A DNA stretch of 64,000 nt from an uncultured Bacteroidales bacterium (GCA_963843635.1 CAWJLF010000001.1:10352-74351), one strand, 5' to 3'; counted from the first letter of the stretch, positions 1 through 64,000 are shown. Made by a program: numbers and translations. Notes: a model not told the origin generated them from the sequence alone.

Positions 1-521
1 TTTCTGCTCATTCCCCTGGCCATTGGGATAGTGCAATAAGAACATCCGTAATCACACCCATCTTGAACCTTGAGAAAGGAGCGAGTCCTGTCACCCATTG
101 AATAGGCCATATTGAAACTGTCTGAGGATGAGATTTCACATGAATGTATGTCAGCTACCTGTTTTTTGCCATAACCGGCAACATAATCCGGAAGATTGAA
201 TTTCTCATTTGTTCCCAGTACAAGATCGACCCCTGGTATTGTAGATATCTCCTGGGGTTTTAACTGGGCATAGCAACCTACAACCGCAATGAAAGCATCC
301 GGTGACAGATTGATAAATTTACGGATTGCCTGCCTGCATTTTTTGTCAGCCGCATCAGTTACCGAACAGGTATTTATAACATAAATATCTGCTCTGTCAC
401 TTGCAGGCACCCTTTCAAATTTATCAGCAGGAAATGATCTTGAAATAGTAGATGTTTCAGCAAAATTAAGCTTACAGCCAAGAGTGTGAAATGCTACTTT
501 CTTCTTAACAACATTCATCAT
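1..521 (-). CDS. mtaB: tRNA threonylcarbamoyladenosine methylthiotransferase MtaB (radical SAM), 5' part; runs off the window start
   Basis: Manual minus-strand translation: MMNVVKKKVAFHTLGCKLNFAETSTI...INTCSVTDAADKKCRQAI...VGCYAQL...RTRSFLKVQDGCDYGCSYCTIPMARG. This is a UPF0004 N-domain plus the CxxxCxxC motif. Not in the ORF track because it is truncated. Confidence 0.93.
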   Translation of the reverse strand, partial: MMNVVKKKVAFHTLGCKLNFAETSTISRSFPADKFERVPASDRADIYVINTCSVTDAADKKCRQAIRKFINLSPDAFIAVVGCYAQLKPQEISTIPGVDLVLGTNEKFNLPDYVAGYGKKQVADIHSCEISSSDSFNMAYSMGDRTRSFLKVQDGCDYGCSYCTIPMARGMSR

Positions 522-582
522 TTTGTTCCGTTGGTGTGACTCATCAGCCTGCACTCCGGCTGAATAAGGTGAATATACCAAA

Positions 583-1263
583 CTACTTAAGTTTAGTAAG
601 GTATACTTTTCTGAATTCTATCTCTTTCCCTTCACTCTGAAGGCAAATATTACCCTTGGTGACAGTAACATTTGTTCCCCTGTTCTGCAATACACCATTC
701 ACATAGACTTCAATAATATCTGATTTGCATATAACTTTTAACTTATTCCATTCCCCTGCAGGTTTCTCAGATGATTCAACAAACTTTGGTACAAATATTT
801 TCGACTTATCAGTCCGTTCTTTCATATCGGCACCACTCATGCATACAAAATCACCTGCATCACCTGCTTTTAACTGACATTCGATACACACAGGCCAGAT
901 GGTGTCAGGACCCTGCACATTTACAAATACTCCGCTGTTAGTAGGCTCGGATGGCCAACGCCATTCAGCATGAAGCTGATAATCGGAGTAACTGTCCTTA
1001 GTACGCATATAACCAAAAGGGGTTCCTGCAATACTTATAATACCGTCTTTAACCGTGAAAACAGTTGTAGGGTCCACTGTTGGATCTTTGAGTTTTAATA
1101 CCCAGTTATTCAGATTCTTCCCATTAAAAAGCACTATTTTATCGCTCTTATCTGACTTTTTATCCTTACTTTTTTTGCCTTTATTCTGTGCAATAGCTGT
1201 TGAAGGGATAAGAAACAGGGCAAAAAAACAGAGAGTTGCAAGCTGTGACATTCTGGTCTTCAT
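583..1263 (-). CDS. Exported DUF1080 (3-keto-disaccharide hydrolase-like) protein
   Basis: Signal peptide ending AIA-Q; LFNGKNLNNW, NSGVF, ECQL, GEWN and GxIxLQSEG motifs. Confidence 0.85.
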   Translation of the reverse strand: MKTRMSQLATLCFFALFLIPSTAIAQNKGKKSKDKKSDKSDKIVLFNGKNLNNWVLKLKDPTVDPTTVFTVKDGIISIAGTPFGYMRTKDSYSDYQLHAEWRWPSEPTNSGVFVNVQGPDTIWPVCIECQLKAGDAGDFVCMSGADMKERTDKSKIFVPKFVESSEKPAGEWNKLKVICKSDIIEVYVNGVLQNRGTNVTVTKGNICLQSEGKEIEFRKVYLTKLK

Positions 1264-1278
1264 AATTAAGGGATTTAT

Positions 1279-2613
1279 TTATAATAATTTACTGGCAAGT
1301 TCAGCAAGGAAACTCCTTTCACCTTTAACCAGATTAACATGTGCAAAGATATCCTGATTTTTCATTTTATCTGACAGATAACTCAATCCGTTCGAGGCAG
1401 TGTCGAGGTATGGTGAATCAATCTGTTCAATATCACCTGTGAAAACCATTTTTGTCCCTTCTCCTGCCCTTGTAATTATTGTCTTGATCTCATGAGGTGT
1501 TAGATTCTGGGCTTCATCCACAATGAAGAAAATGCTTGAGAGGCTTCGACCCCTGATATAAGCCAATGGTGTAATTACCAGCTTATCCTCTTTCATCATG
1601 TCGTTGATTCTCATAAACTCCGGACTCTGATGACTGAATTTGTGTTTTATAACGGTGAGATTATCAAACAGTGGCTGCATATATGGGTCCATTTTCTCTT
1701 TTACATCTCCGGGTAAAAAACCCAGATCGCGGTTTGCGAGAGGAACAATCGGCCTGGCAAGAAAAATTTGCTTGTATCTTTTATGCTGCTGAAGTGCAGC
1801 AGCCAGGGCAAGCAGTGTTTTTCCGGTACCTGCTTTTCCTGTAAGCGAAACAAGTTGAATATCAGGATTTGACAGCGCTTCTATTGCAAAAGTTTGCTCG
1901 GCATTTCTGGGGTCAATGCCATAAGTGGATTGCTTGATCACCCTGTTCAGCATCTTGTTTACAGGATTATAATGAGCCAGGGCACTCGATCCGTTATTCT
2001 TCATTATAAAAAACTGGTGACCTTTCAGTTCCTTGTCTACTGTGAATTCTTCCGAATTCACTCCCTCGGGTGACTCATATAACTTACTAATCAGATTTTG
2101 ATCAACTCCCTCCATTACAGATATCCCTTTATAGAGGTCGTCTATATCCGCGACTTTATCATTTTCGTAATCCTGAGCTATGATACCAAGTGATTTTGCT
2201 TTCATCCTCAAATTGATATCCTTGGTGATCAGCACCACAGCCTTGTCCTTGTTCTGACCGCAAACATATTCTGCAATCGCAAGTATTCTGTGATCGGCAG
2301 TTCGTTCAGGAAATGATTCATTGACTTTCTCTGAGAAATCCTTGCCCGTTTCAATATGAAGATTTCCGAGATTATCACCAAGCGGTATATTGGCAGTCAG
2401 GAGATAATCGCCTGAGAGCTTGTCCAGTTCCCTTGTAAATTCACGGGCATGAAAATTGATCAGGTCATTTCCTCTTTTGAATTTATCAAGCTCCTCAAGA
2501 ACAACTATTGGTATAATAACATCATTCTCTTCAAAATTATATATGCATTTATAATCGTGTAGTAAAACGTTTGTATCTATTATAAAGAGTTTCTTGTTGT
2601 GTTTTTTTCTCAT
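1279..2613 (-). CDS. PhoH-family protein with N-terminal PIN domain (PhoH2/YlaK-like)
   Basis: IIDTNVLLHD PIN motif; Walker A GKAGTGKT; RGRS and DEAQN motifs; TGDIEQID. Confidence 0.92.
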   Translation of the reverse strand: MRKKHNKKLFIIDTNVLLHDYKCIYNFEENDVIIPIVVLEELDKFKRGNDLINFHAREFTRELDKLSGDYLLTANIPLGDNLGNLHIETGKDFSEKVNESFPERTADHRILAIAEYVCGQNKDKAVVLITKDINLRMKAKSLGIIAQDYENDKVADIDDLYKGISVMEGVDQNLISKLYESPEGVNSEEFTVDKELKGHQFFIMKNNGSSALAHYNPVNKMLNRVIKQSTYGIDPRNAEQTFAIEALSNPDIQLVSLTGKAGTGKTLLALAAALQQHKRYKQIFLARPIVPLANRDLGFLPGDVKEKMDPYMQPLFDNLTVIKHKFSHQSPEFMRINDMMKEDKLVITPLAYIRGRSLSSIFFIVDEAQNLTPHEIKTIITRAGEGTKMVFTGDIEQIDSPYLDTASNGLSYLSDKMKNQDIFAHVNLVKGERSFLAELASKLL

Positions 2614-2831
2614 TTTGAAATAGTTAATTACCAGTAACTTATAAAGATATTATACCTCTGATAAGAACTTGTAAAAATAAGTAATTTAAGCCACAAATTG
2701 CTATCTAATTGTTAAGTTTGTCAATTAGTTTTACAAGCATTACTTTACGAGTATTTATTTTTCGCTGAGTCTCGCTCCCTGCATCATAAGACGAAAATTC
2801 TGTGGAAGATGACTCAAAGTGCCGGCATTGA

Positions 2832-4133
2832 ATGTTGAACCAGATGACATTTGAAAAGACAATAGAATTTTTGTTCAGCCAGTTACCTGTTTATCAGCGT
2901 ATTGGGAAGGCGGCCTACAAGAATGACCTGACGAACACTATAGTACTGGACAACTATCTTGGAAATCCTCACAGGAAATATAAAATAATTCATGTTGGCG
3001 GAACCAACGGGAAAGGATCAGTCTCACACTTGATAGCTTCGGTATTGCAGGAAGCTGGTTATAAGACCGGGTTATATACTTCTCCCCACCTGAAGGATTT
3101 TAGGGAAAGAATAAAGATTAACGGGGAAATGATCCCAAAAGGGGAGGTTGTGTCTTTTGTATTAAAGCACAAAGAACTAATTGATTCTCTTAAGCCCTCT
3201 TTCTTCGAAATGACAGTAGCTATGGCTTTCGATTATTTTGCTGAAGCGAATGTTGATGTTGCTATTGTTGAAGTCGGGCTTGGTGGAAGACTTGATTCAA
3301 CGAATATTGTGGATCCTGTTTTTTCAGTTATAACCAATATTGGCCATGATCATATGGACCTGCTCGGAGATACACTTGGGAAAATAGCAGAGGAGAAAGC
3401 TGGAATAATTAAGGAAAAAAGAGATGTTATCATAAGCGAAACACAGCCTGAATCAGAAAAGATTTTTAACTACAGGGCAGCAGAAAGAAAGGCAACAATT
3501 GTGTATGCCGACAAAAGATTCAGCTGTGATTTAAAGGTTGATCAAGAGTTATCCGGGAGCAGGCAATATATAGTTACAGATAAAGTTTCGCATTCAGCTT
3601 ATCAGGGGGAGACCGGGCTAGCAGGTGATTACCAGGCTGCTAACCTTAAGGCTGTATTTGCTTCATTCGATCTTTTGAGAAATAATTTCAAAGTTACTAT
3701 TGAAAACCTGAAAGAAGGAATTAAAAATGTGATTGTCAATACAGGTCTTAGCGGACGGTGGCAGATTTTGAATCAAGAACCTCTTCTAGTTTGCGATACG
3801 GCTCATAACAGGGAGGGATTAAGGATTGTGATCCAACAGATTTTGTCTCTCAAAAAAGAAAATTTGCATATTGTAATAGGATTTGTAAATGATAAAGATA
3901 TTAATTCAGTTCTGCCCCTGTTCCCGGCTGACGCAACATATTATTTTACAAGAGCTTCGGTACCGAGAGCCCTCGACGAGGTCGTCCTGAGGAATCAGGC
4001 AGTGAAGTTTGGTCTGAAGGGCAATAGTTACCCGGATGTAAGTGGTGCACTTCATGAAGCTGAAAAAAATGCCGGCAAAAAAGACATGATTTTTGTAGGG
4101 GGAAGCACTTTTATTGTAGCTGAAGTGTTATGA
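2832..4133 (+). CDS. folC: Folylpolyglutamate synthase / dihydrofolate synthase
   Basis: HVGGTNGKGS, YTSPHL..FRERI, EVGLGGRLDSTN and DTAHN motifs. Confidence 0.95.
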   Translation: MLNQMTFEKTIEFLFSQLPVYQRIGKAAYKNDLTNTIVLDNYLGNPHRKYKIIHVGGTNGKGSVSHLIASVLQEAGYKTGLYTSPHLKDFRERIKINGEMIPKGEVVSFVLKHKELIDSLKPSFFEMTVAMAFDYFAEANVDVAIVEVGLGGRLDSTNIVDPVFSVITNIGHDHMDLLGDTLGKIAEEKAGIIKEKRDVIISETQPESEKIFNYRAAERKATIVYADKRFSCDLKVDQELSGSRQYIVTDKVSHSAYQGETGLAGDYQAANLKAVFASFDLLRNNFKVTIENLKEGIKNVIVNTGLSGRWQILNQEPLLVCDTAHNREGLRIVIQQILSLKKENLHIVIGFVNDKDINSVLPLFPADATYYFTRASVPRALDEVVLRNQAVKFGLKGNSYPDVSGALHEAEKNAGKKDMIFVGGSTFIVAEVL

Positions 4134-4209
4134 GTCTTAAATTACCTCACTTCCAGGTTCCGGGAACATGAGTTTAGCATAATTGATTAGCTTTGTAAAG
4201 ATATAAACC

Positions 4210-6015
4210 ATGGTATTTATGAATAAAGCAGCCCTGATCATTTTAATGTTTATCTCGTTTCCTGTTATTAGAGCACAGAATGAGAAAACGATAACAATTC
4301 TTCACACCAATGATCTTCATTCACATCTTGTTGGATTTGCTCCTGAATCGTCATATTCGCCGGAAATTGTTAATAATGATAATACTCGTGGCGGATTTGC
4401 GCGGATAGCATCTATAATAAGAGAAGAAAAGAATAAAGATAATGGCATTACCCTGGTTCTGGATGCAGGGGACTTTCTTATGGGGACCCTTTTTCAGACC
4501 ATTGAGACAGAGAATGGTTTTCAACTGAGTTTAATGAAGGAAATTGGATTTGATGTAACCTGTTTTGGTAACCATGAATTCGATTTTGGACCCGGAAAAC
4601 TGGCACAAATAATCAGCAGTTCTGCTATGAGAGGCAAGATACCTGCAATACTGATGGATAATGTAGAATTCAGCTCCGGGGATACCGCTGATGATGGGCT
4701 TGAAAAACTCTATTCTGAAGGGATTATAAAAAGAAAAGTTATACTGGATAAGGAGGGAATCAGGATTGGCATTTTCTCATTATTGGGTAAAGATGCCGTG
4801 GATGATGCTCCGAAAGCATTTCCTGTAACTTTCTCAAAGCAAATATCATACGCCAGGAAAATGGTGGATGAACTAAAGCAGGCTGACTGTAATGTAATAA
4901 TATGCCTTTCCCATTCAGGGGTTGCTCTAAGAAAAAATGGTGAGTGGGGAGGGGAGGATGTTGAACTGGCTCACAAAGTGAAGGGGATTGATGTAATTAT
5001 TAGTGGTCACACACATACACGGCTTGATCAGCCCATAATGGTGGATGGTGTTCCTGTTGTTCAGACTGGAGCATACGGAGAAAATGTTGGGAGACTTACG
5101 CTCAGTTATTCTTCCGGGAAAGTTCAGGTTAAAAATTACAGTCTGATCCCGGTTAACGATGAAATTAAGGGTGATGAATCCGTAGTTAAGAAAATTGACA
5201 TAGAGAAGGTGAAAATAGATACTGAAGTTCTTATCCCGATAGGGCTGAAATATAACATGAAAATTGCTGAGACCGATTTTAAGCTCGAAGGTAATGAAAC
5301 AGGAGACTTTCTTGAAAGCAACCTCGGACCACTGGTTGCTGATGCCATCCGGTTTTATGTGAACAGGCATTGTGAAGCGGGTACCGATATCAGCATGGTT
5401 GCTGCCGGGGTTATAAGGGACAATATATCTCCCGGTCTGCAGGAGACATCTGACATTTTCAGGGTGATGTCACTCGGATCGGGAAATGATAATGTGCCTG
5501 GTTATCCTCTTTCAAGGTTATTTGTGACCGGAAAGGAACTCAAGAGTATCCTGGAGATACTTCAGATAGCATATAAATCCAAACCTGACAATTATTGCTA
5601 CTATTCTGGTATCCGTGTGCAATATGATCCGGGTAAGGGGTTATTCAGGAAGATTAAAAAGGTGGAAATAGAAAAGCCTGATGGTAATTTTATAAATGTG
5701 GACCTTTCAAAGCGAAATAAAACATTGTATTCTGTTACCGCTAATTCATATATGCTTGAATACTTCGGAATAATAAAGAAAATGAGTTTTGGCCTGATCA
5801 ATGTAATACCCAAGGACCAGGATGGGGTGAGAATAGCGGACATGAAAAATGCTGTCATTGATATGAACAGTAGTAAATCGGGTATCCAGGAGGGAAAAGA
5901 GTGGCTGGCATTGCTGGAGTATCTTGGAAGTATGAAGGACTCTAACGGGGATGGTATACCGGATATTGACAATAGGTATGCAAAACCGGTCAAGTGTTTT
6001 TACTTGGTGAAATAA
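4210..6015 (+). CDS. Exported bifunctional metallophosphatase / 5'-nucleotidase
   Basis: Signal peptide; HTNDLHS, DAGD, GNHEFD and SGHTH calcineurin-like motifs; C-terminal nucleotidase domain. Confidence 0.9.
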   Translation: MVFMNKAALIILMFISFPVIRAQNEKTITILHTNDLHSHLVGFAPESSYSPEIVNNDNTRGGFARIASIIREEKNKDNGITLVLDAGDFLMGTLFQTIETENGFQLSLMKEIGFDVTCFGNHEFDFGPGKLAQIISSSAMRGKIPAILMDNVEFSSGDTADDGLEKLYSEGIIKRKVILDKEGIRIGIFSLLGKDAVDDAPKAFPVTFSKQISYARKMVDELKQADCNVIICLSHSGVALRKNGEWGGEDVELAHKVKGIDVIISGHTHTRLDQPIMVDGVPVVQTGAYGENVGRLTLSYSSGKVQVKNYSLIPVNDEIKGDESVVKKIDIEKVKIDTEVLIPIGLKYNMKIAETDFKLEGNETGDFLESNLGPLVADAIRFYVNRHCEAGTDISMVAAGVIRDNISPGLQETSDIFRVMSLGSGNDNVPGYPLSRLFVTGKELKSILEILQIAYKSKPDNYCYYSGIRVQYDPGKGLFRKIKKVEIEKPDGNFINVDLSKRNKTLYSVTANSYMLEYFGIIKKMSFGLINVIPKDQDGVRIADMKNAVIDMNSSKSGIQEGKEWLALLEYLGSMKDSNGDGIPDIDNRYAKPVKCFYLVK

Positions 6016-6042
6016 TAAATAAGCTGATAGTTATAATTGTTT

Positions 6043-6957
6043 TTAAGAATTGGTCAGCCAAGATGTATGTTCATCAACCTGCTCAAAGTTAGCCATTGCT
6101 ATCGCCGCTGAAGTAATGAAATCATGTTTGAGAACCCATAATACAGCTTCTTTGTAACTTGGGTCAACTGAAGGAGATGGGGAATATTTCCCCCCTGAGC
6201 ATGTTTTCATGGCAATAACACCAATACCCTTATTGTTTGCTTCAGTAAGTATTGATATAAGTTTTTCCTGGTTCCATTCAGAATATCTGCCTGTTAAGGA
6301 ATGGACAAAAGACCCCTTGTGGTTGAAAGGAACCATTATTATGTCGTAAAAAGTCTCGGAATTATTTCTATCGGGCAGATTCATTAAATCATTGTGAGTT
6401 GAAAACCCGTGTGCCTTGATTGTCCCTGCCCTTTTCATCTTGTCAAAAAAATTCATTGTTTCCTGATGGAAAAGCAGGTTTTCATCTGAAGCGTCATGAT
6501 ACAGAAGGATATCAATGTAATCTGTGTTAAGCGCCTTCAGGCTTGCTTCCAGTTTGGAAGAGAGGGCTGATCTTATTTCTTCGATACCTTTTTTGCCTTT
6601 TCCACCTGCTGGCAGCTCATTCATCTCCAGTCGTATTTTTGACTGAATTATTACATCTCTTCTCGAACCAGCCACAGCTCTTCCAACAAGCTTTTCATTA
6701 TTCCCGTTGCCATATGACCGGCCTGTATCAATGAAGTTCATGCCCTTTTCCATAGCATATCTGATAAGCGACTCTTCGCTGGTCCTGGGAGCTCCAAAAC
6801 ACATAGGTGTGACCATCATGTTGGACCTGCCGGTACTTCTGAGTTCTATAGCCTTAGATAGCTCAATTGTAAATCTTCCGTGATAAAGACTTAAGCCGGC
6901 TAATCCGGATAATGTTTTGGTAAAGAATTCTTTCCTGTTGATTCGCTTTTTATTCAT
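6043..6957 (-). CDS. Aldo/keto reductase with Tat-like leader
   Basis: NRKEFF leader; GMNFIDTGRSYG; LEASLKALNTDYIDIL. Start placed at MNKKR (the ORF track extends to 6987). Confidence 0.8.
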   Translation of the reverse strand: MNKKRINRKEFFTKTLSGLAGLSLYHGRFTIELSKAIELRSTGRSNMMVTPMCFGAPRTSEESLIRYAMEKGMNFIDTGRSYGNGNNEKLVGRAVAGSRRDVIIQSKIRLEMNELPAGGKGKKGIEEIRSALSSKLEASLKALNTDYIDILLYHDASDENLLFHQETMNFFDKMKRAGTIKAHGFSTHNDLMNLPDRNNSETFYDIIMVPFNHKGSFVHSLTGRYSEWNQEKLISILTEANNKGIGVIAMKTCSGGKYSPSPSVDPSYKEAVLWVLKHDFITSAAIAMANFEQVDEHTSWLTNS

Positions 6958-7056
6958 GTTGTGAAAAAAGAGTGACGGATTCAGCATTACATGAGGGTAA
7001 AGTTAATAAAGTTTTCAAGAATTATTTTTATATGTTTGTGTACTAATTATTAGTAT

Positions 7057-7992
7057 ATGGGAACAAGCATCTATTTCTGGATTGGATTTCATGTTTTCAT
7101 TTTTCTGATGCTTGCACTGGATCTGGGAGTTTTTCATAAAAAGATACATAAGATATCCGTAAAGGAAGCTTTTGTCTGGAGTCTGGTGTGGATTGGACTT
7201 GCTCTGATTTTTAATGTCCTGATATACTTTGATAAAGGTTTTGGCCCTACAAAGGCACTTGAGTTCTTTACAGGATACCTCATTGAGTATTCCCTCAGTG
7301 TGGATAATATTTTCGTTTTTATTCTTATATTTTCATATTTTGCTGTAAATGAGAAGTATCAGCATAAGATACTTTTCTGGGGCATAATCGGAGCCTTAAT
7401 AATGAGAGGGATTTTCATCATTGCGGGGGTGGCATTGATCAACCGGTTCCAGTGGATAGTACTGATATTTGGGGGTTTTCTGGTTTTTACCGGGATAAGG
7501 ATGTTGCTTCATAAGGAGACATCTGTAGATCCCGAAAAAAACCCTGTGGTTAGATTTTTCAGGAAATTCTTACCTGTATCTCAGGAATTGCACGGAGATA
7601 AATTACTGGTAAAACAAAATGGGAAACTATTTGCTACACCATTGTTTCTGGTTCTCGTAATTATAGAATCATCTGACCTGATATTTGCTGTCGATAGTAT
7701 TCCTGCCATACTGGCAATAAGTAAGCATACCTTCATTGTATACACATCCAACATATTCGCTATCCTGGGATTACGTTCACTGTATTTCGCAATTGCGGGA
7801 ATTATGGGACTTTTCAGATACCTCAAGACCGGACTTGCTTTTGTTCTCTCTTTTGTAGGCATAAAGATGTTAATTGCATATTTTGGAATTGAAATTCATA
7901 TTTTCCTGTCGCTTTTGATAATTGTATCTATTCTGGTAATCTCAATACTTGCTTCTCTTATCATTAAAGATAAAAATGATGAGTCTGATTAA
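7057..7992 (+). CDS. TerC/Alx family membrane protein
   Basis: LALDLG, IEYSLSVDNIFVF, SDLIFAVDSIPA and SNIFAILGLR motifs; TATGTTTG -7 box at 7031-7038. Confidence 0.93.
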   Translation: MGTSIYFWIGFHVFIFLMLALDLGVFHKKIHKISVKEAFVWSLVWIGLALIFNVLIYFDKGFGPTKALEFFTGYLIEYSLSVDNIFVFILIFSYFAVNEKYQHKILFWGIIGALIMRGIFIIAGVALINRFQWIVLIFGGFLVFTGIRMLLHKETSVDPEKNPVVRFFRKFLPVSQELHGDKLLVKQNGKLFATPLFLVLVIIESSDLIFAVDSIPAILAISKHTFIVYTSNIFAILGLRSLYFAIAGIMGLFRYLKTGLAFVLSFVGIKMLIAYFGIEIHIFLSLLIIVSILVISILASLIIKDKNDESD

Positions 7993-8013
7993 TTTTATTT
8001 ATAGATAAGCAGT

Positions 8014-10893
8014 ATGAATCTGAAACGAAATAAACCGGCTTTCACCTGGTATCTTCTAATTCTGTTTCTTTTGGTTTCATCAGTTGCTGTACTGACAGGC
8101 TATGCTTATTACGTTTACCAGAAAAAGAGTCTTTTGGCTGAAACACAAAAGGAATTGTCCTCAATAGAGAATCTGAAGATCAGGCAGATTACCCAGTGGC
8201 GTTTAGAAAGAATCGGAAATGCTAATTTTCTTAGAGAGGATAAGTCTATTCTGAACATGGTCTTGGCTTATTTAGCAGACAATCAGAACTTATCGGCAAA
8301 AAAAGATCTGATTAAAGTCTTTAAATCTCTTACTGACAATTTCGACTATAAGGGAGTACAATTGTTGAATGCCGAAGGTAACACGGTGCTTACCTATCCG
8401 GTTAATGACAGCCCTCATGAAAGTTTCCCCTGGCAGCTCTTGAAAGATGTTACGGAAAGGCAGCGTATCATTCTGTCCGATCTTCACCTCAACAGTCAGG
8501 AGACCAATGTACATCTTGACCTCCTGGTACCCCTGACACTTAATGGCACTGGCGGTTCAGAGATAAGCGGAATACTTGACCTGAAGGTCGATCCATCCCG
8601 GGTACTCTTCCCGCTTCTTAAGTCGTGGCCAACTCCAAGCAGGAGTTCCGAGACAATGCTCATCAGAAAAGATGGTGATAATATTTTATTTCTTAATGCA
8701 TTAAAACATTTAAAGAATAGTGAACTTTTTCTAAAAGAACCTTTTAAGATGAAAAACCTGACCTCTGCCATGGCAATCAGAGGTATTGACGGTACAAATG
8801 AGGGTGTTGATTACAGAAATGTCCCGGTGGTGGCTGCTATGAATAAGGTGCCGGGCACTGCATGGTACATGGTGGCAAAGACTGACAGGGAGGAGGTATT
8901 ATCCGTACTTAACAGGCGGATGAGAATTGTAATTATAATTATGGTGCTGTTTCTTTTTGGACTGGCGATGCTTGTTGGATTCCTGTCAAGGAACCAGCGA
9001 GCCAGGTATTACAGGGAAAAATACGAAGATGAGTTAAACCGGCTTGCTCTTATTAAACACTTCGACTATATTTTAAAGTTTGCTAATGATGTAATATTCC
9101 TGCTGGATAAGGATTTTACCATCGTAGAAGCTAACGACCGGGCCCTGGAAGTATACATGTATTCAAGGGATGAAATTATAGGAATGAAACTGGAGGATAT
9201 AAGAGCTGAAGAATCTTTGGACCAGTTAGCCGGTCATATCAGGAAAGTGGATGAAAATGAATCAGCGACATTTGAGACACTTCACAAAAGAAAGGATAAA
9301 ACGGTTTTTCCTGTTGAAGTAAGCTCAAGGCTGGTTATCATAGAGGGCAAAAAGTATTACCAGACTATCGGGAGAGATATCACAGAACGAAAAAGAGTTG
9401 AAAATGTCCTTAAGGAGAGTGAGGAACGATTCAGGAAGATATTTGAGGAAAGCCCTTTCAGTATGCTTATAACAGCTAAAAATTTTGAGATAGTAAGGGC
9501 TAATCTGTCTTTCTGTAAACTGACAGGCTATGATGAAAATGAACTTAAATTGCTAACATTCAAAGATTTTACTCATTCTGAGCATGTCAGGAATGATGAA
9601 CTTTCATTACTCAGACTTGTGGCAGGTGAGATATCTGTCTACCAGACAGAGAAGAGGTATATAAGGAAGGATGGTTCAATAGTATGGGGTTCAACCAATG
9701 TGACCCTGATGCGAAACAATAAAGAAGAGGTCATTTTTTTTCTTGTGATGATAGAAGATATATCAAAAAGGAAGACTGCTGAAGTTGAGCTGGAGAAATC
9801 ATTTTCATTACTGAAAGCCACTCTTGAATCGACGGTTGATGGGATACTGGTTGTGGATAATAATGGCAAAATAGTCCAGTACAATGCCAAATTTGCTGAG
9901 ATGTGGAATATCCCGCAGGCTATTCTGGATTCAGGAGATGATTCTGCCGCACTGGACTTTGTAAAGGAACAAATGGTTCATCAGGAACAATTCATTGAGA
10001 ACGTGTCAAAACTTTATTCAGATAATGAGGCAGTTACTTCAGATATTCTCGAATTCAGGGATGGAAGATGTTTTGAAAGGTATTCCCAGCCTCAGAAGAT
10101 TAATGGGATAAGTGTTGGTAGAGTATGGAGTTTTCGCGATATAACATTACAGAAAAAAGCAGAGGTTGAGCTTATAGAAGCCAAGGAGAAAGCGGAGGAG
10201 AGTGACAGGCTCAAGACAGCATTCCTTCATAATATATCGCATGAAATACGTACCCCGATGAATGCAATAGTCGGTTTCTCAACTCTTCTGGGAGAACCTG
10301 ATCTTAAGGTTACCGACCAGCAGCAGTATATAGATATAATTGGTCAGAGCAGTATGCAGTTACTTTCAATTATTAATGACATTGTGGATATCGCAAATAT
10401 TGAGAGCGGCCAGGTTGTTCTGAATCTTAAAATAATTGAACTTAATTCTGTACTGAAAAACCTTAAGGAACAGTTCAGTTACAGAGTAAGGGAACAGGAC
10501 CTGGTTATAAACCTGCATACGGGATTGCCCGATAAAGAATCGGTTATAAATACAGATTCCACAAAGCTTATCCAGATATTGTCCAATCTAATAAATAATG
10601 CTCTTAAATTCACTAGTAAAGGGCAAATCGATTTCGGATATTCACTTAAAAGAAAATATCTCGAGTTCTATGTCATGGATACCGGAATAGGTATAAGCGA
10701 TGAAAACAGGATAAGAGTATTTGACAGGTTTTTTCAGGTAAAGAGGACTGACTCACACAAGTATGGAGGTACAGGACTCGGACTCTCAATTTGTAAGGCC
10801 TATGTCGACCTCTTTGGCGGAGTGATTTCTGTTGAGTCGAAAGAAGGTCAGGGCACGACCTTTGTCTTCACCATCCCGTATTCACCAGTATAA
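8014..10893 (+). CDS. Membrane-bound PAS-domain sensor histidine kinase (periplasmic Cache-like domain, 3 PAS, HisKA, HATPase); no cognate regulator nearby
   Basis: Two TM helices; three RDIT/EDIS-type PAC ends; SHEIRTPMNAIVGF H-box; N, G1 (DTGIG) and G2 (GTGLGL) boxes. Confidence 0.92.
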   Translation: MNLKRNKPAFTWYLLILFLLVSSVAVLTGYAYYVYQKKSLLAETQKELSSIENLKIRQITQWRLERIGNANFLREDKSILNMVLAYLADNQNLSAKKDLIKVFKSLTDNFDYKGVQLLNAEGNTVLTYPVNDSPHESFPWQLLKDVTERQRIILSDLHLNSQETNVHLDLLVPLTLNGTGGSEISGILDLKVDPSRVLFPLLKSWPTPSRSSETMLIRKDGDNILFLNALKHLKNSELFLKEPFKMKNLTSAMAIRGIDGTNEGVDYRNVPVVAAMNKVPGTAWYMVAKTDREEVLSVLNRRMRIVIIIMVLFLFGLAMLVGFLSRNQRARYYREKYEDELNRLALIKHFDYILKFANDVIFLLDKDFTIVEANDRALEVYMYSRDEIIGMKLEDIRAEESLDQLAGHIRKVDENESATFETLHKRKDKTVFPVEVSSRLVIIEGKKYYQTIGRDITERKRVENVLKESEERFRKIFEESPFSMLITAKNFEIVRANLSFCKLTGYDENELKLLTFKDFTHSEHVRNDELSLLRLVAGEISVYQTEKRYIRKDGSIVWGSTNVTLMRNNKEEVIFFLVMIEDISKRKTAEVELEKSFSLLKATLESTVDGILVVDNNGKIVQYNAKFAEMWNIPQAILDSGDDSAALDFVKEQMVHQEQFIENVSKLYSDNEAVTSDILEFRDGRCFERYSQPQKINGISVGRVWSFRDITLQKKAEVELIEAKEKAEESDRLKTAFLHNISHEIRTPMNAIVGFSTLLGEPDLKVTDQQQYIDIIGQSSMQLLSIINDIVDIANIESGQVVLNLKIIELNSVLKNLKEQFSYRVREQDLVINLHTGLPDKESVINTDSTKLIQILSNLINNALKFTSKGQIDFGYSLKRKYLEFYVMDTGIGISDENRIRVFDRFFQVKRTDSHKYGGTGLGLSICKAYVDLFGGVISVESKEGQGTTFVFTIPYSPV

Positions 10894-11046
10894 ACAGCCG
10901 GTACTGTTTTGTATTTGTTTATCATAAAATCTTTTAGTTTTAAATTTTTTTATGATAAAGATCATTTCCCTCTAATTTCGGACAATTAACATGAACAATC
11001 CGCGTTTATTTTATGTTTATTTAGTCTAAATTAAAATAAATATGCC

Positions 11047-11826
11047 ATGAAAAAAGTTATTTTGATTGTTGTGATTGTATTTGCAGCGGCCCAAGCATGG
11101 TCGCAGGATCCATTATTGTTTGACGCCAATGCCAAACAACCTGAAGACAGGAACTTCAAAATCCCTTTGATTGGAGATAAGGCCCCGGCATTTACTGCTG
11201 AATCAACCAATGGGATTGTTCATTTCCCTGGCGATTTTGGGAAAGACTGGAAAATTCTATTGAGTCACCCACAGGACTTCACTCCGGTATGTAGTTCGGA
11301 GATTCTGGAATTATCCAATTTACAACCTGAATTCGATAAACTGAATACCAAACTGGTTGTTGTCTCGGTTGACCCTCTGAGTACACATGTTCAGTGGAAG
11401 AAAGCGCTTGAAGGTCTTTCATATAAAGAGAGACAACCAGTTCCTATTAAATTTCCTTTGGTAGCGGATAATAACCTTGTAGTTTCCAAGGAGTATGGTA
11501 TGATCCATGCAGCTTCTAACACCTCACGCGATGTCAGGGGCGTATATATTGTTGATCCCGATAATGTTATAGAAGCAATATATTTTTATCCGTCCAAGGT
11601 AGGGAGGAATATGGATGAACTGGTGAGGATGGTTAAAGCTCTGCAGACAACCTATTCAGCCAATGTTATGACTCCGGCGAACTGGAAATCAGGTAATGAC
11701 CTGTTAATTCCCTATATCCCTAATGAGAAGGAATCTAAACAGGATCTGGAAAAACAGGGCATCTATAATCTTGCCTGGTTCATGTGGTATAAGAAACCGA
11801 ATTCTTCTGAAATGGGAGGAAATTAA
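11047..11826 (+). CDS. 1-Cys peroxiredoxin (Prx6 type) with N-terminal signal peptide
   Basis: SHPQDFTPVCSSE active site; GRNMDE and TPANW motifs; only one Cys; MKK plus hydrophobic stretch plus AWS-Q leader. Confidence 0.88.
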   Translation: MKKVILIVVIVFAAAQAWSQDPLLFDANAKQPEDRNFKIPLIGDKAPAFTAESTNGIVHFPGDFGKDWKILLSHPQDFTPVCSSEILELSNLQPEFDKLNTKLVVVSVDPLSTHVQWKKALEGLSYKERQPVPIKFPLVADNNLVVSKEYGMIHAASNTSRDVRGVYIVDPDNVIEAIYFYPSKVGRNMDELVRMVKALQTTYSANVMTPANWKSGNDLLIPYIPNEKESKQDLEKQGIYNLAWFMWYKKPNSSEMGGN

Positions 11827-11861
11827 TAACCTGTGTTTTCTCCGGAAATATAATGAGTCTT

Positions 11862-12017
11862 GGAGACTGTATCATAAGTTATTTCAACTGCAATGCCCGC
11901 GAGGCTGACATGCAATGCACACAAAAGAAATATTTAGATATTCAATCCTTTGCGACCTAAGCGTATATTCTTAGCGAACTTTGCGGTTATTGTATTTCAT
12001 CTTTTGATACAGTCTCC
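11862..12017. mobile_element. MITE-like palindromic element, copy 1
   Basis: 17-bp terminal inverted repeats GGAGACTGTATCATAAG / CTTTTGATACAGTCTCC (16/17). The interior is homologous, in reverse orientation, to 40379-40522. Confidence 0.7.
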
Positions 12018-12089
12018 CTTGTTTTCTCTCCCTTATAAAAGCAAGCTTTCAATGGTCGTAAAAACAAAAACCGGACACTGATGCAGGAG

Positions 12090-12501
12090 AAATTATGGGA
12101 ACCGGATTACTTACAGTGATCCATATTTGGGGCGTCTTACAACCAGAAAACCGGACTCTGCTTCGCAGAAACAAATTATGGGAACCGGATTACCTTAAGT
12201 GATCCGTATTTGGGGCGCCTTACAACCAGAAAACCGGACTCTGCTTCGCAGAAACAAATTATAGGAACCGGATTACCTTCAGTGATCCGTATTTGGGGCG
12301 CCTTACAACCAGAAAACCGGACTCTGCTTCGCAGAAACAAATTATAGGAACCGGATTACCTTAAGTGATCCGTATTTGGGGCGCCTTACAACCAGAAAAC
12401 CGGACTCTGCTTCGCAGAAACAAATTATGGGAACCGGATTACCTTCAGTGATCCGTATTTGGGGCGCCTTACAACCAGAAAACCGGACTCTGCTTCGCAG
12501 A
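12090..12501. repeat. 83-bp tandem repeat x5 downstream of tRNA-Val, bracketed by a 60-bp direct repeat (12019-12079 / 12511-12570)
   Basis: Unit starts AAATTAT(G/A)GGAACCGG at 12090, 12173, 12256, 12339 and 12422; no unique spacers. Confidence 0.97.
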
Positions 12502-12590
12502 TTCCGGTTTTTGTTTTTCTCCCTTATGAAAGCAAGCTTTCAACGGTCGTAAAAACAAAAACCGGACACTTGTGTCCGGTTTTCTGGTTG

Positions 12591-12665
12591 TGGGGGTTGA
12601 CGGATTCGAACCGCCGACCCTCTGCTTGTAAGGCAGATGCTCTGAACCAGCTGAGCTAAACCCCC
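12591..12665 (-). tRNA. trnV: tRNA-Val (TAC), CCA not encoded
   Basis: GGGGGTTTAGCTCAGCTGGTTCAGAGCATCTGCCTTACAAGCAGAGGGTCGGCGGTTCGAATCCGTCAACCCCCA folds as a cloverleaf. Confidence 0.97.
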
Positions 12666-12677
12666 TAAAAGAGAGTG

Positions 12678-12685
12678 CAAATATA
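12678..12685 (-). promoter_or_regulatory. Bacteroidota primary-sigma -7 box for tRNA-Val
   Basis: TATATTTG matches TAnnTTTG, with a TTTG about 20 bp further upstream. Confidence 0.65.
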
Positions 12686-13121
12686 GATTACATTTTCATT
12701 TTTACAAAAAAAACCATAATAATTATCTTACCTGTATTCATTACTTTCAGAGGGATTCTGATGAGGATTTAAGCTGGATTTCTATTGGTCATAAGAAATC
12801 AGGCATTAAGTTGGTAAATGAGAGGGTTAGTCAAAATGAGGACTATTTAAATCCTGCTTCTGCAACCTTTTTACATATTTTAGGTACAAATTATTAGCTA
12901 ATATATTAAAAGCAACCTATACCGTGTTTGATAAGTCATGTTAATAAGTTGAAAAGACTTGGAAAATAAAGTGATAGAGGTGATTAAAAATTGTATATAT
13001 TCGCTTTTAATATAGATTGAGAGAAATAACTGCAGTTCAATAAGGAAGTTATTGGTTGTGGTTAGCTATGTATTTGAAATACTGGATATTGTAACTGAAC
13101 TGAAAACTTGAACCTGACTAT

Positions 13122-16100
13122 ATGGAACATCAATCCTCCGTTTCAGAAATTTTAAAATTTAGATTTTCACCTTTTAGGACACATGTTCTAAAAAGAACGG
13201 ATTACAAAGAACATAATATTTCATCAGGGTTGCCTCATGTTTTTTCCCTGGGGAAGTACTGGATGATTTTTTTTATTCTGCTTTCTGTTTCGCTGATCTC
13301 TTCGGGCCAGGTGGCAGGCGATTATAGGTCGTTGGCAACTGGAAACTGGAATGCCAATACGACCTGGGAGAAGTTTAACGGATCGGTATGGAACCCATGT
13401 GTCGCTGGTGATTTCCCCGGGGCTGTCGCAGGCAATCCTGTTGTTTATATAAATGGGAATAATACAGTTACAGTGGTTTCTAACGTAACTAACAGTATAG
13501 GATCTCTGGTTTTTAACAGTGGGAGCGAATCTAATATTGTACAGTTCTCAGGCACATATTCACTTGACATAACAGGAGCTATTACTATAAACCATCCATC
13601 GGGAGGTACAAATATTAACGGGATATATATCAATTCAGGAAATGTTACATGTACTTCATTGACCAGCAGTAATTCCGGAAGTAACAGCAGGGGTTGCAGT
13701 GTTGCTATATCCGACGGAACACTGACTGTTAACGGGAACATTCAGATGGGAGCCAATTCGCTACAGAATGATATCACATTTACTGGGGCAGGAATAATGA
13801 ATGTTTCAGGTGACCTGACAACAGGTCACCTGACAGGGGCATCGAACAGCATAGTCAATATAGGGGGGACATTTGTTCCTTCAATATTTACGATTGGTAC
13901 CTCTACTGTCAATTATAACGGCGCCGACCAGAATATTGCGGCATATACTTATTTTAACCTTACTTGTTCAGGTAGTGGTACCAAGACTTTGCCAAATGTT
14001 AATGTTACGACAGATGGTGATCTGAATATCACTGGTACCATCCTGGCTTTTAATTCAGTTCAACTCAGGAATCTTGTAGTTAATGGAGACATGTCTGGTA
14101 CCGGAACACTGGACATGAGTGCAGGTGGGTTGAGCCACAGACTTTACCTGAACGGCCAGAACAATTCCATTACAGGATTTACACCCGGTTTTGGTACTGT
14201 GTATTATAGCGGAGTAGTGTCGCAGCAAATATTCCCGGGGACCTATTATAACCTTATTACCCAGACAAGTGACCAGATCAGGACAATACAGGGTGATTTG
14301 ATCATAACTAATAACCTGACTATAACCCTGGGAACTTTTGATTTTGGCAGCAGTGAAAGAAGTGTGACAGTATTTGGAAATCTTTCAGGTGCTGGTACAA
14401 TAGAAATGAGTGGGGCAGGACTGGCACATACACTGACTCTGGAAGGTGCCTCAAACAATATCACTATCTTCAATACCACAAATGGATCTGGAAGTACTGT
14501 AAACTATAACAGTGCAGGAGCTCAACAGGTCTTTGCCAGTGGTAATTATCAGAATGTAAACATTGGCGGATCTGGCATTAAAACACTGAATGCAGGTAAC
14601 AGCACCATCAACGGGAATCTTGACATTAGCGGGGCCACATTTGCTTTTAACAATACATTACAGACTCTGACCCTGAATGGTAATCTCTCGGGTGACGGTA
14701 CATTGGATATGAGTTCAGGAAATAGAACTCATGATTTATATTTGGGTGGCCAGACCAATACAATTGGAACACTAACTACTGGAACTGCTGCCAGTACTAT
14801 TAATTATAGCAGGGCAGGCGATCAGACTGTATTCGGTAGTTCCGAGTATCGTAATCTGACAATTTCAGGAGGTGGAAACAAAGCTTTAGATGGTGGAGTG
14901 ACTGTTGGTAGTACTCTTACACTTAATTCAGGTGTTTTGCAACTGGGATGGAACAATCTTACCCTGACTAATGCCACTGCAGTTGCAGGTGGCCCATTCA
15001 GCGCCACAACAATGATAGAGACAGATGGTAACGGACTTTTTATTCGTTCCGGTAACCTGACCAATCAAAGTTTCAACCTCACCTATCCTGTTGGTAGCGG
15101 GGGGTATTATAATCCATTGATAATATCCAATCTTAATAATATTGCTGCAGCGGCAAGAAGCATTTCCATTAGAGCTGTTCCTTCCAATTTAAATGTACTC
15201 TCCAATAGCATAAATAAGCACTGGGATATTACTGCAACGAATATTACGACCCAGGCATCCACAATCCTTTCATTTCAATTTGATGAAGGGGAAGTCGTAG
15301 GGCAATCCACATTGTTTCAGCCTTATACCAATGCTTCCGGAAGCTGGGCACTGGCAACAGGCCCATCTACCCCCGGCACAAATCCTTCTACCTCAACAGG
15401 TAGTCCAAATATTTCCGGACTATGGACTGTTGGATCACCGGGAACATTTTATTCTTATCAGACAGGGTATTGGGATCAGGCAAGTACCTGGACTACGGAT
15501 CCAGGAGGTACTACCGGACCTGGAACTGCTGTTCCGGGATCGAATGATAAAGTAGTAATATTGTCGGGACGTACAGTATCCCTTGAAAATGACGATTTTA
15601 GCCAGAACCTTGACATAACAATAACTAACGGTGGTATCCTTGACCTTACAACCTGGAGCTTTGGAAGTCCGCTGGCAGCACTCCATGGATCAGGAACTCT
15701 TAAACTGACTTCATCAAATTTCCCTGCATCAGTTGTAAATACTTTTGTGACCACAGATGGTGGTACTACTGAGTATAATTATAATGGGCCCTTATCCTCC
15801 TTACAATCTGTATATTATAACCTTACAATCAAAACAGCTTTCGGTACTACCGTTCAGGTAAATGACCTTACCATTAACGGGAATCTTAATGTTGCAGAAG
15901 GGACATTCCAGATAAATGACGGAACATCCAGAAGATTGAAACTTATTGTAAATGGAGATGTTACTGTAGATAATTCAGGTTCAATCGCAATAGGTACCGG
16001 AACCACAAGAACAAGTGCTGGGCCATTGCCTTCGATTACAGGTAGTACAGGCTTATTTCTTAATTACTATGAACTTAATTCTCACAGGATCCAAATATTT

Positions 16101-19100
16101 GGAAATTTTGTAAATAATGGCATAGTAAGGTTCTCGAACCTTGCAAACCCGGTTTATAATTCATTTCCATCTAGTGGTTTTGCTACTGTATATTTTCAGG
16201 GACTGAGTGACAAGACTATTACATGTAATGGTCAGACTGATTTTTATAACCTTGTTGTTGACAAGGGTACTGATCAGACCTTCAAATTAACTGTTAATTC
16301 CTCAACGTATAATAATTTCAGACTTTTCGGAGCAAACACATCTGATGGAAGTATCACTTTGCCAGCAACCCCTGCTGGGAATCCTAACCTGAAGAAAGCA
16401 TTATGGATTAAGAATGGAACACTTGTCCTGCAGGGTCTAATAGCTATACCATCACTATCAGAAGGAAATACTTCAGGAACTTATCAAAGTGATTTCTTCA
16501 TACCTGCAAATGGAGCTTTGGAACTTGACGGCGGAGGTGTTATTGTGCTGTCAACAGCTGACGATTATACAGAAGTAAATGCTGCATACGGATTATCTGG
16601 AGGTTCAAATGCTACATATGGAATTAATGCTTCCGGAGGGTACAGTGGATTATCTGTACTTGGTAAATTACAGATCAATAGTGGTTATCTCTCAACAAGG
16701 GAGTCTGCTGGTATTCTTTACTGGAGTTATGCACCAGGACAGTTTATCATGAATGGTGGCAAAGTTGATACAAAACAACTTCATAACCCCGAAGGAGGGT
16801 CCACAGGGTTAATCTCCTTTGTTCAGTCAGGGGGAAATATGATCATTAGAGGTCGTTTCAACAACACAATAAATTATAGTGTCCCTGCCGATCTTTCAAA
16901 CCCTGTTATGAATACAGCTCGAGTCAATGATGGTATTGATCCATCATCAGGCATTGGTGCTTTCAGTATTAATAATAATGCAGCGAATGGGTTTACAATG
17001 TCGGGCGGTACAATTTCAGTATATGATGTATGTAATACTTCGGGTACTCCACTTGCATTTCTTGTGAACTGTCCAAATGAAAATATCAATGTTACCGGTG
17101 GAACACTTCAGATTATCCCTACCACAGGTACAGGACCCGCTGATGCCAATTATTATATTAACAGTACTGCTCCTGTTAATAACTTATCTATTAACAGGGT
17201 TAGTGGGACATCGCTGGTACGACTCCTTGCAAATCCACTGGTTGTACTTAATAACCTGACTCTTACGTCAGGTGACCTGTCAGCAAATAACCTCGATGTG
17301 ACCATCGGGGGTAATTTTTCGTTAGCCGCGGGGACATCTTATAATACAGGTAGCAATACTACTATTTTGAATGGATCTGCCGATCAGTCTTTTACCATTA
17401 ACACGGCCTCTGCATTATCACTTAATAATTTTTCGATTGACAAACCTGTCGGAGTAGCTGTTAACATTGCCGGGACACAGGCAACCATGAATGTAACAGG
17501 TGATTTCAGCATGCTTTTAGCTACACTTAATGATAATGGCAAAACAATTAGTATTTCCGGCAATATATTCAACTCGGGTATCCATGCCGGTACCGGTAAA
17601 ATTATCCTTAACGGTGTCAATACTCAGACGATAAACGGTAATGGTACCTTTGGCAATGTCGATATTAATAATACAAATGCTACAGCCGCACCAGTCTCAC
17701 TGCTGGCAAATATGACAGTAAATGGAATTCTTTCATTTTTACAGAACAAGATCTTTAATATCAATACATATAACCTTAAGCTAAATGCCACAGCTGCAAT
17801 AGTTAATGGTGGCCCCCTTCGCTATGTCCGATCTGCAGGAAATGCAGGAGACGGGGGACTTACCAAAGTTTTTTCGTCATCAACTACATTCATTTTCCCT
17901 GTAGGTGTCGTAAATTATACCCCCGCATCAATCGGTTTAAGTTCAGCTCCGACAGCCTATGGATCAATAACAGTCATACCCGTTAATTTCGCTCATCCTA
18001 ATGTTACTGTTCCTGGAAGGAGCCTTTCATATTTTTGGCGGGTCAAATCATCAGGATTTATCCTGGGTGGAGCCACTGTCACCCAAGGATATACTTATGC
18101 TCAGGCAAATGTAGTAACAGGTGTCGGAATAAGTGAAGCTGAATATGTAGCAGCAAGATTTGATGCATCGACAAGTACCTGGACTAATGGCACTTCTGAT
18201 GATGTTGATGATACAAATAATATAATAGGAGAACCGGGAGCCGGTACTTTCCTTGAGAATGTAGCTTTTATAGATGGTGATTATACTGCTGGTGACAATA
18301 ATCCAACCAGTCCGTTCGGTACTCCCCAAATCTATTATAGTAGAATTAACGGAGCGGCATCAGGCGGCGGATTATGGAGCAGCATTAATACATGGTCTAC
18401 AGATCCGGTATTACAACATACAGGTGCCCCTGCAGGTACTGTTCCGGGAGCAGGTGATATCGTAATTATCGGTGGACGTGACTCTGTATACCTTGCTACC
18501 AATAACACGGTGGCTAACACAGATGTAAGGAATTGTGCCAGCCTGAAGATTGAAAAGGGATCAGCCCTTGATATCGGGTATAACCCGAATTCAAATTTTG
18601 GCATGGTACTCAGCAGTACAGGTGGAAACGGTAATTTTAGGTTAACATGTGATAGAGGACCTGATTATTATACTACTATAAGAACCTTTCAATTTCCGTC
18701 GGGAGATTTTTCTGATTTTAATGTAAATTTAGGCACAACCGAATTATATACAACAAATCCAGTTGCGGGTACTACTTTCTACCTTCCTAATGGGGTTTTA
18801 TCATTTGGGAACCTAATTATCTCCCCTTTAGGAGGTTCAAATATTATTTTTCCTAATAACGATCTGAGAATTTATGGTAACTTAGTTACAAGAGGCCAGA
18901 ATGCGGATTCATGGTTCTGTCCTACCTGGAACGTTAATTATCCAACTGTACCATCTGCAAGAATTGCCAAAACAATCACAATTGATGGAAACCTTGACAT
19001 CCAGGGAGGATCACTTATATGGTACGGTAACGGGGGATTGGCTCAAAACTTTGTGGTTCATGGAGATGTGAAGGTTGCAACGTTATCTGCATTGTATGTC

Positions 19101-22100
19101 TGGAGCGGTGCGACCAACCAGAGCATGGAGATAGGCGGCAGCCTGATAAATAATACCGACGGACAAAACCATGGTCTTTCAACACAGAGTAAGGTAGATT
19201 TCACACGAATTCCGGTTACTTTTTCCGGTTCCAATTCTGCAAGCATTACAAATACGGCAGGTAATCCCCTGACTGTATTCACAACAGTTACTGTCAATAA
19301 AGGGAATTCCCAGACCACTACACTTACTTGCGACATTGCAGGTACACTCAACACCCTTTCTGATAATTGGCTTACCCTTCAGAATGGAACATTCCGTTAT
19401 ATGAGAACGAATCCTAATTCTGATTTTACGATATCTACTACTACTCCTTTCATCATACCTTCAACAGCAGGGTTATATGTGAACCTTCCGTCCAATTCGG
19501 GTAACAGAAATATCCTAATCGGGAATACCAATAATAATGCCGGTGATCTTCTTTTAAGCGGTAAACTGACCCTGGTAAATGGTAATATATATGTTGGACG
19601 AACCGGTGGAACCGATAATCGGAACAATGACATTGAGTATACAACAAGCGGAGCTTCAGAAATTGAAGTACAGGGAGGCAGTCTTTATGTCAACGGACAG
19701 ATAAGACGTGATCCTCTGAATGCCGGAGGTGTTCTTATATACACCCAGAGTGGAGGAGCAGTTCAGATAAATGGTAACGCATCAAATTCAACCAATGCCA
19801 AATTTGAAGTACTCAACACTGGAAGTAATTTCACAATGTCAGGAGGTACAATTACAATTGTAAGGGGTAATGGATCAACAACAACTCCAGCTTCTCCATT
19901 CGGAGATTTATATATCCGCCCAGCAACAGGAACAATTTCAGGTGGTACAGTAGTTTTTGACCATACAGGCGTTAATTCACCGGAAAACTATTTTCTTGAA
20001 ACTAATATTCCATTAAATAATATTACGGTTACTAGTGTTAGTGCTGCCAATTATTCAAAAGTACGGATACTGACAAGTCCTCTGGTCGTTAATGGGAATA
20101 TGATAATTAATGCAAACAGTGTTTTAGATGCGAATAATATTAATGTTACTTTTAATGGTAACCTTATAAATACACCCGGAATTGGTGGTTATATCTACGG
20201 AACAAATATTACGACTTTTAATGCCCCTGCCGGGGGAGCAGTTGCAGGAGCACAAACCGTCACCGGGGCAACAAATTTTTACGATCTGGTTGTTAATCCG
20301 TCCACCTCTCTCACACTGACGAGTCCATCAACTGTTTACAGAAACATGACTATCACTACCGGTACCCTGATTCTCGCTGGTAATCCAGTCACCCTGCTTG
20401 GCGACTTAACTAACAACGCAAGTTATACTGACAACAATACTGTCGGCAGTGGTATTATTCTGAACGGGTCAGCACAACAGAAAATAACCGGAACCGGATC
20501 ATTTGCCAGGTTGACCCTGGATAATTCAAATGGTGCCAGGACGGAAAGTAATATTACACTACAGGAGGATCTGACACTGACAAATGGAATTCTTGATATT
20601 AATTTACATTTGATCACACTGGGTGTCAACAGTCTTATTCAGGGTTCTTCTTTCGGAGTAACCAAGATGATCGCCTCAGATGGAGTCTTTAGTAATGTGG
20701 GTATCAGGAAATTCTTTAATCCGGGTGCTATTTCATTTCTTTACCCAATAGGAACATCGGGGAAATATACGCCGGCACTTTTAACTGCTAGTTCAAGTAA
20801 TACAGTTGGCTTTGTGCGTATTAATAATATCAACAGCCAACATCCGGCAGTCACTGATCCAAATAACGCCCTCCAGTATTACTGGGATGTACAAAGCTCA
20901 GGTATAACTAATTTTACAGGAAGCCTTGTTCTTAACTATTTACAGTCAGACGTAGTCGGCGATGAACCTAATTATCTGGCAGCCAGATTAATAGTTCCAG
21001 GCACTGCGTGGAGTCTGACAGCAGGTGTGGATGCTACACTGAACACAATTACCAAAAATTTCCTCGGGTTAAACAACCTGAGCGGTGAATATACTGCCGG
21101 AGTTGCCTCCGTATTCCCCGGCAATGTACCTATTTACACCTCTAATGCAGATGGGAACTGGACTGATCCTACTATTTGGACTCAAACCGGAGGTGATCCG
21201 TATCCTTGTCCTCCCGGAGGTCCAAATGGATTTATTGTAGTTATAAATCATGTTGTGACACTGGATGCCAATTATTGTTCTGCATACCGGACAACAATCA
21301 ATAATGAATTGAGGGCAGTATCCACGCATTACGGGCATAATCTTGGAACTGTCGATGGTAGTGGTACCTTATATCTTGAGAGTGGCTCTTTCCCTGCAGG
21401 ACTTTATACTTCATTTCTGGGTTGTGCAAATAACTCAACCGTGGAATATGGCGGGTCAGGAACATACACCATAATTGCAGATCTTTATGATGATATTTCC
21501 AATATAACTTTCTCAGGCACAGGAACGCGTGTTCTGCCAAACAAGGATCTTACAATATGCAATACCTTTAAGATTGACGGACCTCTTGTTGACAATAGTA
21601 TTTACAATAAGAAACTGGTTATCAAGGGTACCATGGAAAGGTATAACACAGGTTCATTTAAAAGAGGTACAGGACCTGGTGCAACAGTTTCTTTCTCGGG
21701 AACATCACCACAGACCATCGGGGGTGTATCAGGTGATTTCACCGGGACAAATGCTTTCAATAACCTGGAGATAAACAACTTAGCCGGTCTCAGGATAAAT
21801 GATGGTGGGGCAGTGGATGTGGCAGGTAATTTATTACTTACAAATGGATTGATTAATACCGCATCTACCAGAACACTGACAATTACTAATTCCTTAGTTA
21901 ATTGTGTCGTGCCGGCCGGTGGAAGCATTACTTCATTTGTTGACGGTCCACTTGTTAAGAAGATCAGTATGTTTGATAACTTCCTTTATCCTATAGGGAA
22001 GAATATATCTGGTGTGGGGAATGTTCTCGGAAATAATATCAGGATATCTTCCACACAGAGCGGGCCAGCATTATGGTCAGTTGAATATTATAATCCTAAC

Positions 22101-23642
22101 AGTACATCGACTAATTATAGCGCTCCTCTCCAGGGAGTCAGCGGTCAGGAATACTATAAAGTTATATCTGTGCCTGGGAGTCAGGCTATTCTGAGTATAA
22201 ACTGGACTCCTTCAAGTGATGTGACGCCTCTTGTTACCGGAGGATTATCAAACATCAGGCTGGCAGGGTATAATACTGGTACTTCCTCATGGGAGGAGAT
22301 TCCTACAATGGCAACCGGAAATAATTCAAACGGTACAGCTACGTCTACAAGTCTTATTACGACAACAGGTGACAATGACTATACACTTGCTTCAATAACC
22401 AGTCTGAAACCCAGAGCTAAGCTTTCTCCCACCGGACCGGTTTGCGGAGCTTCCGGAATTCCGGTCACATTCACAGCGCCTTTCGTAATACCTTTTGATT
22501 ATTCATTAAGCTATACCATTAATGGTGTGGCACAGGTTCCTGTAACAATTACTTCTGGGATGGTTCCATATACTTTGCCGACACCTGTTGCGGGTGTTTA
22601 CAAGCTTACGGACTTCACTTACAATAGCGGAGCGTCAATAGGTGTTGCTGATGCCGGGACCATATCTGTATTTGATTCACCAACAGTGGCTGATGCAGGA
22701 CCCGACCAGACACAGTGTGGGATAACAACTGCCAATTTAGCCGGTAATGTACCTGTAACAGGTACCGGCTTATGGAGTATTATAAGTGGCTCAGGTGGTA
22801 CCGTTATAACTCCTTCCAGTCCTGGAAGTCAGTTTATAGGACTAAATGGTGTTTCATATACACTTAGATGGACAATAAGTAATGGAACATGCATTTCATC
22901 GGACGATGTGGTAATTAATTTTACAATATTACCTGACCCTCCCGTTGCAGCACCTGCACAGACTTTTTGTGGACCTTCAACAATAGCCAATCTGGTGGCC
23001 ATTCCACCAGTGGGATCAACTGTCGATTGGTACAGTGCTGCCACAGGAGGCGTTCTTTACCCCTCAGGCACTGCTCTCATTTCGGGCACAACTTACTATG
23101 CAGAATCTAATGGTGGTTGTTTAAGTCTTACCAGAACACCTGTGACTGCCACAATAAATCCAATACCTGTTCCTTCCTTGAACGGGCCTAATTCAGTCTG
23201 TGTAGGTTTAACAGGCAATATTTATATCACTGATGCTGGAATGAACAATTATATGTGGGTTGTCAGTGGTGGCTTCATCACATCAGGTGGTACTTTAACT
23301 GATAATACAGCCACTGTTACATGGAACACAAGTGGGGTCAGGTCAATTAGTGTGAATTATACCCAGGCTGGTTGCAGTGCAGTTACACCTACAGTCTATA
23401 ATGTAACAGTAAATTCTGGTCCAACAATTACACTGGGTTTAAACCCATCAGTTTGTTCAGGTGATGTGTTGGCTAATCTTACATATAGTGCAACTACAGG
23501 AAGTCCTGATCAATATAGTATCGCTTATAGTGCTGCAGCTCATACAGCCGGTTTTGCAGATGTAGTCAATTCAGTATTGCCGGCCAGCCCTATATCATTG
23601 ATCGTGCCCGGAGCTGCAGCCTGCCGGATCTTATTCAGGTGA
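13122..23642 (+). CDS. Giant T9SS-secreted surface protein/adhesin, N-terminal 3506 aa (four large Asn/Thr/Gly-rich beta-solenoid-like modules, then Ig/PKD-like repeats)
   Basis: Signal peptide ending SSG-Q. Recurring module starts (YRS..TGNW...TW, YSYQTGYW...TW, YYSR...W...TW, YTS..DGNW...IW). Protein-like reading continues in another frame after 23620. Confidence 0.85.
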   Translation: MEHQSSVSEILKFRFSPFRTHVLKRTDYKEHNISSGLPHVFSLGKYWMIFFILLSVSLISSGQVAGDYRSLATGNWNANTTWEKFNGSVWNPCVAGDFPGAVAGNPVVYINGNNTVTVVSNVTNSIGSLVFNSGSESNIVQFSGTYSLDITGAITINHPSGGTNINGIYINSGNVTCTSLTSSNSGSNSRGCSVAISDGTLTVNGNIQMGANSLQNDITFTGAGIMNVSGDLTTGHLTGASNSIVNIGGTFVPSIFTIGTSTVNYNGADQNIAAYTYFNLTCSGSGTKTLPNVNVTTDGDLNITGTILAFNSVQLRNLVVNGDMSGTGTLDMSAGGLSHRLYLNGQNNSITGFTPGFGTVYYSGVVSQQIFPGTYYNLITQTSDQIRTIQGDLIITNNLTITLGTFDFGSSERSVTVFGNLSGAGTIEMSGAGLAHTLTLEGASNNITIFNTTNGSGSTVNYNSAGAQQVFASGNYQNVNIGGSGIKTLNAGNSTINGNLDISGATFAFNNTLQTLTLNGNLSGDGTLDMSSGNRTHDLYLGGQTNTIGTLTTGTAASTINYSRAGDQTVFGSSEYRNLTISGGGNKALDGGVTVGSTLTLNSGVLQLGWNNLTLTNATAVAGGPFSATTMIETDGNGLFIRSGNLTNQSFNLTYPVGSGGYYNPLIISNLNNIAAAARSISIRAVPSNLNVLSNSINKHWDITATNITTQASTILSFQFDEGEVVGQSTLFQPYTNASGSWALATGPSTPGTNPSTSTGSPNISGLWTVGSPGTFYSYQTGYWDQASTWTTDPGGTTGPGTAVPGSNDKVVILSGRTVSLENDDFSQNLDITITNGGILDLTTWSFGSPLAALHGSGTLKLTSSNFPASVVNTFVTTDGGTTEYNYNGPLSSLQSVYYNLTIKTAFGTTVQVNDLTINGNLNVAEGTFQINDGTSRRLKLIVNGDVTVDNSGSIAIGTGTTRTSAGPLPSITGSTGLFLNYYELNSHRIQIFGNFVNNGIVRFSNLANPVYNSFPSSGFATVYFQGLSDKTITCNGQTDFYNLVVDKGTDQTFKLTVNSSTYNNFRLFGANTSDGSITLPATPAGNPNLKKALWIKNGTLVLQGLIAIPSLSEGNTSGTYQSDFFIPANGALELDGGGVIVLSTADDYTEVNAAYGLSGGSNATYGINASGGYSGLSVLGKLQINSGYLSTRESAGILYWSYAPGQFIMNGGKVDTKQLHNPEGGSTGLISFVQSGGNMIIRGRFNNTINYSVPADLSNPVMNTARVNDGIDPSSGIGAFSINNNAANGFTMSGGTISVYDVCNTSGTPLAFLVNCPNENINVTGGTLQIIPTTGTGPADANYYINSTAPVNNLSINRVSGTSLVRLLANPLVVLNNLTLTSGDLSANNLDVTIGGNFSLAAGTSYNTGSNTTILNGSADQSFTINTASALSLNNFSIDKPVGVAVNIAGTQATMNVTGDFSMLLATLNDNGKTISISGNIFNSGIHAGTGKIILNGVNTQTINGNGTFGNVDINNTNATAAPVSLLANMTVNGILSFLQNKIFNINTYNLKLNATAAIVNGGPLRYVRSAGNAGDGGLTKVFSSSTTFIFPVGVVNYTPASIGLSSAPTAYGSITVIPVNFAHPNVTVPGRSLSYFWRVKSSGFILGGATVTQGYTYAQANVVTGVGISEAEYVAARFDASTSTWTNGTSDDVDDTNNIIGEPGAGTFLENVAFIDGDYTAGDNNPTSPFGTPQIYYSRINGAASGGGLWSSINTWSTDPVLQHTGAPAGTVPGAGDIVIIGGRDSVYLATNNTVANTDVRNCASLKIEKGSALDIGYNPNSNFGMVLSSTGGNGNFRLTCDRGPDYYTTIRTFQFPSGDFSDFNVNLGTTELYTTNPVAGTTFYLPNGVLSFGNLIISPLGGSNIIFPNNDLRIYGNLVTRGQNADSWFCPTWNVNYPTVPSARIAKTITIDGNLDIQGGSLIWYGNGGLAQNFVVHGDVKVATLSALYVWSGATNQSMEIGGSLINNTDGQNHGLSTQSKVDFTRIPVTFSGSNSASITNTAGNPLTVFTTVTVNKGNSQTTTLTCDIAGTLNTLSDNWLTLQNGTFRYMRTNPNSDFTISTTTPFIIPSTAGLYVNLPSNSGNRNILIGNTNNNAGDLLLSGKLTLVNGNIYVGRTGGTDNRNNDIEYTTSGASEIEVQGGSLYVNGQIRRDPLNAGGVLIYTQSGGAVQINGNASNSTNAKFEVLNTGSNFTMSGGTITIVRGNGSTTTPASPFGDLYIRPATGTISGGTVVFDHTGVNSPENYFLETNIPLNNITVTSVSAANYSKVRILTSPLVVNGNMIINANSVLDANNINVTFNGNLINTPGIGGYIYGTNITTFNAPAGGAVAGAQTVTGATNFYDLVVNPSTSLTLTSPSTVYRNMTITTGTLILAGNPVTLLGDLTNNASYTDNNTVGSGIILNGSAQQKITGTGSFARLTLDNSNGARTESNITLQEDLTLTNGILDINLHLITLGVNSLIQGSSFGVTKMIASDGVFSNVGIRKFFNPGAISFLYPIGTSGKYTPALLTASSSNTVGFVRINNINSQHPAVTDPNNALQYYWDVQSSGITNFTGSLVLNYLQSDVVGDEPNYLAARLIVPGTAWSLTAGVDATLNTITKNFLGLNNLSGEYTAGVASVFPGNVPIYTSNADGNWTDPTIWTQTGGDPYPCPPGGPNGFIVVINHVVTLDANYCSAYRTTINNELRAVSTHYGHNLGTVDGSGTLYLESGSFPAGLYTSFLGCANNSTVEYGGSGTYTIIADLYDDISNITFSGTGTRVLPNKDLTICNTFKIDGPLVDNSIYNKKLVIKGTMERYNTGSFKRGTGPGATVSFSGTSPQTIGGVSGDFTGTNAFNNLEINNLAGLRINDGGAVDVAGNLLLTNGLINTASTRTLTITNSLVNCVVPAGGSITSFVDGPLVKKISMFDNFLYPIGKNISGVGNVLGNNIRISSTQSGPALWSVEYYNPNSTSTNYSAPLQGVSGQEYYKVISVPGSQAILSINWTPSSDVTPLVTGGLSNIRLAGYNTGTSSWEEIPTMATGNNSNGTATSTSLITTTGDNDYTLASITSLKPRAKLSPTGPVCGASGIPVTFTAPFVIPFDYSLSYTINGVAQVPVTITSGMVPYTLPTPVAGVYKLTDFTYNSGASIGVADAGTISVFDSPTVADAGPDQTQCGITTANLAGNVPVTGTGLWSIISGSGGTVITPSSPGSQFIGLNGVSYTLRWTISNGTCISSDDVVINFTILPDPPVAAPAQTFCGPSTIANLVAIPPVGSTVDWYSAATGGVLYPSGTALISGTTYYAESNGGCLSLTRTPVTATINPIPVPSLNGPNSVCVGLTGNIYITDAGMNNYMWVVSGGFITSGGTLTDNTATVTWNTSGVRSISVNYTQAGCSAVTPTVYNVTVNSGPTITLGLNPSVCSGDVLANLTYSATTGSPDQYSIAYSAAAHTAGFADVVNSVLPASPISLIVPGAAACRILFR

Positions 23643-23666
23643 CCTTACTGTTAGCAAACAGTCTGA

Positions 23667-26600
23667 ATGGCTGTGTTAGTGCATACCTACCCTATAAGTA
23701 TTACTATAAGTAGCAGACCGGTGCCTACCTTTACAGCTGAACCTGGTGCAACTGCCTGTTCCGGTACAGATGTAACCTATACGACTCAGGGAGGTCAATC
23801 CAGCTATGTATGGACATTCCCGGGAGTAGCCGGTACTGATTACAGCATTACCTCAGGTGGTACATCCTCGGATAATAGTGTAACGCTAAAATGGTTAACG
23901 GCAGGTGTTAAGACAGTTTCAGTTAATTATACCAATGCAAGCGGTTGTAATGCAGTTGCGGATGTTTCATCAATACCGACAACTGTCACTCTTCTACCAG
24001 TTCCATCTTTTACTTCACAGCCCGGAGCTACTGCTTGTGCTTTCTCAGATGTTACATATTCCACGCAGGCAGGTCAGACTAATTATATATGGACCTTCAC
24101 CGGAATATCGGGTACCGATTATAGTATAACAACCGGTGGCACAGCCTCTGATAACAGTGTGACGCTGCAATGGCTTACTGCAGGAGTGAAAATTGTCTCA
24201 GTTAATTATACAAATGCGGGTGGTTGTACGGCTTCCAGTGCTTCATCATCAACTCCGACAACTGTAAATCTCGCAGCTATCCCAACATTTACAGCAGAAC
24301 CGGGTGCAACAGCCTGTTCTTCAACAGATGTCACATATACAACACAACCAGGACAAACCAATTATACCTGGACATTCACAGGTGTTGCAGGAATTGACTA
24401 TAATATTACCTCAGGAGGAACCCCCACTGATAACAGTGCTACACTGCAATGGCTTACCGCAGGAATAAAAACAGTTACAATTAATTACACCGACGCAGGT
24501 GGGTGTACTACTTCAAGCCCTGCCTCCTCTGCACCAACCACTGTAAGTCTTCTTCCGGTTCCATCATTTACTGCGCAACCTGGAGCGACTGCCTGTGCTA
24601 CTGCTGATGTTATATATACAACCCAGGCAGGTCAGACAAATTATATATGGACCTTTACAGGAATATGCAGGAACTGATTATAGTATTACATCCGGAGGTA
24701 CGATCACAGATAACAGTGTTACTTTGAAGTGGCTGAATGCAGGTGTCAAAAGTGTAACCATTAATTATACAAATGCGGGTGGATGTACCGCTTTAAGTGC
24801 CACATCTTCAATACCGACCACAGTTTCACTTCTGCCGGTTCCAACCTTTACAGCTGAACCGGGAGCCACGGCCTGTGCATCAACAGATTTGACCTATTCG
24901 ACCCAGGCTGGCCAGAGCAATTATATATGGACTTTTACTGGTGTGGCCGGAACAGACTACACTATTACCACAGGTGGAACAGCTACCGATAATAGTGTTA
25001 CACTTAAATGGCTGACTACAGGTATTAAAACGGTAACAATAAATTATACAAGCGCAGGTGGATGCACGGGTGCATCAGCAGCTTCATCAATCCCAACAGT
25101 GATAAGTCTGGCACCTACTATAGCGAATGCCGGGGCAGATCAAAACGGTGCTGCCACATGTGGACTCACAATTGTTACTTTGTCTGCTAATACCCCTGTT
25201 GATGGAACCGGGTTATGGAGCATCGTTAGCGGAACAGGAGGTACTGTTACAGCTCCTGGAAGCCCTTCCAGCACCTTTACTGGTGTTGCAGGAACTACCT
25301 ATGTATTACGATGGACAATTACTAATCCTCCATGTACTCCTTCCACTGATGATGTTACAATAACATTTAATCAACCACCTTCACCGGCAAATGCCGGACT
25401 CGACCAGACAGATGCTGCAATGTGTGGATTGACAAGCACAACCCTTACAGCAAGTACCCCTACGATTGGAACAGGTACCTGGAGTATAATAGGCGGGGCA
25501 GGTGGTACTGTTGCCAGTCCAAATAGTCCAACAAGTGCATTCACCGGAGTTGCCGGGACAACCTATGTACTTAGATGGACTATTACGAATCCTCCCTGTA
25601 CTCCAACTGTCGATGATGTTAACATTACATTCCATCAGAATCCGACACCCGCTAATGCCGGGCCTGATCAGATTGATGCTTCGACCTGTGGACTTACTCT
25701 GGTGACACTGGCTGGTAATAATCCAGCAATTGGCACCGGAAACTGGAGTATAATAAGCGGATCAGGAGGAACTTTTGCTAATGCTTCTTTATTCAATACT
25801 ACATTTAATGGCACTCCGGGAACAACGTATGTGCTCCGCTGGACTATAAATAATCCTCCATGTGTAGCCTCATTTGACGATGTTACCGTAAAATTCAATC
25901 AGGAACCGACTGTAGCAAATGCCGGATCAGATCAGATAGGCTCAGCAACTTGCGGACTCACATCTGTAACCCTTACTGCTAATAATCCTGTTATAGGTAC
26001 GGGTACATGGAGCATTGTAAGTGGTGCAGGCGGTTCATTCGATAATGCTGCACTGAGTAATGCAACCTTTAGCGGAACAGCAGGAACAACATATGTTTTA
26101 CGATGGACAATAGATAACCCTCCATGTACCCCATCAACAGATGATGTTACCATTACCTTCAATCAGGATCCTACCACGGCTGATGCAGGACCAGATCAGA
26201 CAGATGCCTTGACCTGTGGCCTTACAATGGTTACTTTGGCAGGCAATAATCCGGTTGTCGGGACAGGATCATGGAGTATAGTAAGTGGAAGCGGCGGCTC
26301 TTTTGCCAATCCATCACTTAATAATACAACTTTCACCGGTACAGCCGGAACAGCGTATGTTCTGCGCTGGACAATAAGCAACCCTCCATGCTTACCTTCA
26401 TCCGACGATATTACTGTCACTTTTAACCAGAGTCCGACTACTGCTGATGCGGGCCCTGATCAGACAGGAGCTTCTACATGCGGACTGACCACAGTTACTC
26501 TTGCAGCCAACAATCCTGTTGTGGGAACCGGATCGTGGAGTATCGTAAGTGGTGCAGGTGGATCATTTGGGAATACCTCGTTGAATAATTCAACATTTAC

Positions 26601-29600
26601 AGGTACAGCCGGAGTTACATATGTTCTTCGCTGGACTATCACAAATGCTCCATGCGCATCCTCCACAGATGATGTTACAATAACATTCAACCAGGAACCG
26701 ACAATTGCAGATGCTGGTGCTGATCAGACCGATGTCGCAACCTGTGGACTTACAACAGTTACTCTTGCAGGTAATAGTCCTGTTATAGGCCAGGGACATG
26801 GAGTATTATAAGTGGGAGTAGGAGGTTCATTCACAAATGCATCACTGAACAATACAACATTTTCAGGTACTGCAGGAACAACTTATGACCTTCGCTGGAC
26901 AATAAGCAGTCCTCCCTGTGTGCCTTCAACAGACGATGTAACCATTACATTTAACCAGGCACCCACAACAGCTAATGCAGGACCTGATCAGAATGGTGCC
27001 GCAACATGTGGATTGACAACAGTTAGCCTGGCAGCTAATAATCCTGTTAGTGGTACAGGTACCTGGAGCATTGTAAGTGGTAGCGGAGGCTCATTTGCGG
27101 ATGCCATCACTTAACAATACAACATTTACAGGTACAGCAGGGACTACATCATACATCTGCGCTGGACCATAAGTAACCCGCCATGTGCCGATTCATTTGA
27201 CGATGTCACATATGTACTAAGTGTCAGCCCGACATGGCCGATGCAGGCCCGGATCAGACCGATGCAGCTACATGCGGCTTAACACTGTTACCCTGGCAGC
27301 AAATACGCCAACTGTAGGATCTGGTACCTGGAGTATAATGGGAGGTACGGGAGGTACAATCACTGATCCTTCTGATCCTGTTAGTACCTTCAGTGGAGAC
27401 CCGGGTAAGACTTATAGCCTGAGATGGACAATTAGCAATCCACCATGTACACCTACATTCGATGATGTAAATATTACTTTTAATGAGAATCCGACTACGG
27501 CGGATGCTGGGTCCTGATCAAACAGGATTATCAATGTGTGGAATTACAGTGACAACCCTTCAGGGTAATGCTCCGGTTGATAGGAACAGGCACCTGGACC
27601 ATAATAAGTGGTATTGGAGGAAATATTACCGCAGCAAACAGCCCGACAAGCACCTTCACAGGTACAGCCGGTGTTGCTTACTTATTGAGATGGACAATTA
27701 CACAATCCTCCCTGCACTGATTCATTTGATGAAGTCAATATAGTATTTAATCTTGTTCCAACTCCAACATTTACTGTTGAACCAGGGGCTTCAACATGTA
27801 CCGGCATTGATGTAACATATTCAACACAGGCTGGTCAATCGGATTATTTATGGACTTTTACCGGTATATCAGGAACAGATTATACTATTGTATCTGGAGG
27901 TACATTGACAGATAATACTGCAGTGGTAAGATGGCTGACTCCCGGAAATAAAACTGTAACAATAAATTACTCTAATACAGCCGGTTGTAGTGCCTTAGTC
28001 ACAACTTCTTCATCACGACAATGTTATCGCAACACTTCCGGTCAGCGTAACAATAACAGCCGATGCCAATCCTGTCTGCGACGGGACCACGGTTAACTTC
28101 ACGGCAACACCTGTTAACGGAGGCCTTACACCGTCATACCAGTGGTACAACGGGGCAGTTCCGGTAGGTATTGACAGTCCGACATATTCCTATGCACCGG
28201 CAGATGGTGATATCATCACGGTTGTTCTCACTTCGAGTGAGACATGTCAGAGCGGCGGTCCTGCAACATCCAATGCAATACTGATGAATGTCAACCCGGT
28301 ACTTCCGGTCAGCGTAACAATAACAGCCGATGCCAATCCTGTCTGCGACGGGACCACGGTTAACTTCACGGCAACACCTGTTAACGGAGGCCTTACACCG
28401 TCATACCAGTGGTACAACGGGGCAGTTCCGGTAGGGATTGACAGTCCGACATATTCCTATGCCCCGGCAGACGGTGATATCATCACGGTTGTTCTCACTT
28501 CGAGTGAGACATGTCAGAGCGGCGGTCCGGCAACATCCAATGCAATATTGATGAATGTCAGCCCGGTACTTCCGGTCAGCGTAACAATAACAGCCGATGC
28601 CAATCCTGTCTGTGACGGGACCATGGTTAACTTCACGGCAACGCCTGTTAACGGAGGCCTTACACCGTCATACCAGTGGTACAACGGGGCAGTTCCGGTA
28701 GGTATTGACAGTCCGACATATTCCTATGCACCGGCAGACGGTGATATCATCACGGTTGTTCTCACTTCGAGTGAGACATGTCAGAGCGGCGGTCCGGCAA
28801 CATCTAATGCAATATTGATGAATGTCAGCCCGGTACTTCCGGTCAGCGTAACAATAACAGCCGATGCCAATCCTGTCTGTGACGGGACCATGGTTAACTT
28901 CACGGCAACGCCTGTTAACGGAGGCCTTACACCGTCATACCAGTGGTACAACGGGGCAGTTCCGGTAGGTATTGACAGTCCGGCATATTCCTATGTACCG
29001 GCAGACGGTGATATCATCACGGTTGTACTCACTTCGAGTGAGACATGTCAGAGCGGCGGTCCGGCAACATCTAATGCAATACTGATGAATGTTAACCCGG
29101 TACTTCCAGTCAGCGTAACAATAACAGCCGATGCCAATCCTGTCTGTGACGGGACCACGGTTAACTTCACGGCAACGCCTGTTAACGGAGGCCTTACACC
29201 GTCATACCAGTGGTACAACGGGGCAGTTCCGGTAGGTATTGACAGTCCGACATATTCCTATGCACCGGCAGATGGTGATATCATCACGGTTGTTCTCACT
29301 TCGAGTGAGACATGTCAGAGCGGCGGTCCGGCAACATCTAATGCAATATTGATGAATGTCAGCCCGGTACTTCCGGTCAGCGTAACAATAACAGCCGATG
29401 CCAATCCTGTCTGTGACGGGACCATGGTTAACTTCACGGCAACGCCTGTTAACGGAGGCCTTACACCGTCATACCAGTGGTACAACGGGGCAGTTCCGGT
29501 AGGTATTGACAGTCCGACATATTCCTATGCACCGGCAGACGGTGATATCATCACGGTTGTTCTCACTTCGAGTGAGACATGTCAGAGCGGCGGTCCTGCA

Positions 29601-32067
29601 ACATCCAATGCAATACTGATGAATGTCAACCCGGTACTTCCAGTCAGTGTAACAATAACAGCCGATGCCAATCCTGTCTGCGACGGGACCACGGTTAACT
29701 TCACGGCAACGCCTGTTAACGGAGGCCTTACACCGTCATACCAGTGGTACAACGGGGCAGTTCCGGTAGGTATTGACAGTCCGACATATTCCTATGCACC
29801 GGCAGACGGTGATATAATAACAGTTGTTCTCACTTCGAGTGAGACATGTCAGAGCGGCGGTCCTGCAACATCCAATGCAATACTGATGAGTGTTAATCCA
29901 CTTCCGACAGTTGTTATTACGGACCCGGCACCTGTATGTATGCCTGCTACTGTAGATCTTACAGATGCAGCAATAACATTTGGAAGTACAGCAGGACTGG
30001 ATTATACATACTGGACAGATGCATCTGCTAGTGTGTCATATACCTCACCGACGGCTGCCGTTGCAGGCACCTATTATATAAAGGGAACAAATCCTGTTAC
30101 AGGTTGCTTTGATATTCAACCGGTTACTGTGGTAATAAATGCCCCCCCGATAGTTTTGATTACTGATCCTGCACCAGTTTGTTCACCTTCTACAGCAGAT
30201 CTGACTGATCCGTCAGTTACAGCAGGAAGTACTGCTGGAATTGACCTGACTTACTGGACCGACGCAGCAGCAACGGTACCGTATGCCACGCCTGGTACAG
30301 CTACTACAGGAACCTATTACATTAAAGGGACTGACCTTTTAACAGGATGCTATGATATTGAAACAGTAAATGTGGTTGTCAATGATTCGCCTGTGGTTAA
30401 CGGGGCAGTAACTAATGTCATGTGTAACGGATCATCAACGGGAGCAATCGATATTACTGTGACAGGTGGATCATCTCCCTATTTATTCGCATGGACAGGC
30501 ACAGGGGTTATCCCTGACTCTGAAGATCAGACAAATCTTGCAGCAGGTCCGTATTCAGTTGTTGTTACTGATGCAAACGGATGTGCTGCTTCAGAAAATA
30601 TGAATTTAAGTGAACCGGCAACTGCACTGGATGGTACAATTACCTTGCAGGATAATGTAACTATTAGCGGTGGTAACGATGGAAGTGTAACGGTTGAGGG
30701 TTCAGGGGGAACGCCGCCTTATATGTATCGGTTTGAAAGTGACCCTTACCAGGCATCAGGTACTTTTGCATCACTTACTGCCGGAAATTACACTGTTACA
30801 GTTCAGGATGCCAATCTTTGTACATTTGATGTTCCTGTGATAATAACCCAGCCATTGGCAAGCCTCTCCGGAAGTGTTGTTTCACTGACAAACGTTACTT
30901 GTTTCGGGACATCCACAGGAACTGTCACAATTGAAGGAAACGGAGGTTTGGCGCCTTATGAATACCAGCTTGGCTCGGGACCGTTTCAGTCATCCGGCAC
31001 ATTTGGGTCACTTGCTGCTGCAGACTATACTGTTACGATACAGGATGTTAATTTAAACACATTTGAAGTCATTTTCACTATTACTGAGCCCGCAACAGCA
31101 GTCAGCGGAATTATATTGTCGAAGACAGATGTTATTTGTTTTGGCAATAATACAGGAAGCGTGACAGTTGAAGGTTCGGGAGGGACACCTCCATACCAGT
31201 ATAAACTGGGCTCTGGAGCATACCAGGTATCAGGGGAATTCAGTTCTCTTGTTGCAGGAGACTATATAGTTACTGTGCAGGATGCTAATCTTTGTACCTT
31301 TGATATCCCGGTTACAATTTCACAACCATTGTCAGCCTTAAGTGGTACGTTGTTACACAGACAAATGTGTCATGTTCCGGTTTATCAGATGCATCATTTG
31401 CGATCAATGCTTCAGGCGGATACTCTCCTTACTAGTACAGTCTGGATGGAGGGGCATTCCAGTCGTCCGGTGCTTTCAGTAATCTGGCGCAGGAACATAT
31501 ACTGTTACTATAAGTGATGCCTCATCGTGTACTGTGGATATTGATGTAATTATAACTGAGCCGGAGGTACTATCCATATCCTTTGAGAAGACTGATGCTT
31601 CCTGTCCGGATGTGGCATGATGGTTCAATAACACTTACTGTGACAGGAGGTACACAGCCATATAAATATTTATGGTCTGATGGTATTACAACCCCGACAC
31701 TTGCTGATATCACTGATGGTACATACAGTGCCGTGATAACAGATCAGAACAACTGTGCTGCTCCTATATGTGGAAGTAGGTGTAAATGGCTCAGAAAAAT
31801 GCCTTGAAATACCGGAAATAATAACACCTAACAATGATGGATATAATGATGAGTGGAGGATAAAGAATATTGATCTTTTCCCGAATGCTGAAGTACTGGT
31901 TTACACCAGATGGGGTAAACTTGTATTTAAGTCCAGAAATCTTTCAGCAGATCCATGGAAAGGTACATTTAAAGGAAAGCTCCTTCCTACGGATTCATAT
32001 CATTATATTTTACATCTGAATGATGGATCAGAACCACAGATCCGGTGTAATAAGTATTATCAGGTAA
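23667..32067 (+). CDS. Frameshifted continuation of the giant protein: PKD/Ig-like arrays, SprB-type repeats and a T9SS type B (gliding-motility-associated) C-terminal domain; whole gene about 6300 aa
   Basis: ORF fragments 23667, 24595, 26812, 27221, 28284, 31583 and 31755 join end to end. C-terminus [16 protein letters not shown]...YTRWGKLVF...DSYHYIL...SGVISIIR* (TAA at 32065-32067). Confidence 0.82.
25120..27755 (+). repeat. About 264-bp intragenic repeat x10 (A[N/D]AGxDQ...TCG...GTGxWSI...LRWTI...PPC...DDV), diverged at synonymous sites
   Basis: Unit starts near 25120, 25385, 25650, 25915, 26178, 26442, 26706, 26970, 27237 and 27500. Confidence 0.85.
28034..29890 (+). repeat. 267-bp (89 aa) near-identical intragenic tandem repeat x7
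   Basis: ACTTCC(G/A)GTCAG(C/T)GTAACAATAACAGCCGATGCC at 28034, 28301, 28568, 28835, 29102, 29369 and 29636. Confidence 0.97.
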
Positions 32068-32089
32068 GAATTAAAAATTCAGACAATAT

Positions 32090-33093
32090 ATGAGCTATTT
32101 GAGACGCATACTTACAGCAATTATTTTCTGCTTCACTTTTGGAGTTGCTGTTGCTCAGCAGGTCCCGATGTACAGTCAGTATATCATGAATGGGTTTCTT
32201 GTAAATCCTTCTTTTGCCGGACGAGATGGTTATACAACCGTCAACCTGACTGTAAGAGAACAATGGGTTGGACTTGCGGGTGCTCCCAGTACTTATGCTG
32301 CAAGTTTTCAGACCAGACTCCTGAAAGACAGTTACATATCAAAATCCACTTCTGTCACGAAAGAAACTTATCAAACCGACCAAGGGAGGGAAAGTGGGTG
32401 TTGGTGGTTATATCTTTAATGATAATAACGGAATAATGCATCGGACAGGATTCCAGGCTGCCTATTCCTATCATATTGCATATGGGTCAGACAGGAGGAT
32501 ATCCCAATGACCTGGCTTTTGGACTGGCATTACAGCATACCAGTTTTATATTAATACAGATGGATTGTTTACAATCATGATGATCCCTTGATAATGGGTT
32601 ATGACAGATCAGTTTTTATTACCGGATTTTAATTTCGGTACAAGCTTTACTACGTCACGTTATTATGTTGGCTTTGCTATGACAAATATATTTAAGAGGC
32701 TCGCTATTGTTTGCCGATACATCTATCTAATAAGAATACTCAGCTGGGTAATTTTTTCCTTACGGGTGGCATTAAATTTCCGCTTAGCCCCAGACTGGGT
32801 ACTTGAGCCATCAGCATTTATTAAATCATCAGATATGGTATTTAAATCGCTTCAGGTTGACCTGACCTCTCGTATTTTTTACAAGGATGATTATTGGGCT
32901 GGGATTATCATACAGAACAAATGATGCCATTATCGCCATGCTGGGACTTAAATATGACAGGTTCTATTTTGCTTACGCATTTGATTTTACAGCTAACCCA
33001 GTTACGACAACAAAGTTTTGGAACTCATGAGTTCACTGTGGCTGTCAAATTCGGAGAAAGTGCAAGAAGATACCGATGGATAAGCCATTCTAA
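32090..33093 (+). CDS. PorP/SprF family T9SS outer-membrane protein (frameshifted in this sequence; 3' end approximate)
   Basis: AQQVPMYSQYIMNGFLVNPSFAG...REQWVGLAGAPST N-terminus and GTHEF C-terminus; lies directly after a type B CTD gene. Confidence 0.85.
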
Positions 33094-33104
33094 GATTAAT
33101 CAAT

Positions 33105-34155
33105 ATGCAATAACGTTGTTTTTTTCAGTAATTTCACTTTGCCAGTTACTGGTTACCTCATTTAAGGGGTTATGCACAGGAAAGTAACATGGATCTGTAA
33201 GGCTTATGTTTTATAATGTGGAAAATCTTTTTGATACCTTATGATGATACCCTGACCAATGATGAAGATTTTCTTCCTGAAGGGTCGATGAGATGGACAT
33301 CAGGCACGGTACCGGAAAAAAATTGAAGTCGTTATATAAAACCATTGTGGCGGCAGGAGAGTGGAGACCTCCAGCGATTGTTGCGTTTTGTGAGGTTGAA
33401 AACAGGAAGGTTCTTGAAGATCTTATTACCGACACAACTCTGGAAAAATATGATTATCAGTATTGTTCATGAAGACTCACCTGACAGGAGAGGAATTGAT
33501 GTTTGTCTCTTATATACAACGATCGGGTTAAACTCATTGATTACAGATACCTGAATCCTGCATGGACTGCAGAGGACATATTTTAATACACGTACAATTC
33601 TGTATGCCAAAGTTGGAATTACATCGGTGATACACTTCATCTATTTTTAAATCATTGGCCATCCAGGAGGGGAGGAGTGCTTGCCGGAGGGATATGAGAT
33701 TGAGGATAGCTGAATATGATCAGGAACAAGGTCGATTCGCTTATTCGAAAGAAGCACTGGCGAAAATCAATCTTATAGGGTGATTTTAATTGCTAATCCG
33801 GGTGACAGGGAGATAGAATCACTGATTACTGGCAGATACAGATCAGGAACACTCATTGATAAACCTTTCAGAAGCGTTATCAGTGAATAGGCAAGGTACT
33901 TATAAGTACATGGGACATGGGAAATGATTGATCAGGTTTTTGTCTCTGAAGGTTTATTAACAGGGAAGAAGGGTTATTCTATTGATAAGGGATGTCAGAA
34001 TATTTAAGCCGGATTTTCTGCTTACGGATGACCCCAAATATTCCGGACTAAAGCCCTTTCCAACATACAGTGGATATCAGTACCATGGAGGATTCAGTGA
34101 TCATCTTCCTGTACTTCTGGATCTGAGGCCAGAGCAAGGGGGTCAACAGGAGTAA
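33105..34155 (+). CDS. Endonuclease/exonuclease/phosphatase family protein (multiple frameshifts; start approximate)
   Basis: Fragments read [53 protein letters not shown] and GGFSDHLPV. Confidence 0.8.
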
Positions 34156-35555
34156 GACCTAATTCTTTGCCTTTTTCGAGCATAAGTTTCATTGCAGCGT
34201 CATGGTCATTGGGTATTATCCCATCGAGTATTGCTTCCCTTATAGCATTCTTTATCATGCCGACCTCCTTCCCTGGTTTGATTCCAAAGACATTGATTAT
34301 CTCATTTCCATCAATGGGCGGCTGAAAATTTCTGATAGCATCTTTCTCTTCAATCTCCCTGAGTTTGTTCCTTACAAGTTTGAAGTTTTCAAGGTGCTGC
34401 TTCTTTTTAGCTTCATTCTTTGAAGTTATATCAGCTTCACACAGCAACATAAGATCATCAATGTCATCTCCGGCTTCAAAAAGCAGTCTCCTGACGGCTG
34501 AATCAGTCACCGTTTCCTGGGAAAGGACAATGGGGCGAAGATGAAGATCAACGATCTTCTGAACGTATTTCATCTTTTCATTGAGAGGGAGTTTCAGGTT
34601 GCTGAAAGATGTCAGGGATCATTTTTGAGCCTAAATATTCATGACCATGGAATGACCATCCTGAATCAGGAAAATAGCTTTTTGTAACAGGTTTGCCAAT
34701 ATCGTGGAGAAGAGCAGCCCATCTTAGCCAGAGATTGTCAGTGTTTTACTGATGTTATCAAGCACTTTCACTGGAATGCAGGAAATTATCCTTATGTGCC
34801 TTTCCCTCCTTAATCTCAACACCTTTCATGTTATCAAGCTCGGGAAGTATTATTTTAAGAAGACCGGCTCTTTCAAGCATTATGAATCCTTTGAAGGCTT
34901 TTCGCACATAATTATTTTATTCAGTTCGGCAATTATTCTTTCTGATGATACAATTTTTATTCTTTCTGCATTTACAGTAGATGGATCTGAATGTCCTGTC
35001 TTCGATTTTAAAATTTAGCTGTGTGGCAAACCTTATAGCTCTGATCATCCTGAGAGGATCATCCGAGAATGTCTTATCAGGCTCAAGGGGAGTTCTTATT
35101 ATTTTGTTTCTTAAGATCATTCAGTCCTCCAAAGGGATCAAGGAATTCGCCGAAAGTATCCCTGTTAATACTTATTGCGAGAGAATTAATAGTGAAATCC
35201 CTTCTATTCTGGTCATCCTCAAGTGTACCATTTTCCACAACAGGTTTCCTCGATTCCCTGTTATAAGACTCTTTTCTAGCTCCGACAAATTCAATTTCAT
35301 ATTCCCCATGTCTGAACATTGCAGTTCCGAAATTCTTGAATACATTTACTTTTACAGATGGACTTATCTTTTTTGCCACTTTCCGGGCGATGTCAATTCC
35401 ACTGCCAATTACCAGAATATCAATGTCTTTTTCGGGATGATCTCTTTTTAGAATGCAGTCTCTCACCCAACCACCTATAACATATGCCTTTACATTCTCT
35501 TCTGTAACTACATCTGAAAGGTGCTGAATATTTTGTCATTAAGACATATGTTCAT
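34094..35555 (-). CDS. cca: CCA-adding tRNA nucleotidyltransferase / poly(A) polymerase with HD domain (frameshifted)
   Basis: [57 protein letters not shown] and LLCEADIT motifs across fragments. Confidence 0.88.
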
Positions 35556-35642
35556 ATATAGATATGACAATTTGTTGATTAATTCATGACAAAGTTACAA
35601 TTTCTGATTAAATTTTTGTAAATTATGATATTATGTGTTAAA

Positions 35643-35657
35643 TGGCACAAAGGTTGT
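35643..35657 (+). promoter_or_regulatory. Possible sigma-54 promoter upstream of trxA
   Basis: TGGCACAAAGGTTGT: perfect -24 box, correct spacing, but -12 is TTGT rather than TTGC. Confidence 0.4.
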
Positions 35658-35708
35658 CATATCTCTAAACAAAGTGGAATTACGAATGTTTATAAAATAA
35701 AAAATCAA

Positions 35709-36068
35709 ATGGTAGAGCATTTAACTAAAGAAACGTTTTTGGATAAGGTATTCAATTACGAAAAGAATAAGGATTGGAAATTTGAAGGCACAAAGCCTTG
35801 TATAATAGATTTCTATGCTGATTGGTGTGCACCTTGTAAGATAGTGTCTCCAGTACTTGAGGATCTGGCAAAAGACTTCGAAGGGAAACTTGATGTTTTT
35901 AAGGTAAATACCGAGGAAGAGCAGGAATTAGCATCAGCTTTTGGAATAAGAAGTATTCCTTCTTTTTTGTTTGTCCCTGCGGAAGGCCAGCCACAGATGG
36001 CAATGGGTGCATTACCCAAGGAAACTTTCGTTAAAGCATTTAAAGATGTACTTGGTGTAGAGAAATAG
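35709..36068 (+). CDS. trxA: Thioredoxin
   Basis: IIDFYADWCAPCK and FGIRSIPS motifs. Start placed at MVEHLT (the ORF track extends upstream to 35625). Confidence 0.92.
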   Translation: MVEHLTKETFLDKVFNYEKNKDWKFEGTKPCIIDFYADWCAPCKIVSPVLEDLAKDFEGKLDVFKVNTEEEQELASAFGIRSIPSFLFVPAEGQPQMAMGALPKETFVKAFKDVLGVEK

Positions 36069-36095
36069 GCTATTCGTCAAAAAATGAGCCTATTT
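36063..36095 (+). terminator. Hairpin after trxA
   Basis: AAATAGGCT...AGCCTATTT inverted repeat. Confidence 0.5.
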
Positions 36096-36149
36096 ATATT
36101 AATTTTCTCAAAAAAATGCAACAATTTCTTTTCAAAGAGCGTTTAATAT

Positions 36150-36244
36150 TTCAGAAGCTGTAACTATAAGTTACAATGGTTTTTTTCATAAATTTAGGTT
36201 TAGGGTAGTAAAGTAAATCAGGGCTCCGGCCCTGATTTATTTTT
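36150..36244 (+). ncRNA. Candidate small RNA (ECF-type promoter, intrinsic terminator)
   Basis: TGCAAC-N17-CGTTT at 36117-36144; TGTAAC/GTTACA hairpin; GGTTTTTTTCATAAATTT tract; TAAATCAGGGC/GCCCTGATTTA terminator followed by T-run. Confidence 0.4.
36214..36244. terminator. Intrinsic terminator, probably bidirectional
   Basis: TAAATCAGGGC-TCCG-GCCCTGATTTA-TTTT directly after the xseB stop. Confidence 0.75.
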
Positions 36245-36440
36245 ATGCAAGGTCCTTAAAAATGCTGTTGATCTCCTCCTCGGTTGACTTCAGTTTTTTC
36301 TGACACTCTTTTATGAGTTCGGAAGCATGCCTGACTTCTGTAGATAGCTTATCAACATCAAGGTCTCCAGTTTCTATGTTGTGAAGTATCTCTTCGATCT
36401 TTTTCACTGCTTCATTAAATGAGAATTCCTTTTTAGCCAT
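36243..36440 (-). CDS. xseB: Exodeoxyribonuclease VII small subunit
   Basis: SFNEAVKKIEEI...LDVDKL...LIKECQKKL; adjacent to xseA. Confidence 0.93.
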   Translation of the reverse strand: MAKKEFSFNEAVKKIEEILHNIETGDLDVDKLSTEVRHASELIKECQKKLKSTEEEINSIFKDLA

Positions 36441-36495
36441 GTTCTTAGATATTAGGTATTGTATTTTGAACTTTGTAAATATTTTTTAGTCACCA

Positions 36496-37884
36496 TCAGT
36501 TCTTATCCTTATCCTTCCTTTTGCTTACTATACTCTCGATTTTCCCTTTGCTGAAGCGTGTTTCAATTATATCATCGCTTTTTACCTGGTCACTTCGTTT
36601 TAATATTTTCCCTCCCAGGGAAGTGATTGTGTAACCTCTGAGAAGCACATTTTCAGGTTTCAGGATATTGAGGGTATTCTCAAGTGATGACATTTTTGAT
36701 TTTTTTCTGTCAATGTCAGCAATTGTAATATTTTTCAGACTGTAACAATTCCTGTCGGTAATTGACTTTCTTTTCTCAATGAATGATCTGGCAGAATGAT
36801 TAAGCCTGGAGCCCTGGCTTGCAGGAGTAATCGATGCCTGGTAAAGGAAGTGTTTTCCAATGTTTATAATGTTTATTATTTTTTCTGACAACTTATCTCG
36901 TATCTGTGAGATCATTATTTTCGACATTGGGAGCAATCTCATGCCAGATGAATCCACAATATTCCTGTACTTATCAATGGTTAACTGCGCAAGATTCCTT
37001 ATTTCCGAACCAATCTCTGTAAGGTGGCTGTCAAACTGGATTATGCTATCGATGATATAGTCAGCAACTGCAGTAGGTGTTTTTAGTGCCAGACAGGCAA
37101 CCATGTCCGTTACCGAAAGATCTTTTTCATGGCCGATTCCGGTGACAACAGGCAAAGGAAATTGAGTAATATGGTAAGCTATATTATAATTGTCAAACCA
37201 GCTGAGGTCCGTTTGTGATCCTCCTCCCCTGATGATGACGACAACATCAAAATATGAATACTTTTCTGCTATTCTGTCGAGTGATTTGATGATACCATAC
37301 TCTGTTTCTTCTCCCTGCATTGCGCTTTCAAAAAGTGAGGTATAGAATACAAACCCATAACTGTTACCAGTAAGATGATTCATGAAATCTGAATAACCTG
37401 CAGCATTTCTGGAGGATATAATTGCAATTCTTTGGGGAACCAAGGGAACCCCAAGTTCTCTATTCATCGTAAAAACGCCATCCTGCTCCAGTTGTTTAAT
37501 GATAGCCTGCCGACGCATAGCCATATCTCCTATAGTGAAGGCAGGATCAATATCATTTATTATAAGGCTCAGCCCGTATATCTCATGATATTCCACTTTG
37601 ACCCTGATCAGGATCTTAAGTCCGGATCTCAGTGTCTGTCCGGTTACGTTTTCAAAAAAGGACTTCAGAAACCGGTACCTCTTGCTCCAGATGATCGCCC
37701 TGGCTCTTGACCTGATATTCTTTTCGTCAGCTTGTTTTTCAATGAGTTCAATATAACAGTGCCCTGCATAATTCTCATTTATCTCCGAAATCTCAGCAGT
37801 TACCCAATACATGTCAGGCAGAGACATATAGAGAGAATCTCTTATGATAAACTGTAATTCAGTTAGTGATAACCTGTCAGCCAT
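36496..37884 (-). CDS. xseA: Exodeoxyribonuclease VII large subunit
   Basis: OB-fold WVTAEISE...GHCY; IIRGGGS, TGIGHE and TPTAVA motifs; LLRGY near the C-terminus. Confidence 0.95.
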   Translation of the reverse strand: MADRLSLTELQFIIRDSLYMSLPDMYWVTAEISEINENYAGHCYIELIEKQADEKNIRSRARAIIWSKRYRFLKSFFENVTGQTLRSGLKILIRVKVEYHEIYGLSLIINDIDPAFTIGDMAMRRQAIIKQLEQDGVFTMNRELGVPLVPQRIAIISSRNAAGYSDFMNHLTGNSYGFVFYTSLFESAMQGEETEYGIIKSLDRIAEKYSYFDVVVIIRGGGSQTDLSWFDNYNIAYHITQFPLPVVTGIGHEKDLSVTDMVACLALKTPTAVADYIIDSIIQFDSHLTEIGSEIRNLAQLTIDKYRNIVDSSGMRLLPMSKIMISQIRDKLSEKIINIINIGKHFLYQASITPASQGSRLNHSARSFIEKRKSITDRNCYSLKNITIADIDRKKSKMSSLENTLNILKPENVLLRGYTITSLGGKILKRSDQVKSDDIIETRFSKGKIESIVSKRKDKDKN

Positions 37885-37886
37885 AA

Positions 37887-39545
37887 TTAATTTCTCAGTT
37901 TAATTGCCCTTTTAACCCAAACATTCTGTGGTGTTGAAATCCTAATCAGATATATACCCTGATCAAAATATTGAAATTCAGATATATGAATAACTCTTCC
38001 TGCATATTCGGGGTATGTTTTTCTGAATATTGTTTTTCCTGAAATTGTAATTACTTCTGCAGTAAATAGCCCAGGTGTTTCACGAAATATCAGTTTAATA
38101 TCTCCTGTAGACGGATTTGGGGCTATAATAAAGCCATCTTCAGGAGTTTTTGCATATATATTCTGCAATTGTGACAATGTGAGTAACATGTCAGGTATAC
38201 CATACCCGTAAAGTGAATCAGGTGAATTGAATCTGTCTGCTGATTTACGGAGTGCCTGTATAATATCATTCGCCGTGGCTTCCGGAACTGCCTGCATAAG
38301 GCAGGCAGACATCCCGCTGAGAATGGGACATGAAAAGGAGGTGCCGTTTAACCTGGTAACTGTATTCAACGATATTTGGACCGGAACATTCACTCCCATG
38401 GCCACATTATCTGGTTTAACACGACCATCACTAGTTGGTCCGGATGAGGAGAAAGAGGAAATTATATTATTGCCGTCCACTGCCCCTGCAGAAAGTACAC
38501 TGTCACCATCGGCCGGGAAAATAATGTATTTCCATATTTTATCTCTTTCATTGCCGGCACTGTTAACAACCAGGATATTTCGTGAAGCTGCAACTCCGGC
38601 AGCTTTTGTAATAAATGCCGTTCTTCCGTTCAGATCTGATGTTTTATAGTCAAGAGCAGGATCATCGAAAGTGAAATATCCAAGAGAACTTGATATAATG
38701 TCAGCCCCAAGACTGTCTGCCAGTTCAGCTCCGGCCGCCCAGTAGTCTTCTTCGCAAGGGAATTCTGAATCAACATCTTCAGTTTTGAGAAGGACATACT
38801 CAGCCCCCGGTGCTGTTCCCCCTAGCATCCCCGGTAAATCACCTGCCAGCACTGACAAGATAGCTGTGCCATGCTGGCTGGAGTTTAAAACATTATGATT
38901 GTTCTTCACAAAATCGTAAGTATATTTTATCCGACCTGAAGATCTCAGTCCATCCAGGGATGAAATAATATCAGTATTTGCAAAGCCACCATCGAGAACC
39001 GCAATGAGTATATTTCCCCCGTTATAACCCGATTCATGCAGGAGTGTGCCGTTCAGCATGGTAACAGGCCGATCATAGGAAGGGAAAGGCTCATCACCTG
39101 CAATAAATGTGAGTTTATCATTTTTCTGGCTCTTTGAAGAAGGAGATTTGACTGTTATGACATGGTCAACAAATGGTAATGCTTTTACAAAGTTAAGATC
39201 GGCCGGAGCCTGTGATTGGAAGAGGGCTGTGTTCATCCACTTTGAAGTACAATGTAGAGTAAGGCCTGATGATATTATCTGGTCCAGGTACTGACGGAAC
39301 ACAGGAAGATCATGAATGTCGAGGTTATTTATTCCTGCCTTATGCCTGCGCTCAATAGCTCTGGTGGAGAGTATGTCTTCAGGGAGGAAATTGCCCGGCG
39401 AATAATCTCCCTTATCATTAAAATAGACCCTGTAGAAGTAGTTAAATTGTATCTCCTGTCCATCCAATAAGTTATTGGCTGAAAGTATTACCATTGTAAT
39501 TACTACAGCCATCCCCTTTTTAAAGATTTGATTAGAAGGATCCAT
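37887..39545 (-). CDS. S8 subtilisin-like serine peptidase with T9SS type A C-terminal domain
   Basis: IAVLDGGF, HGTA, NSAGN and GTSFSCP catalytic motifs; C-terminal IAPNPS...GIYLIRI...KRAIK. Confidence 0.92.
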   Translation of the reverse strand: MDPSNQIFKKGMAVVITMVILSANNLLDGQEIQFNYFYRVYFNDKGDYSPGNFLPEDILSTRAIERRHKAGINNLDIHDLPVFRQYLDQIISSGLTLHCTSKWMNTALFQSQAPADLNFVKALPFVDHVITVKSPSSKSQKNDKLTFIAGDEPFPSYDRPVTMLNGTLLHESGYNGGNILIAVLDGGFANTDIISSLDGLRSSGRIKYTYDFVKNNHNVLNSSQHGTAILSVLAGDLPGMLGGTAPGAEYVLLKTEDVDSEFPCEEDYWAAGAELADSLGADIISSSLGYFTFDDPALDYKTSDLNGRTAFITKAAGVAASRNILVVNSAGNERDKIWKYIIFPADGDSVLSAGAVDGNNIISSFSSSGPTSDGRVKPDNVAMGVNVPVQISLNTVTRLNGTSFSCPILSGMSACLMQAVPEATANDIIQALRKSADRFNSPDSLYGYGIPDMLLTLSQLQNIYAKTPEDGFIIAPNPSTGDIKLIFRETPGLFTAEVITISGKTIFRKTYPEYAGRVIHISEFQYFDQGIYLIRISTPQNVWVKRAIKLRN

Positions 39546-40336
39546 TATTTGATTATTCCGGTTTTTTCAGGGTCCGGTATCTTGCCTTTATTCCTTTCCA
39601 GGGAGTCAATATAATTAGTTTCATCCAACTCCAATTGTTGGTCAGAAGGAAGCCCATTTACATAATTCAATTCATATTTAAGGGCCCCGTCATCTTTGTA
39701 TATCAGCCATTTACCCTCTTTTTGATCGTTAATATACTGACCTGTAATCTGAACCTTACCATCATCATACCAGGCCTCGAATTTTCCTTCAGCTTTTCCA
39801 TTCCGGTAAGAAGATATCTGGCAAACATTGCCATTGGGGTAATACTGTACCCACTCACCGTTTTTAAGATCATTTTTATAGGTTACCTTTTCGGCTACAG
39901 TACTGTCGGGGTAAAATTTTACTGACTGCCCATTCCTTTTATTTCCAGAGTAATATTCTTCACAAATAAGATAATCAGGTATTTCTGCTGAAAAGAATTG
40001 CCATTTTCCTTCTTTTTGCTCATTTACATACTTTCCAGTTGAGGACATTTTCCCGTTTGGATGGTAGATAGTAGCATTCGCCTCCTTGCCATCGTTATTG
40101 AATATAAGTACAGACTGAAGCTTCCCATCATCCGAGTATCTTCTGAACTCACCTATAGGATGGTTGTCCCTGAAGATTCCATCATACATTATCTCCTTAT
40201 TAGGATATTTCTTTATCCAGTGTCCCTGTTTTCTGCCCTGTTGGTCAGTCTGATTGATCAAAGTGTCGGATTGGGAAAACGCATTAACTGATACAGCTGT
40301 AAAAGATACAAGCAGAATAATTATCTTAAGTCTCAT
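39545..40336 (-). CDS. Exported MORN-variant repeat protein (YwqK-like)
   Basis: Signal peptide; repeated GxWxxYYxNG / KxGxY motifs; its stop overlaps the S8 start (TAATG). Confidence 0.82.
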   Translation of the reverse strand: MRLKIIILLVSFTAVSVNAFSQSDTLINQTDQQGRKQGHWIKKYPNKEIMYDGIFRDNHPIGEFRRYSDDGKLQSVLIFNNDGKEANATIYHPNGKMSSTGKYVNEQKEGKWQFFSAEIPDYLICEEYYSGNKRNGQSVKFYPDSTVAEKVTYKNDLKNGEWVQYYPNGNVCQISSYRNGKAEGKFEAWYDDGKVQITGQYINDQKEGKWLIYKDDGALKYELNYVNGLPSDQQLELDETNYIDSLERNKGKIPDPEKTGIIK

Positions 40337-40378
40337 ACTCAGGTAACGCTAAATTTTTTACAAAAGTATAAAAAAAAA

Positions 40379-40522
40379 GAGGCTATCTCAAAAGATGGAA
40401 TTCAATAACCGCTGAGTTCGCTAAGAATATACGCGAAGATCGCAAAGTGTTAAATGTCAAAATATTGCCTTTGTGTCCTTTGCGTCTGCTTTGCGGTTAA
40501 AAATATCTTTTGAGACAGCCTC
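40379..40522. mobile_element. MITE-like palindromic element, copy 2 (probably also the dnaK terminator)
   Basis: Terminal inverted repeats GAGGCTATCTCAAAAGAT / ATCTTTTGAGACAGCCTC (17/18), flanked by A and T runs; interior homologous to 11862-12017. Confidence 0.7.
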
Positions 40523-40546
40523 TTTTTTTGAGTTTATAATGAATTC

Positions 40547-42457
40547 TTATTTAACCTCTTCGAAGTCAACGTCCGTAACTTCTTCATTTCCCCCCTTCTT
40601 ATCATCATTTCCGGGTTCTTCCGGACCTGGTTGAGAGGTGGCCTGGTCAGTGTTCTGTGCTGTCTTGTACATCTCTTCTGATGCAACCTGCCATACAGAA
40701 TTTAATTCAGCAAGCGCCTTATCAATGGCATCAATATCCTGGGACTTATGTGCTTCCTTAAGATTATTTAATGCATTTTCTATTGCAGGTTTTTTGTCAG
40801 CCGGCAGTTTATCCCCGAATTCCTTTAGTTGTTTCTCAGTTGTAAAGATCATACTGTCAGCAGTATTTATCTTTTCAACTTTTTCTTTAGCTTTTTTGTC
40901 AGCTTCTTCATTTGCTTTGGCTTCATCACGCATTCTCTTAATTTCGTCATCACTTAATCCTGAAGATGCTTCAATCCTTATCCTTTGTTCTTTACCGGTA
41001 CCTCTGTCCTTAGCCGCTACATGAAGGATTCCATTTGCATCAATGTCAAATGTTACTTCAATCTGTGGGACTCCCCTGGGGGCTGGTGGTATGCCGTCAA
41101 GATGGAATCTGCCAATAGTCTTGTTTCCAGGTGCCATGGGTCTCTCTCCCTGCAAAACATGTATTTCAACTGAAGGCTGACTGTCAGCAGCTGTGGTAAA
41201 CACCTCTGTCTTTTTTGTAGGTATTGTGGTATTGGATTCGATAAGCCTGGTCATCACTCCTCCCATTGTTTCTATTCCGAGAGAAAGAGGAGTGACATCA
41301 AGAAGAAGTACATCCTTAACTTCACCAGTGAGTACACCTCCCTGAATTGCGGCACCAACTGCAACCACTTCATCTGGATTCACTCCTTTTGAAGGAGCTT
41401 TACCGAAGAATTTTTCAACAAGCTGCTGAATTGCAGGGATCCTTGTCGAGCCTCCAACCAATAATACCTCGTCAATATCTGATATAGATAGTCCCGAATC
41501 CTTTAAAGCTATTTTACATGGTTCAATACATGATTGTATCAGTTTATCGCATATCTTTTCAAAATTGGCCCTTGTAAGTGTCTTTACCATGTGTTTAGGA
41601 ATTCCGTCAACAGGCATAATGTATGGAAGATTGATCTCGGTTGTGGTGGAACTTGAGAGCTCTATCTTTGCTTTTTCTGCTGCTTCTTTAAGACGTTGCA
41701 GTGCCATTGGATCTTTTCTGAGGTCAATCCCTTCATCCTTAAGAAATTCTTCAGCCATCCAGTCGATAATGAGATGATCAAAGTCGTCCCCGCCAAGGTG
41801 AGTATCACCATTTGTAGATTTAACTTCGAATACGCCATCACCCAGTTCAAGTATAGATATATCAAATGTACCTCCTCCAAGGTCGAAAACAGCTATTTTA
41901 AGATCCTGTGATTTCTTGTCAAGTCCATATGCCAGGGAAGCAGCTGTTGGTTCATTAATTATCCTTTTGACATTTAATCCTGCGATTTCTCCGGCTTCCT
42001 TTGTAGCCTGTCTCTGTGAGTCACTGAAATAAGCAGGAACAGTAATAACAGCTTCAGTCACTTCCTGACCAAGATAATCTTCAGCAGTCTTTTTCATCTT
42101 TTGAAGAATCATGGCTGAAATTTCCTGTGGTGAATACATACGGTCGTCAATCTTAACCCTCGCCGTATTATTATCCCCTTTAACAACATTATATGTTACT
42201 CTTTTTATCTCCTTTGTGACTTTGTCATAAGGCTCACCCATGAATCTTTTGATTGAGTAAACTGTCTTCTTGGCATTGGTAATAGCCTGACGTTTTGCAG
42301 GATCACCAACCTTGCGTTCCCCGTTTTCAACAAAAGCAACAATCGAAGGGGTGGTTCTTTTACCTTCACTGTTAGGAATTACAACAGGTTCGTTGCCTTC
42401 CATAACTGCAACGCATGAATTTGTTGTTCCCAGATCGATTCCAATTATTTTTCCCAT
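40547..42457 (-). CDS. dnaK: Chaperone DnaK
   Basis: [23 protein letters not shown] and [11 protein letters not shown] motifs; C-terminal DVDFEEVK. Confidence 0.98.
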
Positions 42458-42499
42458 ATTATAATAATTTTTAATATTTCTTTTTTGTTACTAAGGATA

Positions 42500-42515
42500 A
42501 GCAATGATTATGCCA
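42500..42515 (-). promoter_or_regulatory. Sigma-54 (-24/-12) promoter of dnaK
   Basis: TGGCATAATCATTGCT (GG-N10-GC), ending 43 bp before the ATG. Confidence 0.65.
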
Positions 42516-42873
42516 TTAACCCAATTGATCCGTTTTATGTAAATATGGCACTTACAATTCAGTAGAATGACACCACTATCAATTGAAAATATATACCATA
42601 TTTATTCCTTCTTTTCCACCTGTAATGCATGAGTCTTTACGAAATAAAACTCATAAAGACAGGTAGTTAAGTAAGGTGATGTTTGGAATTTTTACAAAGC
42701 CGTATTGAGAGCTTTTGCAGCTTCTTTTTATCTCTATCAGAGGTGAGTATGCTTCTCTGACAAAACGACATGACAGAGAGGGAATACTGTCATATTAAAA
42801 AGATATTATTTTATGGCTACATCATCCGTTACAAATCTGTAACTTTGGCTGGTGTAATCAACAAGTAATTATC

Positions 42874-43689
42874 ATGTCGATACATAAGACTGTAAAGAGG
42901 GTAACTACCCATGTACTGAATGAGATGAAGCTAAAAGGTGAGAAGATTGCCATGCTCACAGCATATGACTATTCCATGGCCAAGATCATTGATGAAGCCG
43001 AGATTGATGTAATCCTGGTGGGTGATTCTGCCTCTAATGTGATGGCGGGTTTTGATACAACTTTGCCGATCACTCTTGACAACATGATTTACCATGCGGC
43101 ATCGGTTGTCAGGGCTGTTAAGAGAGCATTGGTCGTGGTGGATCTGCCATTCGGCACATACCAGGGAAATTCAAAAGAAGCCCTGGCATCCTCTATTAGA
43201 ATTATGAAAGAGACAGGAGCTCATGCAGTCAAACTTGAAGGGGGCTTACAGGTTGTTGAATCTGTAGAGAGAATATTGTCAGCAGGAATACCTGTGATGG
43301 GTCATTTGGGTCTGACACCCCAGGCAATTCATAAATTCGGAACATATGTTGTCAGGGCTAAGGAGGAAGAAGAGGCCCGCAAGCTAATGGAAGATGCAAG
43401 GCTCCTTGAACAGATTGGTTGTTTTGCAGTGGTTCTTGAAAAGATCCCGGCTCGTCTGGCTGAAGAGGTTACCAACACCATCAGGATCCCTGTTATTGGT
43501 ATTGGCGCCGGGGGAAAAACTGACGGACAGGTACTGGTGATCCATGATATGCTTGGAATTACACAGGAGTTCTCACCAAGGTTCCTTCGAAGATATCATA
43601 ACCTGTACTCGGAGATAAAAGGTGCTGTTCAGTCTTATATCTCTGATGTCAGATCGCAGGATTTCCCAAATGAAAAGGAGCAGTATTAA
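42874..43689 (+). CDS. panB: 3-methyl-2-oxobutanoate hydroxymethyltransferase
   Basis: [26 protein letters not shown] and IGIGAG..TDGQVLV motifs; TAACTTTG -7 box at 42840. Confidence 0.97.
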
Positions 43690-43699
43690 CTAAAAAGAA

Positions 43700-44395
43700 A
43701 TGGCTGAGATCCTATACGAAGACAACCATCTTATTGCAGTTTATAAGCGTTCTTCTGAGCTTGCACAGGGTGATAAGACAGGAGATATATCCCTTGATAC
43801 GGAAGTAAAAAAATACCTGGCAACGAAATACAAAAAACCTGGTGAAGTTTTCCTGGGTGTTGTCCACAGGCTTGATCGTCCTGTTAGTGGTGTGATATTG
43901 TATGCAAGGACCTCAAAGGCCCTTGCAAGGTTGAACGAGATGTTCCGTACACAACAGTTAAAGAAAACATACCTGGCAATAGTGCGGGAACGTCCACCTG
44001 AGGATGAAGCTACCATAAATCACTACCTCAAGAAAAATGAGAAACAGAATAAGACATTCGTTTATGAGAATGAGGTTAAGGGATCAAAATTGGCATCTTT
44101 AACCTACCGGCTAAAAGGACGGTCTGAGAAATTCTGGCTTCTTGAGGTGGAGCTTCACTCGGGGCGACACCATCAGATACGGGCTCAGCTGGCTGCAATA
44201 GGGTGCCCAATCAAAGGGGATCTTAAATATGGATATCAAAGATCGAATGAAGACGGAGGAATAAGCCTCCTTGCACGGAGGCTTGAGTTTATTCATCCTG
44301 TAAAAAAAGAGCCTGTTACCATTACTGCACATTTTCCTGATGGAGATGTTTGGTCATATTTCATGGATGCTCTGGCAGATGATGGAATCAGGTAA
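43700..44395 (+). CDS. RluA-family RNA pseudouridine synthase
   Basis: VHRLDRPVSG, GRHHQIR and GDLKYG motifs. Confidence 0.93.
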   Translation: MAEILYEDNHLIAVYKRSSELAQGDKTGDISLDTEVKKYLATKYKKPGEVFLGVVHRLDRPVSGVILYARTSKALARLNEMFRTQQLKKTYLAIVRERPPEDEATINHYLKKNEKQNKTFVYENEVKGSKLASLTYRLKGRSEKFWLLEVELHSGRHHQIRAQLAAIGCPIKGDLKYGYQRSNEDGGISLLARRLEFIHPVKKEPVTITAHFPDGDVWSYFMDALADDGIR

Positions 44396-44702
44396 TTGTT
44401 CTCTATTTATCAGATATCAATCATAAGCTCTTTTCCCTCTTTATCTGATACCACCACTTTTATTCTGTGCTCCTCCTTTTTATCCTTTCACTGAGCAAGA
44501 TACAATAGTAATGTGCTCAAAATAAAAGAGATAACTATAATATGCCTGGCTGTTTGTAACCAGGTTTTTATAATTGATGGCAATAGCGGCTGGTCTCTAA
44601 AATATATTAACTTGGATATTTGATGGTTAACACCCGGTTAATAAGAGTTAAGGAAAAGTTAAATAGTGCATTAATAAGTATTTAATAATTTATTTTTACG
44701 AA

Positions 44703-46344
44703 ATGAACAAAAAGAAGTTTGTTGGCCTTATTGTAATGATGTTATTATCTATTGTAGGGATAATCTGGGTTCAGATAATCTGGATACGGAATGCTGTTAA
44801 TATTCAGAATGCTATATTCAAGAATAATGTCATGAGAAGCCTGGTCAATACTGCAAATGATATTGAAAGGACACAGCAGATGAATTTTTTTAATAACTTC
44901 TGGATTCAACCACCTTTAGGTATCAAGATACATCGGATGATATTGAAGGGTATTTGAACATTGGATCTTATTCCTCCACCCCGGATAATAAGATAAATAT
45001 TAATATAACAAATCAGACCATTTCCGGTAATTCAGATACAGCCCATATCAGGACCTATAATAAATCGTACACAATAAACGGGGATTCATCTATCGTTGAA
45101 GATTCATCCTCATACGTGGTTGCTGCACAAGACAAGAATGGCAAGATGAACATAATCAGCAAGAAAGAAGATCATCAGCCAGTAGAAAGTTCTGACTATA
45201 TAAGACAACGGGAGTTTTTGAACTGGGTAAAAAAGAGAAGGGACGAATTTCGTAATATGAGCGATCAGAGGATTGCTGAGATATATGGATGGGAAAAGAC
45301 CCTCGACATAGATAGCAGGGAAGTGGAAATGGCCCTCAATAGAACATTGAGATATTACCAGATTTTTACACCTTTTGAATTTGCGATAATAAAAAACGGG
45401 GTTGTAGAGCAGGGAAGATTTACCAAATCATCAAAAAACGAATTCCTTCGTTCCGCTTATGCAGTAAGGCTCTTTCCCGATAATGTTATGAAACAGGATC
45501 TAATCTTATCTGTTGTTTTTCCGCAAAGGACCAATTATGTGCTGGGAGGTATTGCCTGGCTGCTTGGTGGTTCACTGATATTTTCACTTTTCATCCTTCT
45601 GTCATTTGCCCTGAGCCTTTATTTTATTATCAGGCAGAAAAAGATCTCCGAGATGAAATCGGATTTTATAAATAATATGACACATGAGTTTAAGACACCT
45701 ATAGCTACAATTTCACTTGCGGCTGATACAATTAACAATCCGAAAGTTATTACAGACGAGAGCAGCATACGTCATTTTATCGAAATGATAAAGAAGGAGA
45801 ACAGCAGGATGAACAAAAAAGTGGAGACAATACTGCAGATCGCTTCTCTCGATAAAAAGGAAATCGAATTCCGATATGAGAATATTTCAGTTCACACAAT
45901 AATACGAACGAGCGATCGAAACAATGGAGATTCAGGTTCACCAGAGAAATGGCAGTATAAAAATGAATCTTAAAGCTGAACAGCCTGTTATAAATGGTGA
46001 TAGCGAACATCTTACAAATCTTGTGAAAATCTGCTCGACAATGCAATTAAATATTCGCCGAGAGTCACCTGAAATAACATCAGTACAAAGAATGTTGAAA
46101 AGGGCATTAATTTTGACTGTGGAAGACAAGGGTATCGGAATGATAAAAGCAGTCCAGAGCAAGATTTTTGAAAGGTTTTACAGGCAGAGTTCCGGTAACA
46201 TACATGATGTAAAGGGATTCGGACTGGGATTAAATTATTCCCGTGCAATAATTGAAGCTCATAAAGGAACAATATCTGTTAATCAGTGAGCCCGGAAAAG
46301 GAAGCCGGTTCGATATTTATTTACCATTTAACTGGGAGAACTAA
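44703..46344 (+). CDS. Sensor histidine kinase (RprX/PorY-like), frameshifted
   Basis: Two TM helices; DFINNMTHEFKTPIATI; DKGIG; VKGFGLGL; ends PGKGSRFDIYLPFNWEN*. Confidence 0.85.
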
Positions 46345-46345
46345 A

Positions 46346-47040
46346 ATGATGATACAAAACCATAAAAATTTTTCTTGGTCGAGGATGACCTGAGTTTTGG
46401 TTCAGTTCTTAAATCATACCTTGAAATAAATGACTTCACGGTCGAGTGGGTCGATGACGGAAAATACGCAGTGGACCATTTCAGAAAAGGTGCATTCATA
46501 TCTGTATACTCGATATCATGCTTCCGCATGTTGACGGATTCACAATTGCGAATGAAATAAGGAAGATCAACAATTAGGTCCCGATAATGTTCCTGACTGC
46601 AAAAAAGCTTAAGGAAGATGTGTTAAAGGATATGGCGAGGGGGCGATGATTATATCACAAAACCATTCGATACGAGATATCCTTCTTGCCAAAGATACGG
46701 GCCATCCTTTCACGGCGTGATTCCAGACAGGGACAAAGGATATTTATGAAATAGGAAAGTTTGTTTTCAATGCCAAGCTGAGAACTCTTACAAGCGGAGA
46801 TGATGAAAAGAAACTTTCACCAAAGGAAGCTCAGTTGCTCGAATTGCTTGCAATAAATCCCAATGCATTGATAAGCAGGGAAATGGCATTAAGAAGATAT
46901 GGGGCGCGGATGATTATTTTACAGCCAGAAGCATGGATGTCTATATAACAAAACTCAGAAAATTCCTTTCAGAGGACCCTGCAGTTAAATATCAAGAATA
47001 TCCATGGTGCAGGTTTCCAGCTTATAATCAGGGAGATTGA
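46346..47040 (+). CDS. OmpR-family response regulator (RprY-like), frameshifted
   Basis: IFLVEDD, LDIMLP..DGF, MFLTAK, DDYITKPF, KLSPKEAQLL and YFTARSMDVYITKLRK fragments. Confidence 0.85.
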
Positions 47041-47043
47041 TCT

Positions 47044-47534
47044 TCAGAGTGTTTTTCCGTGAACTGAAGGGAAGAAGATCACTCATACTCTCGATTATAC
47101 TTGTTTTGTCCATACCTGAAAGAATAATGCGTATATTGCTTACCATGTTCTCATTTCCTCTTCTGCGATAACCTGCCGGCAGTTACCACATGGCGTAACT
47201 GGTTCATCGGTAAGATACCTTCATTAGGTAGTTGCAGCGATTGCCATAGCTACCGGTATGATCATCTGGGTATAGTTGGAAACTGCATAATGAAAGAGCA
47301 TTTTTTTCAGCACATATTCCTGACGGGAAAAGCAGCATTCTCAACATTTGTTCCGCACACAACTTTCCCGCTCTCAAGCCTGACAGCTGCACCTACCTTA
47401 AACCCCGAATATGGAGCATAGGCATTAACGGCGGATTTTTGTGCGGCAATTATAAGCTCCCTGATATCATTATCCAGTTCTTCAGGATTCTCTGTTTCAA
47501 GGTAGGATATTGAAATTTTTTTCGTCCTAATCAT
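47044..47534 (-). CDS. cdd: Cytidine deaminase (frameshifted; 3' end approximate)
   Basis: AYAPYSGFKVGAA, GTNVENAAFP, CAEK and PCGNCRQ motifs. Confidence 0.88.
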
Positions 47535-47756
47535 AATACTCCTGCTCTCTGTGAGTTTTACAAGGTAGTAAATATTGTTCATAATTAATGCAGTGATTTT
47601 TATCATAATATAGATGGCTTAACTATCACCTTAATCTGAAAAAAGCATGAAATGAAATATATTGTTTCCCATTATTTATTGATTAATACTGTAGCATATG
47701 ATCAATCTTAGGATAGCTGAGTGACATTTTTTTTATTTTTGTCAGAAAAACATGTA

Positions 47757-48781
47757 ATGAAAAAGTGCATAATTTTTCTCTTCTTTTTATACTGATCATG
47801 GTTTATTTTCTTGCAGAGCGACAAGACGGTTCCTCGGTACACAACGGTCCAGTAAATCGGAAATGCTGTAACATACATTAGCAGGTACAAAGATCTGGCA
47901 ATAAGTGAAATGAAGCGAACAGGTATACCGGCCAGCATCACCCTTGCCCAGGGGATGATCGAATCGGATTATGGAAGAAGTAGCCTTGCCAGGGATGCCA
48001 ATAATCTATTTCGGGATAAAATGTCATGATGACTGGAACGGACCAGACAATAAGGCAGCATGATGACAGGAGAAATGAATGCTTCAGAAAATACAGGGAA
48101 CCGGAGGAGTCATTTTATGACCATTCAGAATTTATCAGGACAGGGTCGAGATACAGTTTCCTGTTTAACCTGAAGTCCACGATTACAAGGCGTGGGCACA
48201 TGGATTGAAAAAAGCCGGATATGCAACAAACCCTGATTATGCCAATATGATCATCAGGAAAATTGAAGAATATAACCTTATGATTTATGACCGGGGATAT
48301 ACTGCCTATGATATATCTTCACAGAAAAGACAGCGGCATTAGTTCTCCAGTCCCGACAGGCAAGACCGGGAATGGAAGAATTGCTCAACTATCAGTCCGG
48401 CAAAACTACTGTCATGGAAAGGGTACCACGCCTTTTGGAGAAGAACAGGATACAATATATCATTGTCAGAGATGGGGATACAAAGTAAAAAGATTGAGAA
48501 TGAATTTCAGCTGTTGAAGTGGGAACTCGCGAAATATAATGATTTGCCGTCCGATTTTCAGCTTGTTCCCGGACAGATATTATATCTTCAGCCAAAAAAG
48601 GGCAAAAGCCGAAGCCGGTGAAGATTATTATACCACAGTTGAAGGAGACACGATGTACCTTATATCACAGAAATATGGGATAAAGCTTAAGAATCTCTAT
48701 GAAATGAACAGGATGGAGCCAGGTAGTGAACCCGGACCCGGTATCAGGATATGGCTAAGAACTGTTAAGCCGGTCAATTGA
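47757..48781 (+). CDS. Glucosaminidase (GH73-like) with C-terminal LysM domains, frameshifted
   Basis: YKDLAISEMKRTGIPASITLAQGMIES, NNLFG, FRKY..PEESFYDHSEF and KAGYATNP fragments; LysM YTTVEGDTMYLISQKYGI. Confidence 0.87.
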
Positions 48782-49742
48782 ATATTATATTGTAGCTGTC
48801 TATACTGAAGCCCCTGAGGAATTCCAACAGTGTTCATCTTCTTCTTGCCCTTCAATCTGAAGACTTGCAATACTCATAAAACCGTTCTCTTACATGCAAT
48901 CTTCAGATAAGTGTTTCCCATCACTGATAATATGACCAGGTTCATAATCATGACATTCAATCTCGGGAAAACTCTCAAAAATCTTAAACATAAATACTTG
49001 AGAGCCATTGGTGAAATATGATCTCGCACAGGGATAAGGGGAAGCCCTCTGATAAAATTATGAAGTATGGGAGCTTCATTATTCCAGTTGATAATACAAT
49101 AATCAGGATAGATCTTTAGGAGCTGATCTGATTGATTCTCCGGGATTTAAAAGATTTGACTGAGGAATTGGTTTAATTTGTTTTCAGCAATTTCTGAAAG
49201 CGTCCTGATCACAAGCCTGGCACCATGTTTCATGAGTCTGTCATGAAGATCTCCTGCATTTTCAAAGGGAAAATGTGCACTTCTTCCCGCAAGAGAATAT
49301 TTCCGGTATCAATCTTATCATCAATAAAGAAAGTTGTGACCCCTGTTACTGTTTCACCGTTGATTATAGCATGATTGATAGGTGCTGCCCCACGGTATTG
49401 CGGCAACAATGAAGCATGAAGGTTAATGGTTCCTATTGAGGGGATCCTCCATACCATTTCAGGAAGCATTCTGAAGGCAACTACAACGAATATGTCCGGT
49501 TTGAGTTTTTTCAAGAGCTGAAATAAAACCCGGATCTCTAAGGTTAATGGTTGTATAATGGGAAGATAACTGGATTCAGCAAATTCTTTCACTGCTGATT
49601 TAGTTAATTTTCTTCCTCTGCCAGCAGGTTTGTCAGGAACTGTGACAACTGCCACGACGTTAAACCCGTTCATAAGCAGTGAACCAAGTGTTGCTACAGC
49701 AAACTCAGGAGTCCCCATAAATACTACCCTGAGATTCTTCAT
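48774..49742 (-). CDS. fmt: Methionyl-tRNA formyltransferase (frameshifted after about 170 aa)
   Basis: VFMGTPEFA, PDKPAGRG and NLHASLLPQYRGAAPIN motifs; downstream APKIYP and GKKKM...EFLRGF fragments. Confidence 0.92.
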
Positions 49743-49801
49743 AAGTGGACTATTACTTCACAATTCAATAATACCAAATTAGTCAATCCTTTCCAATGTG
49801 T

Positions 49802-51016
49802 TTATAACATGACAAGGTTATGTCCCATCTTGTTTGCCTTGGTCTCAAGGTAGAACTTATTATGGGGATTGGATTCTATAACTAAAGGGATTGTTTCCAC
49901 TATTTTAATGCCATAGCCTTCCAGCCCGGCTCTTTTAACAGGATTATTGGAAATAAGACGTACTTTACCCAGTCCCAGTTCCCTCATAATGCTCGCACCC
50001 ACACCATAATCGCTCTCATCTTCACTAAAGCCAAGTTCAAGGTTTGCTTCCACAGTATCCAATCCTTCATCCTGCAACCGGTAGGCCTTTATCTTATTCA
50101 GTAGCCCTATGCCCCTGCCTTCCTGGCTGAGGTAAATGACTACCCCTTTCCCTTCTGCCTCTACCATCTCCATTGCTCTCTGCAGCTGAGGTCCGCAGTC
50201 GCATCTTAATGATCCGAATATATCGCCGGTAAAGCAGGAGGAGTGCAGCCTTACCATTATCGGTTCTTCCTTGGTCCAGGTACCTTTTACCAGTGCGGCA
50301 TGTTCAATCCCGTTACTTATCTGTCGGAAAGGAATAAATTCAAAGTCACCCCTTGTGGTGGGAAGGCTTACTCTTTCTCCTTTCTCAATAATTGAATCAC
50401 GTTCGAGAGTATATGTTATAAGATCCTTTATAGCAATAATTTTGATCCCGAATTTTTCACTAAGTTTTATGAGGTCATTTAGCCGGGCCATGGAACCGTC
50501 GTCATTCATTATTTCAACCAGGGCACCACCTGGTCTTAGTCCTGCCATTCTTGTCAGGTCGACCACAGCTTCAGTATGGCCGGCTCTTCTCAGGACACCC
50601 TTTGCCTTAGCTTTTAAAGGGAAAATATGGCCGGGTCGTGCGAGGTCGGTTGGTTTGGTTACAGGGTCCACCAGAGCTTTAATTGTAAGAGCACGGTCCT
50701 TGGCTGATACCCCTGTTGTAGTGTCTTCATTTAAAAAATCCACGGATACTGTAAACTGAGTGGCATGAAGCGAGGTATTGATGCCTACCATGAGATCAAG
50801 TTCCAGCTCATCACATCTTTCTTCCGGAAGGGCAGTACAGATCAGACCCCTGCCAAATTTGGCCATAAAGTTTACAATTTCAGGGGTTACCAGTTCAGCT
50901 GAACATATGAAATCTCCTTCATTCTCGCGATCCTCATCATCGACAACAATTAATAGTTTTCCCTTTTTTATATCCTCAATTGCTTCTTCAATTGTATTCA
51001 GTTTGAAATCATCCAT
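49802..51016 (-). CDS. ribBA: Bifunctional DHBP synthase / GTP cyclohydrolase II
   Basis: [43 protein letters not shown] and QEGRGIGL motifs. Confidence 0.97.
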
Positions 51017-51029
51017 TTGTAAGTATTAT

Positions 51030-52526
51030 TTATTCAGATCCAGATTTACTTTGTTCCCCGTTTATAAATATTCTGTATCCCAGATCCTTGATTTTTTTAA
51101 AGAACAGTAAATATGTATCAATGTTCATTATTACAGAGTCGGTAGTGGCCTTGTAAGTCAGAAAAACCCCGATAGGCAAAAGGATATACGATGCTGCCCA
51201 CATTCCTGCAAAAGTGCTTACAATATCTTCTTCAACAAGCTTCTGCGCCGAGATGGATATCACGTAATATATAACGAAGAAAAAGATGGATATTACAGCC
51301 GGGGTTCCCAGCCCTCCTTTCCTTATTATGGCACCGAGTGGTGCCCCTATAAAGAAAAAGACCAGGCAGGCAAACGACATCGTGAGCTTCTTATACCATT
51401 CCACCTCATATTTCTTAATATTCTTTACATCCCAGTGCAGTGATTCGCTCTTTTGTGTAAGGCTGCTGGTTGCGTCCTTGATGCTTTCAATGGCATTGGC
51501 CAGAACGGATCTCTTTTCTATCAGAGTTAGAGAGTCAAACACTACGTCAGTATTGAATTTGGTGAACCGGTAATGGCTGCTGTCACTGAAATCCCTTATC
51601 AGTTTACTTGGAACATAGTATTCCTTTCGGAATATTTTGTTGTTCAGAAAATCGTTAAACTGGTCATCGATTTTAGTCACATATTTTTTATTAAGAGAAT
51701 CGATAAAAAATGTCAGCTCAGAAATATTCTTCATAGCTGCAGTGGATTTAAAGAGTCCTTCTTCACTTCTTTCAAGATCAAATCCACTGAGAGGAATAAC
51801 AATGCTCTGCTCCTCGAAAAAATCTTTCCTTGACGGATATTTTCTGGCAGTTGGCAACATGTTCTTCTCAGCCATCTCATTATAGGAATATCCATTATAC
51901 AGGGTCATTATCAATCCTGTCTCATCAGGACTCAGTTTCATGTATCCCGAATCAGCCAGTATAACATGAGTGTCTCCTTTTCTGTCGCGATGATCATAAA
52001 TGATAAGATTCTCCAGCAGGTTAGTCTCAGGATTTTTCTTAGATATCTTGATACTGAAATCGGGTACTCCGTTATAGAAAGTACCTGCCTGAATATTTAT
52101 GTCAGGCTTCTTCTTACGTATATCCCAGAGGAGAGTCCTGGCTTTATCAGTTGCATAAGGCAGAACATTATTCGAAAAGAAGAATGATACAACTGCGATC
52201 AGTACAAGCACAAGTATCAAGGGACGCATTATTCTCTGGAGTGGTATTCCAGAGGCTTTCAGGGCAGTCAGTTCACTGAACTCACCCATATTACCGAATG
52301 TCATCAGCGAGGCTAACAGTATAGCCAGTGGCAGTGCAAGGGGGACAAATGTCAGTGAAAAATTGTAGATCAGCTCCGCAAGCACCATGAAATTAAGTCC
52401 TTTTCCTGCCAGTTCGTCAACATACATCCACAGGAACTGGAGGATCAGAATGATAAGCACAATGAAAAATGTGAGTACCAGCGGACCTACAAATGATTTT
52501 AATACGAACTTATCAACTCTCTTCAC
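51030..52526 (-). CDS. LptF/LptG family LPS export permease
   Basis: LQFLWMYVDELAGKGL, ELTALKASGI and FFFIGAPLGAIIRKGG motifs; probable GTG start at 52526. Confidence 0.9.
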   Translation of the reverse strand: MKRVDKFVLKSFVGPLVLTFFIVLIILILQFLWMYVDELAGKGLNFMVLAELIYNFSLTFVPLALPLAILLASLMTFGNMGEFSELTALKASGIPLQRIMRPLILVLVLIAVVSFFFSNNVLPYATDKARTLLWDIRKKKPDINIQAGTFYNGVPDFSIKISKKNPETNLLENLIIYDHRDRKGDTHVILADSGYMKLSPDETGLIMTLYNGYSYNEMAEKNMLPTARKYPSRKDFFEEQSIVIPLSGFDLERSEEGLFKSTAAMKNISELTFFIDSLNKKYVTKIDDQFNDFLNNKIFRKEYYVPSKLIRDFSDSSHYRFTKFNTDVVFDSLTLIEKRSVLANAIESIKDATSSLTQKSESLHWDVKNIKKYEVEWYKKLTMSFACLVFFFIGAPLGAIIRKGGLGTPAVISIFFFVIYYVISISAQKLVEEDIVSTFAGMWAASYILLPIGVFLTYKATTDSVIMNIDTYLLFFKKIKDLGYRIFINGEQSKSGSE

Positions 52527-52687
52527 TGCCTGTCTTTGTTTGAGGTGCAAAATTACTTGATTTTTATCAAATATCAGCTTTGATAGAATTCATTTTTTGA
52601 CAGGTTATAAAATAAGGGCATAATGGTGCGATGGCACAAAGGCGCAGAGGTTTAATTCTATAATTGTTTTTGAAATATATCTTTGAT

Positions 52688-53062
52688 TTATATTCCTAAA
52701 ATCCTTTTCAGGTCATTGATCTGGGAATCCCAAAGATATATTGCATCATCTTTTTCGTCCTCATCAGCAAAGTCGGTTATGATAAGAGCCAGTCCTCCTG
52801 TGAGCTCTTCTACATTTATTTTGAATTCAAAATAATTGGTGTCCTCATTATCCTTCTCAATCCATTCAAACCTGACAAGTTTATTCTCTTTCAGGGCCGA
52901 AAGCCTGGCCTTTGTTTCAGTGTTGTTCCAATAAAATGAAAAAAGATCTCCGTCTACATTAACCTGCTCAGCAAACCATTCTCCAAGTCCTTCAGGAGTG
53001 CTCAGACGAGAAAAAAGCACCTTGGGAGAACAATTGAGCGGATATTCAAGTTCGAACTTCAT
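52688..53062 (-). CDS. START-like/SRPBCC domain protein
   Basis: FELEY...SP..LF..LSTPEGLGEWFA...LIITDFA...LWDSQI pattern of the Bacteroidota START-like family. Confidence 0.82.
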   Translation of the reverse strand: MKFELEYPLNCSPKVLFSRLSTPEGLGEWFAEQVNVDGDLFSFYWNNTETKARLSALKENKLVRFEWIEKDNEDTNYFEFKINVEELTGGLALIITDFADEDEKDDAIYLWDSQINDLKRILGI

Positions 53063-53261
53063 TCTTTTGTCAGGGGATTAATCAATTTTCTATACTTTTT
53101 CTGCAATATAGAAAAAATTCTTAAACTAAATTACCTTATTGTTATTTTGTGACAAACTGTTTATATTTGCACCCTCAAAAGAGAAAACAGGTTGATTCTA
53201 AAGAAGAAAAGGTTCATTCTCAAGGTAAAGCATTCACGGTTCTTTAAATAAAGTATTTATT

Positions 53262-53335
53262 GGCGAGATAGCTCAGTTGGTTAGAGCGCATGATTCATAA
53301 TCATGAGGTCGGGAGTTCAATTCTCCCTCTCGCTA
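53262..53335 (+). tRNA. trnM: tRNA-Met (CAT), elongator type, CCA not encoded
   Basis: GGCGAGATAGCTCAGTTGGTTAGAGCGCATGATTCATAATCATGAGGTCGGGAGTTCAATTCTCCCTCTCGCTA; TATATTTG -7 box at 53162-53169. Confidence 0.95.
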
Positions 53336-53371
53336 CAACAGAAAGCCTGGCACGAAGTGCCGGGCTTTTTT

Positions 53372-53772
53372 GTTTTCAAGCCTCTGAGCTTGCTCAAAGA
53401 GGCGTTAAAACAAAAAAGCCCAGGTAATCCGCCAACCGGCGGATCACAGGCTTTCTGTTGTTAAGTCCCCCCAGAGAATCGCCGCAGGCAATTCTCTGGT
53501 TTTCAAGCCTCTGAGCTTGCTCAAAGAGGCGTTAAAACAAAAAAGCCCAGGTAATCCGCCAACCGGCGGATCACAGGCTTTCTGTTGTTAAGTCCCCCCA
53601 GAGAATCGCCGCAGGCAATTCTCTGGTTTTCAAGCCTCTGAGCTTGCTCAAAGAGGCGTTAAAACAAAAAAGCCCAGGTAATCCGCCAAACGGCGGATCA
53701 CAGGCTTTCTGTTGTTAAGTCCCCCCCAGAGAATCACGGCGCGACAGCGCCGTAATTCTCCCTCTCGCCACA
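53372..53772 (+). repeat. 127-bp palindromic tandem repeat x3 after tRNA-Met, ending in a copy of the tRNA 3' end
   Basis: GTTTTCAAGCCTCTGAGCTTGCTC at 53372, 53499 and 53626. AATTCTCCCTCTCGCCACA (53754-53772) matches 53319-53337 at 18/19. Confidence 0.96.
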
Positions 53773-53921
53773 CTGAAAATAAGCCACTTACACATTCAGC
53801 CGTGCAGGTGGTTTTTGTGTTGGACCAGGATTGAGCCAGGTTCTTGAAGAAAAGTACCGTATTGCAGACGTTAAGCCAAAATAAATCTATTGAAGATTAA
53901 CAAATTTCTATATGTAAATTT

Positions 53922-55412
53922 CTAATTTGATAGTTCCGAAAGCAATTTTGAGATATCCATATTATCAGGATTCATTTGTTGTGCTTTCAGCAAAGCTTCT
54001 TTTGCCTGATCCATCTCTCCATTTATTTTATAGGAAAAACCTAAATCATAATACGCGTGCCACGAATCGGGATACTCGTCTATATTAAATTTGAACAGCT
54101 TAACAGAAGCATTACCATCATAATCTAAAAGCATTCTGCCGGCCATGCTAATCTCTTCTTCTGTATAATTATAGTTTTTATAAGCTTCCGCTTTATGTGA
54201 TTTGTAAATGGCAATTGCAGAATCAATAGAAGATTGCAAATACGTATTTATCAAAGCCGTTGATTGTGCATAATCCAACTGATCTGCTATCGAAAATTCA
54301 TTTTTCTGTGAACTCAGGCTTAATAATTTTTCTTTTGACTCTTTATTTTCTTTTAACGTTGCATCAAAAAAGGTTGTGGTATAGTCAGCAATATAATCAT
54401 AGCTCCTGGCATAATTATTCTGGAGTGAATCTGGTTTGCAATTATTAAAATAGTTCCAAAAAGAAACAAAGCCAAAATGATCTAAATGTGACATTCTAAG
54501 AGCAATCTTATTTTCAGACTTTATTGAATTATAAAATGGATAAACAGAACTGATATCTTTATTGACCAGCATCAAATAGGGGACTTTAGTTTTCTCCAGA
54601 TCAAACGCCTGTAATTTGGAGAGGAAGACGTAGAAGGAATATTCCTGACTGCCATCCAAGGAGCAAACAGCTTTGACATTTGGATGTTTCATTTGAAACA
54701 GGGCTATTGCCAGGCCTCCCGTACTAAATCCTGCCAGGCCTATAGAAGAATATTTAATTTGGATGTTATTTTCTATATAATCGAGAATGAATTCCATATC
54801 CTCCACCTGTGCTAATATGCTTTTCCCCGGATCTCTCCTTTGTATCGAATTTTCTCCTGCGGAAGCAACTGAAATTACAAAGAAGCCATTTTTTGCTAAT
54901 TGTTCGCAGATACGATGATTTTGTATTGGCGTTTTGCTGTTTGAGGGAGCGTAAATAATCAAAGGAAATTTACCCTTTGCCTGCGGACTATCGAGGGAAG
55001 CTTCTACAGGTGAATCGAGTATTTCTTCTGTACTCGTGTTTAATCCTATTTTGAAGTTCCCTTTGGCAAAACCGGCATAGGCATCGATAAAATTAAAACT
55101 CTCGTTATCGATATCTTCTTTTGCTTTAGAGTAATTTTCCCGAATAGAAATCAAATCGACATATTGCTTGAAATTCATTTTATTCGCATCTGAACTTTCT
55201 TCTGATGGATACCAAAAATGAATCAGCATCGGGCGGAAAATAGTATCCTGATTGTAAATATAAAGCCTACTGCTATCCTGTACTTTATAATAATTAAAAC
55301 CTACGGAAAAGTTTGTGTTTTCTTTTTTGACAGTACAGCTCAGAGGAATAAAACTAATTGCAATAAAAAATAACACGAATTTTGTTGTTTGAAGTTTTAA
55401 TTTTTTTTTCAT
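53922..55412 (-). CDS. Lipoprotein alpha/beta hydrolase with C-terminal TPR
   Basis: Lipobox PLSC; FWYP, KFPLIIY and GFSTGG nucleophile elbow; LDG; HLDH; TPR-like tail (AYYDLGFSY...NPDN). Confidence 0.75.
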   Translation of the reverse strand: MKKKLKLQTTKFVLFFIAISFIPLSCTVKKENTNFSVGFNYYKVQDSSRLYIYNQDTIFRPMLIHFWYPSEESSDANKMNFKQYVDLISIRENYSKAKEDIDNESFNFIDAYAGFAKGNFKIGLNTSTEEILDSPVEASLDSPQAKGKFPLIIYAPSNSKTPIQNHRICEQLAKNGFFVISVASAGENSIQRRDPGKSILAQVEDMEFILDYIENNIQIKYSSIGLAGFSTGGLAIALFQMKHPNVKAVCSLDGSQEYSFYVFLSKLQAFDLEKTKVPYLMLVNKDISSVYPFYNSIKSENKIALRMSHLDHFGFVSFWNYFNNCKPDSLQNNYARSYDYIADYTTTFFDATLKENKESKEKLLSLSSQKNEFSIADQLDYAQSTALINTYLQSSIDSAIAIYKSHKAEAYKNYNYTEEEISMAGRMLLDYDGNASVKLFKFNIDEYPDSWHAYYDLGFSYKINGEMDQAKEALLKAQQMNPDNMDISKLLSELSN

Positions 55413-55463
55413 AATGTAATTATTTGGAATTATACATTTACTTCTTAAGTTATTTCTCTTGCC

Positions 55464-57818
55464 TTACTCATATCTTAATGCTTCAATTGGATTCCTTCGT
55501 GCGGTGCTATAGCTTAGGCCACTTACTGTAAGCAATACAATGACTAAAGAAATAAATCCTGCGAAAACAAATATCCACCAACTGAGTGCCGTTTTATAGG
55601 CAAAGCTTTCCAACCATTTGTTCATACCATAATAGGCTATTGGCGTTGCTATAACAAAGGCTACAGACATCCATTTCACAAAGCTTATATTTAGCATTTG
55701 CATAATTTCAGAAACTGTTGCTCCATTTACCTTTCGAATGCCTATTTCTTTGGTTCGGCTAGCCATCATAAAGGCGGCCATTCCTAATAAACCCATACTG
55801 GCAAGAAAAATAGCCAGCACCGCGAAAAATCCCATAAGATGAAAAGTCTTACTGTCTTTTTCATAGCGTTGTTCCAGAATCTGGTCCAAAAAAGTAAATT
55901 CAATGACCTCATCGGGATAAATACTCTGACAAACTTCGGTAAGGGCATTCTTCGAACCAACTAAATCAGAAGGCTTCACTTTAACAATAAGATGGTAAAC
56001 CATTGAATAATCTATTACATAAACTACGGGTTTCACTTTATTATACAAGGATTCGAAGTGAATGTCGTCGATTATGCCTACAACTTTTCTATCCGATTTA
56101 GGCCAATTACATTTAAGCGTTTGCCCTATTGGATTACCTATTAATCCAAGCTTAGCAACAGCCGCTTTATTAAGAATAATCGATTCAGTGGCATCTGTTT
56201 TAAAATCACTCGAAAATAATCGACCTTGGACCGGCTTAATTCCCAATGTTCTAAAATAATCGAAAGTCACATGAACATAAGAGATTGCAATATTTTCTGT
56301 TTGTCCTTCAGGTTTTACTACCCCTTCATTACTAAGAGAACCTGATGGTATGCGGCTTGCGACAGAAACACTGGAAACATAACTCTCTTTGAGGAGTGCC
56401 TGTTTCAGGGTATTGTATTTCGCTTCATCACCAAAATCGAATACGCTGGTAAGTACAGCTTCTTTATTAAAACCCAGGTCTTTTTCTTGTATAAAATTAA
56501 TTTGACGGAGCATAACAGTAGCGCAGGCAATTAAAACGATGACAATGGTAAACTGAGCTCCTACCAAAATTTTCTTGATTTGAAATCCGGAACCAAAACC
56601 ACTTTTAGATGATTTCATCACCTTAACGGGACTATAAGAAGACAAAACAAAAGCGGGATACCAGCCTGCCAAAACACCCACAACTATCATCATACCTAAT
56701 AAACTTAGAAGAATATTCACATTCGCCAGAAAGTAAAATGACAATTCTTTTCCGGATAGCTCATTAAACAGAGGTAAACTGAGCCTTACCAAAATCAACG
56801 AAATACAAAATGATATAAAGAATACAATCATCGATTCAGAGACATATTGCATAGCCAACTGAGTTCGTGAAGCTCCAAAAGCTTTACGGACACCAATTTC
56901 AGTTACACGAGTGGTTGCATTGGCTGTTAAAAGATTGATATAATTGAAGCAGGCTATCAGCAAAATAAGCAGGCCTATTGCCGAAAAAATCAATACATAA
57001 GTAATGCTATTTTGGGGTTGAATATCACCTAAAAAATGAGAAGAATAAAGATGAATATCTTTTATATTTTGCACAGTAAATTGGGTTACTGGAGCGCCAG
57101 TTACATCATGGATTTTCATCAACTCTGTGATTTTAGCTTCCAGGTCTGGCTTAGAAAAATGATCCGACATCTCAAAATAAACCAGAAAATTCAACCAACC
57201 CCAGCTTTTCACCCAGTCTTCACCAAACATCTTATTCCCATCGGCAAGCGTTAAAAATAGATCAAAGGTAAAATGAGAATTTTGAGGCATGTCTTTTATT
57301 ACCCCCACTACGGTATAATCGTATTCACTACTTACTTTAAACATTTTGCCAATGGCATTTTCGTTACCAAAATATTTATGAGCCATCTTTTCAGTGATAA
57401 CTGCTGTACCCGGCTGCTGAAGAGAATTTGCGGCGCTTCCCTGCATGAACTCAAAAGAAAAGATATCAAATAGTTCAGCATCGACCCAGGCTACCTTATC
57501 TTCCTTAAACAGCTGATTGTCGATTTTAACCAGGATATTATCTCTTGGCAATATTCTGGCAAAGCTCTTTATTTCCGGTAAATTATCTGCCAAATATTTT
57601 GCTGTCCCTGGTGCCTGATAGGGATGTACTTCCTGACACAACCGATAGATGTTATCTGATTTTTCGTTATATCTGTCATAACTTAGTTCATGCGAAACAT
57701 ACAAGAGCAACAATATGCAAACAGCTAGTCCGATAGAAAGACTTGATATACTTATTATTGAGTACACCTTGCTTTCAATAAGGTTTGCGAAGGCGATTTT
57801 AAAATAATTCTTTATCAT
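55464..57818 (-). CDS. ABC transporter permease (tandem MacB-PCD/FtsX domains)
   Basis: MIKNYFKIA, IACFNYINL, EIGVRK, KDLGFNKE, EIGIRKVNGA and NPIEALRYE motifs. Confidence 0.93.
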   Translation of the reverse strand: MIKNYFKIAFANLIESKVYSIISISSLSIGLAVCILLLLYVSHELSYDRYNEKSDNIYRLCQEVHPYQAPGTAKYLADNLPEIKSFARILPRDNILVKIDNQLFKEDKVAWVDAELFDIFSFEFMQGSAANSLQQPGTAVITEKMAHKYFGNENAIGKMFKVSSEYDYTVVGVIKDMPQNSHFTFDLFLTLADGNKMFGEDWVKSWGWLNFLVYFEMSDHFSKPDLEAKITELMKIHDVTGAPVTQFTVQNIKDIHLYSSHFLGDIQPQNSITYVLIFSAIGLLILLIACFNYINLLTANATTRVTEIGVRKAFGASRTQLAMQYVSESMIVFFISFCISLILVRLSLPLFNELSGKELSFYFLANVNILLSLLGMMIVVGVLAGWYPAFVLSSYSPVKVMKSSKSGFGSGFQIKKILVGAQFTIVIVLIACATVMLRQINFIQEKDLGFNKEAVLTSVFDFGDEAKYNTLKQALLKESYVSSVSVASRIPSGSLSNEGVVKPEGQTENIAISYVHVTFDYFRTLGIKPVQGRLFSSDFKTDATESIILNKAAVAKLGLIGNPIGQTLKCNWPKSDRKVVGIIDDIHFESLYNKVKPVVYVIDYSMVYHLIVKVKPSDLVGSKNALTEVCQSIYPDEVIEFTFLDQILEQRYEKDSKTFHLMGFFAVLAIFLASMGLLGMAAFMMASRTKEIGIRKVNGATVSEIMQMLNISFVKWMSVAFVIATPIAYYGMNKWLESFAYKTALSWWIFVFAGFISLVIVLLTVSGLSYSTARRNPIEALRYE

Positions 57819-57842
57819 GGTCTTATTTTTTTAATGTTGTTC

Positions 57843-58139
57843 TTATTCGTAACGAAAAGCTTCTATTGGGTTCCTTCTTGCAGCTGTAAATGTTTGTCCG
57901 CTTACAGTGATTAAAGCAATAACCATTGCTACACCTCCTGCTAAAGCAAAAAGCCACCAACTTAAGTCTGTTTTGAACGCAAATTTTTGGTGCCAGTTAT
58001 CCATAGTGATATAGGCAATAATTTTATAGATTACCAAGCTGCATCCAATACCTATCGCTAATCCACCTAAATTAATTGCTGCATGGATTTTATTGAAGGT
58101 CAAATGGCTCCAAATTGTTTTGAATAATGTTCTTAGCAT
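57843..58139 (-). pseudogene. Internally deleted ABC permease: N-terminal ~43 aa fused in frame to C-terminal ~55 aa
   Basis: INLGGLAIGIGCSLVI (permease N-terminus) runs straight into IAYITMDNW...SWWLF...NPIEAFRYE (permease C-terminus). Confidence 0.8.
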
Positions 58140-58192
58140 GGGAATTAATTTTAATTGGCCTTGTTTTAGTATGTTTCGACGGGTATCATAAT

Positions 58193-58867
58193 TTAATTCT
58201 GATTCTGTGCGATTATCTGCCCATCGAATAGATTAATCGTGCGGTGCGCAAAACCAGCATCACGATCAGAGTGCGTTACCATTAAAATAGTGGCTCCCTC
58301 CTGGTTGAGTTCCGATAAAAGATTCATTACTTCAATACCATTTTTTGTATCCAGATTTCCTGTTGGCTCATCTGCCAGAATTAATCCGGGGTTTGCAACC
58401 ACTGCTCGTGAAATTGCTACACGTTGTTGTTGTCCGCCTGAAAGTTGTTGTGGGAAGTACTTGGCCCTATGACCAATTTTCATTCTGCTTAATACTTCAT
58501 TAACTCTTTTTTTGCGCTCTGAACCCTTCATTTTCAGATACAATAAAGGAAGTTCTACATTGTCATAAACATTTAGCTTGTCAATCAAGTTGAAACTTTG
58601 AAACACAAAACCAATTTTCCCTCTTCTATACTGTGTGCGATCTTCCTCTTTAAGATTACTTACATCTGTTCCGTTGAAACCATAAGTCCCGCTTGTGGGA
58701 TAATCCAACAAACCAACAATATTAAGAAAGGTTGATTTTCCGCAACCGGAGGGCCCCATGATGGCCACAAATTCACCTTTCTTAACATGAACATCTACAC
58801 CACTTAAGGCAAAGGTTTCAACTTCCTCGGTGCGAAATACTTTTGTTAATTTCTCTGTTTTTATCAT
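58193..58867 (-). CDS. ABC transporter ATP-binding protein (MacB/LolD-like)
   Basis: GPSGCGKST, LSGGQQQRVA, ADEPTGNLD and VTH motifs. Confidence 0.95.
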   Translation of the reverse strand: MIKTEKLTKVFRTEEVETFALSGVDVHVKKGEFVAIMGPSGCGKSTFLNIVGLLDYPTSGTYGFNGTDVSNLKEEDRTQYRRGKIGFVFQSFNLIDKLNVYDNVELPLLYLKMKGSERKKRVNEVLSRMKIGHRAKYFPQQLSGGQQQRVAISRAVVANPGLILADEPTGNLDTKNGIEVMNLLSELNQEGATILMVTHSDRDAGFAHRTINLFDGQIIAQNQN

Positions 58868-59056
58868 GTCAGTTGATTATTATGGTTATAATGTTTGAGG
58901 TTTATTAATTTATTTAAATACAATTCGTTAGTTATCTTCAAAACCATCTCTACATAAAGACGCTTGATTAATTAGAAGAATCATTATTATTATGCCTGCT
59001 CACATCAATATATGCTTCGTTTTTAACCATTTTTCTTTTCTATTTGATTAAGAATA

Positions 59057-59072
59057 AGCAAGGCTTATGCCA
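59057..59072 (-). promoter_or_regulatory. Sigma-54 promoter of the ABC operon
   Basis: TGGCATAAGCCTTGCT (GG-N10-GC), divergent from a sigma-54 activator gene. Confidence 0.75.
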
Positions 59073-59136
59073 TTAAAGTTAAATAACTGAATATATGATA
59101 TATACATATTTTTTTATTTAGAAAACGAAAAATATG

Positions 59137-59175
59137 TGTAAATATATCTTACAGTCGATGTGCATTTAATTTACA
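59137..59175. promoter_or_regulatory. Tandem putative enhancer (UAS) sites
   Basis: TGTAA-N7-TTACA (59137-59153) and TGT-N11-ACA (59159-59175), 22 bp apart. Confidence 0.5.
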
Positions 59176-59250
59176 TATCTTTACTTTCGTAGTTAACAAC
59201 GCGTTTAATCAGACAGATAAGACCTTGTTTATCGAACTTAAGTATAAAAA

Positions 59251-60615
59251 ATGAAAAGTAAGATTCTTGTTCTAGACGATAATAAAAGTGTTTTAACAGC
59301 ACTTGAGATGTTGTTGCAATCGGAATTTGACCAGATAGTCACGCTCAAAAATCCGAACAACTTAATTTCTACAATCCAACAACATACAATTGATGTTGTA
59401 TTGCTTGATATGAATTTTAAAGCGGGCATTAACAATGGCAACGAAGGAATTTATTGGTTGCGTCAGATTCAAAAATACGATTCGTCGATTAGTATCATTT
59501 TGATTACTGCCTATGGCGATATCGAATTAGCAGTAAGAGCAGTTAAGGAAGGCGCCTTCGATTTTATCTTAAAACCATGGGACAACAATAAACTAATAAG
59601 CACCATACACGCTTCCTTAAAACTCAGAAAGAGCAAAATCGAAAATGCTTCCTTATTAAAAACTACAAATACCCTAAAACAAGAACTTAAACCATCGACA
59701 AAAACCCTCATCGGACAATCAGATCCAATGAAACAGGTGATGGAAATGGTGAAAAAAGTAGCCGTTACCGATGCCAATATTCTTATAACCGGAGAAAACG
59801 GTACAGGGAAAGAGCTGATTGCTCGTGAAATACATCGTTATTCCAAAAGGAATCAGGAAATTATGCTTGGTGTTGATATGGGTTCCGTAAGCGAAACTCT
59901 ATTTGAAAGTGAACTTTTTGGTCATACAAAAGGCTCTTTTACCGATGCAAAAGAAGACAGGATTGGCAAATTTGAAGCCGCTGATAAGGGCACACTTTTT
60001 TTGGACGAAATTGGAAACCTATCCTTATCTCTCCAGGCAAAAATGCTTACTACCTTACAAAACAGGACCATTATTAAGTTAGGGAGTAACACTCATATTC
60101 CGATTGATATCCGATTGATATCGGCTACCAATAAAGATTTAAATGCAATGATTGCTGATGGTCTTTTCCGCGAAGATTTGCTTTATCGTATCAACACAAT
60201 TACAATTGAACTACCTCCATTAAGAAATCGCGGAAATGATATTGCTCTATTAGCTGAGTTTTTTCTGTTTAAATACGCGAATAAATACGATAAGCAGGGA
60301 CTTAAAATAAATCAAAACGCAATCGAAAAGCTCCTGAAATACAAATGGCCCGGAAATGTAAGAGAACTTCAACACACAATGGAAAAGGCCGTAATTTTAG
60401 CTGACAATAAAGTTTTAAATGAAGATAGCTTTCTATTAACTGATACCAAAATAAATCTACAAAAAGAGCTTCATAACAAAACCATCGAAGAAATGGAAAG
60501 AGAGATGATACTCGCCTCTATCCATAAGGAAAAAGGCAATATGAGTGCCGTAGCAAAAAATCTTGGAATAACGCGGCAAACCATATACAAAAAACTTAAG
60601 AGGTATGGGATATAA
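59251..60615 (+). CDS. Sigma-54-dependent response regulator (NtrC family)
   Basis: Receiver domain (VLDD, LLDM); GENGTGKE, ESELFGH, GSFTDA and WPGNVREL motifs; Fis-type HTH. Confidence 0.95.
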   Translation: MKSKILVLDDNKSVLTALEMLLQSEFDQIVTLKNPNNLISTIQQHTIDVVLLDMNFKAGINNGNEGIYWLRQIQKYDSSISIILITAYGDIELAVRAVKEGAFDFILKPWDNNKLISTIHASLKLRKSKIENASLLKTTNTLKQELKPSTKTLIGQSDPMKQVMEMVKKVAVTDANILITGENGTGKELIAREIHRYSKRNQEIMLGVDMGSVSETLFESELFGHTKGSFTDAKEDRIGKFEAADKGTLFLDEIGNLSLSLQAKMLTTLQNRTIIKLGSNTHIPIDIRLISATNKDLNAMIADGLFREDLLYRINTITIELPPLRNRGNDIALLAEFFLFKYANKYDKQGLKINQNAIEKLLKYKWPGNVRELQHTMEKAVILADNKVLNEDSFLLTDTKINLQKELHNKTIEEMEREMILASIHKEKGNMSAVAKNLGITRQTIYKKLKRYGI

Positions 60616-61960
60616 GCATTTCTATATTGCAATTATACTAAGATTGGTAATAATAATTTTGCTTTCGATGGCAGCTGCGTTATTATTCTTTGAAAAGCAG
60701 GCTTATATTTTATCTCTGTTAACATTTCTATTACTGATAGGAGCTATTATTAATATTATCAGATATTTCAATAAGATAAACCAATGGATGGCCTTTTTCA
60801 TATTAGGGATTGAAAATGAAGACACTTCACTAAAAGTTCCAGCCAAATCAGGCAGTAATGCTATCGATGAAGTATATATTGGAATAGAAAGGTTAAACAA
60901 TCTTTTCAAGCAATCAAAAATAGATATTAGCACCCAGGAACAATATTATCGCTCTGTCATTGATCAATCGGCTACGGGGCTTTTTTCAATCAATAAATAT
61001 GGAAGAGTAATAAATATTAATCCAGCGGCGGAGAAGCTCACAAATTTACAGGAATATCATCATGTAAATGGACTAAAAATCATTGATCTTGTTTTACCGG
61101 ATTTTATCATGAATCCAGATCAGAACCCTTATCAACAATCAGCCATTTTTGAAAATCAATATGGACAAAAGCTATTATTCAAGCTTTCAGAAATTAATAC
61201 TTCAAAAGAAATTATTAAGCTGGTTGCTGTTAGCGATATAACCAAAGAGCTTGATAATGGTAAAGTAGATGCATGGATTAAACTAGCGCGTACTTTGTCA
61301 CACGAGATTATGAATAATATAGCTCCCATCACCACATTATCTCAAGTTATTTCAAATTATTTTATCAGAAATAAGAAAGCCATTGATGTGGCAGATTTAG
61401 ATTCTAAAACAATTAATAACACATTGAAAGGGCTTAAAGTTATTGAGGAGCGAAGCCTTGGTTTAATGCATTTTGTTGATAATTATCGAAAATTCACAAA
61501 GCTTCCTGCACCCAAACTGGTATCTGTTAATTTATCAAACCTGATTGATAACATCCTGGTGGCAGCTGGTACCTTTTCGAAGTTTAACACCATAAAACTG
61601 GAAAAATCGATCCCCGAAAACTTTATGGTTATTACTGATGAAAAACTTCTATCGCAAGTCATCATAAACCTATTGAAGAATGCATGCGAGGCCCTTACTT
61701 CTAATAATGCCGAACAGCCAAAGATAGTAATTGGGCTCAGGCAATCGAATAATACAACTAGAATTGAAATCACCAATAATGGTCCGCTTATACCTCCTGA
61801 AATAAGAGAGCAAATATTTATCCCGTTTTTCACAACAAAGGAGGACGGCTCTGGCGTTGGACTTAGCCTTAGCAAGCAAATCATGCTAAAAATGAATGGT
61901 GATGTTTTGCTGAACTCAATAAAGGAAAAGTCAACTACTTTTACTATTATTTTAAATTAG
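60605..61960 (+). CDS. Sensor histidine kinase (NtrY-like, PAS)
   Basis: Two TM helices; LSHEIMN, INLLKNA, IFIPFFTTK and GSGVGL motifs; overlaps the regulator's stop. Confidence 0.93.
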   Translation: MGYKHFYIAIILRLVIIILLSMAAALLFFEKQAYILSLLTFLLLIGAIINIIRYFNKINQWMAFFILGIENEDTSLKVPAKSGSNAIDEVYIGIERLNNLFKQSKIDISTQEQYYRSVIDQSATGLFSINKYGRVININPAAEKLTNLQEYHHVNGLKIIDLVLPDFIMNPDQNPYQQSAIFENQYGQKLLFKLSEINTSKEIIKLVAVSDITKELDNGKVDAWIKLARTLSHEIMNNIAPITTLSQVISNYFIRNKKAIDVADLDSKTINNTLKGLKVIEERSLGLMHFVDNYRKFTKLPAPKLVSVNLSNLIDNILVAAGTFSKFNTIKLEKSIPENFMVITDEKLLSQVIINLLKNACEALTSNNAEQPKIVIGLRQSNNTTRIEITNNGPLIPPEIREQIFIPFFTTKEDGSGVGLSLSKQIMLKMNGDVLLNSIKEKSTTFTIILN

Positions 61961-62141
61961 AGAGCCTGCGTTTATTATATGTTTTTGAATTAATCCTAAT
62001 TTATATCCGCTGTCATTACTAGTATTCATCAGAACAGCCGATGTTCTTGTTCTTATAAAAATTTAACCATACTGTGTAAGTAAATCACTGTTTGCTCTTT
62101 TTCTGTTGTTAAGTTCCCCCAGAGAATCACGGATTTACGTG

Positions 62142-63479
62142 CTAAATCTTGCCCACATTCAGGTTATTGTGTGCTATAGCCAAAAGAGTTTGAACCGAGA
62201 CTCCATACGGACATTCTTTTTCGCAATAACCTTCACACTGCAGACATGTTTCAGGGTTAATGCCAGGTAATTCATAATATTTCTGCATTGCATACTTTTC
62301 TCTTCCCTGTGCCATGAAGTAGTGATTATAGCGCATAATAGTGTTAACTGGAACCTTATGCGGGCATTTGCTTTCACATAATCCGCATGCATGACGACAA
62401 TATAAATGAGCACAGTTTTCAATAAGGGAATTGATTAATGATATTTTATCCTGAGTTAAACGGGAACCAGACAGGTCAACATAACCTGGAATATCATCAA
62501 ATGATTTGAAAGAAATCAGAACAGAATTTACAGCAGGATTGTCCAGGACAAAACTAATTGCTGCCTCCCGCCTTGCATTTATTTCAAATAACTGATTTTT
62601 TTTCAGATAGTTTTCTGCCTGCTTTTGCTTCTCATTAATCTTGTTATATATCTTCCTGTAGTTATCGGGCATTTTACTTGTGTCGCCACTGAAATTCTTT
62701 AAATATCCCAGGACAGTTAAATAAGTTCCTCCAAATGGATCAGTCTTCATGAGCAAGGTGCCAATATTCTTTTTTGCACATTCATTTAGTATATTTTTCC
62801 CCATTTCCTGTTGAACATAATTATATACGAACAAAACGTAGTCAAACCTCCCGTCATCAACAGCTGCTCCGATTATCTTATCCATAGGTTCCCCTGGCTC
62901 TGTTCCCATGCTGGAACCGTGACAGGATACTCCGCAATACCTGACCCTGCCCTCATTTTTCAACAGAGCAAAAGCCTTGTGAAATGTCTCATTTTTAACA
63001 TCCTCTCCTGAGCCGGCATTCCAGAGCATAAGCCCGTCAAGATATTCCGTGTTTAACCTTTCCAGGCATTTTCTTACACGGCCAATTATACTTTCAACAG
63101 TATCCTGGCCGGAGATGATGACCTTGGTATTAAGAAAGATTGAATCTCTGTCATATTCCCTTATTGCCCTTCCTACCAATAATTCATTATTCCCATTTGT
63201 ATAAAATTCAGCAGTATCAATAATGTTAATCCCGCTATCGAGTATAGCTTTTAAGACATTTTCATTGGAAATGCTTACCGGGCCGCAACCTATGTCTGAA
63301 ACTCTGAATCCTGTTCGTCCCAGAGTCCTGTAATCTTTAATAACAGGAAGCTCCGAATGAGCTACTGAATCAATCTCTTCATTCAGGTCGGTTTTATTTA
63401 CAAAGCCAGCCCCGACACCAATCAATCCGATAGATGATTTTGTCAGGAAATCTCTGCGGTCAATTTTTAGGGTTCCCAT
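62142..63479 (-). CDS. Tat-exported aldo/keto reductase with C-terminal 4Fe-4S dicluster
   Basis: DRRDFL leader; YRTLGRTG and IIDTAEFY motifs; CRHACGLCESKCP and CLQCEGYCEKECP. Confidence 0.88.
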   Translation of the reverse strand: MGTLKIDRRDFLTKSSIGLIGVGAGFVNKTDLNEEIDSVAHSELPVIKDYRTLGRTGFRVSDIGCGPVSISNENVLKAILDSGINIIDTAEFYTNGNNELLVGRAIREYDRDSIFLNTKVIISGQDTVESIIGRVRKCLERLNTEYLDGLMLWNAGSGEDVKNETFHKAFALLKNEGRVRYCGVSCHGSSMGTEPGEPMDKIIGAAVDDGRFDYVLFVYNYVQQEMGKNILNECAKKNIGTLLMKTDPFGGTYLTVLGYLKNFSGDTSKMPDNYRKIYNKINEKQKQAENYLKKNQLFEINARREAAISFVLDNPAVNSVLISFKSFDDIPGYVDLSGSRLTQDKISLINSLIENCAHLYCRHACGLCESKCPHKVPVNTIMRYNHYFMAQGREKYAMQKYYELPGINPETCLQCEGYCEKECPYGVSVQTLLAIAHNNLNVGKI

Positions 63480-63631
63480 AATTTATGATTTTACTAATGA
63501 ATGATAAGAAAGCTCTAATTTACAACTTCTTAGCTTCAATGTCAATAAATTTTTAGCTTAATGCGGCGACCGGATTATGACAGTAGAGTTTACATTTTAT
63601 CCATCTGCCTGAAAGTAAAGCTGGACCTTTA

Positions 63632-64000
63632 TTATTCAATCCTTAGTGCTTCTGCCGGATTATAGTTGGCTGCCTTTATCGTTTGGTAGCTAATAGCAAG
63701 CCACCCGATCAACAGAGTGATAAGGGTTGCTGCTATATAAATAACAGGGCTTACTGATATTTGGCTTGCAAAGCCCTCGAGCCAGTATCCTGAACCGAAG
63801 TAGGCAACCGGATATGCAATAAGTGATGATATAAGTATCAGGTATATCACTTCTTTTGACAGGATACTGAGTATTATTGATTCTGTTGCTCCGTATGTTT
63901 TTCTTATACCTATCTCTTTTGTTCTTTTATTCGTTATGAAGGTTACCAGGCCTATAAGTCCAATACAGGCTATGAATATGGCAAGTAATGAGAATATTAT
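63632..64000 (-). CDS. ABC transporter permease (FtsX/MacB type), 3' part; runs off the window end
   Basis: LAIFIACIGLIGL...KRTKEIGIRKTYGA...NPAEALRIE. Confidence 0.88.
   Translation of the reverse strand: MIFSLLAIFIACIGLIGLVTFITNKRTKEIGIRKTYGATESIILSILSKEVIYLILISSLIAYPVAYFGSGYWLEGFASQISVSPVIYIAATLITLLIGWLAISYQTIKAANYNPAEALRIE

Follow-up and report, generated by a model that had tools for sequence, protein, structure and literature searches.

Folded, tandemly amplified modules behind Bacteroidota tRNA genes are candidate relatives of GIY-YIG cassettes

tRNA genes are classic landing sites of mobile DNA, and the agents known to use them are integrase-borne islands. Non-coding repeats are found at such genes as well: the RtT RNA or 178-bp repeats behind E. 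coli tyrT-tyrV (RF00391) are tandem units with copies of the tRNA 3' end. A further comparison is provided by SegB of phage T6, one of the free-standing GIY-YIG nucleases of T4 and T6, which, according to the published account, is encoded beside tRNA genes, cuts DNA of the tRNA region and drives tandem amplification of a unit of tRNA and segB via tRNA-derived microhomology (PMC13096335).

Here, we analyse a window (the whole 64,000-nucleotide stretch studied, from an uncultured Bacteroidales bacterium whose genome is designated G000) in which two intact tRNA genes are followed by palindromic arrays. Like RtT RNA, these are tandem non-coding units behind tRNA genes, with a full copy of the tRNA tail only in the last unit of one array; unlike RtT RNA, they contain a four-way palindromic core, a C-run and a plugged T-arm, accompany many tRNA types and are polymorphic among species. 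RF00391 is absent from ten module loci (cmscan, E<=1), which return only tRNAs and weak chance matches, so that the Rfam comparison proposed in a first-pass annotation of this DNA links the modules to no family; at gathering thresholds, the window yields tRNAs only. Likewise, a search of full-text literature outside subscription journals and supplements, including strings of the 19-mer motif introduced below, retrieved no description of the element.

Both loci follow a common plan. Specifically, the tRNA is succeeded by a terminator-like hairpin (T1), a small hairpin (H), an inverted terminator (T2), a C-run and a T-arm-like hairpin (T-hp), that is, a T-arm with a second hairpin plugged into its loop. 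The first-pass annotation had claimed two tRNA-anchored arrays with this series of hairpins, and all of the hairpins are present in the order that it gave. On the minus strand, tRNA-Val(tac) (12590/12591-12665; ARAGORN; Rfam RF00005, 73.3 bits) is followed by T1 (12551..12591), which by sequence and fold comprises a trailer 'a' starting at the discriminator, a CAC-AA-GTG inner hairpin and a T-rich 'b'. Next come the H hairpin GAAAGCTTGCTTTC with its G(CTTG)C loop (12528..12541), recognized by sequence and pair covariation, and T2 (12471..12518), in which an A-rich b', the inner hairpin TCTGCGAAGCAGA and a' are recognized by sequence, fold and locus-specific complementarity; a' is the exact complement of the Val T1 a. 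The Val array (12090..12501; 83 bp x5.0, 97% matches in TRF) repeats a unit made of part of the T2 inner hairpin, a', AAG, the C-run, T-hp and a 15-nt linker. Its C-run and T-hp blocks lie at 12104-12132, 12187-12215, 12270-12298, 12353-12381 and 12436-12464 (coordinates converted from pattern matches at G000:C1:22455-22815), and a distal partial second copy with the 3' half of T1 and H (about 12029..12085), identified by sequence, closes the array.

On the plus strand, tRNA-Met(cat) (53262-53335/53336; ARAGORN; Rfam, 74.8 bits) is followed by T1 (53335..53376), which consists of a, a CAC-GAA-GTG inner hairpin and b (TTTTTTGTTTT), by the H hairpin CCTCTGAGCTTGCTCAAAGAGG (53381..53402), which is supported by sequence, fold and covariation, and by T2 (53407..53461), with b', the inner hairpin ATCCGCCAACCGGCGGAT and a'. 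The C-run (53467-53472) and the first T-hp, CCAGAGAAT-C-GCCGCAGGC-A-ATTCTCTGG, together occupy 53467..53499; these features, like T1 and T2, are assigned by sequence and fold. The Met array (53372..53735; 127 bp x2.9, 99% matches in TRF) is built from units of H, T2, C-run and T-hp, and its last C-run, a canonical T-hp (AGAGAATCAC-GGCGCGACAGCGCC-GTAATTCTC) and a copy of the tRNA-Met 3' end span 53721..53770 (sequence and tail-copy search). This exact 15-nt tail copy, AATTCTCCCTCTCGC at 53754-53768, closes the last unit; the full tail copy is limited to that unit, and the inner units hold only the T-stem part. Beyond it stands a different terminator, AAGCCACTTACAC..GTGCAGGTGGTTTTT (53781..53817), whose homologues lie directly 3' of tRNA-Met in five module-free relatives (G050, G022, G006, G060 and G005), which marks it as a displaced ancestral terminator. 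An assembly artefact, which the first-pass annotation had itself considered, is contradicted by Logan contigs of runs X1 and X4 that cross the unit junction at 53499/53500, although these contigs are short unitigs without copy number and one run may be the source sample. The length of the C-run differs between the two runs.

In single-strand DNA folding, the trailer of the first module at each locus pairs with its inverted copy to close a junction, with folding energies of -56.1 kcal/mol for Met (z -11.0) and -47.0 kcal/mol for Val (z -9.6), and in neither case were any of 200 shuffles as stable. The junction fold is present in most of 73 modules. Across 64 modules, all five pairs of H covary, with 9-20 double changes each, and the outer pair of T-hp covaries too. 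Alignment of these modules with MAFFT and RNAalifold yielded H and T-hp alone, since the columns do not line up along the long stems; complementarity was therefore scored locus by locus. In the best 12-nt window, trailer and inverted copy share at least 11 Watson-Crick matches in 51 of 62 modules, as opposed to 37 of 2376 cross-locus pairs under the same criterion, which upholds the earlier statement that the stems match inside a locus and not across loci. Moreover, a:a' and b:b' pair perfectly and a:b imperfectly, so that T2 is a true inverted copy of T1. The term 'self-templating', applied to the elements in the same annotation, goes beyond the data: compensatory change or palindrome correction could give this complementarity. 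Several parts are conserved among tRNA types and orders, namely the loop of H with its flanks, inner hairpins of the GAGCGAAGCGA type, the C-run, and an ATC-plug-AAT arrangement with a C.A mismatch. A hammerhead-like reading of the GAGCGAAGCGA hairpins was discarded, since by eye they have no CUGA core, and pairing of the linker with the tail copy as a minihelix is, also by eye, confined to a few Ser modules.

The modules extend well beyond the window, in line with the proposed structure-conserved, tRNA-anchored family. Between 8 and 10 of the 35 G000 tRNA genes bear one: the full plan is found behind Val-tac, Met (twice), Ser-tga, Ser-gga, Pro-tgg, Gly-gcc and Cys, and partial forms at Asp and Ala. 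Exact tRNA-tail copies of at least 12 nt occur downstream of 6 of the 35 tRNAs and upstream of none, and all true matches to the C-run and T-hp in G000 lie within about 640 nt of a tRNA. The same pattern is present in 46 of the 61 genus genomes and in 12 of 150 across the order; its reversed control has no match. An exact 19-mer motif is found in 2 of 400 genomes sampled from the phylum, yet in at least 120 loci scattered over Bacteroidota orders, and 59 of the 80 loci retrieved lie at most 400 nt downstream of a same-strand tRNA. Cultured carriers include Rasiella sp. SM2506, Arenibacter palladensis DSM 17539, Compostibacter hankyongensis JCM 17664 and Flavobacterium sp. XGLA_31. In IMG/VR, 80 loci retrieved with the C-run and T-hp pattern contain two true modules (L032 and L080), both at prophage-type junctions, where a displaced 3' part of a tRNA lies upstream of the module; the others have neither hairpin nor tRNA and look like chance matches.

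Comparison of orthologous loci reveals insertion polymorphism. At the START_2-linked tRNA-Met locus of 23 genus genomes, there are 5 modules, 1 GIY-YIG cassette and 17 plain terminators, and the ancestral terminator is kept beyond the tail copy in G000, G059 and G048. At tRNA-Val(tac), 22 informative loci comprise 5 modules, 4 GIY-YIG cassettes, 1 plugged piece and 12 plain terminators. tRNA-Cys is empty in G024 and G002 and filled in G006, where G024's trailer stands beyond the tail copy. Such empty sites could alternatively have arisen by deletion between tail repeats. Whole elements, tail included, are duplicated in tandem at G071 Cys, with a 26-bp repeat x3, and at G057 Val. In other relatives, cargo lies between junctions, namely a 14.6-kb metabolic cluster flanked by junction repeats of ~50 bp in G010, a GH38-like gene in G016 and a ParE/RelE-type pair in G059.

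Of the co-occurrence tests suggested at the outset, the one for GIY-YIG genes proved the most fruitful: in relatives, such cassettes occupy these very tRNA loci. The ORF (~85 aa) encodes the catalytic domain only (PF01541, 2e-16), is closest in profile to the structure-specific endonucleases UPF0213 and SLX1, and is present in 49 of 61 genus genomes, often arrayed in units of 343-411 bp; at about 23 of 30 such loci, a tRNA lies within 300 nt. G000 itself has cassettes with plugged pseudo-tRNAs at tRNA-Asp, Pro-ggg and Gly-ccc, and in relatives a cassette followed by a plugged pseudo-tRNA occupies tRNA loci that are used by modules elsewhere. The cassette of G048 ends in an ATC-plug-AAT T-arm, as in T-hp, and in G004 ORF-less plugged units adjoin a GIY-YIG gene. 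In most cassette pseudo-tRNAs, the plug sits in the anticodon arm and the T-arm is intact. Across the order, the nuclease is found in 10 of 12 T-hp-positive genomes (all except G031 and G608) versus 65 of 138 T-hp-negative ones (p = 0.016 in a one-sided Fisher test that ignores relatedness). At genome level within the genus, there is no association (p = 0.47): 38 genomes have both, 8 only T-hp, among them G006 with 11 matches and G005 with 7, 11 only the nuclease and 4 neither. The conserved H, T2 and C-run interior is absent from the cassettes, so that module and cassette can be called probable relatives at most. The relatives' arrays of nuclease gene and tRNA piece resemble SegB units; unlike these, the window arrays hold no GIY-YIG or other ORF, the bacterial cassettes are chromosomal and not phage-borne, their proteins are small, and the displaced tRNA copies are plugged by hairpins.

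These observations are best explained by a model, to which we give about even chances, in which the arrays are gene-less modules that insert and amplify at the DNA level and are related to tRNA-targeting GIY-YIG cassettes. A module sits between the T-loop of the tRNA and the displaced tail copy, and would be specific for the 3' part of tRNA genes, bringing a replacement tail and a new terminator (T1) together with H, T2, C-run and T-hp. Recombination would then take place at short direct repeats derived from the tRNA (T-arm and tail), by which the 83- and 127-bp units could be amplified in tandem and, in relatives, cargo genes be caught between junctions. We infer that the modules are stripped-down relatives of the SLX1/UPF0213-like cassettes, with breaks made in trans by such a nuclease in or beside tRNA genes, followed by recombinational repair, giving rise to insertion and amplification, a course of events that experiments have demonstrated for T6 SegB; the site of cleavage and a folded form of single-stranded DNA rather than RNA would be part of the same model. 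If small structure-specific GIY-YIG nucleases do drive the modules, SegB-type segmental amplification extends to bacterial chromosomes and a new route of gene capture is defined.

A more far-reaching version is possible but improbable in our estimation. It would see Bacteroidota tRNA-gene parasites in which structure-specific SLX1/UPF0213-like nucleases target tRNA genes for homing by way of the universally conserved D- and T-arm boxes, which serve as homology arms, and then rebuild the tRNA, plug the loops of the displaced copy and spawn ORF-less folded mini-modules; as single-stranded DNA, these would act as integrase-free cassette junctions that stack cargo behind tRNA genes, a tRNA-anchored analogue of the integron. 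Like attC sites, including those of integrase-less arrays, the modules conserve structure over sequence, retain a mismatch but vary at the tip, and have site-like hairpins that separate cargo cassettes in one orientation. Unlike integrons, they are anchored at tRNA genes and not at attI/intI, and the junction carries tRNA sequence; the R-box consensus RYYYAAC/GTTRRRY is not evident by eye, and no intI-type tyrosine recombinase lies near modules, as judged from the 5 PF00589 matches in G000 and 37 flanking ORFs.

It is unlikely that the element is instead a structured RNA or terminator, in which T1 and T2 form a bidirectional double terminator, with H, C-run and T-hp in an extended 3' trailer RNA whose role would be tRNA processing, insulation or that of a small RNA, and the arrays are by-products of slippage. 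T1 and T2 each have the A-tract, GC hairpin and T-tract of ordinary intrinsic terminators, the module begins exactly at the discriminator, the CUUG tetraloop is stable in RNA, RtT RNA provides a precedent, and the widespread junction fold and strong covariation suit RNA equally. Yet T1 should stop most transcripts before H, the distribution is patchy in the order and at the Met locus, and insertion polymorphism, tail duplication and cargo between junctions fit poorly. The modules also match no Rfam family at E<=1, and GNA triloops, classic stable DNA mini-hairpins, outnumber GNRA tetraloops (44 versus 12 in 200 predicted loops).

We consider it quite unlikely that the modules are decayed att scars, or cis-mobilisable remnants, of T-loop islands borne by tyrosine or large serine recombinases, with arrays arising from tandem accretion. 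Direct repeats of the tRNA 3' part do flank the inserts and cargo blocks, and, as in tRNA islands and CIME remnants, the tail is duplicated from the T-loop on, the tRNA is rebuilt and accretion is in tandem. Unlike those islands, however, the modules have units of 83-235 bp, a conserved folded interior and no integrase. The 37 ORFs flanking modules and the cargo blocks of G010, G016 and G059 contain no recombinase, none of the PF00589 matches in G000 is near a module, no mobilising enzyme was found in the window, as first noted, and no integrase-bearing full-length element with module ends was found. PF07508 has matches in 15 of the 61 genus genomes, none of them at a listed T-hp site, and the T-hp-rich G000, G014, G059, G006 and G010 lack it. 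In three integrase-type islands (L032, L080 and L282), the cut lies at another place in the tRNA and the junctions lack T-hp, the module staying downstream; the integrase beside T-hp in G081 belongs to an ordinary island cut into the tRNA body, again with the module downstream. Finally, double-stranded circles could not form from units as short as 83-127 bp. Transposases fare no better: the modules recall REP/BIME (REPIN) elements with their RAYTs in being paired inverted hairpins with a spacer, non-coding and possibly acted on in trans by a small nuclease. Unlike REPs, which are dispersed with one sequence per family, T-hp modules lie only behind tRNAs and are locus-specific, as are their a/a' inverted repeats, which sets them apart from MITEs. 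The three G000 RAYTs are flanked by other REP families, Y1_Tnp is absent from the T-hp-positive G043, G044 and G057, and the suggested integrase and RAYT tests link neither recombinases of either class nor Y1/RAYT transposases to the modules. Most improbable is repeated origin of inverted copies, tail copies and arrays by template switching and slippage at palindromic terminators behind highly transcribed tRNA genes, with no dedicated enzyme: it agrees with T2 as a true inverted copy, with the varying C-run and with arrays whose 97-99% identity marks them as young, but the non-templated parts (H loop and flanks, inner hairpins, C-run and ATC-plug-AAT) are kept across tRNA types and orders and therefore point to descent or specific machinery.

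Whatever their agent, these gene-less, strongly folded modules occupy as many as roughly one in four tRNA loci of a genome, vary among species, amplify in tandem and bracket accessory genes without a recombinase. In practice, they cause assemblies to break at tRNA loci, look like att sites to island predictors and give rise to pseudo-tRNA fragments that annotation pipelines may misread.

Behind both tRNA-Val(tac) (12590-12665, minus strand) and tRNA-Met(cat) (53262-53336, plus strand), a gene-less folded unit, here the module, shows the same element order in tRNA sense: hairpins T1, H and T2, AAG with a C-run, and a T-arm-like hairpin (T-hp). Specifically, T1, a terminator-like hairpin, starts at the discriminator base and runs from an A-rich arm (a) through a small inner hairpin, CAC-NNN-GTG, to a T-rich arm (b); H is small, and its loop has the form G(CTTG)C; and T2, again terminator-like, has arms b' and a' that are exact complements of b and a, around an inner hairpin unlike that of T1. 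The ordered palindromic arrays that the first-pass annotation had described behind both tRNAs are thereby confirmed as one element series, and their amplification, reported there as 83 bp x5 and 127 bp x3, was recovered by Tandem Repeats Finder as 83 bp x5.0 at 12090-12501 (Val) and 127 bp x2.9 at 53372-53735 (Met). The arrays are real and not the assembly artefact considered at that stage, because independent short contigs of two coded runs bridge a Met unit junction and C-run length differs between sequencing runs. The last Met unit runs into an exact 15-nt copy of the tRNA 3' end (the tail), followed by a different terminator. The Val array is bordered at its far end by a MITE-like element (GGGAGACTGTATCAAAAGATGAAATACA..CGCAAAGTTCGCTAAG, about 11925-12010), which is also present behind tRNA-Arg(tct) on contig C15 and tRNA-Arg(ccg) on contig C17 of the same genome (G000). 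Elsewhere in the window, apparent coding DNA at 23967-29893 contains long tandem repeats with units of 264-279 bp (71-97% matches), probably part of a repeat-domain surface protein.

Across loci, T-hp opens with the complement of the T-stem 3' strand followed by AT and closes with AT followed by the T-stem 3' strand; between the two lie C, a small hairpin and A, in this order. It amounts to a T-arm in which ATC-hairpin-AAT replaces the loop TTCGAAT, with a conserved C.A mismatch. Its 3' arm, previously noted as resembling a T-loop and T-stem, matches the tRNA's own sequence there, and its left half varies with the tRNA (arms CAGGAT/ATCCTG for Pro, CGGAT/ATCCG for Cys, GGGGAT/ATCCCC for Ser and TGGAT/ATCCA for Leu). 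In about ten genomes of the genus, the orthologous tRNA-Met gene at the START_2-linked locus has the T-loop ATCATTC, not TTCAATT (fetched loci L288, L289, L291, L292, L295, L297, L302, L305, L306 and L307), and therefore begins with the same ATC as the plugged T-hp.

Folded as a single strand, the first module of each array is predicted to form a junction closed by a:a' (z = -11.0 for Met and -9.6 for Val; 0 of 200 shuffles as good in either), and the same junction and T-hp recur in most of the 73 modules folded by minimum free energy. When the best 12-nt window of a was compared with the region holding a' (5 of 67 modules were unparsable and left out), at least 11 Watson-Crick matches were found in 51 of 62 own-module comparisons, 38 of them perfect, as against 37 of 2376 cross pairs between tRNAs of different amino acids and 34 of 444 between modules of the same isoacceptor in other genomes. 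Stems thus match within and not between loci, as had been claimed; the wider interpretation, a structure-conserved element made at tRNA 3' ends by a trans-acting enzyme or released as RNA, is supported in part, namely in its locus-specific conserved structure. From species to species, orthologous modules at tRNA-Cys differ by paired changes (CAAC/GTTG, CAAT/ATTG, CAGC/GCTG, CTAAAT/ATTTAG), and RNAalifold on a MAFFT alignment of 64 modules recovers H (five pairs, 9-20 double changes each) and T-hp (outer pair, 26 double changes), which supplies the covariation expected of such an element; the long stems were missed in this alignment because they are not column-aligned. No Rfam match to the modules, which would have made them a described family, was found at E<=1. 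A structured RNA or terminator module would agree with these folds and the terminator-like T1 and T2, and appears unlikely to us; among 200 predicted loops, GNA triloops (44) exceed GNRA tetraloops (12), which, from general knowledge of DNA mini-hairpins, weakly hints at folding as DNA.

The genome is 74% complete, and 8 of the 35 tRNA genes found carry the full plan (Val-tac, two Met, Ser-tga, Ser-gga, Pro-tgg, Gly-gcc and Cys), with partial forms at Asp and Ala, so the architecture does recur at other tRNAs, as the first-pass annotation had anticipated. At tRNA-Cys, an exact 16-nt tail repeat lies on both sides of a single module. The C-run plus T-hp pattern occurs in 46 of 61 genomes of the genus and in 12 of 150 from the rest of the order, mostly one per family, and the exact 19-mer GGATCACCGNAGGTAATCC in 2 of 400 genomes of a phylum sample (reversed controls 0 throughout). 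A scan of all species genomes placed this 19-mer in at least 120 loci; among the matches listed are Bacteroidales, Flavobacteriales, Chitinophagales, Cytophagales and Saprospiraceae, as well as one Ignavibacteria MAG and one 'Sphingomicrobium' MAG. A same-strand tRNA lies within 400 nt upstream in 59 of the 80 loci fetched, usually 130-155 nt away, and several of the remaining loci are cut by contig ends. Carriers of the element that could be cultured include Rasiella sp. SM2506, Arenibacter palladensis DSM 17539, Compostibacter hankyongensis JCM 17664 and Flavobacterium sp. XGLA_31. Given these pattern counts and the spread of the 19-mer, the element is taxonomically widespread, patchy and unusually abundant in this genus. 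A second, unrelated trailer family in G000 (AAAAAGAGTGAGAG..CTCACTCTTTTT, then CACACTCACAC runs) occupies the 3' flanks of Ile, Gln, Arg, Met, Leu and Phe genes (C6:1670, C6:305705, C8:210273, C8:220918, C8:510628, C11:6779, C11:35439 and C17:3176); two of these genes are also followed by a copy of their own tail, Leu-taa by one of 14 nt at +307 and Phe by one of 12 nt at +433.

Comparison of orthologous loci suggests that modules are inserted. Of 23 genomes of the genus compared at the START_2-linked tRNA-Met locus, 17 have a plain terminator, 5 a module and 1 a nuclease cassette; G000, G059 and G048 retain, past the tail copy, the terminator that comes directly after the tRNA in G050, G022, G006, G060 and G005. 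The tRNA-Cys site is empty in G024 and G002 and filled in G006, where G024's trailer follows a degenerate tail copy; of 22 informative tRNA-Val(tac) loci, 12 have a plain terminator, 5 a module, 4 a nuclease cassette and 1 a plugged fragment. Because empty sites could also be products of deletion between tail repeats, the polarity is read from the old terminators that are kept. The whole element, tail included, is perfectly duplicated in tandem in G071 (Cys) and G057 (Val), and cargo can lie between junction copies. In G010 this is a 14.6-kb metabolic cluster flanked by ~50-bp repeats of C-run, T-hp and tail, in G016 a GH38-like gene, and in G059 a pair of ParE/RelE type, with no recombinase in any of these three blocks. 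The G010 cluster (L021, G010:C15:43000-61000), behind tRNA-Pro, holds MTHFR, MvhD/Hdr-like and glutamate-synthase-like genes and may represent the capture of metabolic genes at a tRNA. Pseudo-tRNA-Cys copies with a hairpin insert in the T-loop, or in the anticodon arm in G006, lie just upstream of the working gene (G000 C6:292842-292898; also L013, L014 and L017), and G009 and G002 have an inverted T-hp plus tail upstream of tRNA-Cys.

Flanking tail repeats would also be left by integrases, and scars of this kind are a doubtful explanation. No recombinase is encoded among the 37 ORFs that flank modules, and in three integrase-type islands (L032, L080, L282) the cut in the tRNA body lies elsewhere and the junctions lack T-hp. 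The co-occurrence with integrases or Y1/REP transposases that had been suggested did not hold: five tyrosine recombinase hits in G000 are all away from modules, and T-hp-positive G043, G044 and G057 have no Y1 genes. Large serine recombinases occur in 15 of 61 genus genomes, never at the listed T-hp sites and not in the richest carriers. The three G000 Y1 transposases (C13:168896-169237, C6:262292-262636 and C19:230699-231046) are RAYTs, each flanked by its own REP-like hairpin arrays; REPs of the C19 type are nested in 235-bp units of the tRNA-Met array on C17.

The lead to GIY-YIG nucleases came from the G048 Met locus, which reads tRNA, terminator, 85-aa GIY-YIG ORF (PF01541, 2e-16), pseudo-tRNA-Met and old terminator; this displaced tRNA copy has hairpin plugs in the anticodon arm and T-loop, the latter again as ATC-plug-AAT. 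Small GIY-YIG nucleases, with a profile nearest UPF0213 proteins and SLX1, a structure-specific endonuclease, are present in 49 of 61 genus genomes, often arrayed in 343-411-bp units (x7 in G045, x8 in G060 and G076, x6 in G003), and coordinates place a tRNA within 300 nt of about 23 of 30 loci. In G000, where one of these small proteins is encoded at C9:4227-4466, 5 of 9 copies lie at tRNA-Asp, tRNA-Pro(ggg) (two 349-bp units) and tRNA-Gly(ccc) (two of 395 bp), each unit comprising a tRNA 3' part, terminator, ORF and plugged pseudo-tRNA piece, with the ORF's stop codon within a D-arm copy. At tRNA-Ala, the same pair of plugs as in the Gly units is present with no ORF, and ORF-less 78-bp plugged units adjoin a GIY gene in G004. 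The co-occurrence with GIY-YIG genes proposed earlier is seen across the order (10 of 12 T-hp-positive against 65 of 138 T-hp-negative genomes; one-sided p = 0.016, uncorrected for relatedness) and not inside the genus (61 genomes; counts 38/8/11/4, p = 0.47).

The same tRNA 3' flanks are thus occupied either by a module or by a nuclease cassette; in each case the tRNA is rebuilt and receives a new terminator, a tRNA-derived piece with plugged loop(s) is displaced, and the occupant undergoes tandem amplification. Enzyme-free template switching, which could yield complementary arms such as those of T1 and T2, is improbable. We give about an even chance to the modules being units that insert and amplify at the DNA level and are linked to GIY-YIG cassettes. 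Small structure-specific GIY-YIG nucleases would nick or break tRNA genes, recombinational repair at tRNA-derived repeats would insert and amplify the element, and the window arrays may be ORF-less products or relatives of this process. Phage T6 offers a direct experimental precedent: SegB is a GIY-YIG homing endonuclease beside tRNA genes that causes tandem amplification of a 718-bp tRNA plus segB unit through homologous recombination at microhomology (PMC13096335). The closest known systems (E. coli tyrT RtT repeats, Seg-type homing endonucleases, attC cassette arrays, REP/RAYT and att-flanked island remnants) each fail at least one defining test, and no description of the modules was found in full-text literature, motif strings included (subscription journals and supplements lay outside this scope); we rate them as a tRNA-targeted selfish or recombinational element. 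A second small GIY-YIG subfamily (~100 aa) in G000, away from tRNAs at C7:179655-180652, C15:95218-95565 and C8:567409-567705, is flanked by GTCATTGCGAGGAGC..GCGACGAAGCAA-type and ATCCCTCGC..GCTCGGGAT hairpin repeats, and its C7 genes form a 686-bp tandem pair.
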